Of a stretch of 64,000 nucleotides of DNA, positions 1 through 64,000 are shown one piece after another. Within the stretch, counting starts at the first letter, position 1. Every line of letters begins with the position of its first letter. Source of the stretch: Butyrivibrio sp. (GTDB taxonomy: Bacteria; Bacillota; Clostridia; Lachnospirales; Lachnospiraceae). The position numbers and the translations under genes were made by a program. The notes under the pieces were generated by a model that was not told where the DNA came from, searched no databases, and saw only the letters and a list, made by a program, of their open reading frames with translations. The stretch covers positions 6,397 through 70,396 of the forward strand of contig SVFZ01000120.1 of assembly GCA_015056585.1 (NCBI GenBank), given 5' to 3'.

Positions 1-276
1 TCCATTGACCTGAGCTAGAAATTTTCCTTTAAATTCATCGGGAATTGTCAGTGTGAAAAGATCTGTTGAAAGAACTGTGTCCTCGGTATACTCTGCATTT
101 TCTTCGCTGAGATCTTCCAAAGAAGTTTCTGTGCTGCTTTCGGAAGTTTCCTGAGCGCTTTCTGTGCTCTGCGTGCTTTCAGGCTGTTCTTCACTGCCGG
201 ATACATCTGCCTTTGAACCACAGGCTGTAAGTGCAAGAGCTGTTCCTAAAATAAGTAATGCTGCTTTCTTTTTCAT
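1..276 (-). CDS. Lipoprotein of unknown function (runs off the window's left edge; missed by the ORF track, which gave another frame)
   Basis: ATG at 276 behind GAGGAGG; translates open to base 1 as MKKKAALLILGTALALTAC-GSK with lipobox LTAC and an S/T/E-rich linker. Confidence 0.85.
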   Translation of the reverse strand, partial: MKKKAALLILGTALALTACGSKADVSGSEEQPESTQSTESAQETSESSTETSLEDLSEENAEYTEDTVLSTDLFTLTIPDEFKGKFLAQVNG

Positions 277-345
277 AATATTCCTCCTCATATTTGTTCC
301 GGTGAATTTCCCGGAACCACTGTCATGATTGTTTGTTATACAGAC

Positions 346-379
346 ATGATACAAGCTGTATTGTCACAAAACTGTCACA
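346..379 (-). promoter_or_regulatory. Activator-type promoter: TGTGACA-GTTT-TGTGACA direct repeat, 10 nt, then -10 TATCAT
   Basis: 11-bp-period heptamer repeat at 379-362 in place of the -35; same architecture at 49083-49116. Confidence 0.6.
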
Positions 380-438
380 TTAAATATTATAATCGATTAA
401 TCGTTACTGTGCAGACAGAAAATGAGGAAGGCTTTACA

Positions 439-467
439 TTGACACGGGTACAAGCATTTTGTAAAAT
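439..467 (+). promoter_or_regulatory. Sigma-A type promoter upstream of TetR gene
   Basis: TTGACA-17 nt-TAAAAT. Confidence 0.6.
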
Positions 468-537
468 AATAACGCATGGTTTTATTGCAGATCAGGCACG
501 ATGAATTTTTTAACGATAATAATGTTGGAGGAATGAG

Positions 538-1092
538 ATGTCCAGAAAAGCGACTATTACTCAGAAAGAAATTGTAAATGCAGCATTTAAGATAACCAAA
601 AAAGAGGGCTTTGAGCAGATAACATCAAGGAAGCTTGCAGCTGCAGCAGGCTGTTCTACTCAGCCTATTTTCCGTATTTATGAAAATATGGATGGCCTTA
701 AGAAGGATGTTTACGAGAAGGCAGCAGCTTATTATGAGGATTATTACAATGATTTTGCCAAGACACATGATGTGCCTTTTGTTGATCTTGGCCTTGCATA
801 CATCGGCTTTGCCCAGAAATATCCTCATCTTTTCAGACTTCTTTTTGTCTCTGCGAACGGACCTGAGTCCAAGACTATGTACGATCTTGTAAACGGTGCG
901 AATGAGAATGTGGTAAAAGAGATCAATAAGGCTGCAGCCAAGGGCGCAAAGGACGCTCAGCAGCTCTTTATGCAGATGTGGATCTTTATCCATGGTGCCG
1001 GATGCATGGCGGTTACCGGTGATTATGATCTGGACGAGGCTGCATCTGTAGCTTTGCTGGAGTCTGCATACAAGGCTTTCTGCGGTTGCTGA
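538..1092 (+). CDS. TetR/AcrR family transcriptional regulator
   Basis: N-terminal HTH (IVNAAFKIT..GFEQITSRKLAAAAGCSTQPIF); GGAGG RBS. Confidence 0.9.
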   Translation: MSRKATITQKEIVNAAFKITKKEGFEQITSRKLAAAAGCSTQPIFRIYENMDGLKKDVYEKAAAYYEDYYNDFAKTHDVPFVDLGLAYIGFAQKYPHLFRLLFVSANGPESKTMYDLVNGANENVVKEINKAAAKGAKDAQQLFMQMWIFIHGAGCMAVTGDYDLDEAASVALLESAYKAFCGC

Positions 1093-1166
1093 TATTTCGT
1101 GTGAAAATGCTGCAAGACTTATCATAACAGACAAGAACTTGCGGATGATGTTGATTTGGGGGCGAG

Positions 1167-2123
1167 ATGAAGTTTGATGAGGGTGTGGATGTAATTACCA
1201 GAATAAATGAGTGCTACGCAAGGATGAGCAAGGGCAAGAAGTCAATTGCCATGTACATTTGCGATCACTACGAGCAGGCTGTTTTTATGACAGCAGCTGA
1301 ACTGGGGAAAATAGTCGGAATGAGCGAATCCACTGTGGTGCGCTTTGCCATGAGTCTTGGGTACGATGGCTATCCGGCCTTTCAGAAAGCCCTTTCCGTC
1401 TGGGTTTCCGATAAGTTTGGCTCTGTTGAAAAAATTGGCCGCAAATTCGGTAAGAGCAGCGAAGGAGAGATCCTTTCCGCAATCCTTCAGTCCGATATGT
1501 CAAACATTCAGCATACCATAAACAGCATTGATGTGGCGGCATTTAAAACAGCGGTTGATATTATTTTAAAGGCCAGAACGGTATATATCGTGGGGCTCAG
1601 ATCCTGCGCTCCGCTGGCAGATTTTTTACATTTTTATCTTAATATTATCAGGGGCAACAACGTTCTGATAAGAACCACCAGCGTCAGCGAGATGTTCGAG
1701 CAGATGATAAGGATAAGCGACAGGGATGCGATCATCGGCATCAGCTTTCCCAGATACTCCATGAGAACTTTAAAGTGCATGGAGTTTGCCAACGACAGGA
1801 ATGCCAAGGTGATCACAATTACAGATTCCGTACATTCGCCCATGAACCTTTACTCATCCTGTAACCTCCTTGCCAAAAGTGAGATGGCATCTATTGTGGA
1901 TTCACTGGTTGCGCCTCTCAGTGTTATAAATGCACTGGTCGTTGCGCTGTGTATGAAGCGGCCGGCGGACGTAAAGGCTGATCTTAAGATGCTTGAGGAA
2001 ACCTGGAACAATTACCAGGTATATCTTAATGATGAGATTGATTTTGCATCAGATGCTCCGATGATCGGATATCCGCTGGCAGGTAAGAACAAGTCAAAAG
2101 ACGAAGAGAAACAATATGAGTAA
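1167..2123 (+). CDS. MurR/RpiR family transcriptional regulator (HTH + SIS)
   Basis: MTAAELGKIVGMSESTVVRFAMSLGYDGY HTH; SIS motifs GLRS, ISFPRYS, ITDS. Confidence 0.92.
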   Translation: MKFDEGVDVITRINECYARMSKGKKSIAMYICDHYEQAVFMTAAELGKIVGMSESTVVRFAMSLGYDGYPAFQKALSVWVSDKFGSVEKIGRKFGKSSEGEILSAILQSDMSNIQHTINSIDVAAFKTAVDIILKARTVYIVGLRSCAPLADFLHFYLNIIRGNNVLIRTTSVSEMFEQMIRISDRDAIIGISFPRYSMRTLKCMEFANDRNAKVITITDSVHSPMNLYSSCNLLAKSEMASIVDSLVAPLSVINALVVALCMKRPADVKADLKMLEETWNNYQVYLNDEIDFASDAPMIGYPLAGKNKSKDEEKQYE

Positions 2124-3456
2124 TAAAATAGCAGTTATCGGCTGCGGTGCAGCCGGAATGATGGCGGCGCTGTCTGCTGCAGAGTGCGGCGGAAGCGTCA
2201 CTATTTTTGAGAAAAATGAGAAGCCGGGAAAAAAGATCTTTATCACCGGAAAAGGCAGATGTAATGTGACAAATGCCTGTGCGGTAGAAGACTTTTTTGG
2301 CTATGTAAAAAGAAATCCCAGATTTCTGTACAGTGCAGTGTATTCCTTTGACAACACTGCAGTGATGGATTTTTTTGAAAATAACGGGTGCCATTTGAAG
2401 ACTGAGCGCGGAGACAGGGTTTTTCCTGTGTCTGACCACTCTTCCGACATCATTAACACCTTGTACCGTGCAGTTCAAAAAGCCGGAGTAAATATTCAGC
2501 TTGGGGCGACTGTTCACTCTGTTGAGGCGAAAGACGGGAGCGTAAGCGCAATTACCTACAGCAGCGCCGGTGACGAAGCCGGTGATCCGCTGACCAGGGA
2601 AGAGTTTGACAGCGTCATTGTCTGTACCGGCGGTCTGTCCTATCCGTCCACAGGTTCCACAGGTGATGGATATCTTTTTGCAAAAGAGCTTGGACACAGT
2701 GTGGTTGCTGCCAGCCCGTCGCTTGTACCCTTTGAAGTATCGGAACCCTGGGTAAAAGAGCTGCAGGGCTTGTCGCTGCGCAACGTGGGGCTGAAACTCT
2801 TTCTTGAGAAGGAAAACGGTAACGGTAAAACAGCGGCAGCTGAAGGCTCTCATTCTGCCGGAGATGGAAAAGCCAGCGGGAAAGGGGCCGACAAGAAGTC
2901 AAAGCCCGTATATGACGGCTTTGGTGAGATGCTCTTTACCCACTTTGGAGTCAGTGGGCCACTTGTTCTTACAGCCAGTTGTTTTTATGAAAAAGACAAG
3001 GCGGCGCATCTTCTACTTGATTTAAAGCCTGCCCTTTCAGAGGAGCAGCTTGACAAGAGAGTTCTTCGGGATTTTGAAGAGGGACTTAACAAGCAGTTTA
3101 AGAATATTTTGGGAGGTCTTTTCCCAAGTAAGCTTATTCCTGTTATGATAAAGCTCTCGGGGATCGATCCGGAAAAACCTGTTAATGAGATCACAAGAGA
3201 AGAGAGGCTTTCATTTGTAAAGCTGATAAAGAATGTTCCAATGACCGTCACTGGCACCAGAAACTTTAATGAAGCCATCATCACCAGAGGCGGCGTCAGC
3301 GTAAAAAAAGTCAACCCTTCCACAATGGAGTCCAAGCTTGTAAAGGGGCTTTTCTTTGCGGGAGAGGTCTTAGATCTTGATGCTGAGACCGGAGGCTTTA
3401 ACCTTCAGATTGCCTGGTCCACCGGGCACCTGGCCGGTGAGAGTGCAGCTGAGTAG
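2116..3456 (+). CDS. HI0933/YhiN family NAD(P)/FAD-dependent oxidoreductase
   Basis: GCGAAGM, GKKIFITGKGRCNVTN, TGGLSYPSTGSTGDG, GEVLDLDAETGGFNLQIAWSTG. Confidence 0.93.
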   Translation: MSNKIAVIGCGAAGMMAALSAAECGGSVTIFEKNEKPGKKIFITGKGRCNVTNACAVEDFFGYVKRNPRFLYSAVYSFDNTAVMDFFENNGCHLKTERGDRVFPVSDHSSDIINTLYRAVQKAGVNIQLGATVHSVEAKDGSVSAITYSSAGDEAGDPLTREEFDSVIVCTGGLSYPSTGSTGDGYLFAKELGHSVVAASPSLVPFEVSEPWVKELQGLSLRNVGLKLFLEKENGNGKTAAAEGSHSAGDGKASGKGADKKSKPVYDGFGEMLFTHFGVSGPLVLTASCFYEKDKAAHLLLDLKPALSEEQLDKRVLRDFEEGLNKQFKNILGGLFPSKLIPVMIKLSGIDPEKPVNEITREERLSFVKLIKNVPMTVTGTRNFNEAIITRGGVSVKKVNPSTMESKLVKGLFFAGEVLDLDAETGGFNLQIAWSTGHLAGESAAE

Positions 3457-3478
3457 ATTATTTTTTAGGAGAAATGAC

Positions 3479-4159
3479 ATGAGTAAGAAAATTGCAATTG
3501 ATGGACCTGCAGGGGCAGGAAAAAGTACTATAGCGAAAATTGTGGCTAAGGAGCTGGGATTTATATATGTGGACACGGGTGCGATGTACCGTGCGATGGC
3601 TCTTTACATGATAAACAACAATATTGATGCAAGTGATTCTGAGAAGATCAGCGCCACATGCCAGAGCGCTGATATTACGATCAGACATGAAGGCGGCGTT
3701 CAGAGAGTTTATCTGAACGGAGAAGATGTATCCGAACTTGTAAGAAAAGAAGAAGTCGGCAAAATGGCATCAGCCAGCAGCGTCAACGGTGATGTCCGCA
3801 AAAAACTTGTGGAGCTTCAGCAGAAGCTTGCACAGACAACCGATGTTGTAATGGACGGACGTGATATCGGAACTGTAGTGCTGCCGGATGCAGACCTTAA
3901 GGTGTTCCTTACCGCCAGCTCAAGAGTAAGAGCCGAGAGAAGATACAAAGAACTTACGGAAAAAGGAGAAATATGCGATATTGATGCTATCGAGAAGGAT
4001 ATTATCGATCGCGACTACAGGGACAGTCACAGGGAAATCTCTCCTTTAAAACAGGCAGAGGACGCGGTACTTGTAGATACTTCAGACATGACAATCGATG
4101 AAGTAGCCGGGAAGATTGTTGATCTGTACAATAATGTGGGCGCCAAGAGCTCCTTTTGA
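3479..4159 (+). CDS. cmk: Cytidylate kinase
   Basis: IAIDGPAGAGKST, DTGAMYR, VMDGRDIGTVV, RDYRDSHR; start moved to ATG 3479 after AGGAG. Confidence 0.96.
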   Translation: MSKKIAIDGPAGAGKSTIAKIVAKELGFIYVDTGAMYRAMALYMINNNIDASDSEKISATCQSADITIRHEGGVQRVYLNGEDVSELVRKEEVGKMASASSVNGDVRKKLVELQQKLAQTTDVVMDGRDIGTVVLPDADLKVFLTASSRVRAERRYKELTEKGEICDIDAIEKDIIDRDYRDSHREISPLKQAEDAVLVDTSDMTIDEVAGKIVDLYNNVGAKSSF

Positions 4160-4207
4160 TGCTATCCTTATGTAAATCCGTTTACAATGTACAGGAGATT
4201 TTAAATA

Positions 4208-5227
4208 ATGGAAGTAATAGTAGCTGAACACGCAGGTTTTTGCTTTGGCGTAACAAAAGCAGTGGAAACTGTATACGAACAGATAAATGCCGGCAAGACT
4301 TTGAATATTTATACATTTGGACCCATTATCCATAACGAGACCGTTGTCTCAGATCTGGAAAAAAGGGGTGTAAAAGTCATAAATGATATCGAAGACCTGA
4401 AAAAAATAAGTGAAGATCTGAATGGACGAGCTGAGAATCCCGGAGAAATACAAAAGACTACTGATGGGAAAGTGGAAAATGAAAAATCTGACAATTCTAT
4501 GGAAATGGCAGAAAAAATGGTGCAAATGGGGGAAAATGTCTCAGGATTAACCAAAGCTCCAAACAGCGCAGATTCAAAGGGTATAATCGTCATCAGATCA
4601 CACGGGGTTACCAGGGATGTACAGGCTGAGCTGGAAAAATCGGGACTTACGGTCATTGATGCTACCTGTCCTTTTGTAAAAAGAATACACAAGGTAGTAG
4701 ATACCGAGAGTTCAAGCGGTAAAAGGATCATTGTTGTTGGCAGCGCCAATCATCCGGAGGTTCAAGGCATCGTCAGTTATGCAAATGGGCCTGTCTATGT
4801 TATTGAAAGTCCTGAAGAAGCTGAAAAATTCAGCGAAAATAAGGATTTGGATTACACATTGGTGTCCCAGACTACATTTAACAAGAAGAAATTTCAAGAA
4901 ACCGTTGAAATCTTCAAAAATAACAGTTACAATATTAATGTTGTGAATACCATATGTAACGCAACTGATGAACGTCAGACAGAGGCTGAAGAAATTGCAA
5001 GGAAAGCAGATGTTATGATAGTCATCGGAGGCGCTAGCAGTTCGAATTCGAGGAAACTATACGACATTTGTTCGAAAGAGTGCGACAATACATATTTTAT
5101 TCAGACATTGGATGATTTGCATTTAAATTTACATGATGATGTAAAAATAGTGGGAATCACCGCAGGGGCATCGACCCCAAAGAACATTATTGAGGAGGTT
5201 CAGAATTATGTCAGAACAAACTTTTGA
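4208..5227 (+). CDS. ispH: 4-hydroxy-3-methylbut-2-enyl diphosphate reductase (with ~50 aa insertion)
   Basis: GFCFGV, GPIIHN, IRSHG, DATCPFV, NTICNAT, SSNS, ITAGASTP. Confidence 0.95.
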   Translation: MEVIVAEHAGFCFGVTKAVETVYEQINAGKTLNIYTFGPIIHNETVVSDLEKRGVKVINDIEDLKKISEDLNGRAENPGEIQKTTDGKVENEKSDNSMEMAEKMVQMGENVSGLTKAPNSADSKGIIVIRSHGVTRDVQAELEKSGLTVIDATCPFVKRIHKVVDTESSSGKRIIVVGSANHPEVQGIVSYANGPVYVIESPEEAEKFSENKDLDYTLVSQTTFNKKKFQETVEIFKNNSYNINVVNTICNATDERQTEAEEIARKADVMIVIGGASSSNSRKLYDICSKECDNTYFIQTLDDLHLNLHDDVKIVGITAGASTPKNIIEEVQNYVRTNF

Positions 5228-6353
5228 ACAGATGCTTAACGAGTCGTTCAAAACAATTCACACAGGGGAGGTTGTTGAGGGAACGGTCATCGATGTTAAG
5301 CCTGACGAGATAATCCTTAACATTGGATACAAGTCCGATGGTGTTCTCACTAAGAGCGAATACAGCAATGATAACAGCATTGATCTCACAACCGCCGTTA
5401 AAGTTGGCGATACTATGGATGTTAAGGTCCTTAAGACCAACGACGCTGACGGACAGGTTATTCTTTCATACAAGAGACTTGCTATCGATAGAGGCAACAA
5501 GAGAATTGAAGAAGCCTTCAACAACAAAGAGGTTCTTACAGCCAAGGTTGTACAGGTACTTGAGGGCGGTCTTACAGTAGTTGTTGATGAAGTCAGAATC
5601 TTCATTCCTGCAAGCCTTGTATCAGACAGCTATGAGAAGGATCTTTCCAAGTATCAGGATCAGGAGATCCAGTTCGTTGTAACTGAGTACAATCCTAAGA
5701 GAAGAAGATATATCGGTAACAGAAAGATGCTCGTTTCAGCTGAGAAGGCTGAGCAGGCTAAGAAGCTCTTTGATACAATCAAGGCCGGAGATGTTGTTGA
5801 CGGAACAGTCAAGAATGTTACAGACTTTGGTGCATTCATTGATCTTGGCGGTGCAGACGGACTTCTTCATATTTCAGAGATGAGCTGGGGCCGTGTTGAG
5901 AGTCCTAAGAAGGTCTTCAAGATTGGCGATACAGTTAAGGTCCTTGTTAAGTCTATTGACGGCAACAAGATTGCTCTTTCAAGAAAATTCGATGATGAGA
6001 ATCCTTGGAAGGATGCAACTTCTAAGTATGCAGTAGGCAACATTGTTAAGGGAAAGGTTGCCAGAATGACAGACTTTGGTGCATTCATCGAGCTTGAGCC
6101 CGGTATTGACGCACTTCTTCATGTTTCACAGATTGCAAAAGAGCATGTTGAGAAGCCTGCAGATGTACTTAAGGTAGGTCAGGAAGTAGAAGCTAAGATC
6201 GTTGATTTCAACGAGGACGAGAAGAAGATTTCTCTTTCAATCAAGGCTATGTTTGCTCCTGAGAAGGAAGAGGCTCCTGCAGAGGAAGGCGATGTTGTAT
6301 CAGTAGATATCGACAAGGTTATCGCAGAGCAGGAAGAGAATCCTGAGGCATAA
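5208..6353 (+). CDS. rpsA: 30S ribosomal protein S1 (four S1 domains)
   Basis: Repeated S1 motifs (TDFGAFIDLGG.DGLLHISE; TDFGAFIELEPGIDALLHVSQ); ATG 5208 after GAGGAGG. Confidence 0.95.
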   Translation: MSEQTFEQMLNESFKTIHTGEVVEGTVIDVKPDEIILNIGYKSDGVLTKSEYSNDNSIDLTTAVKVGDTMDVKVLKTNDADGQVILSYKRLAIDRGNKRIEEAFNNKEVLTAKVVQVLEGGLTVVVDEVRIFIPASLVSDSYEKDLSKYQDQEIQFVVTEYNPKRRRYIGNRKMLVSAEKAEQAKKLFDTIKAGDVVDGTVKNVTDFGAFIDLGGADGLLHISEMSWGRVESPKKVFKIGDTVKVLVKSIDGNKIALSRKFDDENPWKDATSKYAVGNIVKGKVARMTDFGAFIELEPGIDALLHVSQIAKEHVEKPADVLKVGQEVEAKIVDFNEDEKKISLSIKAMFAPEKEEAPAEEGDVVSVDIDKVIAEQEENPEA

Positions 6354-6385
6354 TAGCAAGCAATAACAGAACATATTGAATTTAT

Positions 6386-6420
6386 AAACCGGTGGAATAA
6401 ATATACATTTCACCGGTTTT
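6386..6420 (+). terminator. Intrinsic terminator after rpsA
   Basis: AAACCGGTG...CACCGGTTT stem followed by T residues. Confidence 0.7.
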
Positions 6421-6446
6421 GCTATCTGATGGTTGGAGTTAATGGA

Positions 6447-8114
6447 ATGGGTCAATACTTGAATCCTGGTAAACAGAATTATTTGATGGCGGTAAACTCT
6501 GATATCTTTATTGATAAATCAGAAATGATCAGCTTTCTTAATAGCGTAGTTAAGACACAACAACGCTACGTCAGTGTTTCACGCCCTCGCAGATTTGGCA
6601 AAACAATGGCTGCTGACATGGTATGCGCTTATTATGGCAGGGGAGCTGACAGCAGAGCTTTATTCGAAACACTAAAACTGTCGCAAATTAAATCCGAGAC
6701 CGAAAAGCTTGCATGGGACAAATACTTAGGTGAGTTCGATGTTATCAGAGTTGTCATGACTGACTTTTTTAAGAAGAATATTTCTTCTGACAGTGCCTTA
6801 CAGAAATTGCAACAGCTTGTTGCTCGTGAGATTGTAAAAGAGTACCCGAACGCAGACTATTTCGATGAAAAAGATCTGATTCAGACCATTGCTGATGCAT
6901 ACACCGACAATCCAAGACAGCTTGTTTTTGTTATAGATGAATGGGATGCGATTTTCAGAGAGAGTAAGGATGATAAGGACGGACAAATAAGGTATCTGGA
7001 TTTCTTGCGTGATCTTTTAAAAGATAAAAGCTATATTGCGCTTGCTTACATGACAGGTATATTGCCTATTAAGAAATATGGCAAGCATTCTGCGCTCAAT
7101 ATGTTTGATGAGTATTCTATGATTTCGCCTATGCAGCTTGCAAGGTATACTGGCTTTACTGACGACGAAGTTAGAGAATTGTGCAATGAATACGGACGTG
7201 ATTTCGATACGCTAAAGGAATGGTATGATGGGTATGAAGTGAGTGATATTATTCCTCCAGATCCAAATTATGAACATCAAGAAAAAACCGGAATGGAAAA
7301 AGAGGCTAAGCATTATTCTATCTATAGCCCGCTATCTGTTCTTAAAGCTGTGAAAACAGGGTATATACAGAATTACTGGAATAAAACAGAATCCTATGAA
7401 GCTCTTGCAAAGTATATTAATATGAATTACTCCGGGCTTAAAGATGTTGTGGCCCTCATGATGGATGGAGGTAGCGTAAAGGTCAATACATCTACATACC
7501 AGAATGATATGACATCGTTTGCATCAAAAAATGATGTGCTATCACTTTTGATTAACCTTGGATATCTTAGATATGATTTTGAGACCATGGAAGCATCTAT
7601 TCCCAATAAAGAGATTCTTGATGAGTTTAGGACATCAACGCAAACAGAGGATTGGACAGAAGTATTTAAAGCTTTTACAGTTTCAGAGAAGTTGCTCAAC
7701 GCCACTTGGGCAAAAGATGCTGATAAAGTAGCAGAGCTAATAGAGGATGCTCATAATCTTGCAGGTAACAGAACCTACAACGACGAGGCGGCACTAAGCT
7801 ACGCTGTTCAGTATGCATATTATGCTGCTCAGAAGTACTATACTACTATTCTGGAACTTGATACTGGCAAAGGTTATGCGGATATAGTATTTATCCCATC
7901 TCCCAAACACTTCGACAAGCCTGCCATGGTCGTAGAGCTTAAGTACAATAAAGATGCAAGCACAGCACTTAATCAGATCAGACAGCAGAAATATCCGGCT
8001 AAACTGGAGCATTACAAGGGTAATATTCTTCTCGTCGGCATCAACTACGACAAGGACGCTGCAAGCACAGATCCTGATTTCAAGCATCATACTTGCGTTA
8101 TAGAAACAGCATAA
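6447..8114 (+). CDS. AAA-ATPase-like protein with C-terminal PD-(D/E)XK nuclease domain
   Basis: RPRRFGKT Walker A, FVIDEWD Walker B, C-terminal GYADIVF...VELKYN...ALNQI...Y. Confidence 0.85.
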   Translation: MGQYLNPGKQNYLMAVNSDIFIDKSEMISFLNSVVKTQQRYVSVSRPRRFGKTMAADMVCAYYGRGADSRALFETLKLSQIKSETEKLAWDKYLGEFDVIRVVMTDFFKKNISSDSALQKLQQLVAREIVKEYPNADYFDEKDLIQTIADAYTDNPRQLVFVIDEWDAIFRESKDDKDGQIRYLDFLRDLLKDKSYIALAYMTGILPIKKYGKHSALNMFDEYSMISPMQLARYTGFTDDEVRELCNEYGRDFDTLKEWYDGYEVSDIIPPDPNYEHQEKTGMEKEAKHYSIYSPLSVLKAVKTGYIQNYWNKTESYEALAKYINMNYSGLKDVVALMMDGGSVKVNTSTYQNDMTSFASKNDVLSLLINLGYLRYDFETMEASIPNKEILDEFRTSTQTEDWTEVFKAFTVSEKLLNATWAKDADKVAELIEDAHNLAGNRTYNDEAALSYAVQYAYYAAQKYYTTILELDTGKGYADIVFIPSPKHFDKPAMVVELKYNKDASTALNQIRQQKYPAKLEHYKGNILLVGINYDKDAASTDPDFKHHTCVIETA

Positions 8115-8123
8115 AGACATTAG

Positions 8124-8162
8124 CATCCCACTTGCACCTACTACGGTAAGTGGGATGTTTGT
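8124..8162 (+). terminator. Intrinsic terminator
   Basis: CATCCCACTT / AAGTGGGATG stem then TTTGT. Confidence 0.65.
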
Positions 8163-8255
8163 ATTAATGAGCATCACGAAATCTTTAACTACGAATTAAA
8201 TGACAACTTATCTGAGCCGCTGTACAATATTACAGTAAGGGTGGGGCAAAATAGA

Positions 8256-8663
8256 ATGAGCGACATCAACTTTGAATTTGAAAATATCAGGATTGATTTT
8301 GAAGCTACCTGCAGATTACTTTCCTGCTATATAAAGGCTAGCGGCTACACGGATAAAGAACTCGCGATGGTGCTTGGCACTACAGTTCAGTCAGTGAACA
8401 AATGGCGCCATGCTCATAACCTTCCGGATATAGATAATCTGTATGCTCTTAGCAGAATGTTTGGGATAGGATTGGATGATCTGATTTTGCCAAATGTTGA
8501 TAGATACACTACAAAGCGAACCTTTTGCAATATCAGACATTATGCTGCGTTAATCAGATGTTTAATACAGACAAAACAAGGCAAGCAAAATTTACATGAC
8601 GGGATTCCCGTTTGTGAGATCAGATACAATGGAGTGGATGGCATCGACTTGGCTATCTGTTAA
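8256..8663 (+). CDS. XRE-family HTH protein
   Basis: GYTDKELAMVLGTTVQSVNKWRHAHNLPDIDNLYALSRMF; possible promoter ATGACA-17-TACAAT upstream. Confidence 0.75.
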   Translation: MSDINFEFENIRIDFEATCRLLSCYIKASGYTDKELAMVLGTTVQSVNKWRHAHNLPDIDNLYALSRMFGIGLDDLILPNVDRYTTKRTFCNIRHYAALIRCLIQTKQGKQNLHDGIPVCEIRYNGVDGIDLAIC

Positions 8664-8966
8664 CAGAGCAAGCCTTGCGTGCAGATCAGTGAGCTTATCC
8701 TTATCACTATTGGAAAAAGAGCTGAGAAATTCCCTGGGCTCTACGCCAAGATAGTCACAGATAGAAAAGAACTCCTTAAGAGATGGAAAAGACTTTCCAT
8801 TTTCAATACTATTGATATAACCATAATTCTTATCAAGGGAAACACTCATTTCTCTGGCTGAGACATTCTTACTGGTCCTAAGAACTGTGAGTCTTGAGGA
8901 AAACTCTTTGAGATATCTCTGAACATTTTCATTCTCAAATTCTTCCTCGATTTTTCTCTTAGCCAT
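8592..8966 (-). CDS. XRE-family HTH regulator
   Basis: VSAREMSVSLDKNYGYINSIENGKSFPSLKEFFSICDYLGV. Confidence 0.85.
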   Translation of the reverse strand: MAKRKIEEEFENENVQRYLKEFSSRLTVLRTSKNVSAREMSVSLDKNYGYINSIENGKSFPSLKEFFSICDYLGVEPREFLSSFSNSDKDKLTDLHARLALLTDSQVDAIHSIVSDLTNGNPVM

Positions 8967-9128
8967 AAATAAGTGTTCCTCTGGATTCTCATAGATTTAT
9001 GCGTAACTACGCACACATCTCAATTTTAATAAAATCCAAAGAAATAAGCGGAAGATATTATCGGATATCGCCGCATAAATATCATATAAAATCTGTTTGG
9101 ACTAAAATACAGGATGATTATCCTAAAG

Positions 9129-9161
9129 AAAGCGGTCTGCCTCTGATTTGGCAGACCGCTT
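9129..9161. repeat. GCGGTCTGC(C)...GCAGACCGC palindrome, copy 1 (terminator-like on minus strand)
   Basis: AAGCGGTCTGCC / GGCAGACCGCTT stem; related copies at 20308-20335 and 24880-24914. Confidence 0.7.
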
Positions 9162-9183
9162 GTCGTTGTACTCGGTTTGGGGA

Positions 9184-9219
9184 TGGGCTGTTTTCTTAAG
9201 AATTAAACGGATTTGCGAA
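9184..9219 (+). repeat. ~36 bp imperfect direct repeat, copy 1
   Basis: TGGGCTGTTTTCTTAAGAATTAAACGGATTTGCGAA vs TGGGC-GTTTTCTTAAGAATTTAACGGTATTGCGTA at 21336-21370 (about 31/36 identical). Confidence 0.65.
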
Positions 9220-9612
9220 TAGCTGCAAATCATAATCTCTCAATTTCTCTGAGTCTGATCATATTTCCACAAATCGATAATACTCACGATTTCCCAATTA
9301 TTCCCATTACGATACAAATGCAACATTTACAAAACGATAATATACTTTCAATATCGTAAAATAAGTGATACAATTTTATTATCGCGATATTTAAAGTAGA
9401 ATATCACATTTAAAACGATACTTGTACTAGCAAAAGCCAATGCGAGTATTTACCACAGTATTGTTGAGGGGAACCGCATTTATGAGTATCATGAATGACC
9501 GATGTACCACGATACTCATTGCAAATATATTCTTGCGCCTGTTCAGGCGACCAGTTCCTCTATGAAACATTTTTGTTTATAGGAACAACTATCATTTGGA
9601 GCAGCATAGATA

Positions 9613-10608
9613 ATGACAATAGCGATATCCATTCCTGTTCATGAGAAACAATATGTAGTCATTGACCAGATTAAGAACATCAGGAAGTATGTTCCAAATT
9701 CGGTAATTATAATTCATATTAGCGCTGAGTTTACAGATTACAGTGTACTAGCAGATTATATATACGCTGAAGACCGTGTCTATCTGAATCCGGAAAGACT
9801 ATCTAGCCGATGGGGAAGGATAGTCGATGCTCACATTTCAAACTATAAGTACATAAAGAGTATTGAAGCATTTGATTACTTTATGCTTCATGCATCAAAT
9901 GACATGTATATACTCCCAGGGGTGGAGAACTATATTACGGAGTATGATGCAGGCTTTCATATTCACAAAATATATAAACCCTCCAGATGGTGGCCGGGAG
10001 CATACGCTTTGGAAGACCCTGTGCTAAAAGAAACTATCGAAATGATCAGTGCAGAGTCTGTTGTAGCCACTCAGGTTGAAGGATCGTATTACAAAAACGA
10101 ACTGTTTGGAGTGATTGTAGCGATAATTGAAAAAGCCAGAGAACAGGTTGCCCAAAGGCATATTCCTAAGTGGTCCAAAGACTATACAAGAGAGGAAGTA
10201 TATTTTTCTACAATAGCTTACAAACTTTTGCAGAAAAATGAGAATGCCAGAATAGGCTATCCGACAACATACTCTGAAGTGCATGATTTCGATAGAATGC
10301 TATGGAGACGACAGTATATTACTTGGGGAATATATCACAGATTGGGATTGGAACAGTTTATTAATAGAGCTTATTACGAGCAATATGAAAAGAATTATAC
10401 TCGGAGGCTTGAAAACGATAATCCAGCAGCACTAACTGTAGGTAAAGTGGAAAAGATATTGAGCAATCCGGCGAGTTTTTTGAGAAAGCATAGCTATCTT
10501 AACGACTCTGTGACCAAATACAGACTATATGGGGACAAGGTGTTCTCTGTAAAAAGGGTCCCCAGAAGAATAAATGATCCATTACGAAGATTTATCAATA
10601 GTCTATAG
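9613..10608 (+). CDS. Probable glycosyltransferase (GT14/core-2 branching-like fold)
   Basis: IIIHIS...VYLNPERLSSRWG...FDYFMLHASNDMY resembles GT14-type motifs; first gene of glycan operon. Confidence 0.5.
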   Translation: MTIAISIPVHEKQYVVIDQIKNIRKYVPNSVIIIHISAEFTDYSVLADYIYAEDRVYLNPERLSSRWGRIVDAHISNYKYIKSIEAFDYFMLHASNDMYILPGVENYITEYDAGFHIHKIYKPSRWWPGAYALEDPVLKETIEMISAESVVATQVEGSYYKNELFGVIVAIIEKAREQVAQRHIPKWSKDYTREEVYFSTIAYKLLQKNENARIGYPTTYSEVHDFDRMLWRRQYITWGIYHRLGLEQFINRAYYEQYEKNYTRRLENDNPAALTVGKVEKILSNPASFLRKHSYLNDSVTKYRLYGDKVFSVKRVPRRINDPLRRFINSL

Positions 10609-10627
10609 ACAGGAGAAGCAAACCATC

Positions 10628-11260
10628 ATGGAAATAATAGCTCATCGAGGCTTTTGGAAAACGGATGTAGAGAAAAATCAGAAAGAAGCTTTTCTGCGGG
10701 CAGCAGATAACCACATAGGTTCTGAGACTGACTTCAGAGATTATATGGAGAAACTTGTAATATCACACAACGTCGCAGACCGCACCTGTCTGAGTGCAGA
10801 CGACTTCTTTGCTATCTACAAAGGAACTCGGAGTACACTAGCTCTTAACATCAAGGCGGACGGAATACAATATCTGCTAAAAGAGCTTCTTAATAAAAAC
10901 AATATCACTAATTTTTTCTGTTTTGACATGTCTATTCCGGACACTCTTGAATATATCAAATCGGGCCTTAAGTTCTTTGTAAGAGAAAGCGAATATGAGA
11001 CAATAAATGACCTTTATGACAAAGCAGACGGGGTCTGGGCTGATGGCTTTGAGGGAGATGAGTGGATAACCAAAGACTATATCAAGACTCACAGAAATAA
11101 AGGCAAAAGAGTCTGCATAGTATCTTCTGACCTTCATAAAAGGGACTATTCATCTCTTTGGGAAAGACTTAAAGATAAAGAAATACTTGATGATGGTGGT
11201 GTAATACTCTGCACAGATTATCCTGACAAAGCAAAGGAGTTTTTCTATGGCAAAGATTAA
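10628..11260 (+). CDS. Glycerophosphodiester phosphodiesterase-like protein
   Basis: MEIIAHRGFW, GSETD, VISH, LALNIK, CTDYP. Confidence 0.8.
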   Translation: MEIIAHRGFWKTDVEKNQKEAFLRAADNHIGSETDFRDYMEKLVISHNVADRTCLSADDFFAIYKGTRSTLALNIKADGIQYLLKELLNKNNITNFFCFDMSIPDTLEYIKSGLKFFVRESEYETINDLYDKADGVWADGFEGDEWITKDYIKTHRNKGKRVCIVSSDLHKRDYSSLWERLKDKEILDDGGVILCTDYPDKAKEFFYGKD

Positions 11261-11879
11261 AGCTGTTATCTTCGATATGGATGGCGTTCTTATTGATGCC
11301 AAAGAATGGCATTATGAAGCACTTAACAGGGCACTTGAGCTATTTGGATACACTATCAGCAGGTATGACCATCTTGTTACTTATGATGGCCTTCCGACGA
11401 GAAAAAAACTTGAGATGCTCACAAAAGAACGGGATCTTCCCAAAGAACTGCATAGCTTCATAAATGAAATGAAGCAGCAGTACACTATGGAAATTGTGCA
11501 TTCCAAATGCAAGCCTGTGTTTCAGCGGGAATATGCTATGTCAAAGCTTAAGGCTGAGGGTTACAGGATTGGAGTTGCCTCAAATTCTGTCAGGAACTCT
11601 ATTGTAACCATGATGGATATGAGTGATCTCAGCAAGTACATAGATATCATCGTATCCAATCAGGATGTTAAAGAAGGAAAGCCTAATCCGGAGATATATA
11701 CCAAAGCAATCGAGGGACTGGGCATGAGGCCGGAAGACTGTATGGTAATAGAAGATAACATAAACGGTATTAAGGCGGGGAAGGCAGCAGGCGCATACGT
11801 CATGCAGGTTGAAACCGTTAATGACGTAACCTATGACAACATCATGAAGAATATAAAAGAATTTGAGGAGACAGCCTGA
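11247..11879 (+). CDS. HAD-superfamily phosphatase
   Basis: FDMDGVLID, ASNS, KPNPEIY, VIEDNINGI. Confidence 0.9.
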   Translation: MAKIKAVIFDMDGVLIDAKEWHYEALNRALELFGYTISRYDHLVTYDGLPTRKKLEMLTKERDLPKELHSFINEMKQQYTMEIVHSKCKPVFQREYAMSKLKAEGYRIGVASNSVRNSIVTMMDMSDLSKYIDIIVSNQDVKEGKPNPEIYTKAIEGLGMRPEDCMVIEDNINGIKAGKAAGAYVMQVETVNDVTYDNIMKNIKEFEETA

Positions 11880-12631
11880 TGAGAGTACTGATGCTTTTTT
11901 CCGGAGATGATACAGCTTTTAAAGAAAATGGCTACTTATATCCAAAGAATCTGACTGAGATAGACGGAACTCCGATGATCCAGAATGTCATGAACTGCTT
12001 CAGGGACGTGCTTGATAGTGCGGATGAAATACTTCTGACGATGAGGCAACCTGAGATTGACAGATATCATACATCGTCAGTGGCACGACTTTTGTTTCCA
12101 AGAGTAAAGATCGTAAGCGTACCCAATATTACAAAGGGGGCTGCATGTGCAGTACTTTTAGCTGTAAAGAACATAGACAACAACGAGGAACTGGTTGTAA
12201 TAAATGGTGACATCATCCTTGAAGAGTCTGTTCTGCCAGCAATTGAAGATTTTAGGAAAAGAAAACTTGATGGCGGCGTTGTTACATTTGAGAGTGTCCA
12301 TCCAAGATGGTCCTTTGTAAAGTGTGACGAATCAGGGCAGATTATTGAGGCGACAGAGAAACGTCCCATAAGCAGAAATGCCACGATAGGAGTTTATTAT
12401 TTCAGAAAAGGTTCTGATTATGTTGAAGCAGCAGAAAACATGATAAGAAAAGACGCTTCGGTCAATGGTGCATTTTACATTTGCCCTGTCTTTAACGAGA
12501 TGGTTCTCATGCAGAGAAAACTTGGCATATACGAAATAGACAGGAATAACTATTTCTCATTATCTTCACCTAAAGGAATAGAAGCGTATCAGAATCATTT
12601 GGAGGGAGTCAATGAAAGTAGAAAAACTTGA
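11879..12631 (+). CDS. BcbE-like nucleotidyltransferase-fold protein, degenerate N-terminal motif
   Basis: PKNLTEIDG, GAAC, HPRWSF, ATIGVYYFRKG, FYICPVFNEM; lacks the GxGxR signature. Confidence 0.75.
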   Translation: MRVLMLFSGDDTAFKENGYLYPKNLTEIDGTPMIQNVMNCFRDVLDSADEILLTMRQPEIDRYHTSSVARLLFPRVKIVSVPNITKGAACAVLLAVKNIDNNEELVVINGDIILEESVLPAIEDFRKRKLDGGVVTFESVHPRWSFVKCDESGQIIEATEKRPISRNATIGVYYFRKGSDYVEAAENMIRKDASVNGAFYICPVFNEMVLMQRKLGIYEIDRNNYFSLSSPKGIEAYQNHLEGVNESRKT

Positions 12632-12932
12632 TAACATGACTAAAGGATGGTTCATCGGGAATTTTGACCCGTCTCTTTTCAAGACAAATGAAGTTGAAGT
12701 TGCTGTAAAGCGCTATAAAGCAGGAGATTCAGAAGAAGCGCATTACCATAAGATTGCTACTGAATATACTGTCATTATCGATGGTGAAGTTGAAATGAAC
12801 GGTGTCAGATACAAGAAAGATGACATTATCGTAATGGAACCGGGAGATGCCACCGACTTTAAGGCGATTACTGACAGTACAAACGTGGTTGTGAAAATAC
12901 CGGGTGCAAACAATGACAAATATCTTGTCTAA
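12612..12932 (+). CDS. Cupin domain protein
   Basis: HYHKIATEYTVIIDGEV cupin metal motif. Confidence 0.8.
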   Translation: MKVEKLDNMTKGWFIGNFDPSLFKTNEVEVAVKRYKAGDSEEAHYHKIATEYTVIIDGEVEMNGVRYKKDDIIVMEPGDATDFKAITDSTNVVVKIPGANNDKYLV

Positions 12933-12955
12933 AAAACAAGGAGGAGGCGGAGATT

Positions 12956-13675
12956 ATGCTGAATGTAGTAATTCCTATGGCAGGTAGAGGCAGCAGATTC
13001 GCAGATGCAGGGTACAAGCTGCCAAAGCCGCTAATTGATGTTAATGGAAAGCCGATGATAGAGGTTGTTACTAATAATATAAGGCCTAAATGTGATCACA
13101 GGTTCATATACATATGCCAAGAAGAACACCTGAAAAAATACAACCTGGAAACGGAACTTAACAGGATGTCACCTGGATGCAAAATTGTAACTATTGATCA
13201 TATTACAGAAGGTGCTGCATGCACGGTGCTGTTGGCTGAGAAGTACATAGACAACGATGAAGAGATGATGATTGCTAATAGTGATCAGTATGTTGACACA
13301 GACATCAATGACTATATTCCTAAGCTTGCTGGCAACGATGGACTCATCATGACAATGCCTGCAGACCATCCTAAGTGGAGCTACATCCGCTTTGATGACA
13401 ATGGCTACGTAACAGAAGTGAGAGAAAAAGAAGTTATCTCCCATGAAGCTACTGTCGGCATTTATAACTACAAGCATGGCAAAGACTTTGTCAAGTACGC
13501 CCACCGGATGATAGACAAAAATATCAGAGTAAATAATGAATTCTACGTAGCTCCGGTCTACAACGAGATGATAGCCGACGGGGAGAAAATCGTTTTCCAT
13601 AACGTAGGCGAGAAGATGCATGGACTTGGGACACCAGAGGATTTGAATTTGTTCTTGGATTTGAAGAAAGGATGA
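12956..13675 (+). CDS. BcbE-like sugar-nucleotidyltransferase-fold protein
   Basis: VIPMAGRGSRF, PKPLIDV, ANSDQ, HPKWSY, EFYVAPVYN, GLGTPED. Confidence 0.85.
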   Translation: MLNVVIPMAGRGSRFADAGYKLPKPLIDVNGKPMIEVVTNNIRPKCDHRFIYICQEEHLKKYNLETELNRMSPGCKIVTIDHITEGAACTVLLAEKYIDNDEEMMIANSDQYVDTDINDYIPKLAGNDGLIMTMPADHPKWSYIRFDDNGYVTEVREKEVISHEATVGIYNYKHGKDFVKYAHRMIDKNIRVNNEFYVAPVYNEMIADGEKIVFHNVGEKMHGLGTPEDLNLFLDLKKG

Positions 13676-14901
13676 TTACTATATCGATGGGGGCTATTTA
13701 TGAAGGCTGTAGGAGACTTTATTATTTTCTTTCGCCATTAGCACGAAAGCAAATGAAAATAGAGCGCATGCTGGTTTCTTTAAGCGAGAGAGTAGATGCT
13801 ACTGCTTTAGAAGCGGAAAATAATTCAGACACCTTAATATCTATAGGGGATGAGATACGAGCGCTAGCTGATAGTAATTCAGATGCCTTAACAACTATAG
13901 GAGATAAGGTACAAGTGGTAGCTGATAATAATGATAAGCTAAGCTGTGATCTAGATGAGGTAAAAACTGCACTTAACAGAAATATAGCCCAAAGTAATAA
14001 AGAGTTGGAAAAGTTAAGTAATCTGGACAGAGTTATTAGTAATCAGGAGTCACTGCTGAATTTACTTAAGCTTGCAGGCGAGGATTCATTTGCCTGTAAC
14101 GACAAGGCAAGCGCTGATGATTATTTGAATATGCAAAGAAATCAGTACAATGACGACAGGGTGGCACCTGAGGATGTTGTCGGCCAATATGAGTGGCATG
14201 AGAATTATCCTTATGAAACATTTCTTTTGTACAGAAACGGAGATATTAGGAAACCAATATTTGAGACTACAAAGGATAAAGTGGCTCTTGATTTTGCGTG
14301 TGGACCGGGACGTATGGTCAAACGAATGTCACAGCTGTTCAAACAAGTGGATGGATGTGACATTTCAGAGAGAATGCTTGATATTGCAAAAGATCGAGTT
14401 CCTGAATGCGCTTTTTATCTCACTAATGGCGATGACTTGGGAGATGTCCCAAAGAATTACTATGATTTCGTGTATTGCACCATATCTATGCAGCACATCG
14501 CTAGCTATGACATTAGAAGAAGTATTCTGAACTCCATAAAAGAAGTCTTAAAGGATGATGGTAAGTTTACCTTGCAACTGGCTTATAACAAGAACTTTCC
14601 ATACGTAAACATAAAAGGAAAGATGATAATAAACGATAATGAAATCACTGTTGCCGGGAAACAGCCAATGGCTCCATATTTTTCGAATGATTATGGCGCC
14701 AAATATACAAATGGAGCGCACGATGTTGGGATTGGCGAGAGCGATGTCGAGGCAATAAAAGCAGATTTTTCAAGCTTGTTTGATAATGTTGCTATTTGGT
14801 ATAGCAACGTGAGCAATTACTATAACAACCTTGAAGGTTGCAAACATGATAATTACTGGGCAACGGATTGGATATATGTATATGGAGAAAAAGATGGATG
14901 A
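13672..14901 (+). CDS. Class I SAM-dependent methyltransferase with N-terminal coiled coil
   Basis: LDFACGPGR, GCDISERML, YDFVY motifs; 18-aa repeats at 13813-13960; start uncertain. Confidence 0.8.
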   Translation: MITISMGAIYEGCRRLYYFLSPLARKQMKIERMLVSLSERVDATALEAENNSDTLISIGDEIRALADSNSDALTTIGDKVQVVADNNDKLSCDLDEVKTALNRNIAQSNKELEKLSNLDRVISNQESLLNLLKLAGEDSFACNDKASADDYLNMQRNQYNDDRVAPEDVVGQYEWHENYPYETFLLYRNGDIRKPIFETTKDKVALDFACGPGRMVKRMSQLFKQVDGCDISERMLDIAKDRVPECAFYLTNGDDLGDVPKNYYDFVYCTISMQHIASYDIRRSILNSIKEVLKDDGKFTLQLAYNKNFPYVNIKGKMIINDNEITVAGKQPMAPYFSNDYGAKYTNGAHDVGIGESDVEAIKADFSSLFDNVAIWYSNVSNYYNNLEGCKHDNYWATDWIYVYGEKDG

Positions 14902-17845
14902 TGCAATAAAATTTAAAGATATATCAGTGATAGTTCAAGGGGCGGTCACCAGTGATACAAAAAAAACATTTGAAAGTATAAGGGAGTATTTGCCTGGAGC
15001 GACTATTATACTTTCAACCTGGAAAGAGAGCAAGACAGATGACTTGGGATTTGATTATCTTGTTATTAATGAGGATCCAGGAGCTTTTCCTTGTGACAAG
15101 TTTGAAAATTCAATCATAAATAATGTAAATAGGCAAATTGTGTCAACCAATGGTGGGTTAAAACTATGCCATACAAAATATGCAATTAAAATGAGAACTG
15201 ATTTTTATCTTACGGGAAATCGTTTCGTCAGTTATTTTAAAAATGAAGAATCATTCGATAAAAATTGGCAATTTCTGAATGAGAGGGTTATTGCATGTAC
15301 TTTGTATAGTAGAAATCCCAGATCAAATATAAAAATGCTTTGCATGCCATATTGTGTTTCGGATTTTTTTTATTTTGGATATACGGAAGATATAAGAGAG
15401 CTATTTGACATTGATTTGGTTAGCTCTCTTGATGAGAAAATGTATTTTGAAATTCATCCTGAGGAAGAGTCAAAGCTAGTGTATAAGCCTGCACTATGTA
15501 GGTTTATGCCTGAACAAACTATTTGGATGGGATTTGTTAAAAAACATGTGGCTGATTTGGACTGTAGTTGCCGTGACCATCTTACTCCAAAGAACATTGA
15601 GATTACAGAGAGAACAATTGCTAATAATGTATCCTTATACTCGTATGAGAATCTAGAGATAGACACTTTCAGTGAAAACCTTTTTAAAAAGGGAATACCG
15701 GAAAACTGTTTTACTAGAAGTGATTGGCTTGAATTATATAAGTACTATTGTGAAGGGGGGACAGAACGACAATTTAGACGGTATATTAAGCAGGTTGAAC
15801 GAAGAGAAATAAAAAAGGTAAATAAACAGGACATAGTTGAATCTTTGCCAGATTCAGAGATTAAGTATGAAGAAATAGACAATTTATATGACGTAGTAAA
15901 ACGGGTAGATAAAGAGAAATACATAAGTTTCGACTTGTTTGATACTTTGATTTTTAGAAGAGTTTTCCCATATTGGCAAATTGCAGCTCAAACCGGAGAG
16001 TACGCAAGTATGCTTTTAAAATCATATGGATATGATGTTTCCAGCAAAAGATTCAATGACTTAAGGGATTATTTTGCTGAAATTGAGTATCAACAAAATA
16101 AAAAAAGAGGTCTGAGTAGAGAATGTAGATTAGACGAAGTGATTTCTAATATTCTTGCATATATTGGCGTTAGTGAAAGGGATACTATTGAGTGCTCTAG
16201 GCTGATATATGAAAACGAGGTTGAGAGAGAGATAATCGTAACATATCCGAATTCCGAAGCATTAAAGACTTTAAAAGAATTAAAACGGAGAGGTTATGTA
16301 ATAATTGTTGCCTCAGATATGTATTTAAGGAAAGATAGCATTGAAAGAGTAATAGAGGCTAATGGGCTATTAAGCTTCATTGATCATGTGTACGTTTCCT
16401 CTGAATCTGGGAAGGTTAAGGCAGATGGAAAGCTGTTTGAATACATTATTGATGATTTAAAGACGAATTCTAATGAACTAATTCATATTGGAGATAATAA
16501 GCTGGCTGATGTATATGGAGCAAGCAAAGCTAACTTGCAACCATACTACTATCATAAAGAAGATAATACTACAAGATTGAATGATTTAAATGAGCAGTTT
16601 ATAGGAGCGAAGTTTAAAGAATATGTATCGAAAAATTTGAGGAATACCGATGCTACTGGCACTTTTCAAAAGAGTGTTTCAGATTACTATTCGTTTGACT
16701 TCATAAATTTTGTTTTCGATTTTGCTATAAAAATCCAAAAGCAAGGTGCGGAAGCGGTTTATTTTTTGGAAAGAGATGGGGTAATTTTTAAAACTATTTA
16801 TGAGATTATTGTGAGAAAATGCATTATTTTTAAAGATATTGACGTTAAACCTACATTCAATATAAAAATATCACGCAAAGATTCAGCATGCCTGACTAAT
16901 TTAGACTCTATAGATGAAGTTATTGAACGTGCAACAAAAGTTAATTATCCTGGACGATTTCATATTATTCACTTAGTGGGATGCTATGGTGTTTCAATAA
17001 ATGATTTTGACGAGGAGGATCAAATTGCTATTGTTAACAATAACTCAAACAGAGCTTTTTTTCTGAAAGAATATAGAAGACTGTTTTACCCTAAATTAAA
17101 GCAACGACAAGATGAGGTGATTAGCCAACTATCAAATATGCGTTTGTTTGAGAAGAAAAATATAGCAATTATTGATATTGGTTGGGGAGGCACTTCTCAG
17201 AAGGATATACAAAAATATATCGAGCGGGCCAAAATCAATATGACTATATTTGGTTATTACTATGCATGTGATGACAGGGCTCGTCAACTGATTCCGTACT
17301 ATAGTCAATACAATTATGGCCCTGATTTGTACTACGGCTATAGTTTAATAGAATTTTTGGTGAAAAACTACTCTGATAACGGAAAGAAACAAATGGCTGA
17401 TACGTATAAGTACAACAAAATGTCCAGAGACCAAATTATAAGTGATGTAGATATATTTTGCTGTGCTGTAAATAAATATAGTCTTACACCTCAGATTATA
17501 CGTGATGTCACATACAAGAGGGTACAAAAGGCTATAACGGCTCCAGAATTGTCGTTACTAAATGAAATAAAAAATGTTAGATATTCGCTTGATAGGAGGA
17601 GAGATGATGCCTATTTGCCATTGTTTGAGAAAGTTGAAACTATAAGTGAACTAAATAAGCAATATACTAACGCACAATGGGTACAAGCATCAATAGAAGT
17701 ATCAGATATGGACTTTAAAAAATATTTGAAAAAGAAAGCTGATTATGACAGAATGCGTGAACTTGTACATATGCCAGAGTGCATAAAACAATTGTTGTTG
17801 AAATTTATCCGTTATAAACGAAGTATCAGTAAATATGAGAGATAA
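14894..17845 (+). CDS. Fusion: WavE-like domain + HAD phosphatase + PRTase-like domain (putative ribofuranosyltransferase)
   Basis: ISVIVQG..LSTW..DPG..NRQIVST..KMRTD (WavE); SFDLFDT..ASDMY..HIGDN (HAD); YFLERDG..IDIGWGGTSQ (PRPP-loop-like). Confidence 0.7.
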   Translation: MDDAIKFKDISVIVQGAVTSDTKKTFESIREYLPGATIILSTWKESKTDDLGFDYLVINEDPGAFPCDKFENSIINNVNRQIVSTNGGLKLCHTKYAIKMRTDFYLTGNRFVSYFKNEESFDKNWQFLNERVIACTLYSRNPRSNIKMLCMPYCVSDFFYFGYTEDIRELFDIDLVSSLDEKMYFEIHPEEESKLVYKPALCRFMPEQTIWMGFVKKHVADLDCSCRDHLTPKNIEITERTIANNVSLYSYENLEIDTFSENLFKKGIPENCFTRSDWLELYKYYCEGGTERQFRRYIKQVERREIKKVNKQDIVESLPDSEIKYEEIDNLYDVVKRVDKEKYISFDLFDTLIFRRVFPYWQIAAQTGEYASMLLKSYGYDVSSKRFNDLRDYFAEIEYQQNKKRGLSRECRLDEVISNILAYIGVSERDTIECSRLIYENEVEREIIVTYPNSEALKTLKELKRRGYVIIVASDMYLRKDSIERVIEANGLLSFIDHVYVSSESGKVKADGKLFEYIIDDLKTNSNELIHIGDNKLADVYGASKANLQPYYYHKEDNTTRLNDLNEQFIGAKFKEYVSKNLRNTDATGTFQKSVSDYYSFDFINFVFDFAIKIQKQGAEAVYFLERDGVIFKTIYEIIVRKCIIFKDIDVKPTFNIKISRKDSACLTNLDSIDEVIERATKVNYPGRFHIIHLVGCYGVSINDFDEEDQIAIVNNNSNRAFFLKEYRRLFYPKLKQRQDEVISQLSNMRLFEKKNIAIIDIGWGGTSQKDIQKYIERAKINMTIFGYYYACDDRARQLIPYYSQYNYGPDLYYGYSLIEFLVKNYSDNGKKQMADTYKYNKMSRDQIISDVDIFCCAVNKYSLTPQIIRDVTYKRVQKAITAPELSLLNEIKNVRYSLDRRRDDAYLPLFEKVETISELNKQYTNAQWVQASIEVSDMDFKKYLKKKADYDRMRELVHMPECIKQLLLKFIRYKRSISKYER

Positions 17846-17851
17846 AGGCTT

Positions 17852-18958
17852 ATGGAAAAAACTAAACAATGTAATTGCACATTAGATATAGGAATTAGTG
17901 ATCATGTCTATATGTATGATTGGCTACGGCTTCTTCTTATGATATGCGTGGTTGTAGGACATAGTGCTTGGTATGTGTATGGCACACAGTATGGATGGGT
18001 TGATTATTCGGCTATAGTTGATGATAATCCCGCTTTTAAAACTGTTCTTGCGCATTTGTCCACAATTAAAGAATGGATATATGGTTTTCATATGCCTGCT
18101 TTCTTTTTTTTATCAGGAGGTGTGTTCAGGTTAAAAAGGAGCTATGTATTCGATGAATTAACATGGAAAAAAACAAAAAAACTTATATTTCCGTACTTGG
18201 CGGTTGGACTTTTTTTCTTGTTACCAATTAAGATAGAAACGGGTTTTTATTCTAAAGAAAATGCGGCAGAAGCTGTCAGATTATTTCTCGGGGGGGCGGA
18301 AACTCAGCATTTGTGGTTCCTTCCAGCGTTGTTTTGGTGTATAGAATGGTATTGCGCCGTTCAAAAACTGCTTTTGAGATTATGTATCAAAAGTGAAACT
18401 CTCCTTTTGGCAGCTGTCAGTTTAGTCGGCTTCTTGGGGAATTATCTTCAGAGTGACTATTTTTTAATTAAAACAGCGAGCAGTTACATTATATGGTTTG
18501 CATTGGGATCATTATTTGAAAAATTCAGATTGCCAATAAGAAATAAAATGGATAATCCTATAGTTATCATTCCTTTATGCTTGCTAGCTTTTATGGCATC
18601 AATAATCGGATACAGCACGAGAACTTTATATGATAATTCTGCCATAGTCATAAATATCCTGTTTGTGGTTAGTTTGTCATATTTGTGTGCAAGAGGTGTA
18701 GGAGAGAAGATAATCTTGCGGCTGGTTAAGTATTCGTTTTACATTTATTTGTTTCATGAGCCTTTGAATTTTATCGTATTAAGATACTTTTTTAAATATA
18801 GAAGTATAGGCCTGAGTTATACTGACGCTTTTGTGTATATTGGCATAAGAACAGTAGGGGTAACTCTGGTATCAATGGCTATGGGTATGATATGCGAATG
18901 TGTAATAAAAATGGTTAAAGTTCATATATTTGCCAATGCAATCAAGAGTAGAGAATAA
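17852..18958 (+). CDS. Acyltransferase family 3 (O-acetyltransferase)
   Basis: DWLRLL..VVVGH, FHMPAFFFLSG, HLWFLPALF, SFYIYLFH; many TM segments. Confidence 0.9.
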   Translation: MEKTKQCNCTLDIGISDHVYMYDWLRLLLMICVVVGHSAWYVYGTQYGWVDYSAIVDDNPAFKTVLAHLSTIKEWIYGFHMPAFFFLSGGVFRLKRSYVFDELTWKKTKKLIFPYLAVGLFFLLPIKIETGFYSKENAAEAVRLFLGGAETQHLWFLPALFWCIEWYCAVQKLLLRLCIKSETLLLAAVSLVGFLGNYLQSDYFLIKTASSYIIWFALGSLFEKFRLPIRNKMDNPIVIIPLCLLAFMASIIGYSTRTLYDNSAIVINILFVVSLSYLCARGVGEKIILRLVKYSFYIYLFHEPLNFIVLRYFFKYRSIGLSYTDAFVYIGIRTVGVTLVSMAMGMICECVIKMVKVHIFANAIKSRE

Positions 18959-19280
18959 TGAACTCTATTTAAAAAGGGCATTTGTGGCTACATAGGCCAT
19001 ATGACTTGAGAAGGATGAGAGTGATTGCAAATATAGTGAGCACATCATTGTTCGGAAATATTATAGGAATCCTGCCGTTGTTAGTGGGTATAGAGGGGTT
19101 TATTTGGAATGCTTTCACGTACAGACTTGCTAAGCGCATTGAATCAACCATCAAGGATGAGTAGATAAATTCTATAAATAAGTTTAAGCTCAATATTCCC
19201 TAAGCAATATTTTACGGCAAATGTGGAAAACGAGTATTGAAAGATAGGAATTATACGTTAACTGAGATATTGGAGTTTCG

Positions 19281-20165
19281 ATGGATCATATTACTAAGAA
19301 TGTATACAAAACACTTATAGACGGAAAGATAGACATTTTTAGAAAAACATATAGCGAATCTGCTGATGAACTTTTTAAGGAATATGAGCATGGAACAATA
19401 CTACATCCCGGTGAATATGGAATGTATCGCGAGAGGGCACTACATCAGTTGCTAAAAACGATTTTGAGTAAAGATTTTTCTGTGGGTGATGGATTCCTTA
19501 TAAATTCTAAAGGTGAAATCAGTACTCAGTGCGATGTCGTAATCTATAATTCAGCAATAGATGGGGTTACGCTTGACGGTGTGGCAAAATATTACCCCAT
19601 TGAAGAGGTTTTTGCGATTGGAGAAGTAAAATCTACGCTTGATAGAGCAAGTTTGAAAAAGGCGCTGCGAAAGCTTGCCCAGAATAAGATGATGACATTT
19701 GGAAGAGAGGACTTTACTAACAACAAAGTAAGTATCATCACTGACTGTATACTTCCAGCTTCTTTTCTGGTCTGTAAGAGTATTCGAGACATAAACACTC
19801 TGGATGATAACTATTTTGATGATGTATATGAAGGGGGGCCTTTAAAAGCGAGGCATAACATTATTCTTAGTCTGGATGAAGCATGTCTTAGCTATAGATT
19901 GACACTTGGAGAAGTGTTGGGAAATGGCTGTGAGGAGGAAACATCATGGCCACATGCTTTTATTAATGAGAATAAACTGATTCCCAAAACTATATATGCT
20001 GAAGGTATGCCAAGAAACTTTCATGTGTATATATTCCTTGGCTCATTGCGAAATGCGATTGAAACAATTGAGAAAGTTGAGTTTCCGTTTCTTGAGTACT
20101 TAGGGGTAAGGAATGAAAAGTTTGATGAAACATTGCGCAAAGCACGAGAGAGCACTGGCATTTGA
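19281..20165 (+). CDS. DUF6602-like PD-(D/E)XK-fold protein
   Basis: HPGEYG..RE, GFLIN...STQCDVVIY, AIGEVKSTL. Confidence 0.65.
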   Translation: MDHITKNVYKTLIDGKIDIFRKTYSESADELFKEYEHGTILHPGEYGMYRERALHQLLKTILSKDFSVGDGFLINSKGEISTQCDVVIYNSAIDGVTLDGVAKYYPIEEVFAIGEVKSTLDRASLKKALRKLAQNKMMTFGREDFTNNKVSIITDCILPASFLVCKSIRDINTLDDNYFDDVYEGGPLKARHNIILSLDEACLSYRLTLGEVLGNGCEEETSWPHAFINENKLIPKTIYAEGMPRNFHVYIFLGSLRNAIETIEKVEFPFLEYLGVRNEKFDETLRKARESTGI

Positions 20166-20307
20166 AACCGTATGACTATCAACACTCAAGGACAATCAAC
20201 CAACTGATTCAGGTGCCTGTCACCGCTCAAAGATAATCAATTTGTATGAGTGTTATGGAAGCCAGCAGCTCTTTTACCAACCCATGTGATTGTGGCTTGG
20301 AGATAAT

Positions 20308-20335
20308 AAAAACGGCCTGCCATAGCAGACCGCGT
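20308..20335 (-). terminator. Terminator of Rpn gene; palindrome copy 2
   Basis: Minus strand GCGGTCTGC-TATG-GCAGGCCG-TTTTT directly after the stop codon. Confidence 0.7.
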
Positions 20336-20338
20336 ATT

Positions 20339-21160
20339 TTACTCAGGCTTGATGCCGTTATCTTCAAGAAGCTTGCGAAGGCGATTGTTCTCATCGGAAA
20401 GAGATTTGTTTTCGGAGGTAAGAGACTTGATTTTCTCTTGTTGATATTTTTCATGAGCAATGTTGTCTTCACGGATTCGGCATTGTTCCAGGATTTTCCT
20501 ATCAGCGGTAGACATGAAAATAGCTTCGGCAGTGGAATTCAGTGATGGATTGTTCTGTGTTATCATCTTGATTTCCTCCCATGTAGTTGCTTTGAAGAGC
20601 TTGGCCCAGGTATCTACGCCATAGCGTTTATCTTCCTTGGTTGCCATGTTTGTATGCTTTAATTCTACCACGAACAGGTTGAACTTGTCAGTATAGAGAT
20701 ATCCATCGATAGCGTTTCGCACTTGATACTTGGCAAAAAATTCCGGATGCCCATCAAACAGAGTGAAATCCAGAAAGGAAATGTGATATACGGGATGAGT
20801 GGAACTATAATCTTCGCCTCGGGCAATCGAATCGAATTTCCTGCAAAGGTAGGAAAGTGAGCGCATATTCCAATTGTGGTAATTAACTACCTGCATTTCG
20901 AGATTAATTGTGATATTGCCATTCAGTATTACTACAATGTCCAGTTGATACTCCTTGTTGTTTATTGATTCGCCTGGTTCTATGGGATTGTCGATGACAG
21001 CATCAATTACTTGACTTCTGCTCAGGTGCAAAAGAGCACAGATCAGGTTTATCAGTGTTTCCTTATCTCTTTGCAGAACCATTCTGAAGAGATAATCGTT
21101 TGTCAAAGTGTACTTCAAAGCCCCAGTGGCTTTTACGTACTGGTAGTTATTTTTTTTCAA
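20339..21160 (-). CDS. Rpn/YhgA-like recombination-promoting nuclease (PD-(D/E)XK 'putative transposase')
   Basis: LTNDYLFRMV, LDIVVILN...INLEMQV, RSLSYL, VYHISFLDF; TTG start; in-frame internal RBS+ATG at 20566. Confidence 0.85.
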   Translation of the reverse strand: MKKNNYQYVKATGALKYTLTNDYLFRMVLQRDKETLINLICALLHLSRSQVIDAVIDNPIEPGESINNKEYQLDIVVILNGNITINLEMQVVNYHNWNMRSLSYLCRKFDSIARGEDYSSTHPVYHISFLDFTLFDGHPEFFAKYQVRNAIDGYLYTDKFNLFVVELKHTNMATKEDKRYGVDTWAKLFKATTWEEIKMITQNNPSLNSTAEAIFMSTADRKILEQCRIREDNIAHEKYQQEKIKSLTSENKSLSDENNRLRKLLEDNGIKPE

Positions 21161-21335
21161 TTATGTACCTTCTTTCTATGATGCATTTCTTATTTCATAA
21201 GCCTGTGTGTGGAGCTTATGGGCGATGCGCCCTTGAAATAAAGATGTAACTTTTGGACGGTCAGAATGACCGCAACGAAACGTAATATAACACAGTTTGA
21301 AATCGAACGTCAATCGAACAAATTCGAAAGATTTC

Positions 21336-21370
21336 TGGGCGTTTTCTTAAGAATTTAACGGTATTGCGTA
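21336..21370 (+). repeat. ~36 bp imperfect direct repeat, copy 2
   Basis: See 9184-9219; contains TTCTTAAGAA palindrome. Confidence 0.65.
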
Positions 21371-21430
21371 AAAATTATGAAGGGCCTGGGAAGTGGTTAG
21401 ATGCCTATTTCCACACTACTTTTGCACCTT

Positions 21431-21506
21431 GGCAATTTCATACTTTACATTAGAATTACGAACTCCTGATGTAAGGTATGAAATTGCCGGATATCAGGAG
21501 TTTTTT
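21431..21506 (+). promoter_or_regulatory. Overlapping mutually exclusive hairpins (attenuator-like) before wzm
   Basis: 21431-50 pairs with 21469-88 (19/20 plus a G-U); 21461-70 pairs with 21493-21502, covering the AGGAG RBS and followed by a T run. Confidence 0.6.
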
Positions 21507-22286
21507 ATGCTTACAGATATTAAGAACATCTGGATATTCAGGGACATGATATATGAGCTGACACACAGGGAACTGCGAGGGAAGTACAAGGGATCGGTCA
21601 TGGGATTCTTGTGGACGTACATAAACCCATTGATGCAGATTCTGGTGTATGCCTTTGTCTTTTCCCAGATATTCAGGAGCGGGATTGAGAAGTTTCATTT
21701 GTATCTGATTGTGAGTATGTTTCCGTTTAACTTTTTTACCGGAGGCGTTATTCAGGGGCTTGGCTCCATCAGATATCAGGGGGATCTGGTAAAAAAAGTA
21801 TATTTCCCAAGGCAGATACTGCCTATAGTCTCACTGACAGTGAATTTTGTGAACATGCTGATATCTTTTCTTATTATATACAGTATTCTCCTGGTGTCGG
21901 GCTGGGGGATAAACCTGCGTATTCAGGGGTGGCTGATTCCTGTCATGGTAATCGAGTACTTTTTTGCCCTGGGACTTGCCCTGCTGCTATCTGCGGTGGA
22001 AGTGTATTTCAGGGATGTAGAGCATATTGTTACGGTTCTCATGATGGTGTGGATGTATGTTACGCCGATGTTCTATAGCATTGAGATAGTCCCGGAGAAA
22101 TTTCTGAAGTTTTTTTACTGGAATCCGATGCTATACATAATCAGCTTATATCAGCAGATTCTGTATTACAAGGTGGTACCGGACATGACTTACATGGCAA
22201 AGGCTGCCGGGTTTGCGGCACTGGTGATAGTAATTGGGAGTGTCGTGTTCAAGCTGCTTGAGAAGCGGTTTGCGGAGGAACTGTAA
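21507..22286 (+). CDS. wzm: Polysaccharide ABC exporter permease
   Basis: RELRGKYKGSVMGFLWTYINPL, LVKKVYFPR, YFRDVEH, WMYVTPMFY, NPM; start at ATG 21507. Confidence 0.92.
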   Translation: MLTDIKNIWIFRDMIYELTHRELRGKYKGSVMGFLWTYINPLMQILVYAFVFSQIFRSGIEKFHLYLIVSMFPFNFFTGGVIQGLGSIRYQGDLVKKVYFPRQILPIVSLTVNFVNMLISFLIIYSILLVSGWGINLRIQGWLIPVMVIEYFFALGLALLLSAVEVYFRDVEHIVTVLMMVWMYVTPMFYSIEIVPEKFLKFFYWNPMLYIISLYQQILYYKVVPDMTYMAKAAGFAALVIVIGSVVFKLLEKRFAEEL

Positions 22287-24329
22287 TTGCCTGAGAAAGA
22301 CATAATTATAGAAGTTAATGATGTTTACAAGAATTTCAGAGTCTACTTTGACAAAGGAAGTATGCTTAAGGAACACTTTGTAAATCCCGGGCGTTCAAGG
22401 TATGAAGAGAGAGAAATTCTTAAGGGGATTTCATTTAAAGTGTACAGGGGTGAGACTCTGGCACTTATTGGACAGAACGGGTGCGGAAAGTCTACAACCC
22501 TTAAGATGTTGACGAAAATTCTTTATCCAAATAAAGGGAGCGTAACGGTAAACGGCAAGGTGTCGAGCCTTATCGAGCTTGGAGCCGGTTTCCACCCTGA
22601 CATGAGCGGTAGGGAAAATATCTATATTAATGCGTCAATTCTTGGGATTAAGAAGGAAGAAGTTGATAAGAGGATTGATGAGATTATAAGGTTTTCTGAA
22701 CTGGAGGAGTTCATCGACAATCCCATCAGGACTTATTCCTCCGGAATGTATATGAGACTGGCATTTTCTGTTGCTATTAATGTGGATGCGGATATTTTGC
22801 TGATTGATGAAATTTTAGCAGTTGGAGATCAGGCATTTCAGGAGAAGTGCATAAGAAAACTCGAAGAATTGCGGGCTACGGGCGTCACTGTTGTATTAGT
22901 ATCCCATTCCATGGGACAGATAAAAGAGATTGCAGACAGATGCATTTGGATTGAGGGTGGACAGATTCGGGAAGATGGTGATACGGAAACTGTTTGTAAT
23001 CACTATGAAGAAGCCATGACTAGACGCCGCGAAGAAAGGGATGAGCTAGAGGAAGAACAGCGTCAATCTGCGAATGAAAAGCCGGTAGAATTTACAAGTA
23101 ATAATATTTCTTCTATAGATAAGGAAACAAAACGAAAAATACGTAAAACAGAAAGAGAAAGATTGCTCCAAGAACGAAGGGAGTGGCAGAAGGCTTTTTC
23201 CGTTAAATGGCAGGGCGGTGGAAGTCAGGGAAAACCGTTAGCTGTTGTAGCCATGATAGCATTGATGGTTCTTTTGTCTGTGTGCACAGAAGTGTTCATG
23301 ATTGGATACAAAAATCTGCTCGCAGCGGGCGAAGAAATTGGGATTGAAGCGGTTATGCCTTTGATCGAGAGCTCTCTTCTTATGCGGATTCTCGGATATG
23401 GATTTTTTACGCTTGGAAGAATATCTATGCCGATGCTGTTGATATTGCTTGGATTTGAAATATTGCCAGGAGATTATAGTAGCGGCGATAGTATTATCCA
23501 TTATTATAAGAAGACTTTCATTCCCTTTGTGATTATATGGGAAGTCTGGGTGGTCATTTACAATGTGTTTCTGTATTTCTGGGAAGGAAAAGTGCTGGAC
23601 CCGGTTTCATGGCTGAAAGAAGCTCTTTTGATAAAGTATGTGGACTTAAGTCATGCTTGGATGTTTAGGTTTGTGTTGATGTTCATGCTGATAGCGCCTT
23701 TTGTGGCGATGGTATTGCAGATGTTCAGCGTGGGATTACTGAGGTTTTTTATGCTTATAGTTTGGGTACTTATATTTCTTTTTCCGGGGCTTGACCTGTA
23801 TGGACAGGCTAATGGTGGAGATATGAGCTTTCCCCAGTCTCTGGGCACATTTTGCTATTTTTATTATTTTTGCCTGGGGTTCTATATTTCTAGATATGTT
23901 CAGAGGATTTTCAAGGGCAGCAGGGAAGTACTTTTCTTTATAGCAGCGTTTGTGCTGACTACATGGTCGCAAATTTTTTTGGAGGATAGAGGAATTGATT
24001 ATTTGGTAAAACCTACGTATTTTGGAATATCTGTGATGGCGCTGTTTGGCTTTGATCTGCTGGTAAGGTTCAAGGTGGAAGATATGTATCCCAAGTTAAG
24101 TGCTATATTCAGGGATGTGGCCGGGTGTGCAAAGGAAATGATATTTATATTTGTACCGGTTCAGATGGTGCTTACCAGGCATGTGTTCCATGTTTGGCAA
24201 GTGCAGGAGAGCAGAAGTGTAGCTATGGCAATTCTTATGACTATTGGATTGTGGATTGTGACATTTGCAGTGAGTTTTGTGGCAGCTCATTGCATGAGGA
24301 AAATTTCTAAGATATTTGCAAAGGACTAG
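22287..24329 (+). CDS. wzt: Polysaccharide ABC ATPase fused to an acyltransferase-3-like membrane domain
   Basis: GQNGCGKST, ELGAGFHPDMSGREN, YSSGMYMRLAFS, DEILAVGD; continuous ORF into RISMPMLL..YYKK..IPF..W..HAW membrane domain. Confidence 0.85.
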   Translation: MPEKDIIIEVNDVYKNFRVYFDKGSMLKEHFVNPGRSRYEEREILKGISFKVYRGETLALIGQNGCGKSTTLKMLTKILYPNKGSVTVNGKVSSLIELGAGFHPDMSGRENIYINASILGIKKEEVDKRIDEIIRFSELEEFIDNPIRTYSSGMYMRLAFSVAINVDADILLIDEILAVGDQAFQEKCIRKLEELRATGVTVVLVSHSMGQIKEIADRCIWIEGGQIREDGDTETVCNHYEEAMTRRREERDELEEEQRQSANEKPVEFTSNNISSIDKETKRKIRKTERERLLQERREWQKAFSVKWQGGGSQGKPLAVVAMIALMVLLSVCTEVFMIGYKNLLAAGEEIGIEAVMPLIESSLLMRILGYGFFTLGRISMPMLLILLGFEILPGDYSSGDSIIHYYKKTFIPFVIIWEVWVVIYNVFLYFWEGKVLDPVSWLKEALLIKYVDLSHAWMFRFVLMFMLIAPFVAMVLQMFSVGLLRFFMLIVWVLIFLFPGLDLYGQANGGDMSFPQSLGTFCYFYYFCLGFYISRYVQRIFKGSREVLFFIAAFVLTTWSQIFLEDRGIDYLVKPTYFGISVMALFGFDLLVRFKVEDMYPKLSAIFRDVAGCAKEMIFIFVPVQMVLTRHVFHVWQVQESRSVAMAILMTIGLWIVTFAVSFVAAHCMRKISKIFAKD

Positions 24330-24372
24330 TGAGCACTTGATTATAATTCTAAGATAAGCGGGAGAGTAACAG

Positions 24373-24831
24373 ATGAAGAGTGGCAAGCGAAAGAATATTA
24401 CACAACCTGATATGACCCTCGCAGAGCTCCTTAGGCAACTTAGGATAGATGCGGGGTATAAGCAGAAAGACATAGCTAGGATTTTAGGAATTAAGCCGGT
24501 GACATGTTCTGCCTATGAAAGTGGACGTATAGCACCGACCACCGAAAAACTTGTGGCTCTTGCGAAATTATATGAAGTGGATTTATCTCTTTTTACAGAG
24601 AAAATTGGAGTGGACGGCGGAAAGGGCGAAGACTCTTTGAAGAAGGGAGCAGCCCCATTTGAAGTTTCTGCAGATACAAAGGGGATGAAACACCTCAAGG
24701 AACTTGACGAGTACAGGGATTATATCGCTAAGGCCGATGAGCTGCTCTATTACTTCAAAAACCTGTCATCGAATCAAAGGGATATGGTCTTTGATCTTGT
24801 TAAGGCATTGTATTTGGATAAGAGAGCGTGA
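24373..24831 (+). CDS. XRE-family HTH regulator
   Basis: LRIDAGYKQKDIARILGIKPVTCSAYESGRIAPTTEKLVALA. Confidence 0.88.
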   Translation: MKSGKRKNITQPDMTLAELLRQLRIDAGYKQKDIARILGIKPVTCSAYESGRIAPTTEKLVALAKLYEVDLSLFTEKIGVDGGKGEDSLKKGAAPFEVSADTKGMKHLKELDEYRDYIAKADELLYYFKNLSSNQRDMVFDLVKALYLDKRA

Positions 24832-24879
24832 TTGTATGGTATGACTGATCGGACTCTTGGAGATAGTATATGCGTTAGT

Positions 24880-24914
24880 AAAGCGGTCTGCCTTTAATTT
24901 TGACAGACCGCTTT
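24880..24914. terminator. Probable bidirectional terminator; palindrome copy 3
   Basis: AAAGCGGTCTG...CAGACCGCTTT between convergent XRE and cheR. Confidence 0.7.
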
Positions 24915-24967
24915 GATCCTTCGGGGATTATTATCTTTTATTCTTTCACAAGCTTTTTTCCCAGTCC

Positions 24968-25753
24968 TTATTCCATAGGCTTTTCGTAGTAGAAAGAGTT
25001 CTTTCTTACAAATCCGATATCCTTATAGTTTACAATCTGCTCTGTACTTCCGATAAAGAGGATTCCACCGGGCTTAAGGTTAGCATAATACTTTCTGAAA
25101 ATATCGTCCTTAGCTTCCTCGGTGAAGTAGATAAGAACGTTTCTGCAGACGATTAAGTGACAATCCTTTGGATAGGGATCTCTTAAAAGATCGGCCTGCT
25201 TGAAGGTAACGCGGGATGTGATCTCGCTTGATACTTTCATCTTGCCGTCCGGAGTTTCTGTAAAGTACTTCTTTTTAAACTCATCCGGAACATTGGCAAC
25301 TTCCTTTTTATCATAGATAGCAGCCTTTGCCTTGGCAAGAACAACAGCGTCAAGGTCAGTTGCGTAAACATTTATCTGATTAAGCGGGATGTGCTTAGAT
25401 AGCATCATTACGATTGTGTATGGCTCATCACCGGTTGAGCAGGCTGCGCTCCAGATCTTTAGGTTCTTACCAAATTTTCCAATCAGCTCAGGAACCATTT
25501 CTTTATCCATGAGATTCCACTGATCCATATTTCTAAAGAACTCCGAAACATTGATGGTAAGGTAGGTTACAAAAGAATCCAGGGCCTCTCTGTCTTTTTT
25601 TATCAGAGCCAGAAAGCCGTCATAGCCTTTTACCGCATATTTGCCGATAAGAGTATCGATTCTTCTTTTCATCTGCTTTTCTTTATAAGCATTGAGGTCT
25701 ATTTTTGTGAGATCATATACACCTTTTTTAAACCACTCGTAATCGTATTCCAT
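24968..25753 (-). CDS. cheR: Chemotaxis protein-glutamate methyltransferase
   Basis: TINVSEFFR, IWSAACSTGDEPYT, ATDLD, CRNVLIYF. Confidence 0.95.
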   Translation of the reverse strand: MEYDYEWFKKGVYDLTKIDLNAYKEKQMKRRIDTLIGKYAVKGYDGFLALIKKDREALDSFVTYLTINVSEFFRNMDQWNLMDKEMVPELIGKFGKNLKIWSAACSTGDEPYTIVMMLSKHIPLNQINVYATDLDAVVLAKAKAAIYDKKEVANVPDEFKKKYFTETPDGKMKVSSEITSRVTFKQADLLRDPYPKDCHLIVCRNVLIYFTEEAKDDIFRKYYANLKPGGILFIGSTEQIVNYKDIGFVRKNSFYYEKPME

Positions 25754-26108
25754 GAATGCATCTTCCTCCTGTTAACAGACTATTCTCATACAACACACAA
25801 TAAAGAATGTTTGAACATGATAGTATTTTGTGCATATAGGCACACTTCTATTTTATATTAGCTGTAGGTGCATGTAAAATAAAATAAATATAAACCATAT
25901 GCCGTAAATATAAAGGCTGCTGACGGATAAGTGATGATTATTTGTTGTAACCTTGCGACAATATTGGAATTGTGAAGACTGTGCAGGGTTTGGTATAATG
26001 TAATTCGTTAGGGGATTTCATTTTTCTTTTTATTTTCGAAGGGTACTCAGCAAATGGGCATAGCGTTTGCTGATACGCCTGATCAATAATTGAAAGTGAG
26101 TGGGGAAT

Positions 26109-27293
26109 ATGATTAAGACCAGTGAAGAATTCATGCTATCTGACAGCACATATGTCGATTCTCTTCCGGAACTTCTTGGATGCAACAAAGAAGAGATCCT
26201 TTTTCTTGATATTGAAACTACGGGACTTTCTCCCAAAAATTCAGACATTTATTTGATAGGAGTTGCATATTTTCAAAAACATACCTGGCATGTATGCCAG
26301 TATTTTGCGGAGAGTGCTGAGCATGAAAACGAGATATTAAAGGATTTTGCTGCACTTGCAAAAAGTTTTAGATATGCTATCCATTATAACGGTGACAGAT
26401 TCGATGTTCCGTTTCTCCAGGCTAAATTTGAGAAGTATGAAATGGATGATCCTTTTAGGGGACTTCGTTCCTATGATCTGTATAAGGCAGTATCGCCCTA
26501 CAAGGAACAGCTTGGTCTTCCTGACTGTAAACAAAAGACAGTGGAATTATACCTTGGCATAAACAGAGAGGACAAATATGATGGCGGCAAGTTGATAAAG
26601 GTGTACAAGGAATATGTGCTTACAAAAAGCCCTGACCTTTTAAAACTGCTTCTTTTGCATAATCTTGAAGATGTAAAAGGAATGTTTGGATTGCTTCCAA
26701 TGCTTCAGTATCAAGAGTTCTTCGGGCGCTTTAGGAATTTGCCAAAGGTTTCTATCAGAACCGATGAAGAACTGGTTGATTCTGACTATGATTACGAGCT
26801 TCCGCTCAGAGCCAGAAAGGTTCAGGCCAATTACTACGAGGATTATGATGGCAGGAAGAAAACAGAGGTTTACATGAAACTTGAATTGCCTGTTGCATTG
26901 CCATCCTCACTGTCCGGAAATCTTGATAACTGCTATTTCAAGATCGTAGGAAACGAAGCTACGCTCAGGGTTCCGCTTTATGAAACCGAGCTTAAATACT
27001 ACTACTCCAATTACAAGGATTACTATTATCTGCCTCATGAAGATATGGCAATCCATAAATCTATTGCTTCATTTGTGGACAAGGCTTACCGCGAGAAGGC
27101 TACACCCGAGAACTGCTATACCAAGAAGGAAGGCCAGTATCTGCTTGAGTGGGACCTGGTTTTTGCGCCATTCTTTAAGACTGACTATGAGGACAAGCGA
27201 TTTTTCTTCGACCTGAATGAAAATATGAAGAAGAGCCGTTTTGCCATGAGCCTGTATGCCTGCCACGTGATTGCACACGTGCTGGAGCTGTGA
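26109..27293 (+). CDS. YprB-like RNase H-fold (DEDD) exonuclease domain protein
   Basis: FLDIETTGLS, HYNGDRFDVPFL, KQKTVE..LGINRED, HNLEDV. Confidence 0.85.
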   Translation: MIKTSEEFMLSDSTYVDSLPELLGCNKEEILFLDIETTGLSPKNSDIYLIGVAYFQKHTWHVCQYFAESAEHENEILKDFAALAKSFRYAIHYNGDRFDVPFLQAKFEKYEMDDPFRGLRSYDLYKAVSPYKEQLGLPDCKQKTVELYLGINREDKYDGGKLIKVYKEYVLTKSPDLLKLLLLHNLEDVKGMFGLLPMLQYQEFFGRFRNLPKVSIRTDEELVDSDYDYELPLRARKVQANYYEDYDGRKKTEVYMKLELPVALPSSLSGNLDNCYFKIVGNEATLRVPLYETELKYYYSNYKDYYYLPHEDMAIHKSIASFVDKAYREKATPENCYTKKEGQYLLEWDLVFAPFFKTDYEDKRFFFDLNENMKKSRFAMSLYACHVIAHVLEL

Positions 27294-27496
27294 TGGACAG
27301 GGAGAGATTGGAAAGGTTTGTTGATGCGAGTCAGCACACTAGTCTTTTCTACGAAAAAAAGTTATAATTATTATGTTGGGTTGTTACAATTTGCCAAAAG
27401 GCTAATAAATGGAATTACGCAGATTGTAACTGGTTTCCATCCCAAATATTCATTTGGGATACAATTTTCTAAATAAAATCGAAAGAAGGGTAGGAA

Positions 27497-28813
27497 ATGG
27501 CAAGAGGTACGTTTACGGGCGGAATCCATCCCTATGAAGGCAAGGAATTGTCTAAGGATAAGCCCATCAAAGCAGTGCTACCAAAAGGGGATCTGGTATA
27601 TCCTTTATCCCAGCACATCGGCGCACCCGCTAAACCAATCGTAGCAGTGGGGGATCATGTACTTACCGGTCAAAAGATTGCAGAAGCAGGCGGATTTGTA
27701 TCTGCCAACATTTTTGCTACTGTATCCGGGACAGTAAAGGCTATAGAGCCAAGGCGCCTGACAACTGGAGGAATGTGCCAGAGCATCATTGTAGAAAATG
27801 ATGAGAAGTATGAAGAAGTAGAATTTAAGCCGGCAAAGCCTTATGAGGAAATGACACCAGAGGACAAGATAGCTGCTGTCAGAGAGGCCGGCGTTGTAGG
27901 TATGGGAGGAGCAGGCTTTCCTACTGCTGTTAAGTTTGCCCCTAAAGAACCCGACAAAATCGATTATATCATCGCAAACTGCTCGGAATGTGAGCCCTAT
28001 CTGACGTCAGATTACAGGCGAATGATAGAGGAACCTGAGCTTTTGCTTGAAGGTCTTAAGGTTGCCGTGAGTATTTTCCCAAATGCAAGAGGAATCCTTG
28101 CCATTGAGGACAATAAGCCCGACGCCATCGCCATATTCAAAAAACTAACTGAAAATGAGGACAAGATCAGCGTTAAGCCTGTAAAGACCAAATATCCAGA
28201 GGGCGCTGAGAGAATGCTGATCTATGCCTGCACCGGAAGAGAGATCAATTCTTCTATGCTGCCGGCTGACGCGGGATGTATCGTTGACAACGTTGATACA
28301 TTGTGCGCTGTTTGCAGAGCAGTAAAAGAGGGAAGACCTCTGATGGAAAGAATTGTAACCATCACCGGTGATGCCATAGCTGATCCAAGAAACTTCAAGG
28401 TTAGAATCGGCACAAATTATCGTGAGCTCATTGATGAAGCAGGCGGCTTTACCTGCGAACCGGCAAAGATTATTTCCGGTGGACCTATGATGGGCTTTGC
28501 AATCTTTAACCTTGATGTGCCTACCACTAAGACTGCTTCCGCAATAACCTGTTTTTCCAAGGATGCAGTTTCCGAGATGGAACCATCGGCGTGTATCAAC
28601 TGCGCAAGGTGCGTGGAAGCCTGCCCTGAGAGGCTTATTCCCAAGAACCTTGCAGATGCGGTAGAGCATAACGATGAAAAGGCATTCCTTGACATGTACG
28701 GAATGGAATGTTGTGAGTGTGGATGCTGCAGTTATATCTGCCCTGCAAGACGCCAGCTCACACAGCTTATCAAGGGTATGAGAAAAATACAGCTTGGTAA
28801 GAGGAAAAAGTGA
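27497..28813 (+). CDS. rnfC: Rnf complex subunit C
   Basis: QHIGAPA, GMGGAGFPT, NCSECEPY, two CxxCxxCxxxCP motifs. Confidence 0.96.
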   Translation: MARGTFTGGIHPYEGKELSKDKPIKAVLPKGDLVYPLSQHIGAPAKPIVAVGDHVLTGQKIAEAGGFVSANIFATVSGTVKAIEPRRLTTGGMCQSIIVENDEKYEEVEFKPAKPYEEMTPEDKIAAVREAGVVGMGGAGFPTAVKFAPKEPDKIDYIIANCSECEPYLTSDYRRMIEEPELLLEGLKVAVSIFPNARGILAIEDNKPDAIAIFKKLTENEDKISVKPVKTKYPEGAERMLIYACTGREINSSMLPADAGCIVDNVDTLCAVCRAVKEGRPLMERIVTITGDAIADPRNFKVRIGTNYRELIDEAGGFTCEPAKIISGGPMMGFAIFNLDVPTTKTASAITCFSKDAVSEMEPSACINCARCVEACPERLIPKNLADAVEHNDEKAFLDMYGMECCECGCCSYICPARRQLTQLIKGMRKIQLGKRKK

Positions 28814-28830
28814 GGGGAGGACAAGCTAAT

Positions 28831-29781
28831 ATGAGTGAACTTAGAAGAGTGTCATCCAATCCACATGTAAGGTCCAAGACCACCACATCAAATATCATGA
28901 TGTGGGTTCTGATCGCACTGCTTCCGGCAGCCGGTTTTGGTATTTACAACTTTGGAGTGGATGCACTGATCATACTGATCCTGTCGGTGGCTTCCTGCGT
29001 TCTTTCAGAGTTTATCTATGAAAAGGCGCTAAAAAAGCCTGTGACAATAGGAGATCTTTCTGCTGCAGTGACAGGTCTTTTACTTGGAATGAACCTGCCA
29101 TCTACAGTGCCGTGGTGGATTCCGATCCTTGGCGGTATCTTTGCAATAATCATGGTTAAGCAGCTCTTTGGAGGACTTGGACAGAACTTCATGAATCCTG
29201 CCCTTGGCGGAAGATGTTTTCTTGTTCTTTCTTTCCCTGCGCTTATGACCAACTTTGTAACTGATACCTACACAGGAGCCACACCTCTGGCAAACCTAAA
29301 AAACGGCATTGAAGTTAATGTCATGGACATGCTCATTGGTTTAACAGGCGGAACAATCGGTGAGACTTCGATGCTCTGTATCGCAATAGGTGCGATGATC
29401 CTCTTTGCAGTAGGAGTAATTGATTATGTGATTCCATTCACATACATAATTTCGTTTGTGATCTTTGTAGGATTGTTTGGCGGATACGGGTTTAACTGGA
29501 CATACATCTCTGCACATCTGGCAGGTGGCGGACTTATGCTGGGTGCATTCTTTATGGCTACCGACTATGTAACATGTCCTATCACACCAAAGGGAAGATT
29601 CATCTATGGATTGTCGCTGGGACTTCTTACAGGAATCTTCAGAATCTTTGGAGCGAATGCCGAAGGTGTTTCTTTTGCAATTGTAATCAGCAATCTTCTT
29701 GTGCCGCTTATTGAAAAGCTTACAATTCCAAGAGCCTTTGGAATTAAGAAAACAGCAAAGAAGGAGGCGAAAAAAGCATGA
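28831..29781 (+). CDS. rnfD: Rnf complex subunit D
   Basis: KQLFGGLGQNFMNPA, TGATPL, GETS, FFMATDYVT. Confidence 0.95.
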   Translation: MSELRRVSSNPHVRSKTTTSNIMMWVLIALLPAAGFGIYNFGVDALIILILSVASCVLSEFIYEKALKKPVTIGDLSAAVTGLLLGMNLPSTVPWWIPILGGIFAIIMVKQLFGGLGQNFMNPALGGRCFLVLSFPALMTNFVTDTYTGATPLANLKNGIEVNVMDMLIGLTGGTIGETSMLCIAIGAMILFAVGVIDYVIPFTYIISFVIFVGLFGGYGFNWTYISAHLAGGGLMLGAFFMATDYVTCPITPKGRFIYGLSLGLLTGIFRIFGANAEGVSFAIVISNLLVPLIEKLTIPRAFGIKKTAKKEAKKA

Positions 29782-30386
29782 ACGATACAAAAAGCATGAT
29801 CAAAAACGCCCTTATTCTTTTTGCTATAACCCTTGTTGCCGGAATCCTCTTGGGACTTGTTTATCAGGTAACAAAAGATCCGATAGCTTATCAGGAAAAA
29901 CTTGCACAGGACAAGGCTAATCAGTCTGTTTTTGCCAGTGCAGCTACATTTGAGGATGTGGCAGTAGATACCGGGAAGGCAGAGAGCAGCCTTGCAGATT
30001 ATTCCGGAGTTTTCATAGAGAGTGTAAAAAAAGCTCTGGACGGAGCCGGGAGTGTTCTCGGATATGTAATTCAGGTTAAGTCCAAGGGCTACGGCGATTT
30101 CATAGAATACACGGTTGGTATTACAAATGAAGGAAGTATCAACGGTATTTCAATTATTAAAATTGCTGAGACTCCTGGACTTGGAATGAACGCAGAAAAA
30201 GTAATTGCCCCTCAGTTTGTGGATAAGGCAGCAACACTCTTTAGCGTAGTAAAGAGCGGACAGCTCTCCGATGCCAATACTCAGATCGAGGCAATCTCAG
30301 GTGCAACCATTACATCAAAAGCAGTGACAGACGGCGTAGATGCTGCAGTGAGCTATTTTGAAAACGCATTGAAAGGAGGACAGTGA
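29778..30386 (+). CDS. rnfG: Rnf complex subunit G
   Basis: ETPGLG and SGATITS flavinylation motif. Confidence 0.95.
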   Translation: MNDTKSMIKNALILFAITLVAGILLGLVYQVTKDPIAYQEKLAQDKANQSVFASAATFEDVAVDTGKAESSLADYSGVFIESVKKALDGAGSVLGYVIQVKSKGYGDFIEYTVGITNEGSINGISIIKIAETPGLGMNAEKVIAPQFVDKAATLFSVVKSGQLSDANTQIEAISGATITSKAVTDGVDAAVSYFENALKGGQ

Positions 30387-31165
30387 TGAGCACAGAAGCA
30401 AAAAAAGGCGCATTGGGCTTTAAAGCAGACTCGCCGGCTGAACGTTTTTTTAACGGCCTCATTGCTGAAAACCCTACTTTAGTACTTATGATCGGTATGT
30501 GTCCCACGCTTGCCGTTACTTCATCGGCGATAAACGGCCTTGGAATGGGACTTGCCACAACTTTCGTTCTTGCACTTTCAAATGCGGTTATCGCAGCCTT
30601 AAGAAAGACAATCCCAGGCACTGTCAGGATCCCGTCTTTCATCGTAGTAATCGCATCCTTCGTAACACTGGTTGAGCTTCTTATGAAAGCGTATGTTCCG
30701 GCGCTTAATCAGGCCCTGGGCGTATATATCCCTCTAATCGTTGTTAACTGTATCATCTTCGGAAGAGCGGAAGCCTATGCCAGCAAGCACGGTATCGTTC
30801 CTTCATTCTTCGATGGAATAGGTATGGGAATCGGCTTTACCTGCGCTATTACAGTTATCGGTCTTATCCGTGAGTTTATTGGAGCAGGAACAGCTTTTGA
30901 CGTTCAGATCCTTGGCGAAGGAACCGTGGTTCCGGGACCGGTAGGAGCTTTCCTTTCAGGCTATCAGCCAATCAGCATCTTTATCCAGCAGGCGGGAGCA
31001 TTTTTTGTACTGGCATTCCTTATCGCCATCATGAATAAGGTGAAATCAAATCTTGCCAAGAAGGGAAAAGATACTTCGAAATTCGGTCAGGGATGCTGCA
31101 GCTCATCAGAAGAAAAAGCTGCCGATAAGATCCTTGAAGATAAAAACTCAGGAAAGGAGGCTTAA
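30386..31165 (+). CDS. rnfE: Rnf complex subunit E
   Basis: GMCPTLAVT, IPLIVVNCIIFGRAE. Confidence 0.95.
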   Translation: MSTEAKKGALGFKADSPAERFFNGLIAENPTLVLMIGMCPTLAVTSSAINGLGMGLATTFVLALSNAVIAALRKTIPGTVRIPSFIVVIASFVTLVELLMKAYVPALNQALGVYIPLIVVNCIIFGRAEAYASKHGIVPSFFDGIGMGIGFTCAITVIGLIREFIGAGTAFDVQILGEGTVVPGPVGAFLSGYQPISIFIQQAGAFFVLAFLIAIMNKVKSNLAKKGKDTSKFGQGCCSSSEEKAADKILEDKNSGKEA

Positions 31166-31170
31166 ATTAT

Positions 31171-31755
31171 ATGGAAACTATTATGAATTTAGTGGGACTT
31201 ATGATCACAGCCTCACTTGTAAATAACGTAGTTCTTTCACAGTTCCTTGGCCTTTGTCCTTTCCTTGGCGTTTCCAAGAAAACCGACACAGCCCTTGGAA
31301 TGGGCGGAGCATGTATCTTTGTAATTACGCTGGCTTCACTGGTTTGCAGCACAATCTACAAATTTATATTATCTCCGCTTGACCTGTCATATCTTCGAAC
31401 CATCGTGTTTATCCTTGTAATTGCCATGCTGGTTCAGTTTGTAGAGATGATCCTGAAAAAATACATCGTATCCCTCTACCGGGCTCTTGGTGTATACCTC
31501 CCTCTTATCACTACAAACTGTGCGGTTTTGGGTGTTGCCATCAATAATGTAACTGACGGATACACAATACTTGAAAGCACGGTTACAGGCTTTGCCACAG
31601 CAGTTGGCTTTACAATCGCAATAGTGATTCTTGCCGGCCTTCGTGAAAAGATGGAATACAACGATATTCCGGCTCCTTTCAAGGGAATGCCGCTGGTTCT
31701 TCTTACATCAGGGCTTATGGCAATCGCATTTACAGGTTTTTCGGCACTCAAGTAA
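31171..31755 (+). CDS. rnfA: Rnf complex subunit A
   Basis: FLGLCPFLGVS, YLPLITTNCAVLG. Confidence 0.96.
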   Translation: METIMNLVGLMITASLVNNVVLSQFLGLCPFLGVSKKTDTALGMGGACIFVITLASLVCSTIYKFILSPLDLSYLRTIVFILVIAMLVQFVEMILKKYIVSLYRALGVYLPLITTNCAVLGVAINNVTDGYTILESTVTGFATAVGFTIAIVILAGLREKMEYNDIPAPFKGMPLVLLTSGLMAIAFTGFSALK

Positions 31756-31844
31756 GTGATAAAGGGAATGAGCAGACACAGTGTTGTGCCTGTGCAAAAC
31801 ACTATAGTCCCTGTATCGCGGATAACAATTAGGAGATGATTCAT

Positions 31845-32642
31845 ATGATAGGTGGAATAATCATTGCAACTTGCGTGGTTGCAGGTGTCGGAATTGTAAT
31901 TGGCCTGATCCTCGGCATTGCAGACCTTAAGTTGCATGTAGAAGTAGATGAAAAAGAAGCTGCTATATTGGAGGCTCTCCCCGGAAATAACTGCGGAGGC
32001 TGTGGATTCCCCGGATGTTCAGGCTGTGCTGCAGCTATAGCAAAGGGCGAAGCGGCAGTTAATCAGTGTCCTGTCGGAGGCGCACCTGTTGCAGCAGCAA
32101 TCTCAAGCATTATGGGAGTTGAGGCTATAGAATCTTCCAGAATGGTGGCATTTGTACACTGCGGCGGTGATTGCGAAAAAGCAACCCAGCAGTATGAGTA
32201 CAACGGAGTTTCGGACTGCAGACTTCAGATGCAGGCTCCGGGCGGCGGATCCAAGACCTGTTCCTTTGGATGCCTTGGCGGCGGCAGCTGCGTTTCTGTA
32301 TGTCAGTTCGACGCCATCCATGTGGTAAACGGTATTGCGGTTGTTGACAAGGAAGAATGTAAGGCCTGCGGTAAGTGTATAGACATCTGCCCCCGTCACC
32401 TCATTGACCTTATTCCTTACGAGGCAAAAGAGGCAGTGGCCTGCAAGTCACAGGACCTTGGTAAAGCAGTTAACGGCTACTGTAAGTCAGGCTGCATAGC
32501 TTGTCACATCTGTGAAAAGAACTGCCCGGCAGGAGCAATCACAGTAGAGAACAACGTCGCTTCCATAGACCAGTCAAAGTGCACACACTGCGGCACCTGC
32601 GTAGAGAAGTGTCCTAAGAAAGCAATCGCTAAAATTGGTTGA
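31845..32642 (+). CDS. rnfB: Rnf complex subunit B
   Basis: LPGNNCGGCGFPGC, CPVGG, multiple ferredoxin Cys motifs. Confidence 0.95.
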   Translation: MIGGIIIATCVVAGVGIVIGLILGIADLKLHVEVDEKEAAILEALPGNNCGGCGFPGCSGCAAAIAKGEAAVNQCPVGGAPVAAAISSIMGVEAIESSRMVAFVHCGGDCEKATQQYEYNGVSDCRLQMQAPGGGSKTCSFGCLGGGSCVSVCQFDAIHVVNGIAVVDKEECKACGKCIDICPRHLIDLIPYEAKEAVACKSQDLGKAVNGYCKSGCIACHICEKNCPAGAITVENNVASIDQSKCTHCGTCVEKCPKKAIAKIG

Positions 32643-32650
32643 TTACCTTC

Positions 32651-33376
32651 TCACTGCAAATAAAATGCTCGCCCCTGAGATGAGAGTGTTATCATATTTC
32701 CGTCTACTTTGATCAGACCGTCGTCCTGCATTTTGCCAAGTTCACGGCAGACGCTGGATCTTTCGGAGCAGACATACTGTGCGAGCTGCTCTCTGGTAAA
32801 AGAGAGTGTGAAGGCCTTGTTATCACGTTCTTTTGATAATTGGATAAAATAAGTAAGCAGCTTCTTGCGCAGGGACTTCTGCGTAAGGAGCTGTATTTTT
32901 CTGTTGAGAATAATGTTATTTCTGGCCAGAATAGTAGTAATGTTCGTGACAAATTTGGTGTAATAAGATTTATTCACCGGATTGAGCAGGAGGCTATTGA
33001 TGTTCAGAAATAGAATTTTTGAGTTTCTGATAACTCTGTAATGCGAGAGATTATTTGTCATTCCTGTTATACAAAAGGCAGGACCAACAATATCTCCATC
33101 CGTATTTCTTCCCACAATCTCTTCATCTCCGGTAACAGAAATGTGCAAAACATCAACTTCACCTGAGAGAATTATCCCGGCATGGGATATGGCACTGTCA
33201 GGCGGATACAGTTCAGTACCTTTCTTGCATTCTTTTAAGTAATAGTCGGAGTTTTCCAAAAGAAGCAAAAGCTCATCGTCTGTGAAATTTTGAAACAGAC
33301 GGGCCTTTTTAAGGAGAAGGAGCTTTTCGTCTTTCCCATTATTTGTTTTATGATCAAAAAGCGAATTATTCAGCAT
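32651..33376 (-). CDS. Crp/Fnr family transcriptional regulator
   Basis: cNMP-binding-type barrel (GIILSGEV..GDIVG) and C-terminal HTH (FTREQLAQYVCSERSSVCRELGKM). Confidence 0.9.
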   Translation of the reverse strand: MLNNSLFDHKTNNGKDEKLLLLKKARLFQNFTDDELLLLLENSDYYLKECKKGTELYPPDSAISHAGIILSGEVDVLHISVTGDEEIVGRNTDGDIVGPAFCITGMTNNLSHYRVIRNSKILFLNINSLLLNPVNKSYYTKFVTNITTILARNNIILNRKIQLLTQKSLRKKLLTYFIQLSKERDNKAFTLSFTREQLAQYVCSERSSVCRELGKMQDDGLIKVDGNMITLSSQGRAFYLQ

Positions 33377-33387
33377 TTTTTATAAAG

Positions 33388-33403
33388 TGTTGCGTGTGCA
33401 ACA
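33388..33403. promoter_or_regulatory. Palindrome TGTTGC-N4-GCAACA, candidate Crp/Fnr operator
   Basis: Perfect inverted repeat 12 nt before the divergent Crp/Fnr start. Confidence 0.55.
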
Positions 33404-33438
33404 TCATCTTCCTTTTGTTTATGATAATGTATCTGTTG

Positions 33439-33454
33439 GTTAGCAGTTGCTAAC
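33439..33454. promoter_or_regulatory. Palindrome GTTAGCA-GT-TGCTAAC, candidate operator
   Basis: Perfect 7-bp arms, downstream of candidate -10 TATGAT (33420-25). Confidence 0.5.
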
Positions 33455-33510
33455 AAATACTACCAGTGATTTTACAATATATTCGCTGTATGTGCAAGGG
33501 AGATTGACTA

Positions 33511-34296
33511 ATGGTAAAGATAGCAGTTTACGGAAAAGGTGGCATAGGTAAATCAACAACCACTTCAAATTTGTCGGCGGCTCTTTCTGAGGCAGGCTAC
33601 AAGGTAATGCAGATTGGATGTGACCCCAAATCGGATTCCACAAAGTGCCTGATGGGTGGGGTGAAGATCCCGACTGTGCTGGACACAATAAGAGATAAAG
33701 GCCCGGGTGGTGTTGAACTTGAAGATATAGTTTTTGAAGGCTTTGGAGGAACTCTTTGCGTTGAAGCAGGAGGCCCCACACCGGGAATCGGCTGTGCAGG
33801 CAGAGGAATAATCACTGCTTTTGATAAGCTTGAAGAACTTGGAGCTTACGAAAAATATCAGCCGGACATAGTTTTATATGATGTGCTTGGCGACGTGGTC
33901 TGCGGCGGTTTCGCGATGCCGATAAGAGAAGGTTATGCGGATCACGTACTGGTTGTTACATCAGGAGAAATGATGGCTCTCTATGCAGCATCAAACATAG
34001 TTTCCGCAGTACATAATTTTGGAAAAAGAGGCTACGCAAAGCTTGGAGGTCTTATTGTCAACAGAAGAAATGTTGAGAACGAGCTTGAGCTTGTTGAAAA
34101 AGCTGCAAAAGAGATGGGAGAGAGCGTTTTGTGTGTTATCCCAAGAGACGGCGCTGTTCAGCAGGCTGAGGATCTTGGAAAGACAGTAATAGAGGCTCTG
34201 CCTGAGTCTACAATGGCAGAATGTTACAGGAATCTGGCCGGGAAAGTTTTGGAGGTAAGTGAGAATGAGCTGCAGCTTGATAGAAAATGTGTATGA
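33511..34296 (+). CDS. NifH-like Fe protein, group IV (NflH/CfbC-like)
   Basis: [46 protein letters not shown] (both Fe-S Cys). Confidence 0.93.
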
Positions 34297-35539
34297 AACC
34301 AGTCTTCACTATGCTTCGCCTGCTCACGGAGGCTGGGGCGTTTTAAAAATTGCCCAGCTAATTCCCGACAGCTACTTTTTATTTGTAAGCCCGGCGGCAT
34401 GCGGAAGACACGGAGCTTTAGGGGCAAGAATGGAAGGACGAAAGAACAGGGTATCATACCTGTTTTTAACTGAGCAGTCCATAGTTTCCGGCGATTACGA
34501 AAAAATGCTGATTGATGCCCTTGATCAGCTGATGGATTTTTTGAAAAAGAGAAACAGACTGCCCAAGGTCATGGGTATTTTTGTGAGCTGCATCGATGAT
34601 CTTCTTGGAACAGATCACGAGGCGCTTAAGGCACAGCTTGAGGAGAGATACAGCGGAATACGTTTTATCGACTGCCACATGAATCCCACCTCATCAGATA
34701 CCGGAGTCCCGCCCCTTGTGAATATCCAGAACAAGATATACTCAGTTCTTGAAAGAACCGACAGGACAGATGACGCAGTTAATATCGTGGGAAATCTGGA
34801 GCCGGTCCACAAGGAAAGTGAGCTCACGGAAGTCCTTGAAAAGATGGGAGTTAAAGAGGTAAGACATATCACTGACTATAAGACCTATGAAGACTATCAG
34901 GACATGGCTGCAAGCAGGCTGAACATAAGACTTGCGCCTTCGGTAAAATACGCCTGCACAAATATGCAGAGAAAGCTCGGGATCCCGTCTGTCGAGGCAC
35001 TTATTTCTTTCAGACCGGAGAATATCAGGAAAAATTATGAGGCCATAGCAGAGGGACTTAATGTAAAATGCCCCGACCTTTCAGAGTACGAGCAGGAAGC
35101 TTTAAAAGCTCTTTTGGAAACAAAAAAGGAGCTTGGCGATATGCCGCTTATCCTCGACTGGGAATGTACTATCAGCGTTTTTGAATTTGCAAGATGTCTT
35201 CTCGAGCATGGCTTTAATGTAAAAAGAATTTATTCCCAGCAGGTCATTCCTTCGGATAAGGAAAACTTTGAGTGGGTGATGGAGAATTATCCGGATGTAG
35301 AGATCAGACAGCCGCAGAATCCAAAAGTAACCGTAGAAGAGCATGTTGACTACGAGTGCATAGCTGTAGGCTACAGCGCAGGCTACCTTTCCGGTGCCGA
35401 GCATGTGGTAGATATAGGCGGACAGCACGGTCTTTATGGATACAGGGGATTAGTGGAATTTTTGAAAAAAATAAAAGAAACAAAACATGAAAAGGCTGAC
35501 CTTAAGAAAATTCTTGAGGATGCGGTACTTATCATTTAA
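34265..35539 (+). CDS. Nitrogenase component 1-like subunit (NflD-like)
   Basis: [27 protein letters not shown]; ATG 34265 after GGAGGT. Confidence 0.8.
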
Positions 35540-35552
35540 AGGAGGCAAAGCA

Positions 35553-36773
35553 TTGGAAGAATTATGGATATCGCTTCCTGCCCTGGCACCGGACTATTCC
35601 GGCGTATGCTCAGCCATGTTTGATCTTGGAGGAATGAGCGTAATACATGATGCATCAGGATGTACAGGCAATTACACAGGCTATGATGAGCCGAGATGGT
35701 ACGGAAGTAATTCAATGGTTTACTGCTCGGGACTTAGAGAGATAGATGCGGTCCTTGGCAGGGACGATAAGCTTATAGCGAATATTTTAAAAACAGCAGA
35801 GTATACAAATCCCAGGTGCTTTTCTCTTATAGGAAGTCCGGTTCCTATGGTAATCGGTTCGGATATGAAGGGAATTGCAAAAGAACTTGAAAATTCCACA
35901 GGGATACCATCCTTTGGTTTTTCAACAAACGGTCTTGGACTGTACAACAAAGGTGTTTCCGAAGCAGTACTTACGGTGATCAAAAGATTTTTAAAACCAT
36001 CTGAAGAAAAGCTGGACAGGAGCATAAATGTTATTGGCACCACACCGCTTGATTTTTCCGCTAATTCTAACGCCGAGGATCTTTATAAAGCGCTGAGCGA
36101 TCATGGCTATAAGGTAATAGGAAAGCTGATGATGGGAGCCAGCATAGAGCAGATAGAAAATCTTACTATGGCGCAGGTCAATCTTGTTGTCACTGAGTCA
36201 GGACTTGATGCAGCGATATATCTTTATAAGGAATATGGAATTCCTTATGTTGTGGGAATGCTGACAGGAAACGACAATGAGCTCTTTGAACTGATTGAAA
36301 AGACAAGAGCGGATAAAAAATGCAGAGTGCTGGGAATTACAGAACCTGAAAGTACAGGCAGCCAAAAAGAAAGCCCGCAGGATATTTCTGTTAATGATAC
36401 TTTGGAAAAAGTATTTATTGTGGGTGAGCAGGTTCTTGGAAACAGCATAAGATATGCCATAAACAGGCGCTGCCCACAGATCACTGTTGTAGTGGGGACT
36501 ATGACAGGACTTAGAAAAGAGATTGCAAAAGAATGCGATTTGGATATTCCGGGGGAGGAATCTTTGGTAAAGCTTATGGAGTCCGGAAATTACAGGGTAA
36601 TTGTGGGTGATCCGCTTTTGGGAGACGTCTTAACAGATGATCTTAAACTGGTGGAAATGCCGCATGTGGCCCTTTCCAGCAAGCTTTACTGGAACAAAGC
36701 GGTTCATTTTATTGGCCGGGAAATGGATGACATCGTAAAAAAAATTATTTCTTTTTACGATTCAGATAAATAA
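35553..36773 (+). CDS. Nitrogenase component 1-like subunit (NflK-like)
   Basis: PDYSG, HDASGCTG, LREIDAVLG, SPVPMVIGSD; TTG start after GGAGG. Confidence 0.8.
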   Translation: MEELWISLPALAPDYSGVCSAMFDLGGMSVIHDASGCTGNYTGYDEPRWYGSNSMVYCSGLREIDAVLGRDDKLIANILKTAEYTNPRCFSLIGSPVPMVIGSDMKGIAKELENSTGIPSFGFSTNGLGLYNKGVSEAVLTVIKRFLKPSEEKLDRSINVIGTTPLDFSANSNAEDLYKALSDHGYKVIGKLMMGASIEQIENLTMAQVNLVVTESGLDAAIYLYKEYGIPYVVGMLTGNDNELFELIEKTRADKKCRVLGITEPESTGSQKESPQDISVNDTLEKVFIVGEQVLGNSIRYAINRRCPQITVVVGTMTGLRKEIAKECDLDIPGEESLVKLMESGNYRVIVGDPLLGDVLTDDLKLVEMPHVALSSKLYWNKAVHFIGREMDDIVKKIISFYDSDK

Positions 36774-36808
36774 TAGAAGCCCAAAAGAGGCTTCGGAAAG
36801 AGGAGCGT

Positions 36809-38005
36809 ATGAAAAACAATGTATTTAAGAAACTTGTAGCCGTACTTTGCGCTACAGTGTTTCTTGGAACAGTAGGATGCGGAAATACATCTGCACCCGA
36901 AAACACTGCAGCTGAAGAAACAGCAGCATCAGAGGATGTTCAGCAGGCAGAAATCAAAGAGGAGGAGACACCCCTTTCTGACAGCGCTGATAGCGAGACA
37001 TCAGAAAGCGAGACATCAGCAGAAAGCACAGATGGCAAGATCACTATCGTTGATCAGCTCGGAAAGACCATTGAGCTTGATGGTGTTCCGGAAAGAGTGG
37101 CAACAACAATTATGCCATTCCCATACATCTTTTACGCAGTTGTCGGCAACAACGACAATCTTGTAGGATGTAACCCTTCTTCAATCGTTGCGTACAATGA
37201 CAGCGCTTTAAAGTACATGTATCCTGAGCTTGCAAATGCTGATACAAGTTTCGTTGACACAAGCTTTGTGGTAAATGTGGAGGAACTTATAAAGCTTAAG
37301 CCTGACGTTGTATTCCAGTGGAACTACATGGATGACGAGATCAAGAAGATGGAAGATGCAGGAATCAAGGTTATTGCACTTCAGTATGGCTCAATCGAAG
37401 ACCTTGAAACCTGGATCAATATTATTGCCACTATGATGGGCAAGCCCGAAAGAGCACAGGAGCTCATCACATATTTCCATGACAGCGTAAAAGAGGTTGA
37501 TGATAAGCTTGCGGGTCTTTCAAAGGATGACTTCTCAAATGTACTTCTTTTGTCTGATGACATGAAGGTTACAGGTACAGGGTTCTCAACCTACTGGCTT
37601 GAGCACTCGGGCGCAATCAGCCCTTCATCAGATCTTTCAGGAGAAGCGCTTAACGTAAACATGGAGCAGATATATGAGTGGAATCCTGACATTATTTACA
37701 TCGGAAACTTCACAAGCCTCCAGCCGTCAGATCTTTTGGAGAACAAGCTTGAGGGAGAGGACTGGTCAGTTGTAAGCGCCGTACAAAAGGGTCAGGTTTA
37801 CAAGATTCCGATTGGTGGATACAGATGGGATCCGCCGGGAGTTGAGACACCACTTATGATCAAGTGGCTCGCAAAGACACAGCATCCGGATCTCTTTGAG
37901 GACATGGATATGAACGAAGAGGTAAAAGAATTCTACAAGGATGTATACAACTTTGACCTTACACAGGAAATGCTTGATGATATTTTAGGAGATACTCAGA
38001 ACTGA
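36809..38005 (+). CDS. Lipoprotein substrate-binding protein, iron-chelate/heme/cobalamin (class III) type
   Basis: Lipobox TVGC; DQLGKTIE..PERVA, NVEELIKLKPDVV, WNPDIIY, RWDPP. Confidence 0.88.
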   Translation: MKNNVFKKLVAVLCATVFLGTVGCGNTSAPENTAAEETAASEDVQQAEIKEEETPLSDSADSETSESETSAESTDGKITIVDQLGKTIELDGVPERVATTIMPFPYIFYAVVGNNDNLVGCNPSSIVAYNDSALKYMYPELANADTSFVDTSFVVNVEELIKLKPDVVFQWNYMDDEIKKMEDAGIKVIALQYGSIEDLETWINIIATMMGKPERAQELITYFHDSVKEVDDKLAGLSKDDFSNVLLLSDDMKVTGTGFSTYWLEHSGAISPSSDLSGEALNVNMEQIYEWNPDIIYIGNFTSLQPSDLLENKLEGEDWSVVSAVQKGQVYKIPIGGYRWDPPGVETPLMIKWLAKTQHPDLFEDMDMNEEVKEFYKDVYNFDLTQEMLDDILGDTQN

Positions 38006-39009
38006 TGGATATTAAAAAAATACGTATAAAGCTACTGTTTCTTTTAATGATCCTTCTGATTCTCTTTATCCTTGCTATATGCGTTGGGAGATATGGAATA
38101 TCACCTGTTGATGTGATAAGAGCGCTTACCTTTGATGACACTATGGATCCCCTGATCAAAAATGTTGTACTTCAGGTAAGACTTCCAAGAATCCTTATGA
38201 GTATGATTGTCGGAGCAGGCCTTGCCTGCTCTGGCGCTTCATATCAGTGTATTTTCGGAAACCCTCTGGTAAGTCCTGATATTCTGGGAGTATCTGCCGG
38301 AGCAGGTTTTGGCGCTGCTCTTGGGATATTGCTTTCCGGCAGTGCTGTTGTCGTTCAGGGACAGGCACTTTTTTTCGGACTTATTGCTGTAGTTATCGTG
38401 TTGTGTATATCAAGGGTAAATAAAAAGACGGAGCTTTTTATGCTGGTATTATCAGGTGTAATTGTGGGGGCCTTTTTTGAGGCTCTTATTTCACTGGTAA
38501 AATATGTGGCTGATCCGCAGAATACTCTTCCGGCTATTACCGTGTGGCTCATGGGAAGTCTTGCATCCGTATCCTATCAAAAGGTCATTATCTGCTCGGT
38601 TACTATACTCCCGTGTACTGTGGCACTGATGACCCTTAGATGGAAGATGAATCTTATGTCCCTTGATGATGAAGAGGCAATTTCCATGGGAGTTAATGTG
38701 GAAAGAGTTCGACTTATCATAATAGTCATATCTACTCTTATGACTGCGGTTTCAGTATCTTTGTGCGGAATAATCGGATGGATTGGTCTTGTTATCCCGC
38801 ATATCGGAAGATTTATTGTGGGGGATGACCACAGAGGGCTTATTCCTGCCTGTGTGATCATAGGGGCAGGATATCTTTTGGTAATTGATTCGGTTGCAAG
38901 AACATTAACAGCAGCAGAATTGCCGCTTTCTATACTTACTGCAATGGTCGGAGCACCGTTCTTTGGTGTGATGCTTAGAAAAACAATGGGAAATGGAGGA
39001 AATGGCTGA
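38005..39009 (+). CDS. FecCD/BtuC family permease
   Basis: VRLPRI, NPLVSPDILGVSAGA, WLMGSL, GIIGWIGLVIPHI, ELPLSILTA. Confidence 0.93.
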   Translation: MDIKKIRIKLLFLLMILLILFILAICVGRYGISPVDVIRALTFDDTMDPLIKNVVLQVRLPRILMSMIVGAGLACSGASYQCIFGNPLVSPDILGVSAGAGFGAALGILLSGSAVVVQGQALFFGLIAVVIVLCISRVNKKTELFMLVLSGVIVGAFFEALISLVKYVADPQNTLPAITVWLMGSLASVSYQKVIICSVTILPCTVALMTLRWKMNLMSLDDEEAISMGVNVERVRLIIIVISTLMTAVSVSLCGIIGWIGLVIPHIGRFIVGDDHRGLIPACVIIGAGYLLVIDSVARTLTAAELPLSILTAMVGAPFFGVMLRKTMGNGGNG

Positions 39010-39797
39010 TGAAGCTTGAGGTCAGAAATGGTTCGTTTGGTTATGGCGATAAGCTTATCCTTAAGGATATCAATTTTGAAGTTGGAGAAAAGACAATAAT
39101 GACAGTCCTTGGTCCCAACGGTGTCGGAAAAACTACGATGCTCAAGTGCATCATGGGATTTCTTAAGTGGACAAAGGGAGACAATTATCTGGACGGAAGA
39201 AGAATAGGCTCTTATACGGATAAGGAGTTCTGGAGAAAAACCAGTTATGTCCCCCAGGCAAAGAGAAGTGTCTTTTCCTACAGATGCATCGATATGGTTG
39301 TTATGGGACTTAGCTCAAGGCAGAACTTTTTTGACACACCATCAAAAGAGGACTACAAAAAGGCAGAGGCTGTCATGGATATGCTTGGAATAAGCGACCT
39401 GTCCGAAAAGCATTGTAATGCGCTATCCGGAGGAGAACTCCAGATGATCATGATCGCAAGAGCAATCATTTCCGAGCCCGAGCTTATTATCCTGGATGAG
39501 CCGGAATCAAATCTGGATATGAAAAATCAGCTTCGGGTCATCGACTCAATAGTTAATATTACAAGGAAGATGGGGACAAGCTGCCTTATAAATACGCATT
39601 TCCCTGACCACGCGCTTTCAATTTCTGACACAACACTTATGCTTGGCTATAATAATCAGCTGCTTCTTGGAAGAACAGAGGACATTGTGACAGAAGAGAA
39701 TATTCAGAGATTCTTTAATGTATGCTCGAAGATCGTCTCTTTCAACATAAGCTCAGAGGAGTACAGAACTATTTTCCCATATAAGGTTGCGAAGTGA
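39009..39797 (+). CDS. Iron-chelate ABC ATP-binding subunit
   Basis: GPNGVGKTT, LSGGELQM, LDEPESNLD, THFPDHA. Confidence 0.93.
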   Translation: MKLEVRNGSFGYGDKLILKDINFEVGEKTIMTVLGPNGVGKTTMLKCIMGFLKWTKGDNYLDGRRIGSYTDKEFWRKTSYVPQAKRSVFSYRCIDMVVMGLSSRQNFFDTPSKEDYKKAEAVMDMLGISDLSEKHCNALSGGELQMIMIARAIISEPELIILDEPESNLDMKNQLRVIDSIVNITRKMGTSCLINTHFPDHALSISDTTLMLGYNNQLLLGRTEDIVTEENIQRFFNVCSKIVSFNISSEEYRTIFPYKVAK

Positions 39798-39893
39798 AAT
39801 TTGGCATTATTTATATGCTTAGTATGCGTTAAAAGTGGTACCAATACAAATAAACCTGGGTGACATTGAAACTAGTAAGAACTGGATATGATA

Positions 39894-39932
39894 AGGCCGG
39901 AAACATCTGTCGATGCTCCCGGCCTGTTTTTT
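39894..39932. terminator. Terminator between convergent ABC and xylanase genes
   Basis: AGGCCGG...CCGGCCT stem followed by GTTTTTT. Confidence 0.65.
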
Positions 39933-39967
39933 GTTGTGGTATTTTTGACTGATTAAACTAGTTTGTT

Positions 39968-42310
39968 TTAATTATTTGCATTTGACCAGATCTTGTACTC
40001 TACGTTAGGGTTAACTCCCTTTTTCTCAAAGAGCTCGCTTACTGTAACGAAAGTGTAGCCCTGTTTCTGGAGATTCTCGATGATCTGAGGCAGAGCCTGT
40101 ACTGTCTGATAGTTGCCCTGGAAGTCGTGAAGAAGGATGATCTGTCCGTCTTTTGCAGCACTAACAGCGTTGTTTACTCTTTGCTGTACAGATGTTGAGT
40201 TTTCCCAGTCGTTGATAAGAGTTCCCTGGATAAATGGGTAATCAATATTCTGGTACATTGTGTTGTTAACAGAAATGTAAGGTGGTCTGAAGAACTTTAC
40301 TTCTGCACCTACAGCATTCTTGATGGCTGAGGATGTCCACTCCATCTCGTTTCTGATGCCCTGTGCGCTCATATTTGTCATATCCTGATGAGTATATGAG
40401 TGGCTGGCAAGCTCACATCCCATTTTAATCTGTCTCTGCATAGTTGAGAGTGTGTCCATGCTGATGTTCTGTCCGATGAGGAAGAATGTAGCTTTTACAT
40501 TGTACTTCTCAAGGATATCAAGGACATCATTTGTTGTGCTTGATGGACCGTCGTCAAAAGTAAGAGCGATGAGCTTCTGATTTGCTGCGGAAGTCTGAGT
40601 ATTTCCTGTATTGTTACCTGTGTTTGCAGCAGAGTTGTTTCCACCTGTTCCTGCGCCGCCGATCTTGAGGTAATCAATGTATGCATCCCACTGTCCGTCG
40701 TCAGCTGTGACAATAAGCTCGATGGTCTGATTGCCTGTACCATGGCTTACATTCTTGATGGTGTATTCAGCAGGATAAGATCCGCCGTAGTAGAATGTAC
40801 CCTTTGTTTCGCCGCCGATCTTAAGATCAACCCTTGCCATGTTGTCGTTGTTCGAGCATCCGCGGAGAGTGAAGTCATGAGTTCCGTTTGCGAAATACTG
40901 TGTATAAGAAACCTTGTCATTGTTGCCGTAAAGAGCAACACCGCCAAATGGACTGTTGATGTTTCCGGTGTACTGTCCGCCCTTTGTCATCTCTTCGCAC
41001 TGCATTGTGTCAGAGCTTGCTGTCGGCTGGCTTCCTGTATTTCCGGAGTTGCCACCCTGGCTTCCTGTGTTTCCGGTGTTTCCACCCTGACTTCCTGTAT
41101 TGCCTGTGTTGCTTGCATTTCCACCCTGGTTGCCGCCTGCATTCTGTGCACTTTCGCCTGCAGCTCCGCCAATCTTGAGGTAATCGATGTTTGCATCCCA
41201 CTGTCCGTCATCAGCTGTGACAATAAGCTCGATGGTCTGATTGCCTGTACCATGGCTTACATTCTTGATGGTGTATTCAGCAGGGTAAGATCCGCCGTAG
41301 TAGAATGTACCCTTTGTTTCGCCGCCGATCTTAAGATCAACCCTTGCCATGTTGTCGTTGTTTGAGCATCCACGGAGAGTGAAATCATGAGTTCCGTTTG
41401 CAAAATACTGTGTATAGGAAACTTTGTCATTGTTAGCATAAAGAGCAACGCCGCCAAATGGATTGTTGATGTTTCCGGTGTACTGGCCACCCTTTGTCAT
41501 CTCTTCACACTGAACGATAGTGTCGTTTCCGGATGCCTGGCTTCCTGTATTGCCGCCCTGGTTTCCACCCTGGTTGCCACCTTGATTTCCACCCTGGTTC
41601 TGGTTATTGGAAGATCCGCCGATAGTCATAACGTTCTTATATACATTTGCAGAACCGCTGCTCTGGTATCCTTCAACATTAAGAGCTGCCTCATAGATCT
41701 TACCAACTCTCATGCCCATTCTTTCCCAGGCCTTAAAGTGCTCGCTTACGCTGATAACACCGCTGGTTCTCTTTGATGTTCGAACGCTGAAATACTGCTG
41801 GAATGTTGTATTGCCCTGAATTGAAGGCTGATTGTAACGAGTTGTCTCGTAAACGTCATAAGTTCCGCCATCTACCTGTATCTGACCCTTTGGAGTCCCT
41901 CCCGGTGGACGCCATGAGCCCCAACTGTCTACGATATAATACTCTACTAAAGGATCTGTGGTCCATCCATAAACACACAGATATGAATTTCCGTTTGGAC
42001 GATAGTCAGCACCGTAGTCAAAAGAAATGTTGCCGATCTGCTGATAGGTCTGATTACTTCCAAACTTCTTACCTTTTCTGAAAAGACAGTTATTGATGTT
42101 ACTCCACTGACAACTAAAAGTTCCCCCCTCGTTTAGTGTCATGCTTGTGTTTCCGCTGTCTTTCCACAGTTCGTAGTCATAACCGTCCTGAGTGCCGGTC
42201 TTGTTCTCATAAAGAGTAGTAGCCGCCTGAACCTTCACAGAAGGAGTAAGAAGCGAAACACTCATGAGGACAGCCATGACAACTGCTTTAAGTCCGCCTT
42301 TTTTCACCAA
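39968..42310 (-). CDS. Secreted modular xylanase: GH11 + 2x CBM36 + CE4 deacetylase
   Basis: Signal peptide; GH11 [11 protein letters not shown] and [11 protein letters not shown]; two GGVALY.NNDKVSY modules; CE4 LTFDDGP, HSYTH, FRPPY, ILLHD. Confidence 0.92.
40655..41512. repeat. Two near-identical ~350 bp CBM36 copies 510 bp apart, separated by 30-bp tandem linker repeats
   Basis: 40655-41002 vs 41165-41512, about 20 differences by eye; GSQGGN.GNT repeats at 41031-41120. Confidence 0.9.
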
Positions 42311-42717
42311 ATTACCTCCTCTCTTTATTTATGCCACAACAAAAGGTGAAAGATAGAGTGTTGCTCTATTGATAAAAGAGCAACGTTCCTTTGATACTTT
42401 TAATATAGCCGAAAAAGTTGTACGAATTAATGTAAAAGTTTTACTTTTTTAAGCACAATTTTTACTTTTTTTACATTTTATTAACGTTTTGTTTAGAATT
42501 GTTGTGCAAAAATCACTTTGATTACTGAAAATAAAAGTAAAAAGTTCAGCAATCTGCATATGAATTATTGAAATTAATAAGCGGGTGTTTGTGCTATACT
42601 ATGGACGGGGTTGGCGAAGTATGGATTTGTGTTTTGAGCAGGATATATAAATATATGATTATCAGTGAAGAATTGTTTTTTGTTTGGCAATAATTTAGAA
42701 ATGAAGGTTTAGTTTTA

Positions 42718-43095
42718 ATGAAATTGTTTAAGAAAAATGATTTGATACTTATTGGAGCTTTGCTTATAGGATTTCTTCTTATGATTTGTTTCCTTTATTT
42801 TGGAAAAAAAGGCGGAGCTTATGCGGTGGTCAGTGTTGACGGGCAGGAAGTTATTTCTTTTTCCCTTGAAGAGGATATCGAATACGAAATAAAAGGCTAT
42901 GAAGGCGGGACTAATACTCTGATAATTAAGGATGGAAAGGCTTATCTTACAGATTCCACCTGCCCGGACCATCTTTGCGAACATATGGGAGTAATTGATA
43001 AAGTGGGGCAGTCCATAATCTGCCTCCCCAACCGGGTAGTTGTGGAAATCAGCGGAAGCAGCGGGGACGCGGAATTCGATTCGATTTCGTCCTAA
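42718..43095 (+). CDS. NusG domain II (DUF1312, EetA-like) membrane protein
   Basis: N-terminal TM; AVVSVDG, STCPDHLC, IICLPNRVVVEI. Confidence 0.85.
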   Translation: MKLFKKNDLILIGALLIGFLLMICFLYFGKKGGAYAVVSVDGQEVISFSLEEDIEYEIKGYEGGTNTLIIKDGKAYLTDSTCPDHLCEHMGVIDKVGQSIICLPNRVVVEISGSSGDAEFDSISS

Positions 43096-43108
43096 GGATA
43101 GGATTTGC

Positions 43109-43132
43109 GAAAATGTCATAAGTGACATTTTC
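43109..43132. repeat. Perfect 10-bp inverted repeat GAAAATGTCA-TAAG-TGACATTTTC
   Basis: Intergenic, seen directly; role (hairpin or operator) unknown. Confidence 0.5.
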
Positions 43133-43203
43133 AAAATACTTGTACTAAGGAACTGTAGCGAAATAATTTGAACATTTTGCTAAAGCTCATAAAGAGGATA
43201 TTT

Positions 43204-43695
43204 ATGACAATCAGAAAAATTTCTCAATACGGAATGATGGTAGCGCTCGCGCTGATAATGAGTTACATAGAAGCTCAGATACCTGCTTTTTTTGCTGTGC
43301 CCGGAATGAAGCTGGGCCTCACTAATATTGTGGTTGTGGTTTCGTTGTACCTGCTTGGAAGCAAAAGCGCGATGTTTATCAATATAGTACGTATTATTCT
43401 TGTTTCGCTTCTTTTTGGAAATACCATGAGTCTTGCCTTTTCGTTTGCGGGAGGTATGCTAAGCACTTTGATCATGATCATCCTGAAAAAAAGCGGTAAA
43501 TTCAGCACCGTTGGTGTCAGTGCAGCCGGCGGTATCACACATAACATCGGACAGATTCTTGTGGCAATCTTTCTTCTTAATACCAGTGCAATTACATGGT
43601 ACCTTCCAATTCTCTGGATATCAGGCATCGTCTCCGGAATTGTAATAGGAATCATCGCTGGAATTGTCACAAGCAGATTGGCGGAAGCTTCCTGA
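43204..43695 (+). CDS. Gx transporter family protein (EetB-like)
   Basis: SYIEAQIP..PGMKLGLTN, SAAGGITHNIGQI. Confidence 0.88.
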   Translation: MTIRKISQYGMMVALALIMSYIEAQIPAFFAVPGMKLGLTNIVVVVSLYLLGSKSAMFINIVRIILVSLLFGNTMSLAFSFAGGMLSTLIMIILKKSGKFSTVGVSAAGGITHNIGQILVAIFLLNTSAITWYLPILWISGIVSGIVIGIIAGIVTSRLAEAS

Positions 43696-44245
43696 TTTTG
43701 TTTCAATAACAATTCTTTCTTATGATCCATTTGACGCCGGAGATATGTATTATGAGACTAATACAATTTTATCAACGCATCCGCAAATACTATACAATGA
43801 TGGAATTTCTCATATATATTTATACAGTAACGGGAATATAAATAAGTCATTATCACCTTCGCATGGAAAACGACTTATGGAAGTGCTAAAATACATAGTA
43901 TCAGGGGAGAAACCTGATGTACTAAATCCTGAAATTAGTAGCCTCGAAACTATCGTGTCAAAAATTAAGAAAAGACCGGAGGTAACCAAGAAATATATGC
44001 AGCAATGGGATAGAGAAAGAATTCTTGTGCAGGAGGCAATGGCTGAAGGAAAAGAGCAAGGAAAAGAATTGGCGATTATAGCTAAAATTTGTAAAAAGCT
44101 TCTCAAAGGGAAAAGCATTGAAACAATTGCTTCGGAGATTGAAGAGCAAGAATCTTTTGTCAAGGAAATCTGCACTATAGCTGAAAGATTTCTTCCTGAT
44201 TGTGACGAAGACGCAATTTACGATGAATGGAAGAAAAAAAACTGA
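43688..44245 (+). pseudogene. 5'-truncated Rpn/PD-(D/E)XK family gene; C-terminal part intact
   Basis: KLPDFVSITILSYDPF...YLYSNG...VKKRPEVTKKYM...EGKEQG; N-terminal nuclease domain absent, sequence begins inside the Gx gene's 3' end. Confidence 0.65.
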
Positions 44246-44259
44246 AACATTACGAAGCC

Positions 44260-44311
44260 GGGGGCTATCGCTTAGAATGATTAAATCACTAGGCGATGCC
44301 CCCCTTTCTTT
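44260..44311 (+). terminator. Intrinsic terminator
   Basis: GGGGGCTATCGCTTAG...CTAGGCGATGCCCCC then TTTCTTTT. Confidence 0.65.
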
Positions 44312-44487
44312 TAGACATCAATCTTTTACCGAGACTATTTTTCAGTTTCAAATTCACAACATTTAATATATTTTTAATAGAATATTGCATCAACGTATTG
44401 GATAATTATACTTATGATAGCGAAAATGATTTTTTCATAGTTCATTTCGCACATAACTAAGCAGTCTGAAAAACCGGGGGTTTCTTA

Positions 44488-46596
44488 ATGACAAAAAAGA
44501 TAGTTGCACTGGTTCTGTCAATTTCCATTACTATAATTTCATCTGCTTGTGGCGCGCCGGATTTAGGCAAGCTTGACAATCCAAAAGAAAACGCGAAAGG
44601 CTCCAGGCTGGGCAGCACTATAGGCTGGATCGACTCTGATATCATCGGAGCCATTGATGAAAACGATAACATAAGGCTGGAGGACGACTATGCTGCTGCA
44701 GTGAATAAAGAGTGGAAGCTCAGTATGGGAGATACCTTCCATCAGGTATTTCAGGGAACTGCAGACAGAGTTCTTGAGAAGAAAAAGCAGGCTGTTATCA
44801 ACTCAGATATCGAAGGCGTTGAGGCTAAGGTTCTCAGGGACTATTACAATCTTGCATCCGACTGGGACTACAAAAACAAGCTGGGCATCGAACCGCTAAA
44901 GCCCTATCTTAATGACATTGAGTCCATAAAAAGCTATGAAGACCTTATGGCTTTTACCAAGGATCTTGAGCGTAACCCTCTGGCTTTCGGCCCGATATCT
45001 GTAGATATTTTAAGTGCCTACCACTCTGAAAAGTTCCCGGACTGCTTTATCACAATAATCGGAGCACCGGAGCTGTCCTTAAGCGATTATGGTGGAAGTT
45101 CCCTGTATGATTCACTTGGAGATACAGCCGGATTTGCAGCTTATGAAGCCCTTGAGGACAGAGCGATATATCTTCTGGGACGAGCAGGATACACGGAAAA
45201 AGACGCAAAAAAAATCCTTCAGAACAGCCTCTCCTGGGAAAAGAAAGTTGCCAGAGCCGATGACACCGGCGGCATATCAAAGGTAGACTCTGCACTTACC
45301 ACAAAAAAAGAAGCAATGCAAAAAGCAGGAGACTTTCCTTTGGAGGAAATCATAGATTCCTGGGGCTTTAGTAGTGCAAGAGCAGTACTTATTCCATCAG
45401 GCTATGCCAAAAAACTTTCATCCCTATGGAGCAAAAGAAATCTCGAAAAAATAAAGGACTATCTTCTTTTAAGATATGCTTTTCATTCTGCAAAGTTTTT
45501 GGACAGGGAAGCTTATGACACATATGCAGAGCTTGGAGCCTCCAGGAGCCAGAAAGAAATTGATTTTGGCAAGAGCCCGCAGCAGATGGAGGATGAACTG
45601 ATCTTTGGCCTTTATATCGGACAGACCGGAATAAGCGGAGCAATGGACTATGTATACTTAAAGAACTACTTTGATGACTCTGTTACAGGAGAACTGGTTA
45701 GCATGACCCGGGATGTAATAGATGCTTACAAGGTAATCTTCAGCGAGGAAGAATGGCTGTCGGATGAGGGTAAAAAAGCCTGTCTTGAAAAGCTCGATGC
45801 CATCAGCATCAACGTTGCATGGCCATCTTTTGAAGCTCTTGACTATAACAACATGCAATTTACGGCAAAAGAGGATGGCGGAAATTTCCTTGATGCATAT
45901 TTTGAAGCAAACAGATTTGAGATAGCACACAAGGCATATATTTCGCAGATGCAGTACAGCGCTGATTACTGGGAGCCTCTTGGCCAGGATAACTCCACAA
46001 CCGTTACCAATGCCTATTACAATCCAAACACCAACGGAATATACATTTTGGCCGGAATATGTGAATATCCGGCATATTCACCTGAACTGACTTATGAGGA
46101 AAAACTTGGCGGACTTTTTGCCATAGTCGGTCATGAGATCACTCATGGATTTGACGAGAACGGTTCTTTATACGACAAGGAGGGAATGGAAAAGAGCTGG
46201 CTTCCTGAAGAAGATAAGACTGCATTTGCTGACAGATGTGACAAAGTGGCATCCTACTATGATACATTTACTCCTTTTGCCGGAGCGGGGCTCTATGATG
46301 GAAAGCTTGTGAGTGCCGAAGCTACAGCAGATATGGGCGGCATAAAAGCAATGCTTACTCTTGCAAAGCAAAAGCCTGATTTTGATTACGATCTTTTCTT
46401 CAGATCATATGCAAGGAACTACAGAGTAAATATTCCGTATGATGTTGAGAAATATTTTTTAAGTGATGTACATCCGCTTGGTTTCTATAGAGTCAATATA
46501 GGACTCCAGCAGTTCGATGAGTTCATTGAAACTTATGGAATAAAAGAGGGAGACGGAATGTACCTGGATCCTGAAAATAGAGTGAGCGTCTGGTAA
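44488..46596 (+). CDS. M13 family zinc metallopeptidase, lipoprotein
   Basis: Lipobox SSAC; NAYY, GHEITHGFD, EATAD, HP..RVN. Confidence 0.9.
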   Translation: MTKKIVALVLSISITIISSACGAPDLGKLDNPKENAKGSRLGSTIGWIDSDIIGAIDENDNIRLEDDYAAAVNKEWKLSMGDTFHQVFQGTADRVLEKKKQAVINSDIEGVEAKVLRDYYNLASDWDYKNKLGIEPLKPYLNDIESIKSYEDLMAFTKDLERNPLAFGPISVDILSAYHSEKFPDCFITIIGAPELSLSDYGGSSLYDSLGDTAGFAAYEALEDRAIYLLGRAGYTEKDAKKILQNSLSWEKKVARADDTGGISKVDSALTTKKEAMQKAGDFPLEEIIDSWGFSSARAVLIPSGYAKKLSSLWSKRNLEKIKDYLLLRYAFHSAKFLDREAYDTYAELGASRSQKEIDFGKSPQQMEDELIFGLYIGQTGISGAMDYVYLKNYFDDSVTGELVSMTRDVIDAYKVIFSEEEWLSDEGKKACLEKLDAISINVAWPSFEALDYNNMQFTAKEDGGNFLDAYFEANRFEIAHKAYISQMQYSADYWEPLGQDNSTTVTNAYYNPNTNGIYILAGICEYPAYSPELTYEEKLGGLFAIVGHEITHGFDENGSLYDKEGMEKSWLPEEDKTAFADRCDKVASYYDTFTPFAGAGLYDGKLVSAEATADMGGIKAMLTLAKQKPDFDYDLFFRSYARNYRVNIPYDVEKYFLSDVHPLGFYRVNIGLQQFDEFIETYGIKEGDGMYLDPENRVSVW

Positions 46597-46612
46597 GGGA
46601 GGGATAGCAGCA

Positions 46613-47434
46613 ATGAGCGAATCTGTTATTAAACTTGAAGATGTCAGGAAAGCATACGGAAAACACGAAGTACTAAAGGGTGTAAACATGAACGTCCAAA
46701 AGGGCGATATATATGGCCTGATCGGTAGAAACGGCGCCGGCAAGACCACAATTTTCAAAATGATTCTGGGGCTCTCCGAAGTAAATTCCGGAAATGTCTC
46801 AATAGAAGGCTCCACCGACAAAAAGGAACTTTTAAAGAACAGATCCAAGATCGGATTCCTTGTAGGAACCAGGTTTTACAACTATTTAAATGCAGAAAAA
46901 AACCTGCTTTATTTCGCTACTGTTAAGGGTATCCCCAGAAGAGAGAGAAAAGCAGAGATAAAGAGGGTTCTTGAGATAGTGGGACTAAAGGGGGTAAAAA
47001 AGCCGGTTAAGTCCTTCTCGCTTGGAATGCAGCAGAGACTGGGAATAGCAAATGCCATATTGGGGAATCCGGATATCCTTATCCTGGACGAGCCCACGAA
47101 CGGCCTGGATCCACAGGGAATTGCCGACATACGTAATCTGATAAAGAAGCTCCGCGATGAGAACAACATGACAGTAATTGTTTCTTCCCACATTTTGGGC
47201 GAGCTTGAACACACGGCGGATCGTTTTGGAATCGTGAATGAAGGAATAGTGGTAAAAGAGATAACGCAGATGGATCTTCAGGAGAATCAGCCGGCAGTTG
47301 AGATTGCGGTCGATGACCTTGTCAGGGCAAAAGAGGTGCTGGAAAATGCAGGCATTAAGATAATTCGTGAAGTTAATGAGAAGTCTTCTCTTGAAGATTT
47401 CTATTTCCGTCTTGTGGGAGGATCAGCTGAATGA
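46613..47434 (+). CDS. ABC ATP-binding protein (BcrA/lantibiotic-immunity type)
   Basis: GRNGAGKTT, FSLGMQQRLGIA, LDEPTNGLDPQG, SSHIL. Confidence 0.9.
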   Translation: MSESVIKLEDVRKAYGKHEVLKGVNMNVQKGDIYGLIGRNGAGKTTIFKMILGLSEVNSGNVSIEGSTDKKELLKNRSKIGFLVGTRFYNYLNAEKNLLYFATVKGIPRRERKAEIKRVLEIVGLKGVKKPVKSFSLGMQQRLGIANAILGNPDILILDEPTNGLDPQGIADIRNLIKKLRDENNMTVIVSSHILGELEHTADRFGIVNEGIVVKEITQMDLQENQPAVEIAVDDLVRAKEVLENAGIKIIREVNEKSSLEDFYFRLVGGSAE

Positions 47435-48144
47435 GAAATCTTATTAAGGCAGATCTAAAAAGAATACTTTCAAAGAAAGGCCTTTATGCTTCGCTTATTT
47501 TAATGATCCTGATAACTATCTTCCCGGGATCTAAAAGATCGGCTTCTGAACAGATTGAGTCTTATAAGACTTTATTTAATACCATTGGCCTTACAATTAT
47601 GTGCATCCCGATTTTTCTGTCAGTATATGGAGATGAGCTCAGAAGCGGAACAATGATCACAACAATCGGAATGGGGCTTCATCGCCACAAGCTGGTTAAG
47701 GCAAAACTGTGGGTATGCACAATACTTCTCCTTGGGTCATACAGTGTATTATATGGAACAGCTCTTTTTAAATTTTATTTAGATGATCTTGTGATCACAG
47801 AGAAGCAAAGTTTATTTTTGTTTATATATTGCCTTTACTGCGTTATACGCGGCGTTGGTATATTTGCACTCTCATCCCTTGTGCTTTTTGTCAGCATGAG
47901 CGCAGCAGGAGGAATGCTTATGCTGGTTCTGGCAGGAATGGCATCATCTCCAATCTTAAAGGGATTTCAAGACAAACTTAAGCTTCCTTTTTATGACATC
48001 AGCTATATGGGCCTTCTCGACGCTTCATTTGCAAGTTTTCAGGCAGGAGGTTTTGGCGGAACTTTGATCGTGGCACTTATTTATCTGGCAATAGTGATCT
48101 ACATTAACGTGAAATTATTCGACAGAAAGGAGCTGAATCTATGA
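47431..48144 (+). CDS. ABC-2 type permease
   Basis: Six hydrophobic segments; overlaps ATPase stop. Confidence 0.75.
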   Translation: MRNLIKADLKRILSKKGLYASLILMILITIFPGSKRSASEQIESYKTLFNTIGLTIMCIPIFLSVYGDELRSGTMITTIGMGLHRHKLVKAKLWVCTILLLGSYSVLYGTALFKFYLDDLVITEKQSLFLFIYCLYCVIRGVGIFALSSLVLFVSMSAAGGMLMLVLAGMASSPILKGFQDKLKLPFYDISYMGLLDASFASFQAGGFGGTLIVALIYLAIVIYINVKLFDRKELNL

Positions 48145-48887
48145 GGCGGGTTATCATAGCGGATATAAGACGAATAGTCTTTAGAATTTGGCCCTGGATA
48201 TTTCTTGCTGTCGCTTTCGCAGTAATTGCAGGCTCCTTTGCATACAGTATAAACGATGCTGTCGACAGAGAGTTCTTTTACCTTACAGAAGTTTCAGGAC
48301 AGACGTTAGCCACATTGGTCATAGGTTTTGTGCTTATCTTAGGGATATTCGGCGATGAGTTTAAATCCATGGCTATGATAGGTATTATCGGAAGGGGGCT
48401 TAACAGGGACAAGTTTGTCCTGGCAAAGTTCTTTGATGAGATCATTCTGGGAATCATGTTCCTTACGATTACGGCAGTCTTTGCTGTAGTGATAGCACTT
48501 GGTTTTAACATAAAACTCTCTTCAACGGAAGTTTCATTTATGATGCTGTCATTTATAATGGAATTTCTGGAGCTTATAGCCTACCTGACCATTTCAGCAA
48601 TGTTTTTCTTTCTCTCGGAAAATGTGGCTATGGGCGTGTTTGCTTTCCTCTCTTTTGAGTTTATCATTCCGGTGGCACTTTACTTTGCATCTATGCTCGC
48701 CGTGGTTCAAAGGTATCATCTTGACAGCTACTATGTCAGCGGCCTTTTGGGCAGAGCTTTCTCAGACTTTATCATGGGAGATATATTGGAAGGTGTTATC
48801 GTTATTTTGATTACAATTATTGCCTATATTGGGCTTCCTTTGTTTGTCACAATGTTCTACTTTAGGAAAAAAGAGATGGAGTTCTAG
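48141..48887 (+). CDS. ABC-2 type permease
   Basis: Paralog of preceding gene (GDE.RSG/GDEFKS..IG.GL.R.K motif). Confidence 0.75.
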   Translation: MRRVIIADIRRIVFRIWPWIFLAVAFAVIAGSFAYSINDAVDREFFYLTEVSGQTLATLVIGFVLILGIFGDEFKSMAMIGIIGRGLNRDKFVLAKFFDEIILGIMFLTITAVFAVVIALGFNIKLSSTEVSFMMLSFIMEFLELIAYLTISAMFFFLSENVAMGVFAFLSFEFIIPVALYFASMLAVVQRYHLDSYYVSGLLGRAFSDFIMGDILEGVIVILITIIAYIGLPLFVTMFYFRKKEMEF

Positions 48888-48987
48888 GGAAATATCTGTA
48901 TAAAAATAAATAGCGTATAAAAATTCTTAAAAAAGGATAATAATTAAACGTAAAATAGTGCAATTCACAGAAAAAGTAATATATAAT

Positions 48988-49040
48988 AAATCCATCGAAA
49001 GTATAGAGAATATGTCATACTTCGATGGATTTTTCTTTTT
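48988..49040 (+). terminator. Intrinsic terminator upstream of Tad promoter
   Basis: AAATCCATCGAA...TTCGATGGATTT then TTCTTTTT. Confidence 0.7.
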
Positions 49041-49082
49041 GCGGATCCACCAAAATCATAATTTAAATTATTTTTGTAAAAG

Positions 49083-49116
49083 TGTGACAGTTTTGTGATA
49101 GAAGTGGTGATAAGAT
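49083..49116 (+). promoter_or_regulatory. Activator-type promoter of Tad operon: TGTGACA-GTTT-TGTGATA, 10 nt, TAAGAT
   Basis: 16 bp identical to the motif at 379-364 (minus), same 10-nt spacing to -10. Confidence 0.6.
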
Positions 49117-49264
49117 AAGCTCAACAAAAAACAAAAACGAACCGAAATACAAGAAGTAAACAAGTAGAAAGAAAACAAAAGTAAGTAACAGATAAGTTTA
49201 CAAAAAGAAGCAAAAAGAAAACAACAAACAAAAAACAAAAGTATAGTATAGGAGGAAAAATACT

Positions 49265-49525
49265 ATGACAGAAATGTTAAACGCACTTGATGCAAAATTA
49301 TTCATCGCAAAGACACGTACAAAAGAGTTCTTCGAGGATCTGAGAGACGGAGAGTATGGCGTATCAGCAGTTATCGCTACAGTTATCCTTGTAGCCATTG
49401 CTCTTGTACTTGCCATTGCATTTTGGAAACAGATCGCAGCCACATACAATAAGATCGTAACTCAGATCAACCAGAATACAACCATTGATACTAAAGAAAT
49501 CAAGGGACCTAGCACAAATCCTTAA
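49265..49525 (+). CDS. Flp-like major pilin (no Glu+5)
   Basis: 86 aa, acidic leader ending G then VSAVIATVILVAIALVLAIAF; first gene of Tad locus, AGGAGG RBS. Confidence 0.75.
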   Translation: MTEMLNALDAKLFIAKTRTKEFFEDLRDGEYGVSAVIATVILVAIALVLAIAFWKQIAATYNKIVTQINQNTTIDTKEIKGPSTNP

Positions 49526-50706
49526 TGAATATGGCAGACGACAGATATGAGGAAAACTTAATATCTGACCGGCAGATCATATTAAATGGGCAATATAAAA
49601 TAAACAAAATACTAGGACGGGGCAGCCAGGGCATGGTGTATGAAGCATCAGACATGGTGCTGGGAAACACAGTAGCCGTTAAGGAGCTGACCCGTCTTAG
49701 TGATAGGAATTACTTTAAAGAAGAGGCCAGAATACTGACCAGATTCAGCAGTGCTCCCGATATTGTCCATGTTTACGATTACTTTGAGGATAATGGCTCT
49801 TTTTACTACGTTATGGAACTACTGGAGGGTGCAACACTTAAAGACCATATACTCAGTGCGAAGGCTAAGAATATGTTTTTTTCCCTGGAAGCTGCAAAAA
49901 AGGTGGTTGTTCTTATCCTGAATGCTCTGTCAAAAGTGCACAAAGCGGGAATCATCCATGGAGATGTTAAGCCAAGTAACATTGAAGTGTATAAAAACGG
50001 TACAATAAAGCTCTTCGACTTCGGATCTGCAAATTGCATAGGCGACAGTAGAGGAATGTTAAATACCGTTACACCAGTATATGCAGCACCTGAACAGTAT
50101 GATGTACAGGCGGTTTCTCCGTCTGTGGACATCTATGCTACAGGTGCTATTTTTTATGAGCTGTTATCCTGCAATAAGATCCCGCCGGCCTATGAAAGAA
50201 CAGGGACTAGTCTCCCTCTTGTCAGCAGCTTTAATGCGAAAGTTCCCGCTGACATAGCGCATATCATCGATAAAGCCCTTTCTCTTGACGTAAATAAGCG
50301 CTTTAAGAATGCAGAGGATTTTCTTGACGCTTTAGGTGCAGATATTTCCGGTTTAGCTGTTTCTGAAAGTGTCATTGAAAATCTAAGGAAAGAGGCTGTT
50401 ACAGGTGATGATCGCTTGCAGCTAAGCATCGGAACTCTTTTGGATGGAAGATATGAGATAAGAAAACTTGAGTTTAAAACAAAAGAAGCTCTTATCTACA
50501 GGGCATTTGACCATATTCTTTTAAGACATCTTTATCTGGAAGAATATTTTCCTGAAGGCTTTACTCAGAGAGAAGAGGGATCGGATTATCTGAAAACTAT
50601 CGATATAGAGCATATCTATGCTCTGAGAAGCAGTGAAAAGAACAAGTATTACGGCGCATTTTTGGAGAATAAAACTGTCTATACAGTATTGGAGTTTTGT
50701 GTATGA
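49525..50706 (+). CDS. Hanks-type Ser/Thr protein kinase with a C-terminal degenerate second N-lobe
   Basis: GRGSQG, VAVKE, HGDVKPSN, DFG, TPVYAAPE, DIYATG; no TM or PASTA. Confidence 0.9.
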   Translation: MNMADDRYEENLISDRQIILNGQYKINKILGRGSQGMVYEASDMVLGNTVAVKELTRLSDRNYFKEEARILTRFSSAPDIVHVYDYFEDNGSFYYVMELLEGATLKDHILSAKAKNMFFSLEAAKKVVVLILNALSKVHKAGIIHGDVKPSNIEVYKNGTIKLFDFGSANCIGDSRGMLNTVTPVYAAPEQYDVQAVSPSVDIYATGAIFYELLSCNKIPPAYERTGTSLPLVSSFNAKVPADIAHIIDKALSLDVNKRFKNAEDFLDALGADISGLAVSESVIENLRKEAVTGDDRLQLSIGTLLDGRYEIRKLEFKTKEALIYRAFDHILLRHLYLEEYFPEGFTQREEGSDYLKTIDIEHIYALRSSEKNKYYGAFLENKTVYTVLEFCV

Positions 50707-51740
50707 TAACTGAAAGCAAATTAAGTATTGCCATTGTTACTGCAGATGAAAGCTATGTAAGAACCTTTTCCGAGGCTTTGAGAAAGGACAAAGATATTGT
50801 AATATCATCTTTTTCTTCTTCCAAAAAGCTTATGGATTCAAATATGTTCTTTCAGATTATTTTTGCTGATGAAGCTGTCTTTGAGGAGGACCTTGTAAGC
50901 AGATGCATATCGCTGATCATGCTTTCTGAGGATGTGGAAAATGCTAAGGAAACTGAAGGCGTAAAATGCATCGACAAGTATAAGAGAGTAGATTCTCTCT
51001 ATAGATTTGCTCTGTCTGATTATGCAGAAAAAAAGCAAAAGTCCCTGGACTCCAAGAGAGCATATGTAAAGGCGGTATATTCGCCTGCCGGCGGTTGCGG
51101 GGTTTCAACTATTGCACTGACTCTAGCTTTCAGAGCTGCAAGGCTTGGGCTTAAGACTCTTTATCTGAATCTTGAGGATGTTCCGACGCAAGGCTTTCTT
51201 GTTCAGGATGAAGCAGGTATCAAGGGAATTTCGGCTTTGGCTGCTGCTTTGGATGAAAAAATCGATATGAATGCCAAGATAGGGTCACTTCTTCAGAAAA
51301 AAGAAGAAGATCTCTACTGTTTTGGCAGCTGGGAAAATTTAAGCGATGTAAGAGCCATGAATGCAGAAGATATCGAAAAAATGATTACGGTCCTTTCAGA
51401 TAACGGGAATTTTGATTTTATTGTAATTGATATGGAAAATTCTCTTACGGACAAGACAGTAAAAATTTTTGATCTTGTGGATGAAATTCTTATGGTTTCA
51501 ACTGATGCAGATACAGCTCTTTATAAATTGAATGCACTTTTGTCTAATCAGTTTATCGCCAATAGTTTCTTAAGGAAGATAAAAGTAGTAGTAAACAAAT
51601 ATCAAAATGGCAGGGAAATTGAACTTCCTATTTCGGAATTCGGAACCATTCCGGAGTTGACACAGATGAGCACAGGGCAGATTGTTTCATACCTTTCAGT
51701 ATCCCAGGACTTTTCATATCTGGCCTCAATGCTGAAGTGA
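50703..51740 (+). CDS. CpaE/TadZ-like receiver + ParA-type ATPase
   Basis: VYSPAGGCGVST deviant Walker A, LYLNLE, FIVIDM. Confidence 0.8.
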   Translation: MITESKLSIAIVTADESYVRTFSEALRKDKDIVISSFSSSKKLMDSNMFFQIIFADEAVFEEDLVSRCISLIMLSEDVENAKETEGVKCIDKYKRVDSLYRFALSDYAEKKQKSLDSKRAYVKAVYSPAGGCGVSTIALTLAFRAARLGLKTLYLNLEDVPTQGFLVQDEAGIKGISALAAALDEKIDMNAKIGSLLQKKEEDLYCFGSWENLSDVRAMNAEDIEKMITVLSDNGNFDFIVIDMENSLTDKTVKIFDLVDEILMVSTDADTALYKLNALLSNQFIANSFLRKIKVVVNKYQNGREIELPISEFGTIPELTQMSTGQIVSYLSVSQDFSYLASMLK

Positions 51741-51782
51741 TCGATCAGATAAAAATGTCTGATAAACAGGAAGAGAGAAGCT

Positions 51783-53054
51783 ATGAGTAATCTTTTTAAT
51801 GATGAAGTACAAAAAATCAGAGAACTGGTAGTAGAAGATCCCAATTATTCCAAACTTGGTGAGGAAGAGCTCAAGGACAGGATTGAGATAATGGCAAAAA
51901 AAAGGCAGGAGATAGCCTCTGGTGAGGAAGAGGCCTCATCCTACTATGGTGCCCTGGACTTTAAGAGCAGAAAAATCCTTGTAAATACCGTTTACGATTC
52001 CATAAGAGGTCTTGGAATCCTAGGTAAGATCATAGCAGATAAGTCTATCACTGAGGTTATGATCAACGGCTATGACAATATTTTCGTTGAGAGAAACGGA
52101 AAAGTTGTCAGGATAGAGGAGTCCTTCGAAAATCAGGAACAGTTCAGAAATATCATCTCGAGGCTGGTTCAGGCCATGGGCCGAAGCGTAAATGAATCCA
52201 ATCCTATTGTTGATACGAGACTTGAGGACGGATCCCGTGTAAACGTTGTTCTAAATCCAATAGCTCTGGATGGCCCCATCGTTACCATAAGACGATTCCC
52301 TGAAGAGGGTATGACCATACAAAAGCTTATCAATTACGGGTCAATTACCGAAGAGGCTGCTGAGTTTCTTAGAAAGCTGGTGTATGCCAAGTATAACATT
52401 TTTATCAGCGGCGGTACCGGAAGTGGTAAGACGACTTTCCTTAATGCCCTGTCAAATTATATTCCATCTGATGAACGTGTTATCACAATCGAGGATAGTG
52501 CGGAGCTTCAGATCAGACATATTCCGAACCTGGTAAGGCTTGAAACCAGAAATGCCAACTCTGTAGGTGTAGGTGAGATTTCAATGAGGGATCTTATCAA
52601 AGCTTCTCTTCGAATGAGACCTGAGAGAATTGTAGTAGGTGAGGTTCGAGGCGGTGAGGCTCTGGATATGCTTCAGGCCATGAACACCGGTCATGACGGA
52701 TCTCTTTCAACAGGACATGCAAATTCAGCATATGATATGCTATCCCGTCTTGAGACCATGGTGCTCACTGGAGCTGCCCAGCTTCCACTGGCAGCCATAA
52801 AAGCTCAGATAGCATCAGCTGTCGATATAATCATCCACTTATCAAGAATGAGAGACGGTTCCAGAAAAACCGTACAGATCACAGAGGTGGTGGGAATGAA
52901 GGACGGAGAAATAGAACTTAATCCTTTATTTGAATTTAGAGAGGACATGAAGAAGACCAAGATCGACAAGGTCGTGGGTAGGCTTGAGAGAACTGAAAAT
53001 GAAATGGCTCATCCTGATAAGTTTATAGCAAAGGGTGTGTACGAGTATCTGTAA
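51783..53054 (+). CDS. tadA: Tad pilus assembly ATPase (CpaF)
   Basis: ISGGTGSGKTT, TIEDSAEL, LRMRPERIVVGEVRG, MNTGHDGS. Confidence 0.95.
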   Translation: MSNLFNDEVQKIRELVVEDPNYSKLGEEELKDRIEIMAKKRQEIASGEEEASSYYGALDFKSRKILVNTVYDSIRGLGILGKIIADKSITEVMINGYDNIFVERNGKVVRIEESFENQEQFRNIISRLVQAMGRSVNESNPIVDTRLEDGSRVNVVLNPIALDGPIVTIRRFPEEGMTIQKLINYGSITEEAAEFLRKLVYAKYNIFISGGTGSGKTTFLNALSNYIPSDERVITIEDSAELQIRHIPNLVRLETRNANSVGVGEISMRDLIKASLRMRPERIVVGEVRGGEALDMLQAMNTGHDGSLSTGHANSAYDMLSRLETMVLTGAAQLPLAAIKAQIASAVDIIIHLSRMRDGSRKTVQITEVVGMKDGEIELNPLFEFREDMKKTKIDKVVGRLERTENEMAHPDKFIAKGVYEYL

Positions 53055-53076
53055 TTTGTGATTTTGGGAGAAACAT

Positions 53077-53823
53077 ATGCCTATTTATTACGTTAGTAAC
53101 ATGACAAAAATTCATAAGCTGGCCGTTTTTATCATTTCTGCACTGGTGCTTGGATTTTTGGTGTTTATGTTTTATCACCTTATCTTTGTCAGTATTCCTG
53201 TGGGGATACTTTTGGGAGTGCCGGCAGAAAAGCTTTATGAAAGGCGGCTTATAAAACAGAGGCAAAAGAAGTTCAGAATACAGTTCAAGGACTTTCTTGA
53301 GTCCATGGCGGTGGCTGTAAGAGCCGGTAACGTAGACTATCAGGCCATAAAATATGCCAGAACCGATCTTTCACTTATATATAATGAGACCTCAGACATA
53401 ATCATGGAGATTGACAATATCATCAATAAATACGAGAAGGGTGGTATCAAGATCTCGGAGCTGTTCAGGGACATCGCTGACAGAAGCGGCGTTGAGGATG
53501 CAGCAGATTTTGCATCAGTCTATGAAGTTATCGAGGGAAAGAGTGACAGATTCGAAGAGATTCTTACTCACACAAGAGACGTAATAGCTGAAAAGTGTGA
53601 GATAGAGCAGGAAATTGAAACCGTAATTACTGAAGCCAAATCCGAGGCCTACGTAATGTTGGTAATGCCATTTATTATCCTTGCCATCATAACTGTGGCA
53701 GGTGGAGGGCTTATGGATTCTCTTTTTACAACTTTCAATGGAAGAGTCGCTGCCACCATTTCTATGATACTTATTTCCATTGCTGCGACGGTAACAGTGC
53801 TTACCGGTAACGTAGAGGTTTAA
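53077..53823 (+). CDS. tadB: Tad inner-membrane platform protein B
   Basis: T2SS-F domain (FKDFLESMAVAVRAG), C-terminal TMs, position after tadA. Confidence 0.8.
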   Translation: MPIYYVSNMTKIHKLAVFIISALVLGFLVFMFYHLIFVSIPVGILLGVPAEKLYERRLIKQRQKKFRIQFKDFLESMAVAVRAGNVDYQAIKYARTDLSLIYNETSDIIMEIDNIINKYEKGGIKISELFRDIADRSGVEDAADFASVYEVIEGKSDRFEEILTHTRDVIAEKCEIEQEIETVITEAKSEAYVMLVMPFIILAIITVAGGGLMDSLFTTFNGRVAATISMILISIAATVTVLTGNVEV

Positions 53824-53868
53824 ATTTTTTAATAGCTGTAACAAAAACAGTGGATCTGTGAGGTGACT

Positions 53869-54927
53869 ATGATCATACTTATTCCGGCGATACTTGCCAC
53901 CATTTCGGGAATAATATTTGTGTTCCTTCTTCTGTCTGCAGGGGATGAGATTGAGAGTACATTAAGAGACTCTCTGATAGAGGACTACGACAGAAGAATA
54001 CAGCAAAATGAGGTGAAGATTGTTCTGGCTGAAGAATTTTTGAAAAAGAGCCATCAGGAGAAAAACCACATTGAGAACCTCAAGATAAAAAATATGAGGT
54101 CCCAGGTGAAGGAAGACCGAAAGGCCCTTAGCGCTCTCGAAAACGGAAAGGTAGACATCACCTATACGAATTCCATAGTAGGTTACAGGATCATGCAGCT
54201 TCTTAATTGGAATGCATCCTATCCGGTGGTATTAAATCTTATAAGAAGGTGTACCAGATTTATGAACAGGGGAGAGGCTGTAAATTATGCATACCTGACT
54301 TTGTCAAAGCTTCTGGGGAATGCTGTTTTTGGCTTTTTCTTAAGCTTTTCCGCTGCCACTTTAGGATATGGTCTTGGACTGGGAGTAAGGGCCGTGCTTA
54401 TTGGATTTATCCTCTTTGTACTGGTACTTGTTTTCGGATATCTACCGCTTGATTCAGTACGAACCACTCTGGACAAAAGAGCTGCTGAAATAGAAAAAGA
54501 ATTTCCGCAGGTAATGTCTAAATTAACTCTTCTTACAGAGGCAGGAATGGAAGTAAACAGTGCCTGGGAACTTACCAGCAAGGATGGAAAGGGAACCTTA
54601 TATGAAGAGATGGCACTGGTTACTTTGGGACTTGCCAATAATGAAAAGCCTATGGAAGCCTATTCATCCTTTATTCAAAGATGCAGCTATGCCTATACAT
54701 CAAAGCTTGCAACCCTGATCATGCAGAATCTCTATAAAGGAAATTCTGAGATTGCAAAGCAGTTCATGCAGCTCAACTTTGAATGCTGGAACGAGTACAG
54801 AAATAACGCCCAGAGAATGGGAACAGCCCTTCAGGGCAAGCTTTTTATTCCTACAATGATGTCTTTTGCAGCCCTGCTTATTATGCTGCTTATGCCAATC
54901 ATGACAGGACTTACTGCATCCTTCTGA
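53869..54927 (+). CDS. tadC: Tad inner-membrane platform protein C
   Basis: EFPQVMSKLTLLTEAGM, KLFIPTMM. Confidence 0.8.
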   Translation: MIILIPAILATISGIIFVFLLLSAGDEIESTLRDSLIEDYDRRIQQNEVKIVLAEEFLKKSHQEKNHIENLKIKNMRSQVKEDRKALSALENGKVDITYTNSIVGYRIMQLLNWNASYPVVLNLIRRCTRFMNRGEAVNYAYLTLSKLLGNAVFGFFLSFSAATLGYGLGLGVRAVLIGFILFVLVLVFGYLPLDSVRTTLDKRAAEIEKEFPQVMSKLTLLTEAGMEVNSAWELTSKDGKGTLYEEMALVTLGLANNEKPMEAYSSFIQRCSYAYTSKLATLIMQNLYKGNSEIAKQFMQLNFECWNEYRNNAQRMGTALQGKLFIPTMMSFAALLIMLLMPIMTGLTASF

Positions 54928-54937
54928 GGTAGTGCCT

Positions 54938-55579
54938 ATGATCAGATTATTTTTAAAAAAGGAAGACGGCGCCTTTCAGATACTTCAGGCGGCCATAATA
55001 TATCCAATCTGTCTGTTTATCGTAGCTTCTTTTACCATAATTTCAGTGTATATAGCCCAGAAGGCAAATCTTCAGTCTGCTGTGGATATGGCGCTGATTT
55101 ACTATAAGAATGACTATTCGGATACCTATGTAAAAGCGAAGGATAGCAGCAATATAAGCCTAAATAACAATCAGGCCTATTACTCCAAAGGCAAGATTAC
55201 CAGTCCCTATAGATTTTTTAGCTTGGAGTTCAATAAAAAAGGGGCAGAGGCTTATCTAAAAAAAGCTTATGATCACGTTTTTATCACCGGTTCAGACAAG
55301 ATAGATGTAAAAGTGGAAACGGAAAATTATGTATGGAATAAAGATGCCTATATTGTAGCAACCATGCAGATTGCGCCACAGATAAACTTAAGGATGATGG
55401 GACTTCAGGTTGGTCCAATCACGGAAATAAAGGCCAGCGGTATGGTAAGGCTCATTGACGGAGATTTGTTTGTGGCAAATTTGGATTTTATCGCAGATCT
55501 GGTATCCAATACAAGTTTTGGCAGTAAAATAAGTCAAATTTCAACAAAGATTAAGGAAGCCTATGGTAAGTATTTTTAA
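54938..55579 (+). CDS. TadE-like minor pilin
   Basis: KKEDG|AFQILQAAIIYP prepilin-like N-terminus. Confidence 0.65.
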   Translation: MIRLFLKKEDGAFQILQAAIIYPICLFIVASFTIISVYIAQKANLQSAVDMALIYYKNDYSDTYVKAKDSSNISLNNNQAYYSKGKITSPYRFFSLEFNKKGAEAYLKKAYDHVFITGSDKIDVKVETENYVWNKDAYIVATMQIAPQINLRMMGLQVGPITEIKASGMVRLIDGDLFVANLDFIADLVSNTSFGSKISQISTKIKEAYGKYF

Positions 55580-58052
55580 TAAAAAACTATATAAGGGACA
55601 AAAGGGTTCTGTTTCGATAATGCTGGTTATAATAATGGTGCCGCTGCTTCTTTTATCCAGCTTTCTTGTGGATGTGATCAGGGTAAAGAGCTATAGTCAG
55701 GATGCTCTTATGGCGGCAGATAATTATGCGGAGGGATATCTTGCGGAGTACAATAACCTCCTAAAGCAGCTCTACGGTCTTTACGCCGTTTCAAATTCCA
55801 CCGCCGGGAAAGCGGAGATTCAAACCTATCGTAATGTTGTTCAAAACAAGACTTTCTCAGCAGAAGGCGGAAGCTTTACCCCTTACACAGGCCTGAATAT
55901 AGACTTTGATGTCAAAATGGTTTCTGATTCAACCTTAAGTCACAGGGAGGTCATGAGGACTCAGCTTTCTGACTTTATGAGATTTCGTATTGCTCAGATG
56001 CTTCTTATGGATGGAGAGGAAGTTATAGGCAATCAGTCTGATTCTAAGGAGACGACTAATATTGCCGACAAGGCAGAGATTCTGGATGCCAAGATGGAAT
56101 TTGACGAAAAAAATGCCGACTGCCTAAAAGATATTTTAACTCTCTATGATAAACTGGAAAAATTCCATGATCTGCAGGACCTGGACAATGACATGAAGAA
56201 GGCGCTGATTGATGGTGCCGATGAATTTGCACAGGTTGCTAAGACCCAGATTGAAGCGGAGAAAGCCAAGGAGGCTGAGGAATACCAAAAGTGGCAGAAG
56301 GAGAATGAGGGCAAGGCGGATAAAGACAAATCAGAATTCTCAGGGCTTAGTAAAGATGATAAGGCAAAGCTTCGAAAAGACAACGATGTAGAGACGAAGT
56401 TTGATGAAGCTATCGGAGGTATTCAGGATACTCAGAAGAAGTACAACGAAAAGATGGATGAGCTTTCAACTATTCTGAGCGATATAAAATCCTCCACTAA
56501 AACTGTTATTGATAAGCTTAAGGCCATGGAAAAGGCCAGGGACAAGCTATTTAAAAAGCTGGATGAATATAAAGGGACAGATACCAATGTTATCCAAAGC
56601 ATGAGAAATAACGCCAACAAGGCTCTTGAAGACTATGGCGCTTACGGAGGAAAAAGTTCCAGCGAGATATTAAAAGATCTTTCTGACAGGCTTGAAAATG
56701 ATATAGGCATTCCTGACAAGATAAATGACTATTTGAAGAAAGCCTATGAGAAACTAAATGATGATAAGAAAAAATTTGTTGATGCTGATATAGATGAGGT
56801 CCTGGACGGCAGCGCTTTTCAGCCTATAAAGGATATTCCCTGGGAGACAGTTGAAGCTACTATATCTACATCCACGGTATATCATGAAGCAGATAAGAAT
56901 CTTTACGAGAGACTTAAAAAGCTCCATGACGCTTATTCGGGAATGACCTCCGATGAAGCAGCTAAAAAGATAAAAGATGCTACCGATAAGCAAAATGAAG
57001 CGGAAAAGAAACTAGAGGAGTTGATGAAGGGCGATAAGCCTGACAAGAAGGCCAGAGATATCCCTAAAAGTCTGGGGAGTAGTTTTGGGGATGATGAAGA
57101 TTTTGCTCTCAGCCTTGGCCTTGGAAGTATGATAAAGGGGCTTATTAAAAATGGTTCTTCATTGTTTAAAACTTATGATGAAGGCGCTAAAGGATGGGGG
57201 AAAGCCCAAATCAGCAGGGTTATAATTCCGTACTATGACTTTGGAATGTTCACCTGTAGAACGACAGGCAAGAAACTGGAAAAGAATCAGCAGAATATAA
57301 GTCTTACGGGTCTTGTGCAAGATGGCAGCAATCATTGGATGTACGGAGCTGAAATAGAATATATCCTGTGTAATCATAAGAAGGCTCAGGCAAACTTAAA
57401 TGAAATGCGAAACAGGATAATCGTTGCAAGGCTCATACTAAACTATTTTGCTTCATACAGTGTAAGTCCTGTTAATGCTGTTATCCAAGGTTTGGCCACA
57501 GCTGCAGCTGCCCTAACTTTAGGAGCAGGATACGCCATTGTGGATCAGGGGCTCAGGATTGCTGTAGCCGTCGCAGAAACTGTTATGGACTGGGATATTC
57601 TTACTGATGGGGATAAGATATGCTTTGTTAAAACCTCCATAAAGGAGATGAGTGCTATTAGTGAGCTTGGGAAGCTTCTTGGCAAGGATTGGAGCGCCAG
57701 CAAATCCGAGAAGAATGGCATAAAATGGTTCTCTTACATAAAAATATGCAAGGTATTTATGTACGTCTTTTTAGACCCGGATACTATAGTTGACAGAACA
57801 GCCAATCTCATTATGGTGAATTCCAATTATATCATTATGGGAGAAAATGCCTTTAAAAACATTAGTGGTAAGGGTGCTCTTAAGATCAATTTTGATACTT
57901 CCTATACAGCTGTCGAAGTTACCGCAAAAGTAAACTCCAGGAATGTGGTTATGAATACAGGCTGGCAGAGATGGGTTTCTCCGGGTACGAGCACTGCGAT
58001 AAACAATATTTTCGGAAGAGAGTATAGATATACGGTTATAAGAGGGTATTGA
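55563..58052 (+). CDS. Large TadG-like (DUF5702-type) pseudopilin with long coiled coil
   Basis: QKG|SVSIMLVIIMVPLL; LYGLYA; AEIEYIL; D/E/K-rich helical middle. Confidence 0.7.
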   Translation: MVSIFNKKLYKGQKGSVSIMLVIIMVPLLLLSSFLVDVIRVKSYSQDALMAADNYAEGYLAEYNNLLKQLYGLYAVSNSTAGKAEIQTYRNVVQNKTFSAEGGSFTPYTGLNIDFDVKMVSDSTLSHREVMRTQLSDFMRFRIAQMLLMDGEEVIGNQSDSKETTNIADKAEILDAKMEFDEKNADCLKDILTLYDKLEKFHDLQDLDNDMKKALIDGADEFAQVAKTQIEAEKAKEAEEYQKWQKENEGKADKDKSEFSGLSKDDKAKLRKDNDVETKFDEAIGGIQDTQKKYNEKMDELSTILSDIKSSTKTVIDKLKAMEKARDKLFKKLDEYKGTDTNVIQSMRNNANKALEDYGAYGGKSSSEILKDLSDRLENDIGIPDKINDYLKKAYEKLNDDKKKFVDADIDEVLDGSAFQPIKDIPWETVEATISTSTVYHEADKNLYERLKKLHDAYSGMTSDEAAKKIKDATDKQNEAEKKLEELMKGDKPDKKARDIPKSLGSSFGDDEDFALSLGLGSMIKGLIKNGSSLFKTYDEGAKGWGKAQISRVIIPYYDFGMFTCRTTGKKLEKNQQNISLTGLVQDGSNHWMYGAEIEYILCNHKKAQANLNEMRNRIIVARLILNYFASYSVSPVNAVIQGLATAAAALTLGAGYAIVDQGLRIAVAVAETVMDWDILTDGDKICFVKTSIKEMSAISELGKLLGKDWSASKSEKNGIKWFSYIKICKVFMYVFLDPDTIVDRTANLIMVNSNYIIMGENAFKNISGKGALKINFDTSYTAVEVTAKVNSRNVVMNTGWQRWVSPGTSTAINNIFGREYRYTVIRGY

Positions 58053-58053
58053 T

Positions 58054-58806
58054 TTGTTTAAAAAACTAAGGAAAACGGAAAGCGGTATGATGACCATTGA
58101 AGCCGTAATTTCACTTATCGGCTTTACACTGGCGGTTGTTGCCGTAATCAATTTCATGAATATTTTTGCTCTTCATATGAAGGTGCAGTATGCCCTTAAT
58201 CAGGCGGCCCATGAGGTGGCAGCCATGTCTTACCCCTACGTTCTCATAAACGGAAAGGCTGCTTCAAGAAAGCTTGCAAAAGATGGTGGGAAGTACGCAA
58301 AGCCTTACAAAGAAGGCTGGAGTTCACTGGAGGATATCATGAGCATTTTTTCCGGGAAAAAACCCAGTGATGTTTCCGGAGATTTTAACAATATCGGAGA
58401 AATGCTCAAGAACCCTCAGAACATCTTAAAGGCCATGATCCTTTATGGAGCAAATGCAGGTCTTGACTATGTTAAGGGGCAGGTTGGAAGACTATTTGCC
58501 AATATAACTGTGGAAAAATATCTGGCGGAGTACGATTCTTCGGGGAAACAGACAGTTTCAGCCGATGAATATCTTAAGAGGAGAGGCGTGGTAAAGGGTT
58601 ATGACGGCATGACCTTTAATGGCTCGGAAATGTACAGCGGAGATAGCAACTATATAGTATTCAAAGCCACCTATGAAGTGGATATGAAGCTTTTCATGCC
58701 TCTGGTAAAAAATCCTACCCTCAAGGTAGTTCAATACGGAAGTGCCATGGGCTGGCTTGATGGCGACGGTCTGTACAGATCTGATTTCCCGACGACAAGC
58801 TATTGA
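58054..58806 (+). CDS. TadE-like minor pilin
   Basis: ESG|MMTIEAVISL with Glu+5; TTG start. Confidence 0.75.
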   Translation: MFKKLRKTESGMMTIEAVISLIGFTLAVVAVINFMNIFALHMKVQYALNQAAHEVAAMSYPYVLINGKAASRKLAKDGGKYAKPYKEGWSSLEDIMSIFSGKKPSDVSGDFNNIGEMLKNPQNILKAMILYGANAGLDYVKGQVGRLFANITVEKYLAEYDSSGKQTVSADEYLKRRGVVKGYDGMTFNGSEMYSGDSNYIVFKATYEVDMKLFMPLVKNPTLKVVQYGSAMGWLDGDGLYRSDFPTTSY

Positions 58807-58858
58807 TGGAGAAAAAATATTTGCTACTGGAACTATTTAGACTTTAAAAGGAGAAGTT

Positions 58859-59515
58859 ATGGAAATAGTACTTGCAATTATGGGGGGAATTATAGTTTTG
58901 GTGCTGGCAGTTTTAGCAGTTTTTCTTCTAAATCAGCTGGCAGGAATAAACCTTGAAACAAAAGCAACTGTTTTTGTTAAATCTAAAAGTGCATATATTT
59001 TTTGTGCTATAGCGGCTGTGAGCGGTTTTGTGCACTACTATATAGGGCGGGACTATCATGAGCCAGTGGAGTTTGTGATGGATTTTATAATCCTTGCAGC
59101 TATGGCAGGACTTTCTTTTTCCGACTGCGCAAACAGAAAGATTCCCAACAGGTTTCTTTTGGGACTTTTAATTGCCTGGATCGTAATAAATTGCGGATAC
59201 TGCCTTTATGATATGGAAAGTGGCTTTAGTCTTATTATTGGAGGCTTTAGCGGTGCTCTAATATCCGGTGCTGTTTTCCTTCTATGCTACATCATAGTAA
59301 GAGGGCAGCTCGGAGCCGGAGATGTGAAGATGGCGGCAATTCTTGGACTTTACCTTATGGGAGACAGGATAGTTACCGCACTGATATTCGGAATATTTAT
59401 AAGCGCCATCTATGCGCTGGTTATGCTGATTGCAAAAAAGATGACTTTTAAGGACACGATGCCTATGGCGCCATTTCTTTTTATAGGAACAGTAATTGTT
59501 GTTGTACTTAGCTGA
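58859..59515 (+). CDS. A24 prepilin peptidase (TadV/CpaA type)
   Basis: SFSDCANRKIPN and GAGDVKM catalytic Asp motifs; PMAPFL. Confidence 0.88.
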   Translation: MEIVLAIMGGIIVLVLAVLAVFLLNQLAGINLETKATVFVKSKSAYIFCAIAAVSGFVHYYIGRDYHEPVEFVMDFIILAAMAGLSFSDCANRKIPNRFLLGLLIAWIVINCGYCLYDMESGFSLIIGGFSGALISGAVFLLCYIIVRGQLGAGDVKMAAILGLYLMGDRIVTALIFGIFISAIYALVMLIAKKMTFKDTMPMAPFLFIGTVIVVVLS

Positions 59516-59542
59516 TCACTTATGTTTGTAACGGAGAAGGTT

Positions 59543-60919
59543 ATGAAGAAACGGAAAGTAATAATTTCAGTAGTCAGTGTACTTGTCATAATACTGGTAT
59601 GGTTTGGAACCGTAGCAGCTCTTAATGATAAGAAGGATGTGATGAATCAGGCAGAGCTGGTAAGGAAAGCCAATGAATTCAGAGATAAGGGATTGTATGT
59701 CAGATCCTATCCACTCTACGAAGAGGCATTGAGTATCAATACTGAAAATAACAGACAGGTCATGGAAGAACTTCTTAGTGCTTACTATTCGGATGGAAGA
59801 TACGGGGATTATACAATTTATATAGATAATCTTCCCATGACAGGAGACAAACCCTCGCCGGACAATTATGTTAAGTATGCAACAATACTAAATAGGCAGG
59901 GAGATGTTACTAAGAGCATTGAAAAAGCCTTCGAGGGACTTGCCGAATATCCGGAATATACGCCTTTAGAGGACTTTATCCTGGAATACAGATATTCCTT
60001 CTATGTATACAAAGTTGAAGCTACAGAGGCCGGGAATTTCGTGAACAAAAGCCTTGACATCCCTGTTATTAATACGAATGGGGAGTGGGAGTTTTGCAGT
60101 GCTGACGGTTACCTTTCCTATGATACCGGTTATGAGGCCATAAGAGAGTATTCGGCAAAAGGATTCTGTCCGGTTAAGAAAGATGGTCAGTGGATCATAA
60201 TAGATTCTCGATCCAATAAGTACGCGATAGATGAAACCGGTGTTGATGACGTTTTTGCAACGGATGAGGAATATATCGTGGCGGAAAAGGACGGGAAGAT
60301 GGGTTACTACGATATAGACTTTAACCTCATCGGGGATCAGACAATACATGATGAACTATCCTTAGCTTCGAATGATTACGTAATAGCAGCAAGGGACGGA
60401 ACCAAATGGATGATCCTCAATACTGCTTTTGAAAGGGTAAACGACACCGATTATGAAGATATAGCCATAAATTACAGTCATTTCCCAAGCGAGGGAGGTG
60501 CCATGATGCTAAAAGAAAATGGGAAATGGTATCTGTGTGATATCACAGGAAAGCATATCAGTGAAGAAGGCTTTGCAGATGCCAAAGCCCCGGAAGAAGC
60601 AGGAGCTCTTATAGCAGTTGCCAATGAAGAAGGCAGGTGGGGCTTCATTGATACCACAGGGAAACTTGTCATTGATTACAAATATGAGGACGCACAGTCC
60701 TTTAGCTGTGGCCTTGGAGCTGTCATGGAATATGATGAATGGGACTATATAGATTCAAGTGACACAGTCAGGATAAAGCTTGGAGTTGAAGAACTCAGAC
60801 CATTTCATGATGGTGTCGCAGTTGCAAAAAACGGCGGGAAGATTCTTATTATAAACCTGTATTTTACTGAAAAAGACATTGAAGATGCGAAAGCGGGGGC
60901 AAAAAATGAAGACGTATAA
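59543..60919 (+). CDS. Membrane-anchored WG-repeat protein with N-terminal TPR-like helices
   Basis: N-terminal TM; repeats such as GRWGFIDTTGKLVIDYKYEDAQSFSCGLGAV. Confidence 0.8.
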   Translation: MKKRKVIISVVSVLVIILVWFGTVAALNDKKDVMNQAELVRKANEFRDKGLYVRSYPLYEEALSINTENNRQVMEELLSAYYSDGRYGDYTIYIDNLPMTGDKPSPDNYVKYATILNRQGDVTKSIEKAFEGLAEYPEYTPLEDFILEYRYSFYVYKVEATEAGNFVNKSLDIPVINTNGEWEFCSADGYLSYDTGYEAIREYSAKGFCPVKKDGQWIIIDSRSNKYAIDETGVDDVFATDEEYIVAEKDGKMGYYDIDFNLIGDQTIHDELSLASNDYVIAARDGTKWMILNTAFERVNDTDYEDIAINYSHFPSEGGAMMLKENGKWYLCDITGKHISEEGFADAKAPEEAGALIAVANEEGRWGFIDTTGKLVIDYKYEDAQSFSCGLGAVMEYDEWDYIDSSDTVRIKLGVEELRPFHDGVAVAKNGGKILIINLYFTEKDIEDAKAGAKNEDV

Positions 60920-62363
60920 TTGTAATTATGTAAAGGACATTGAAGGCGAGTATCTGGATGTTGTTTTAAAAAATCTTACGAAGGAAGATGAAGTATCTAT
61001 CAAAGTTCTGGCAGAGGACACACCGGCATTCATGTTGCCCTTCTCGAGTTTTCGCCATGACGATGAGTACAGACTTCACTACACAACCAGTGCTCACGTG
61101 GCTCTGACCTACAGACTGGAAGACTTTTTCTCCACAAGAGAAGACTACATCAATTTAGGACTTCAGATAGTGGCACCATTTTCCAAGGTAATCGACTGGA
61201 TGACGGATTACCACAGTCTTGTTGTAAGCCCTGATTATGTATTCCAGAATAAGAAAACCGGAAAGATTTATTATGTGGTTGCACCTTGTCAGGAGTATAA
61301 ATCCACAGATGAGGAAATCATAGAGTTCTTAAAGGTGGTGCTGACTGCTCCAAGAACAGACGACTCGGCTGCTCCTTTCCAGAATACAATTTTCAGGTAT
61401 TTCAATGAGGACAATGTAAACTTTGAGGAACTCTATCAGCTCTTTGCTGAGGAAGGGGCAAAACTTGAGGGAACACCTACTGTAAATAAGGCTGTAGCTC
61501 CAAGAGTAACAGAGGCTCCAAGACCCGTCGGTGTAAATACTGCTATGCCGGCGCAGCCTGTCACAGCTCCTGCAAAGCAAGCGGAAACTCCCGTAAGGAC
61601 ACCTTCTTCAAATCACATCTTTGCGGATGCAATTAAGCCGGTAAGTGGACCGTCCTTCCTTAACACAAATCCTATGGATGCCAGAAAGGAAAACAAGGGC
61701 GGATCTTTTGCAGATAAGCAGGCAGAGAAGGAGAGAAAAGAAGCGGAGAAGAAAGCCGAAAAGGAGAGAAAAGAAGCCGAGAAGCAGGCTGAGAAGGAAA
61801 GAAAGGCAGCTGAGAAGAAAGAAAAAGGCGGCGGATTATTTGCCGGCTTTGGAAAGAAAGCTGAAAAGGCAGTGGAAGCTCCTGCAAATCCGGAGCCTGC
61901 AACTACGCCTGCTGCATCGGAAGGCTTCGATCCATTTAGCGAGGAAGAGGTTCAGAAGAATATTGAAGATCATTCAGATGAGACTGTTTACGCAAGAGAT
62001 GCCCTTGGAGGTCTGACAATAGGCAACAGGCTTCGCCTTGTGGATTCACCACTTCCGGGAGCTCCTATAATGGTAGATCTCAATTTCGAGAAGCAGCACA
62101 TCATTATCGGAAGGCTTACAAATAACGGACCGGGATGTGACATCAGATTCCCTGATTCCTTCCAGAGTATAGGAAGACAGCATGCGTGGATAGAAAAGGA
62201 TGAAGCCGGACACTTCATGCTGGTGGATCTGGATTCTGCCAACGGTACTATGTTAAACGGCCATCAGCTGATTCCGAATCAGAAATACTCTTTAAGAGAT
62301 GGAGATGAGGTTGTATTTTCCAAGATCCAGCCGGTTAAGTACAAGGTTGAGATAAAAGAGTGA
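60906..62363 (+). CDS. DUF6382-type N-terminal domain + C-terminal FHA domain protein
   Basis: IIGR...SIGRQHAWI...LVDLDSANGTMLNG FHA motifs; AEKERKEAEK repeats. Confidence 0.85.
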   Translation: MKTYNCNYVKDIEGEYLDVVLKNLTKEDEVSIKVLAEDTPAFMLPFSSFRHDDEYRLHYTTSAHVALTYRLEDFFSTREDYINLGLQIVAPFSKVIDWMTDYHSLVVSPDYVFQNKKTGKIYYVVAPCQEYKSTDEEIIEFLKVVLTAPRTDDSAAPFQNTIFRYFNEDNVNFEELYQLFAEEGAKLEGTPTVNKAVAPRVTEAPRPVGVNTAMPAQPVTAPAKQAETPVRTPSSNHIFADAIKPVSGPSFLNTNPMDARKENKGGSFADKQAEKERKEAEKKAEKERKEAEKQAEKERKAAEKKEKGGGLFAGFGKKAEKAVEAPANPEPATTPAASEGFDPFSEEEVQKNIEDHSDETVYARDALGGLTIGNRLRLVDSPLPGAPIMVDLNFEKQHIIIGRLTNNGPGCDIRFPDSFQSIGRQHAWIEKDEAGHFMLVDLDSANGTMLNGHQLIPNQKYSLRDGDEVVFSKIQPVKYKVEIKE

Positions 62364-62375
62364 AAAACAATAAAA

Positions 62376-62402
62376 ACGCCGGTTCATTAAAAGAACCGGC
62401 GT
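62376..62402. terminator. Probable bidirectional terminator
   Basis: ACGCCGGTTC / GAACCGGCGT between convergent genes, A run on the left. Confidence 0.7.
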
Positions 62403-62407
62403 GAAGA

Positions 62408-62878
62408 TTATAGATTATGGATAAGAAACAAAAATCCTATGATGGCAAAGAGTAGCAGATTTACCAGATATGATATCAAAAGCTCTTTTACCAGAGTGGG
62501 TTTCTTGTACGTAGTCCTGATGACAGCTGCGTGCTTTAGGATTTCATAGAAGATGATATCTATGATTAAGGCCATAGCTGAAAAATTAAGGACTGTTGAG
62601 ACTACGGACATAAAAATAAAGACCACAAGTTCCAGGATAAAGTTCCCTTTTGGAATAGGAGTTTTACAGTATCTGCATTTTCCTCCAAGGAAGATGAATG
62701 CAAAAATCGGCACCTGATCTAAAAGGGTAAGCTCATGACCGCAGGAAGGACAGTAACATTTGGAGTCACTGACATTTTTTTCCTGCTGCTGCGAGAGCCT
62801 GAGGATATCTGTGGTGGCGTAGGCTCCAAGAAAATAGAAGGCTATATAGGGTGCTATAAAAGCTAATATATTTTTCAT
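62408..62878 (-). CDS. Stand-alone PilD N-terminal (Zn-binding, DiS-P-DiS) domain protein
   Basis: [12 protein letters not shown]...[21 protein letters not shown]; no C-terminal peptidase Asp motifs. Confidence 0.8.
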
Positions 62879-62884
62879 AACTCA

Positions 62885-62913
62885 ATTATAAGATTACAGC
62901 TTTGTCAGGTCAA
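62885..62913 (-). promoter_or_regulatory. Sigma-A promoter predicting a leaderless transcript
   Basis: TTGACC-17-TATAAT, 6 nt, then ATG at 62878; no Shine-Dalgarno. Confidence 0.65.
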
Positions 62914-62953
62914 AAAATTTTTACATGCAGAGAGTTTTTTCGGGAGACGAAAA

Positions 62954-64000
62954 ATGAGAAGATTAAGGAAATTTTTACCGGCAGTTCTTTCAATAATTCT
63001 TATGCTTCAGGGGGCTTTATTTGCTTCTGTGCCAGTAAATGCGGAAGGAGCGATGGAGATCCTTTCCACTTACTATGTGGATGAGACAAACAATCAGCGA
63101 ATATATCTTTTAAATTCAAATGGCATTGAGGACATAAAATCGCTGGAGCTGGCAGGAGAGGAAATAACAGATTACAGCTTCCTTAGCGCTCTTGAGGCCG
63201 GTGAAAATATCAGAACCATAGTCATGGTGGATAATTCAATTTCCATTAAAAAGCCAAAGAGAACCAGGTTTAACAGTATTGTTAATACTCTGATCGATGA
63301 AATGGCAGAAAATGAAATGATCCGGATAGCCACATTCTCTGAAGAAATCAACTACCTGACAGAGTTTACAACGGATAAAGAGGTGCTGAAAGCGGCTATT
63401 AACGGCATTTCTTACTACGATCAGGAGACCTACTTAACTGATGTTTTATACAGTATCCTTACCAGTGGAGAGATGGATGACTCTGTATTTAACAGGGTTA
63501 TCGTATTTACCGATGGCGTGGACAATAAGCCAAACGGAGTGGGGAGAGAGGTACTTTATGAAGAGATGGCCAATCACCCCCTTCATGTATATTCTGTAGG
63601 TGCCAATGGCGCTGCTCCTGAAAACGAGGCCTATATACAGGGGCTTTTTGATCTTTCAAAGAATACAAATGCAGAGCATTTTCTTTTAGATGATATCGAA
63701 GATGACTCCATAATAACCGAGTCGGTAAAAGAGGATGCGAATTATAAGGTAATAAGTTTTACGCCGCCTTCCGCTGCCATGACAGGTAAAAGTGTCAGCG
63801 GAAAGATAATTGGAGCCGGATCCCAGGAGGGAGTAGAGCTGGAGTATAGCGTCATTCTTCCCTATGTAGAGCCTGAGCCTGAACCGGAACCTGAGCCTGA
63901 ACCCGAGCCTGTTCCGGAACCTGAACCGGAGCCCGAGCCTGTTCCTGAGCCGGAACCGGAGCCTGAACCTGAACCCGAACCTGCGCCTAAGTCTTCCATC
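62954..64000 (+). CDS. Secreted VWA-domain protein with Pro-Glu linker (runs off right edge; not in ORF track)
   Basis: Signal peptide, MIDAS DNSIS, ATFS, VFTDG; (EP)n tract; 349 codons open. Confidence 0.85.
63869..63990 (+). repeat. GA(A/G)CC(N) hexamer repeat encoding (Glu-Pro)n linker
   Basis: Seen directly. Confidence 0.9.

Follow-up and report, generated by a model that had tools for sequence, protein, structure and literature searches.

A tandem TGTGAYA promoter class shared by a Tad pilus operon and a lipoprotein gene in a rumen Butyrivibrio, and a receiver-SARP response regulator as its candidate activator

Results

The two promoters and their genes

The DNA studied here, referred to below as the window, is a stretch of 64,000 nucleotides from Butyrivibrio sp. 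(Lachnospiraceae; assembly GCA_015056585.1, contig SVFZ01000120.1, positions 6,397-70,396 of the forward strand). The Butyrivibrio genome scanned for the motif described below comprises 3.44 Mb and is of rumen origin. The start of a lipoprotein gene and a Tad pilus operon lie in the window together with the following features.

1-276, minus strand: 5' part of the gene for a 555-aa lipoprotein (ATG at 276-274), which runs off the window start
346-351, minus strand: -10 hexamer TATCAT of the lipoprotein promoter, exactly 10 nt past the second heptamer
362-379, minus strand: putative activator box of the lipoprotein promoter (TGTGACA at 379-373, spacer GTTT, TGTGACA at 368-362)
48991-49040, plus strand: hairpin and then a T-run past the upstream ABC-type operon, found by eye (ATCCATCGAAGTAT...ATACTTCGATGGAT TTTTCTTTTT)
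49083-49100, plus strand: putative activator box of the Tad promoter (TGTGACA at 49083-89, GTTT, TGTGATA at 49094-100)
49111-49116, plus strand: -10 hexamer TAAGAT of the Tad promoter, preceded by TGa (extended -10)
49123-49264, plus strand: predicted A/C-rich leader of the pilin mRNA, 142 nt
49265-62363, plus strand: Tad pilus operon, from Pfam matches

An earlier note on this DNA had drawn attention to a sequence shared by the two promoters, and its description is accurate. Within the window the 16-mer TGTGACAGTTTTGTGA has exactly two copies, at 379-364 on the minus strand and at 49083-49098 on the plus strand, and at both promoters a gap of 10 nt leads to the -10 hexamer (TATCAT at 351-346 and TAAGAT at 49111-49116). 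On the gene strand the lipoprotein site reads TGTGACA GTTT TGTGACA ATACAGCTTG TATCAT, and the Tad site in full is TGTGACA GTTT TGTGATA GAAGTGGTGA TAAGAT; a scan for a canonical -35/-10 pair found none at the Tad promoter. Transcription is predicted to start with the A at 339 for the lipoprotein gene and, for the Tad operon, with the A at 49123, which has a C before it. As a bare 16-mer the repeat is not significant. About one repeated 16-mer is expected by chance per 64 kb when both strands are counted, and at least two matches with up to three mismatches were seen in 14 of 100 shuffles. The structured motif TGTGAYA-N4-TGTGAYA, in contrast, is highly significant.

The lipoprotein signal peptide ends in the lipobox LTAC, and a Pfam search with the 555-aa protein returned no family. 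The Tad operon encodes a Flp-like pilin, a Ser/Thr kinase, a TadZ-like protein, the TadA ATPase, TadB/C, a DUF5702 protein, a prepilin peptidase, a WG-repeat protein and an FHA protein, its identity being given by Pfam matches to Flp1_like (below the cut-off), T2SSE, T2SSF, a ParA-like family and Peptidase_A24. No orthologue of its kinase was found among 40 genomes of the genus, and the operon is unique to this genome among these 40 representatives. Outside the genome, a near-identical metagenome contig (L156) has an identical Tad box. In contig L154 the leader is about 95% identical, against only 74% for the operon kinase. Two metagenome contigs of 74% identity end at the -10 or inside the leader. 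Judged by eye, the hairpin at 48991-49040 would part the ABC-type operon from the Tad promoter; the terminator scan reported no terminators, this hairpin included.

A promoter class defined by motif, spacing and -10 hexamer

A genome-wide scan, which the earlier note had proposed, found 10 exact matches to TGTGAYA-N4-TGTGAYA in the 3.44-Mb genome, where about 0.2 would be expected from the frequency of the heptamer, and two further sites one base off the motif bring the total to 12. When the spacer between two TGTGAYA heptamers was varied, there were 10 matches at a spacer of 4, three at 5, one at 6 and none at 0-3 or 7-14, and the reversed pattern used as a control gave no match in any genome searched. 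Exactly 10 nt past the motif, all 12 sites have TAnnAT (scored as TAnnnT in the per-match scan), and all 12 are aimed at a gene, with the start codon 76-341 nt away. The products of 10 of the 12 target genes are secreted, lipoprotein or membrane proteins. Besides the pilus operon and the 555-aa lipoprotein, the targets include an esterase lipoprotein, a HAD lipoprotein accompanied by a GDSL lipase, and a surface protein with InlB repeats, downstream of which an HD-GYP protein is encoded.

The regularity extends beyond this genome. TAnnnT stands exactly 10 nt downstream in 91 of 92 core matches, a shift of one base never being seen, and likewise in 40 of the 41 core matches from loci picked regardless of the motif. 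The extended -10 (TGnTAnnAT) is present in about 70% of sites. A is enriched at motif position 41, and the conserved CA/A there across 91 sites coincides with the starts at 339 and 49123 that the earlier note had predicted. The heptamer pair occupies the place of the -35 element, for which there is no consensus. The repeats are direct and not inverted, their fourth position is always G, and the common form TGTGATA is not palindromic; relaxing position 4 to N in motif-free species added nothing and disclosed no variant motif. The class consensus is sTGTGAYA-N4-TGTGAYA-N10-TAnnAT, in most cases together with a TG extended -10 and a leader rich in A and C, and it heads at least 12 transcription units.

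The motif also precedes orthologues of the lipoprotein gene in four relatives (G004, G005, G012 and G030), making five species with this one and the lipoprotein the most widely conserved target seen. In one of them, G005, it is found in addition before orthologues of the InlB-repeat protein and of a 230-aa and a 144-aa protein. Since the motif, the 10-nt gap and the -10 hexamer together mark 12 promoters here and the motif is kept before orthologous genes in relatives, the two sites of the window belong to one regulon that joins the pilus to the lipoprotein, as had been suggested earlier.

A candidate regulator

No recurrent regulator turned up next to the target genes when their neighbours were clustered in eight genomes (G005, G012, G030, G006, G029, G004, G023 and G003). 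Weak Trans_reg_C matches in relatives led to a 271-aa response regulator at 33006-33821 of contig C16, with a receiver domain (REC), a probable and divergent winged helix of the SARP/OmpR type and a short C-terminal tail, and on its sequence and distribution it is the most likely regulator of the class. Its receiver domain matches PF00072 at E 1.5e-16, and D7, D9, D53, T81 and K101 are all present. In 10 of 38 orthologues E, N or Q stands in place of the phospho-acceptor D53, which makes control by phosphorylation uncertain.

The match of the C-terminal half to PF00486 (Trans_reg_C) is at E 0.022 and 15 bits, against a Pfam cut-off of 26. A similarly weak match is seen in 37 of the 38 orthologues, and paralogues pass the cut-off at E 1e-6. 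Compared with the PDB, a profile of the whole protein gave alignments that run on through the winged helix of DrrB, DrrD, PhoP and PrrA; with the C-terminal profile DrrB, AfsR and EmbR came out best, each match being weak (E 0.001-0.02). The AlphaFold model has a good receiver domain and a C-terminal half of low confidence (pLDDT <50). BTAD (PF03704) was not matched at E up to 1 in any of the 38 orthologues, and no more than about 65 residues remain after the winged helix.

The gene is co-transcribed with that of a 171-aa partner, for which PDB and Pfam searches gave no known family. Its neighbours are this gene and a MATE pump, with no histidine kinase adjoining, so that it is an orphan regulator. 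It lies on a contig other than that of the window and has no motif nearby; autoregulation is therefore not evident in this genome.

Regulator and motif across genomes

Within the genus, orthologues of at least 80% identity were found in seven genomes, all of them motif-bearing, with a further one of 66% in G023, and none was found in about 30 motif-free genomes. Among 28 other genomes that carry an orthologue, 26 hold 1-14 strict sites and no control match, and two are without a strict site. Cultured relatives in which regulator and motif occur together include Butyrivibrio sp. NC2007 and MB2005 and Pseudobutyrivibrio xylanivorans DSM 14809. Of 200 other genera in the family, only 4 were found to have the motif. 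The species-genome collection has relatives of the regulator at 293 places, the best 80 of which were examined. In these 80 species (1.1 Mb scanned), 40 strict sites lie within 8 kb of the regulator gene, clustering in three places: before the partner gene at about 570 nt upstream, farther upstream at 1.6-1.8 kb, and right after the stop codon at 0.8-0.9 kb downstream. In relatives, partner-switching genes of the STAS/SpoIIAB-like kind are frequently linked to the regulator gene, before which the motif often stands.

The correspondence has exceptions. G006, which is 99% complete, has four good sites and no close orthologue, the best being 39% identical. In G012 a paralogue of 31% identity ends 12 nt ahead of a site, and in some species such a paralogue, rather than a protein of the C16 type, could be the binder.

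Discussion

It is probable that both sites of the window represent one promoter class, comprising at least 12 units in this genome and activated by the C16 receiver-SARP response regulator. Two protomers would bind the repeats head-to-tail with one helical turn between them, on a box whose centre is at about -29.5. By analogy with the SARP AfsR, the bound protomers could touch region 4 of sigma-A and the RNA polymerase core, and so stand in for the missing -35 element. In the AfsR structure a side-by-side dimer contacts sigma region 4, an arrangement termed 'sigma adaptation' (PMC10936776, PMC10972967). In relatives, where the motif precedes the regulator gene, the regulator may in addition activate its own expression.

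The box might instead be an operator at which a SARP-type regulator or another protein represses the promoter, as it overlaps the region that RNA polymerase must occupy, and most sites have a good extended -10, with which promoters can work without a -35. We regard this as improbable. The register of box to -10, fixed in all but one of the 92 sites, is required by a contact between activator and polymerase and not by steric repression, and the missing -35 consensus together with the SARP precedent favours activation (PMC10936776).

The earlier note had spoken of activation of the OmpR/PhoB type, and that proposal holds for the DNA-binding fold and for the geometry in which the box replaces the -35, but not for the kind of regulator, since among the matches listed none of the 12 canonical OmpR-type regulators tracks the motif and the REC-wHTH SARP-type regulator does. 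A canonical regulator would suit the architecture of direct repeats with a period of 11 bp, 10 nt from the -10, which is that of PhoB and CiaR boxes. The obvious candidate would be a BceR-like regulator at 44903-45619 of contig C80, whose gene lies between three motif-like sites and is divergent from the one at C80:45711, and a motif-like sequence, TGTGACAATTTTGTAATG, precedes the ABC transporter that adjoins it. However, the module of BceR-like regulator, kinase and ABC transporter is kept at 72-85% identity in at least 15 motif-free genomes, and its ABC promoter has an inverted repeat of its own, (T/G)TACA-N4-TGTAAT, in 18 of 18 species whether or not they have the regulon. The BceR-like regulator was rejected on these grounds, as was the weak site at C80:43854 as a member of the regulon, this being the inverted-repeat box of the same module. 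The comparison of OmpR-type regulators used concatenated queries, with 8 to 21 candidates scored per genome, so that the first list was incomplete; of the other 11 regulators, four were compared properly and none tracks the motif, and the remaining seven have orthologues in motif-free genomes among the matches listed. Control by a canonical OmpR/PhoB-family regulator thus appears very unlikely.

Hardly any weight is left for three other explanations, namely that the sequence recurs by chance, that it is a CRP/FNR-type site, or that it supplies the -35 of an alternative sigma factor. A 16-mer repeat is no rarity in 64 kb, TGTGA is a CRP half-site, and the window contains a Crp/Fnr gene (32651-33376). 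The genome-wide and cross-species statistics nevertheless exclude chance. Direct repeats of a non-palindromic heptamer with an invariant G speak against CRP/FNR, as does a box centred at about -29.5 to -32.5, which differs from the class II position of CRP. No sigma factor is matched by spacings of 10 or 21 nt between box and sigma-A type -10.

With the receiver-SARP regulator as the preferred activator, a wider reading may be offered tentatively. It is possible that the regulator is the output of an undescribed signalling pathway of rumen Lachnospiraceae that switches the adhesion and surface proteins as a whole, among them a Tad pilus acquired by horizontal transfer and brought into the regulon by gain of the box. 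Elements that such a pathway might have are an orphan receiver-SARP protein with a decaying phospho-acceptor, an obligatory partner of 165-171 aa, a STAS/SpoIIAB-like linkage, and c-di-GMP enzymes (HD-GYP and REC-GGDEF) among the targets.

Butyrivibrio and Pseudobutyrivibrio are major fibre-degrading bacteria of the rumen, and to our knowledge almost nothing is known of how they control attachment and surface proteins. The analysis yields a precise promoter model with a predicted start and a named candidate regulator, and it places a Tad pilus operon that is absent from the other sampled species of the genus under a regulon-specific promoter. If the assignment is right, 'sigma adaptation' by SARPs at promoters lacking a -35 would be extended from the antibiotic clusters of actinomycetes to the surface biology of a Firmicute.

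Relationship to known systems

Source annotations name the orthologues of the candidate as COG3947, 'two-component SAPR family response regulator' with REC, wHTH and BTAD domains. In the open literature searched, this group had neither a characterised member nor a described binding site or regulon, and the site and regulon proposed here would be its first.

Among promoters the pho box of PhoB, the CiaR box and the WalR box are likewise direct repeats one helical turn apart that replace the -35 about 10 nt from the -10. In the WalR consensus, TGTWAH-N5-TGTWAH, position 4 alone departs from the TGTGAY-N5-TGTGAY of the present class. In contrast to the OmpR/PhoB family, however, no canonical regulator here follows the distribution of the motif among the matches listed, and the regulator that is linked to it falls under the Trans_reg_C cut-off.

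A close likeness is to the SARP promoters (AfsR and the afs box, ActII-ORF4, DnrI), in which heptamers are likewise repeated 4 nt apart where the -35 is poor or missing. In published SARP sites the direct repeats of a heptamer have a period of 11 bp and overlap the -35; the centre of the afs box is at -29.5, with -40 to -30 occupied by the upstream repeat (PMC10972967, PMC10936776). The 22-bp afs box and the box described here would share both this centre and the position of the upstream repeat, a match in register that holds only if transcription starts, as predicted, at motif position 41. The proteins are comparable in that SARPs have an OmpR-like winged helix and then a helical tail, to which the C16 regulator may be likened through its weak winged-helix matches. 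In SARP promoters the 3' repeat lies 8 bp from the -10 (PMC10936776), whereas here the heptamer ends 10 nt away; the repeat here is TGTGAYA, and the host is a rumen Firmicute and not an actinomycete. Unlike the SARPs, the C16 regulator has an N-terminal receiver domain, about 65 residues past the winged helix and no Pfam BTAD, and where a SARP targets a biosynthetic cluster, the targets here are scattered surface-protein genes and a pilus operon.

The two promoters in the window

The window contains exactly two copies of the 16-mer TGTGACAGTTTTGTGA, at 364-379 (-) and 49083-49098 (+), and the sequence agrees in every detail with the earlier note, which had described the same promoter, two heptamers followed by 10 nt and a -10 hexamer, before a lipoprotein gene and the Tad operon.

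Lipoprotein site, towards the gene (-): TGTGACA (379-373), GTTT, TGTGACA (368-362), ATACAGCTTG, TATCAT (351-346); ATG at 276-274
Tad site (+): TGTGACA (49083-89), GTTT, TGTGATA (49094-100), GAAGTGGTGA, TAAGAT (49111-16); pilin ATG at 49265

The repeated 16-mer alone is unremarkable, with about one expected per 64 kb on two strands and at least two matches at up to three mismatches in 14 of 100 shuffles. At the Tad promoter a consensus scan detected no -35/-10 pair of the standard kind. On the opposite strand of the lipoprotein box (361-390, +) the heptamers form TTGTCA-18 nt-TATTAT, which resembles a consensus promoter and is directed at the divergent TetR gene (538-1092), for which a better promoter is also present at 439-467. 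Because of this overlap, binding at the box could affect the TetR gene as well.

The genome-wide motif and its targets

The window (C124:6397-70396) belongs to a 3.44-Mb draft genome of 128 contigs and 41.8% G+C, 94.5% complete, in which the gene calls are our own ORF picks. TGTGAYA-N4-TGTGAYA has 10 matches in this genome, where the frequency of the heptamer itself predicts 0.2; three matches occur at spacer 5, one at spacer 6 and none at spacers 0-3 and 7-14. Two further sites, one base off the strict motif, bring the total to 12, and a weight-matrix scan gave a sharp score gap below them. The genome-wide scan that the earlier note had suggested thus returned 12 sites, all with TAnnAT exactly 10 nt past the second heptamer, although this hexamer was left out of the search pattern, and all oriented towards a gene whose start codon, with a ribosome-binding site, is 76-341 nt away. 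The third site on the window's contig (C124:70884) lies about 490 nt past the window end. Exported or membrane products are encoded by 10 of the 12 first genes.

Table. Targets of the motif sites
Tad operon: Flp-like pilin, Ser/Thr kinase, TadZ-like protein, TadA, TadB/C, DUF5702 protein, prepilin peptidase, WG-repeat and FHA proteins
555-aa lipoprotein without Pfam family
Esterase lipoprotein
HAD-hydrolase lipoprotein, then GDSL lipase
909-aa InlB-repeat/Big_2 surface protein, then HD-GYP protein
Zinc-ribbon membrane protein, then 144-aa secreted protein
230-aa membrane-anchored protein
Two small lipo- or membrane proteins
Membrane protein, LysM-like by eye, no Pfam family found
Small peptide, then glycosyltransferase
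52-aa cytoplasmic protein

Proteins for turnover of c-di-GMP are encoded repeatedly downstream of motif sites: HD-GYP just past the window end (C124:73884-76013) and, in relatives, HD-GYP in P. xylanivorans (L097 11077-13260) and REC-GGDEF in Butyrivibrio sp. NC2007 (L014 4793-6133). In Butyrivibrio sp. XPD2006 (G267, which holds locus L085) the 34-nt site TGTGACAATTTTGTGATAGTCGCCATGATAATAT is present in three identical copies (C1:192, C10:159452 and C19:63050, with one copy lying at the end of a contig), and a target gene in this genome may have been amplified or be located on a repeat element.

Distribution and conservation

The strict pattern with its -10 hexamer was found in 10 of 36 other species of the genus (sites per genome: G003 1, G004 7, G005 13, G006 4, G012 10, G019 4, G023 1, G029 3, G030 8, G035 8) and in none of the other 26, nor in 24 genomes of other families. 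A reversed-pattern control had no match in any of the genus and other-family genomes scanned, and relaxing heptamer position 4 to any base gained no site. Among 200 other genera of the family just four had matches, one or two each. Conservation in relatives, which the earlier note had left to be seen, is borne out: the motif precedes lipoprotein orthologues in G000 (this genome), G004, G005, G012 and G030, and orthologues of the InlB-repeat, 230-aa and 144-aa proteins in G005.

The Tad-operon kinase has no orthologue among 40 other genomes of the genus. Only four close relatives of the kinase were found in a collection of 5.8 billion proteins; the Tad box is the same in a metagenome contig 95% identical, and two 74%-identical metagenome contigs end at the -10 or within the leader. 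The operon (49265-62363) looks recently acquired, though it has the regulon's promoter. The predicted 142-nt A/C-rich pilin leader (49123-49264) is about 95% identical in metagenome contig L154 (1-143), whereas the kinase there shares just 74% identity; at other targets too, as in G023, the motif is followed by an A/C-rich leader.

The candidate regulator

The earlier note had proposed activation by the OmpR/PhoB family. The promoter does appear to work in the manner of activator promoters of the SARP or PhoB type, but none of the genome's 12 canonical REC + Trans_reg_C genes matches the motif in distribution among the matches listed. The one nearest to the sites (C80:44903-45619) was rejected as part of a Bce-like module that motif-free species also keep and whose transporter genes have a conserved inverted repeat of their own in front. 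This module (C80:39276-45619; locus L002 3277-9620; outside the window) consists of the response regulator, a 332-aa intramembrane kinase, an ABC ATPase and an 859-aa FtsX permease and is conserved across the genus; in 18 of 18 species its transporter genes are preceded by (T/G)TACA-N4-TGTAAT and then AAAAGTCAC-N6-GTAA.

When three motif-rich relatives were searched with Trans_reg_C, weak matches came up in proteins of 262-282 aa, composed of a receiver domain and a putative, divergent winged helix; in G012 one such gene stops 12 nt before a motif site. The single member in this genome (C16:33006-33821, 271 aa) overlaps the end of a 171-aa gene (C16:32494-33009), whose product has no Pfam or PDB match. 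A partner of about 165-171 aa is encoded directly before the regulator in 7 of 7 inspected loci, including Pseudobutyrivibrio and B. fibrisolvens 16/4, and in several of these STAS-like and SpoIIAB-like genes precede it.

The candidate has a clear receiver domain (E 1.5e-16), Trans_reg_C matches 37 of 38 orthologues weakly, and Pfam detected no BTAD. A whole-protein profile aligned without a break to the OmpR-family structures DrrB, DrrD, PhoP and PrrA over both receiver and winged helix; when the profile covered the last 150 residues, paralogues included, the best PDB matches were DrrB, AfsR and EmbR, weak at E 0.001-0.02. The AlphaFold model is unreliable over the C-terminal half. The putative recognition region, KKLSYLCNLRQDLQNTF, is near-invariant in orthologues 68-97% identical overall, and 10 of 38 carry E, N or Q in place of the phospho-acceptor Asp. 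The source annotation of orthologues reads 'two-component SAPR family response regulator, REC, wHTH and BTAD'.

Association of regulator and motif

In the genus sample, G004, G005, G012, G019, G029, G030 and G035 have regulator orthologues at 80-86% identity and G023 has one at 66%, and the motif is present in all eight; in motif-free genomes the best match is at most 42% identical. G006 is the only clear exception, 99% complete and with four good sites, its best regulator match being 39%; G003, an 80% complete genome with one site, also departs from the pattern. Binding at the box by a protein other than the candidate, such as a paralogue, is one of the two main alternatives.

With each species of the collection represented by a single genome, a scan found 293 relatives of the regulator. 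The loci of the best 80 of these (64-91% identity, 1.1 Mb in total; Butyrivibrio, Pseudobutyrivibrio, rumen Lachnospiraceae and other Clostridia) held 40 strict sites across 33 loci and no control match. Sites clustered at four places: 567-573 nt upstream on the regulator's strand, immediately before the partner gene; 1.6-1.8 kb upstream, ahead of the STAS-like genes, partner and regulator; 810-905 nt from the regulator start, right after the stop codon; and divergently, 0.6-0.7 kb upstream. Whole-genome scans of 28 of the genomes holding these loci gave 1-14 strict sites in 26, again with no control match. The three tests used independent genome sets, except that G005, G012, G029 and G030 recur among the loci and whole-genome sets, and together they show a very strong association between regulator gene and motif.

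The promoter and comparison with SARP systems

In the 80 loci, which were chosen by the regulator gene and are thus unbiased for the motif, TAnnnT stands at exactly +10 in 40 of 41 core matches. Pooling 91 distinct sites, drawn from about 60 genomes, gave a fuller model, with G preferred before the first heptamer (64 of 91), C, G or T enriched and A rare before the second, a T-rich spacer, and an extended -10 (TG at -15/-14) in about 70%. CA is enriched at motif positions 40-41, 6-7 nt past the -10, and the first 15 bases from the predicted start are A-rich. Position 41 corresponds to 49123 (Tad) and 339 (lipoprotein), the starts predicted earlier.

A limited open-literature search found no characterised member, site or regulon described for the receiver-SARP group. 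SARP sites described in the literature overlap the -35 and consist of directly repeated heptamers at a spacing of 11 bp, and at the AfsR box two side-by-side protomers touch sigma region 4, the beta flap, the beta' zinc-binding domain and the alpha C-terminal domain, a mode named 'sigma adaptation' by its authors (PMC10936776, PMC10972967). Given a repeat structure like that of SARP sites and, with the predicted start, coordinates like those of the AfsR box, we propose an AfsR-like mechanism, in which the REC-SARP regulator would activate sigma-A transcription at these -35-less, extended -10 promoters in 'sigma adaptation' fashion. The other main alternative is that the box serves a repressor instead of activation. 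The repeat structure supports membership of the SARP family; the winged-helix fold is putative, the exact register hinges on the predicted start, and a full BTAD was not found in the protein. In the AfsR box the centre lies at -29.5 and the upstream repeat covers -40 to -30 (PMC10936776, PMC10972967); if transcription starts at motif position 41, as predicted, the 11-bp units here lie at -40 to -30 and -29 to -19, coordinates identical to those of the AfsR box.

Follow-up and report, generated by a model that had tools for sequence, protein, structure and literature searches.

Can the assembly of a Gram-positive Tad pilus be switched by protein phosphorylation? The question is raised by an operon of a Butyrivibrio sp. 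in which the gene for a soluble Hanks-type kinase lies between those for the pilin and a CpaE-like protein. In Firmicutes of the gut and the rumen, Tad pili count among the main factors of colonisation, yet the assembly and regulation of the machines of monoderms are little understood. The window analysed here is the whole stretch of 64,000 nucleotides, of which the operon occupies the last part, and an earlier note on it had proposed a phosphorylation-gated Tad machine, serving either adhesion to fibre or cells or a contact-dependent activity. In our analysis, the locus represents a second type of Tad locus, at which genes of Ser/Thr signalling recur, and the assembly of this pilus, with its kinase and two FHA proteins, is probably switched by protein phosphorylation. 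No description of such a switch of Tad pilus assembly was found in the literature.

A second type of Tad operon

That the locus is a complete monoderm (Gram-positive) operon for a Tad/Flp (type IVc) pilus, and belongs to a second and rarer type, is well supported. The genes named in the earlier note were all confirmed on the + strand; those for the pilin, the kinase and TadZ overlap, and the genes for CpaF, TadB and TadC, the pseudopilins, the peptidase, the WG-repeat protein and an FHA protein come next on the same strand. The features are as follows.

49265..49525, +: major pilin with apparent archaeal-like class III signal (Flp1_like 26.5 bits, below cut-off; TIGR02537 18.8 bits)
49525..50706, +: soluble Hanks-type Ser/Thr kinase, 393 aa (Pkinase E 1.1e-41)
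50437..50703, +: C-terminal domain of the kinase (residues ~305-393), putative degenerate second N-lobe (self-match to residues 19-54, E 5e-5)
50703..51740, +: TadZ/CpaE-like protein, receiver-like and atypical MinD/ParA ATPase domains (PDB 3FKQ, CpaE_hom_Actino)
51783..53054, +: CpaF/TadA secretion ATPase (T2SSE E 5.5e-59; TIGR03819 TadA family 313 bits)
53077..53823, +: TadB platform protein (T2SSF 27.3 bits; synteny kept in all related loci)
53863..54927, +: TadC platform protein (T2SSF 17.3 bits, sub-threshold; conserved synteny and tblastn matches)
54932..55579, +: pseudopilin-like orf215 with N-terminal hydrophobic helix (position kept in type-2 loci)
55563..58052, +: large TadG-like protein DUF5702, 829 aa (PF18960 E 3.1e-19)
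58054..58806, +: TadE-like pseudopilin, 250 aa (sub-threshold Tad/TadE N-terminal matches; conserved position)
58859..59515, +: prepilin peptidase, A24 catalytic domain only, TadV-like (Peptidase_A24 E 4.2e-10)
59522..60919, +: WG-repeat protein with N-terminal transmembrane helix (WG_beta_rep E 9.5e-18)
60906..62363 (start 60879/60906), +: DUF6382-FHA protein (PF19909 E 2.3e-11, FHA E 6e-16)
62408..62878, -: stand-alone A24_N, the zinc-ribbon N-terminal domain of prepilin peptidase, 156 aa (A24_N_bact E 2.1e-17)
62954..64000, full gene to ~64483, +: VWA-(EP)n-TM-FHA membrane protein (VWA; FHA E 1e-10)

The secretion ATPase is thus accompanied by both platform proteins, TadC keeping its position and homology despite the low score, and by a TadZ/CpaE-like protein with the Walker A motif AGGCGVST, which matches the TadZ of E. 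rectale (PDB 3FKQ) over its full length (residues 6-336, E 3.1e-17). The pilin gene is preceded by an AGGAGG ribosome-binding site and its product was aligned with the type-2 pilins of four other loci; the motif E-x-G|VS is conserved and is followed by a hydrophobic helix without the Glu at +5 of the sought G/XXXXEY, and the signal looks archaeal-like. Among the pseudopilins, the DUF5702 match is significant, and the TadE/Tad N-terminal matches reach just E 0.02-0.1, with positions kept across loci; orf215 has no Pfam match. The stand-alone A24_N gene has its own promoter-like site (11/12 positions matched, L004:310-282). The same genome carries a second, ordinary Tad operon of the family-wide kind on another contig (C85), to whose proteins those of the window are only 25-55% identical.

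Ser/Thr signalling genes recur at type-2 loci

How general is this arrangement? A survey of 300 genera found type 2 in 13, and a set of 60 ordinary loci, from 60 sampled genera, served for comparison. The ordinary core of the Lachnospiraceae reads tadZ-cpaF-tadB-tadC-DUF5702-tadE-DUF6382, and the order that recurs in the 13 genera is tadZ-cpaF-tadB-tadC-pilin-pseudopilins-A24-WG-DUF6382FHA-PP2C-(A24N)-kinase-LRR/VWA, an architecture also found in loci L107, L027, L031, L032 and L059, Oscillospiraceae included. The DUF5702 gene occurs in 58/60 ordinary loci and in all of type 2. Four features define the type-2 loci: the WG-repeat membrane protein, a DUF6382(pseudokinase-like)-FHA protein of divergent sequence, A24_N as a protein of its own (present also in L107, L109, G128, G294, G311 and G247) and a set of Ser/Thr signalling genes. 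The WG gene, which follows A24 in 12/13 type-2 loci as well as in L027-L031, L059 and L107, is their hallmark.

Directly behind the DUF6382-FHA gene, 12 of the 13 loci, from different genera, encode a PP2C phosphatase and a membrane kinase whose TPR repeats lie outside the cell (kinase-TPR); in one congener (G207) the kinase-TPR gene lies directly upstream of tadZ. The kinase-TPR proteins bear long Thr-rich repeat inserts, which are suited to FHA docking. The neighbourhood survey for kinase, FHA and WG genes that the earlier note had suggested shows PP2C/kinase and WG genes at type-2 loci but no kinase, PP2C or WG gene in any of the 60 ordinary ones.

The lineage of the window departs from this pattern, as PP2C and kinase-TPR are missing from the locus, a soluble kinase stands behind the pilin instead, and a VWA-TM-FHA gene has been added. 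A search for PP2C or further FHA genes downstream, also called for in the earlier note, yielded this second FHA protein but no PP2C, either in the locus or in the 10 kb of contig that are left beyond it; other parts of the genome do encode PP2C phosphatases (contigs C79 and C54), and PP2C-kinase pairs occur there. That the usual kinase and phosphatase are replaced by another kinase speaks for the importance of kinase input to the machine, and makes this lineage a natural experiment.

A narrowly distributed kinase

The kinase is devoid of any hydrophobic segment. Its translational coupling between the pilin and the CpaE-like gene, noticed earlier, was read directly from the sequence as a TAATG overlap at 49523-49527, and on the TadZ side the stop of the kinase gene likewise overlaps the next start codon (ATGA, 50703-50706). 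Alignment to StkP identifies the complete set of Hanks motifs, comprising the Gly-rich loop (G31xGxxG36), the VAIK Lys (K53), the alphaC Glu (E66/67), HxD with Asn (H145-G-D147, N152), DFG (D165FG) and APE (A188PE), all of them invariant in four orthologs. A Gly replaces the Arg of HRD, making it a non-RD kinase, and on these motifs it looks catalytically active. Its dN/dS of 0.13-0.21 is close to the values for tadZ and the pilin, and the gene is, on these estimates, under purifying selection.

The distribution of this kinase is another matter. The order pilin-kinase-tadZ is retained around an ortholog of 74% identity, where the flanking pilin and tadZ show at least as much divergence, but the kinase is absent from 60 congeners and from 150 genera. 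Full-length orthologs form only four protein clusters, and the range of the kinase is one narrow clade; the closest relatives are tandem kinases that occur in multiple copies outside Tad contexts. The C-terminal domain, which lacks the Gly-rich loop and the VAIK Lys and has no Pfam match, is highly conserved among the orthologs. It matches the N-lobes of other kinases in tblastn, and in an exhaustive phmmer search 6/8 scanned matches were kinases, aligned at the N-lobe or at a post-kinase position, such that the protein looks like a truncated tandem kinase. With an identity of ~30% to the kinase-TPR family of the other type-2 loci, it is, by sequence comparison, not an ortholog of that family. 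Because the identity is so low, a kinase would appear to have been recruited to type-2 Tad loci at least twice, which argues for a real functional link between kinase and Tad locus.

Two FHA proteins with unlike pockets

The earlier note correctly had the operon closed by a membrane WG-repeat protein and an FHA protein, whose genes overlap. The latter consists of DUF6382, a disordered linker rich in Thr/Pro and Lys/Glu, and the FHA domain. The AF2 model of DUF6382 (pLDDT 91) retrieves YukC/EssB (6z0f, E 7e-6) as the top Foldseek match in the PDB, protein kinases coming next; of 55 matches at E<=1e-3, the best 50 comprise the YukC pseudokinase first and otherwise protein kinases or kinase-like (pseudokinase) domains, with TM-scores of only 0.45-0.54 (~0.47 for YukC). 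No Lys or Asp is invariant across 48 DUF6382 sequences, and the domain is predicted to fold like a pseudokinase, with a bilobal kinase fold devoid of catalytic residues.

Its FHA pocket in the window retains G402-R403, H426 and N-G-T, and Gly423 replaces the canonical phosphate-binding Ser, as in 4/4 type-2 sequences examined. In ordinary loci the phosphate-binding Arg is missing from 47/47 FHA domains, and 14/60 DUF6382 copies have no FHA domain at all. The non-canonical pockets imply, therefore, that FHA domains of the DUF6382 family may bind without phosphate, by analogy with the YukB FHA and YukC pseudokinase (PMC9600267). Moreover, since DUF6382, with or without FHA, is the last gene of the ordinary, kinase-less Tad operon in 59/60 sampled genera, finding an FHA gene last in the operon does not by itself point to phospho-gating.

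The other FHA protein was described earlier as a secreted VWA-(EP)n protein, a description that does not survive reading on beyond the window, the end of which cuts the gene. The full protein of 509 aa (L004:351-1880) is predicted to comprise a signal peptide, a VWA domain, the EP linker, one transmembrane helix and a cytoplasmic FHA domain, and is thus, on its predicted topology, membrane-anchored and the second FHA protein of the locus. Aligned to the FHA domains of Ki-67 and Rv0020c, it has G435-R436, S451-R452-x-H454 and T475, with Ser473 at the Asn position. Of the five-residue FHA signature (Gly-Arg, Ser-x-x-His, Asn), the DUF6382-FHA protein thus misses the Ser and the VWA-TM-FHA protein the Asn. 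Keeping Arg, Ser and His, the latter pocket would allow phosphothreonine docking, and the DUF6382-FHA protein may dock as well.

Phosphorylation-gated assembly and its alternatives

Overall, the original proposal is partly supported; it gains from the recurrence of Ser/Thr genes at type-2 loci (12/13, as against 0/60 ordinary ones) and loses by the narrow clade of the kinase and the Gly in place of Ser in the FHA domain. The best explanation, to which we would give an even chance, is a type-2 Tad pilus whose assembly is gated by phosphorylation through the window kinase and the FHA proteins. The kinase would be made together with the pilin and phosphorylate threonines on cytoplasmic parts of the machine, candidate substrates being the Thr/Pro-rich linker of the DUF6382-FHA protein, the juxtamembrane tail of the VWA-TM-FHA protein, TadZ and CpaF. 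The FHA domain of the VWA-TM-FHA protein, and maybe that of the DUF6382-FHA protein, would then dock on phosphothreonine, and contacts made outside by the VWA and WG ectodomains would be coupled to the recruitment or activation of the TadZ-CpaF-TadBC platform. The switch would be reset by the PP2C phosphatases encoded elsewhere. Precedents are seen in the T7SSe set, the archaellum network of Sulfolobus, the FHA-fused CpaF and the Kil system, all compared below. The residues of interest are K53 and D147 in the kinase, R436 and S451 in the VWA-TM-FHA protein, and R403 in the DUF6382-FHA protein.

The alternative that survives best, although we consider it unlikely, is that DUF6382 and FHA are phospho-independent blocks of a structural scaffold, modelled on the YukC(pseudokinase)-YukB(FHA) pair of T7SSb or the YscD/PrgH FHA ring of T3SS, and that the kinase acts elsewhere, on transcription factors or general physiology, sharing only the transcript. 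Such a scaffold accords with the ordinary operons that end in DUF6382 with no kinase or PP2C nearby, with the copies that lack FHA and the non-canonical pockets of the others, with the top fold match to YukC/EssB, whose FHA partner binds without phosphorylation (PMC9600267), and with the Yop-YscD_cpl match of the VWA-TM-FHA protein (38 bits, above cut-off). It does not readily accommodate, however, the PP2C and kinase genes immediately behind DUF6382-FHA in 12/13 type-2 loci, the Thr-rich inserts of kinase-TPR or the phosphate-binding Arg and Ser of the VWA-TM-FHA protein, and the recruitment of a non-orthologous kinase in the window lineage would make little sense if kinase and locus had no functional link.

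It is improbable that the kinase/FHA set triggers the firing of a contact-dependent effector, killing or secretion device rather than serving an adhesive pilus. The Kil system of Myxococcus is indeed an FHA-rich Tad-like system (PMC8460266), the same type of cassette accompanies the antibacterial T7SSe (PMC11217815), and adjoining genes encode surface proteins of the VWA, LRR and Ig-like kinds; but the full gene set for an ordinary Flp pilus is present, the locus has no toxin, immunity, LXG/WXG or EssC genes, and the single FtsK_SpoIIIE gene of the genome (a 983-aa ORF on C53) is near neither Tad locus. Very improbable is a passenger kinase, recently inserted with an unrelated function such as a tandem-kinase defence or signalling remnant, which would suit its four clusters, its absence from congeners and other genera, its non-Tad relatives and its truncated look, but not the overlaps on both sides of the gene, the unchanged position beside equally or more diverged neighbours, the dN/dS of 0.13 or the almost constant presence of a kinase in other type-2 loci.

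Returning to phosphorylation-gated assembly, we can join it tentatively, at somewhat below even chances, to a broader reading in which DUF6382 would be an EssB-like pseudokinase and an unrecognised core cytoplasmic part of the clostridial Tad machine, to which a portable kinase/phosphatase/FHA cassette shared with T7SSe was added more than once. With the same reserve, the version of the window lineage may consist of an unrelated, truncated tandem kinase together with a receptor of the VWA-TM-FHA kind. If so, a whole class of clostridial Tad pili would be switched post-translationally by Ser/Thr phosphorylation, by means of a cassette that a variant of type VII secretion also carries, and Tad machines in general would include an EssB-like pseudokinase-FHA protein that has been overlooked. 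Were both claims true, Gram-positive Tad assembly would be gated by phosphothreonine on surface contact.

Relation to known systems

The locus shares with the ordinary Lachnospiraceae Tad system, including that of E. rectale, the TadZ homolog (E 3e-17) and the same core order, but the ordinary system is without WG, kinase, PP2C, VWA and A24_N genes. In the H1-T6SS of P. aeruginosa, the kinase PpkA, which carries a periplasmic VWA domain, the phosphatase PppA and the FHA scaffold Fha1 gate the assembly of an envelope machine (cited in PMC8460266). That machine is a different one, and in the window VWA resides on an FHA protein and not on the kinase; the likeness drawn here is one of function.

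FHA domains are tied to Tad machines also in class III CpaF, which bears an N-terminal FHA domain (PMC12019362), and in Kil (PMC8460266). These are diderm systems, with FHA fused to the ATPase and no dedicated kinase reported, whereas the CpaF of the window lacks FHA and the FHA domains are on separate proteins. In the archaellum network of Sulfolobus, ArnA (FHA), ArnB (vWA), the Hanks kinases ArnC/ArnD and PP2A (PMC6509490, PMC5300886, PMC7472852) likewise control a type IV filament machine. The Arn proteins, however, are soluble and act on gene expression and protein levels, whereas here a single membrane protein has VWA at one end and FHA at the other and the genes lie inside the pilus operon; the comparison is by parts.

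Closer is the pairing of a pseudokinase-like domain with FHA in the envelope-spanning T7SSb machine of Bacillota, YukC/EssB and YukB/EssC (PDB 6z0f), a pairing which is phospho-independent (PMC9600267); in the window a single soluble protein unites both domains, with no sequence similarity to this pair and a TM-score of only ~0.47. The closest known cassette is the T7SSe/T7SSf accessory set of Bacillota, made up of the membrane Ser/Thr kinase TseD, the PPM phosphatase TseF and the DUF6382-FHA protein TseJ/TsfJ (Garrett et al. 2024, PMC11217815). The window differs from it in that the cassette is on a Tad pilus, in a genome without EssC, and in that neither the window nor the rest of the contig has an adjacent PPM/PP2C phosphatase and membrane kinase; the VWA-TM-FHA protein and, at the front of the operon, an unrelated kinase that is soluble are found instead. 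Nevertheless, the same DUF6382-FHA family is present (PF19909 and PF00498 in one protein), and the other type-2 Tad loci have the trio of DUF6382-FHA, PP2C and membrane kinase, followed by large surface proteins.

Gene content of the Tad locus

Between 49265 and the end of the window, an open reading frame listing and Pfam/NCBIfam scans delimit 14 genes, 13 of them on the + strand, encoding the following.

49265-49525, +: small pilin (Flp1_like, under the cut-off)
+: Hanks kinase, 393 aa (Pfam/NCBIfam scans)
50703-51740, +: TadZ/CpaE-like protein (matched along its full length by 3FKQ, the E. rectale TadZ structure, E 3e-17)
+: CpaF/TadA (Pfam/NCBIfam scans)
+: TadB and TadC (Pfam/NCBIfam scans)
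+: three pseudopilin-like proteins, one of them an 829-aa DUF5702 protein
58859-59515, +: A24 prepilin peptidase, A24 catalytic domain only
+: WG-repeat protein with an N-terminal membrane helix
+: DUF6382+FHA protein, its start overlapping the end of the WG gene
62408-62878, -: stand-alone A24_N gene, 156 aa, between the DUF6382+FHA and VWA genes
+: VWA-(EP)n protein, reaching the window end and continuing in the contig

These include all the genes named in the earlier note, among them the coupled kinase, whose start shares a TAATG with the pilin stop and whose stop shares an ATGA with the tadZ start. The VWA-(EP)n gene does follow the FHA gene, as had been described, but its product is not a secreted protein: read past the window, the full-length protein has 509 aa, with a transmembrane helix and then a cytoplasmic FHA domain, so that the locus encodes two FHA proteins. 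Of the further genes sought downstream, a second FHA is thus present on the VWA protein itself, and the contig downstream of the window holds no PP2C gene. Scans for promoters and terminators around the pilin yielded sites no more numerous than in shuffles; a hairpin upstream of it, at ~48990-49035, was seen by eye only.

The prepilin peptidase is split, the A24 catalytic domain and the A24_N zinc-ribbon being encoded by separate genes on opposite strands; the A24_N gene has its own promoter-like site (11/12 positions matched) and is found again in other loci of type 2, the rarer Tad type with WG-repeat and DUF6382-FHA proteins to which this locus belongs. The Walker A motif of TadZ, AGGCGVST, is without Lys and agrees with the atypical motif of 3FKQ (CGGVGTST). 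On the 3' side of the VWA-TM-FHA gene, in the onward contig sequence L004, lies the gene for a 909-aa surface protein (L004:1997-4726, ~64600-67329 in window numbering), closed by a hairpin with a 13-bp stem; the protein has a signal peptide, Big_2 and Flg_new (Ig/Flg_new) repeats and a C-terminal membrane anchor, and looks like a reduced counterpart of the giant TseI-like surface proteins at other loci. Further downstream (L004:4885-11314), genes for a membrane protein of HD-GYP type (HD_5) and for a hybrid histidine kinase of 1428 aa, whose sensor repeats are Reg_prop/Y_Y_Y, raise the possibility of second-messenger control close to the pilus genes.

DUF6382-FHA as a probable component of Tad machines in general

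DUF6382 was described as TseJ/TsfJ of T7SSe/f in the sole paper that we found naming it (PMC11217815). Its Pfam model matches 291 of 301 genomes of the family, one per genus, and of 60 such matches for which the surrounding 20 kb were fetched, 59 have the DUF6382 gene closing an ordinary Tad operon, the sixtieth region being cut by a contig end. The ordinary order is (A24-like)-tadZ-cpaF-tadB-tadC-DUF5702-tadE-(A24)-DUF6382; kinase, PP2C, WG and type-2 VWA genes are absent from all 60 regions, and 14 of the 60 DUF6382 proteins are without an FHA domain. The window's own genome also has an ordinary locus (C85:4380-14030, on another contig), which ends in its own DUF6382-FHA gene and whose CpaF is 55% identical to that of the window.

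An AlphaFold model of the window DUF6382 domain (48-sequence alignment, pLDDT 91) is matched best in the PDB by the T7SSb pseudokinase YukC/EssB (6z0f, E 7e-6); the next matches are protein kinases, dozens of them, with TM near 0.5. Since the same alignment has no invariant Lys or Asp, the model marks DUF6382 as a pseudokinase-like domain. A link to T7SS was considered and rejected, the genome having no EssC-type ATPase and both its DUF6382 genes sitting in Tad loci.

A phosphorylation cassette in type-2 Tad loci

A 28%-identical relative of the window FHA protein occurs at the comparison locus L107, in the order DUF5702, tadE, A24, WG, DUF6382-FHA, PP2C, kinase-TPR, TPR/LRR protein, VWA, A24_N. 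With a type-2 DUF6382-FHA profile run on the same 300 genera, and 40 kb fetched around each match, 13 type-2 loci were found, their common order being tadZ, cpaF, tadB, tadC, pilin, pseudopilins, A24, WG, DUF6382-FHA, PP2C, (A24_N), kinase, LRR/VWA proteins. PP2C and kinase genes lie directly 3' of the FHA gene in 12 of the 13, and the same pattern recurs in CpaF-anchored loci of other genomes, Faecousia and Oscillibacter among them; in one congener (G207) the kinase-TPR gene is directly upstream of tadZ.

The kinases of these loci sit in the membrane and carry their TPR region on the outside of the cell. In kinase-TPR proteins (L107:8278-10662, L020:6185-8434) HSD/HGD and DFN replace HRD and DFG, and a long, Thr-rich insert of ~150 aa, placed after the APE motif, contains repeated T-x-L-G-D or T-A-V-L-P motifs, which may be autophosphorylated FHA docking sites. 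In the window's lineage the pilin stands at the operon front, moved with respect to other type-2 loci, and the simplest reading of the gene content is a non-orthologous replacement, in which the PP2C/kinase-TPR pair would have been lost and another kinase and VWA-TM-FHA gained. The genome has two PP2C-kinase pairs at other sites, one (C54:21684-23217) resembling the housekeeping PrkC/PrpC type and the other (C79:9251-10770) having a short, 340-aa kinase.

Type-2 pilins (window, G128, G294, G089, L020, L018, L019) have a common motif, E-x-G|V-S-x-x-(V/I)-A-T-V. They would appear to resemble archaeal pilins more than classical Flp: position +5 of the likely mature end is not Glu, and archaeal class III signal models match them, albeit weakly.

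The window kinase

The catalytic motifs of the window kinase (K53, E66/67, H145-G-D147, N152, DFG, APE) are all present and invariant in four orthologs, the HGD loop making it a non-RD kinase. Its last ~90 residues are conserved as much as the catalytic domain. This C-terminal region gives a self-match at E 5e-5, matches the N-lobes of other kinases in tblastn and has 11 matches in an exhaustive phmmer search over 1.8 billion representatives; six of the eight scanned are kinases, the matched part being an N-lobe or, for two of them, the same place after the kinase domain. The C-terminal 104 aa match no Pfam family, and an AlphaFold model of the full-length kinase, built on four aligned sequences (mean pLDDT 35), is uninformative on this domain, so that the pairwise and phmmer matches no more than suggest an N-lobe-like region without Gly-rich loop and Lys.

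Word-indexed searches with the kinase and the DUF6382-FHA protein returned 3-4 true orthologs; since generic kinase and low-complexity words crowded the candidate lists, rarity was checked by six-frame genome searches, which turned up no kinase ortholog among 60 further species of this genus, nor among 150 genera of the family. The full-length orthologs of the kinase form four protein clusters at 98, 95, 74 and 74% identity. As judged from these sequences, the kinase is rare, yet no fresh insertion, because a 74% ortholog keeps the pilin-pilin-kinase-tadZ order (pilin 65%, tadZ 63% identical) and the dN/dS of the kinase, 0.13 (0.21 against the 95% ortholog), is similar to that of neighbour genes. 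It is only ~30% identical to the kinase-TPR family and nearer to unrelated tandem kinases. The nearest non-orthologous relatives are kinases encoded outside Tad contexts by two or three genes in tandem, each of 500-740 aa (L021, L025, L026; G024, G110, G073), and an FHA gene adjoins one of these clusters.

Is the machine gated by phosphorylation?

The phosphorylation-gated machine proposed in the earlier note is borne out in one part, the association of Ser/Thr signalling genes with type-2 Tad loci. Ser/Thr signalling is likely to be functionally tied to type-2 Tad, because PP2C and kinase recur in type-2 loci, are absent from ordinary ones, and a kinase seems to have been recruited a second time. 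For the mechanism itself we favour, at about even chances, a scheme in which the kinase would phosphorylate parts of the machine that lie in the cytoplasm, the phosphorylated sites would serve as docking points for the FHA proteins, and docking would link the ectodomains of the VWA and WG proteins with the TadZ-CpaF platform.

The residues of the FHA domains bear on this scheme. In ordinary loci the Arg is replaced by Lys, Ser or Thr in 47/47 domains, with Ser, His and Asn retained; in type-2 DUF6382-FHA proteins Arg is retained and Ser is changed to Gly in all four sequences, the distant L107 included. Both may bind differently. The window VWA-TM-FHA protein has Ser for Asn and retains Arg, Ser-Arg-x-His and Thr, which makes it the strongest candidate among these domains for genuine phosphothreonine reading. 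The main rival explanation, possible but on balance doubtful, has the pseudokinase-FHA proteins serving as scaffolds independent of phosphorylation, with the kinase at work elsewhere; the YukC pseudokinase binds non-canonical YukB FHA domains without phosphorylation (PMC9600267). That the kinase is a mere passenger is very improbable in view of its coupling, synteny and selection. The machine itself may be either an adhesin or a contact device of the Kil kind.

Relation to known systems

In our literature search no paper connected Tad pili with DUF6382, PP2C or Hanks kinases; FHA domains are known on Tad machines from class III CpaF (PMC12019362) and from Kil (PMC8460266). Of the described cassettes, TseD/TseF/TseJ of T7SSe (PMC11217815) comes nearest. 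Functionally, the closest analogues are the Arn network, where the archaellum is controlled by FHA and vWA proteins together with kinases (PMC6509490, PMC5300886), and the PpkA/PppA/Fha1 pathway of T6SS.
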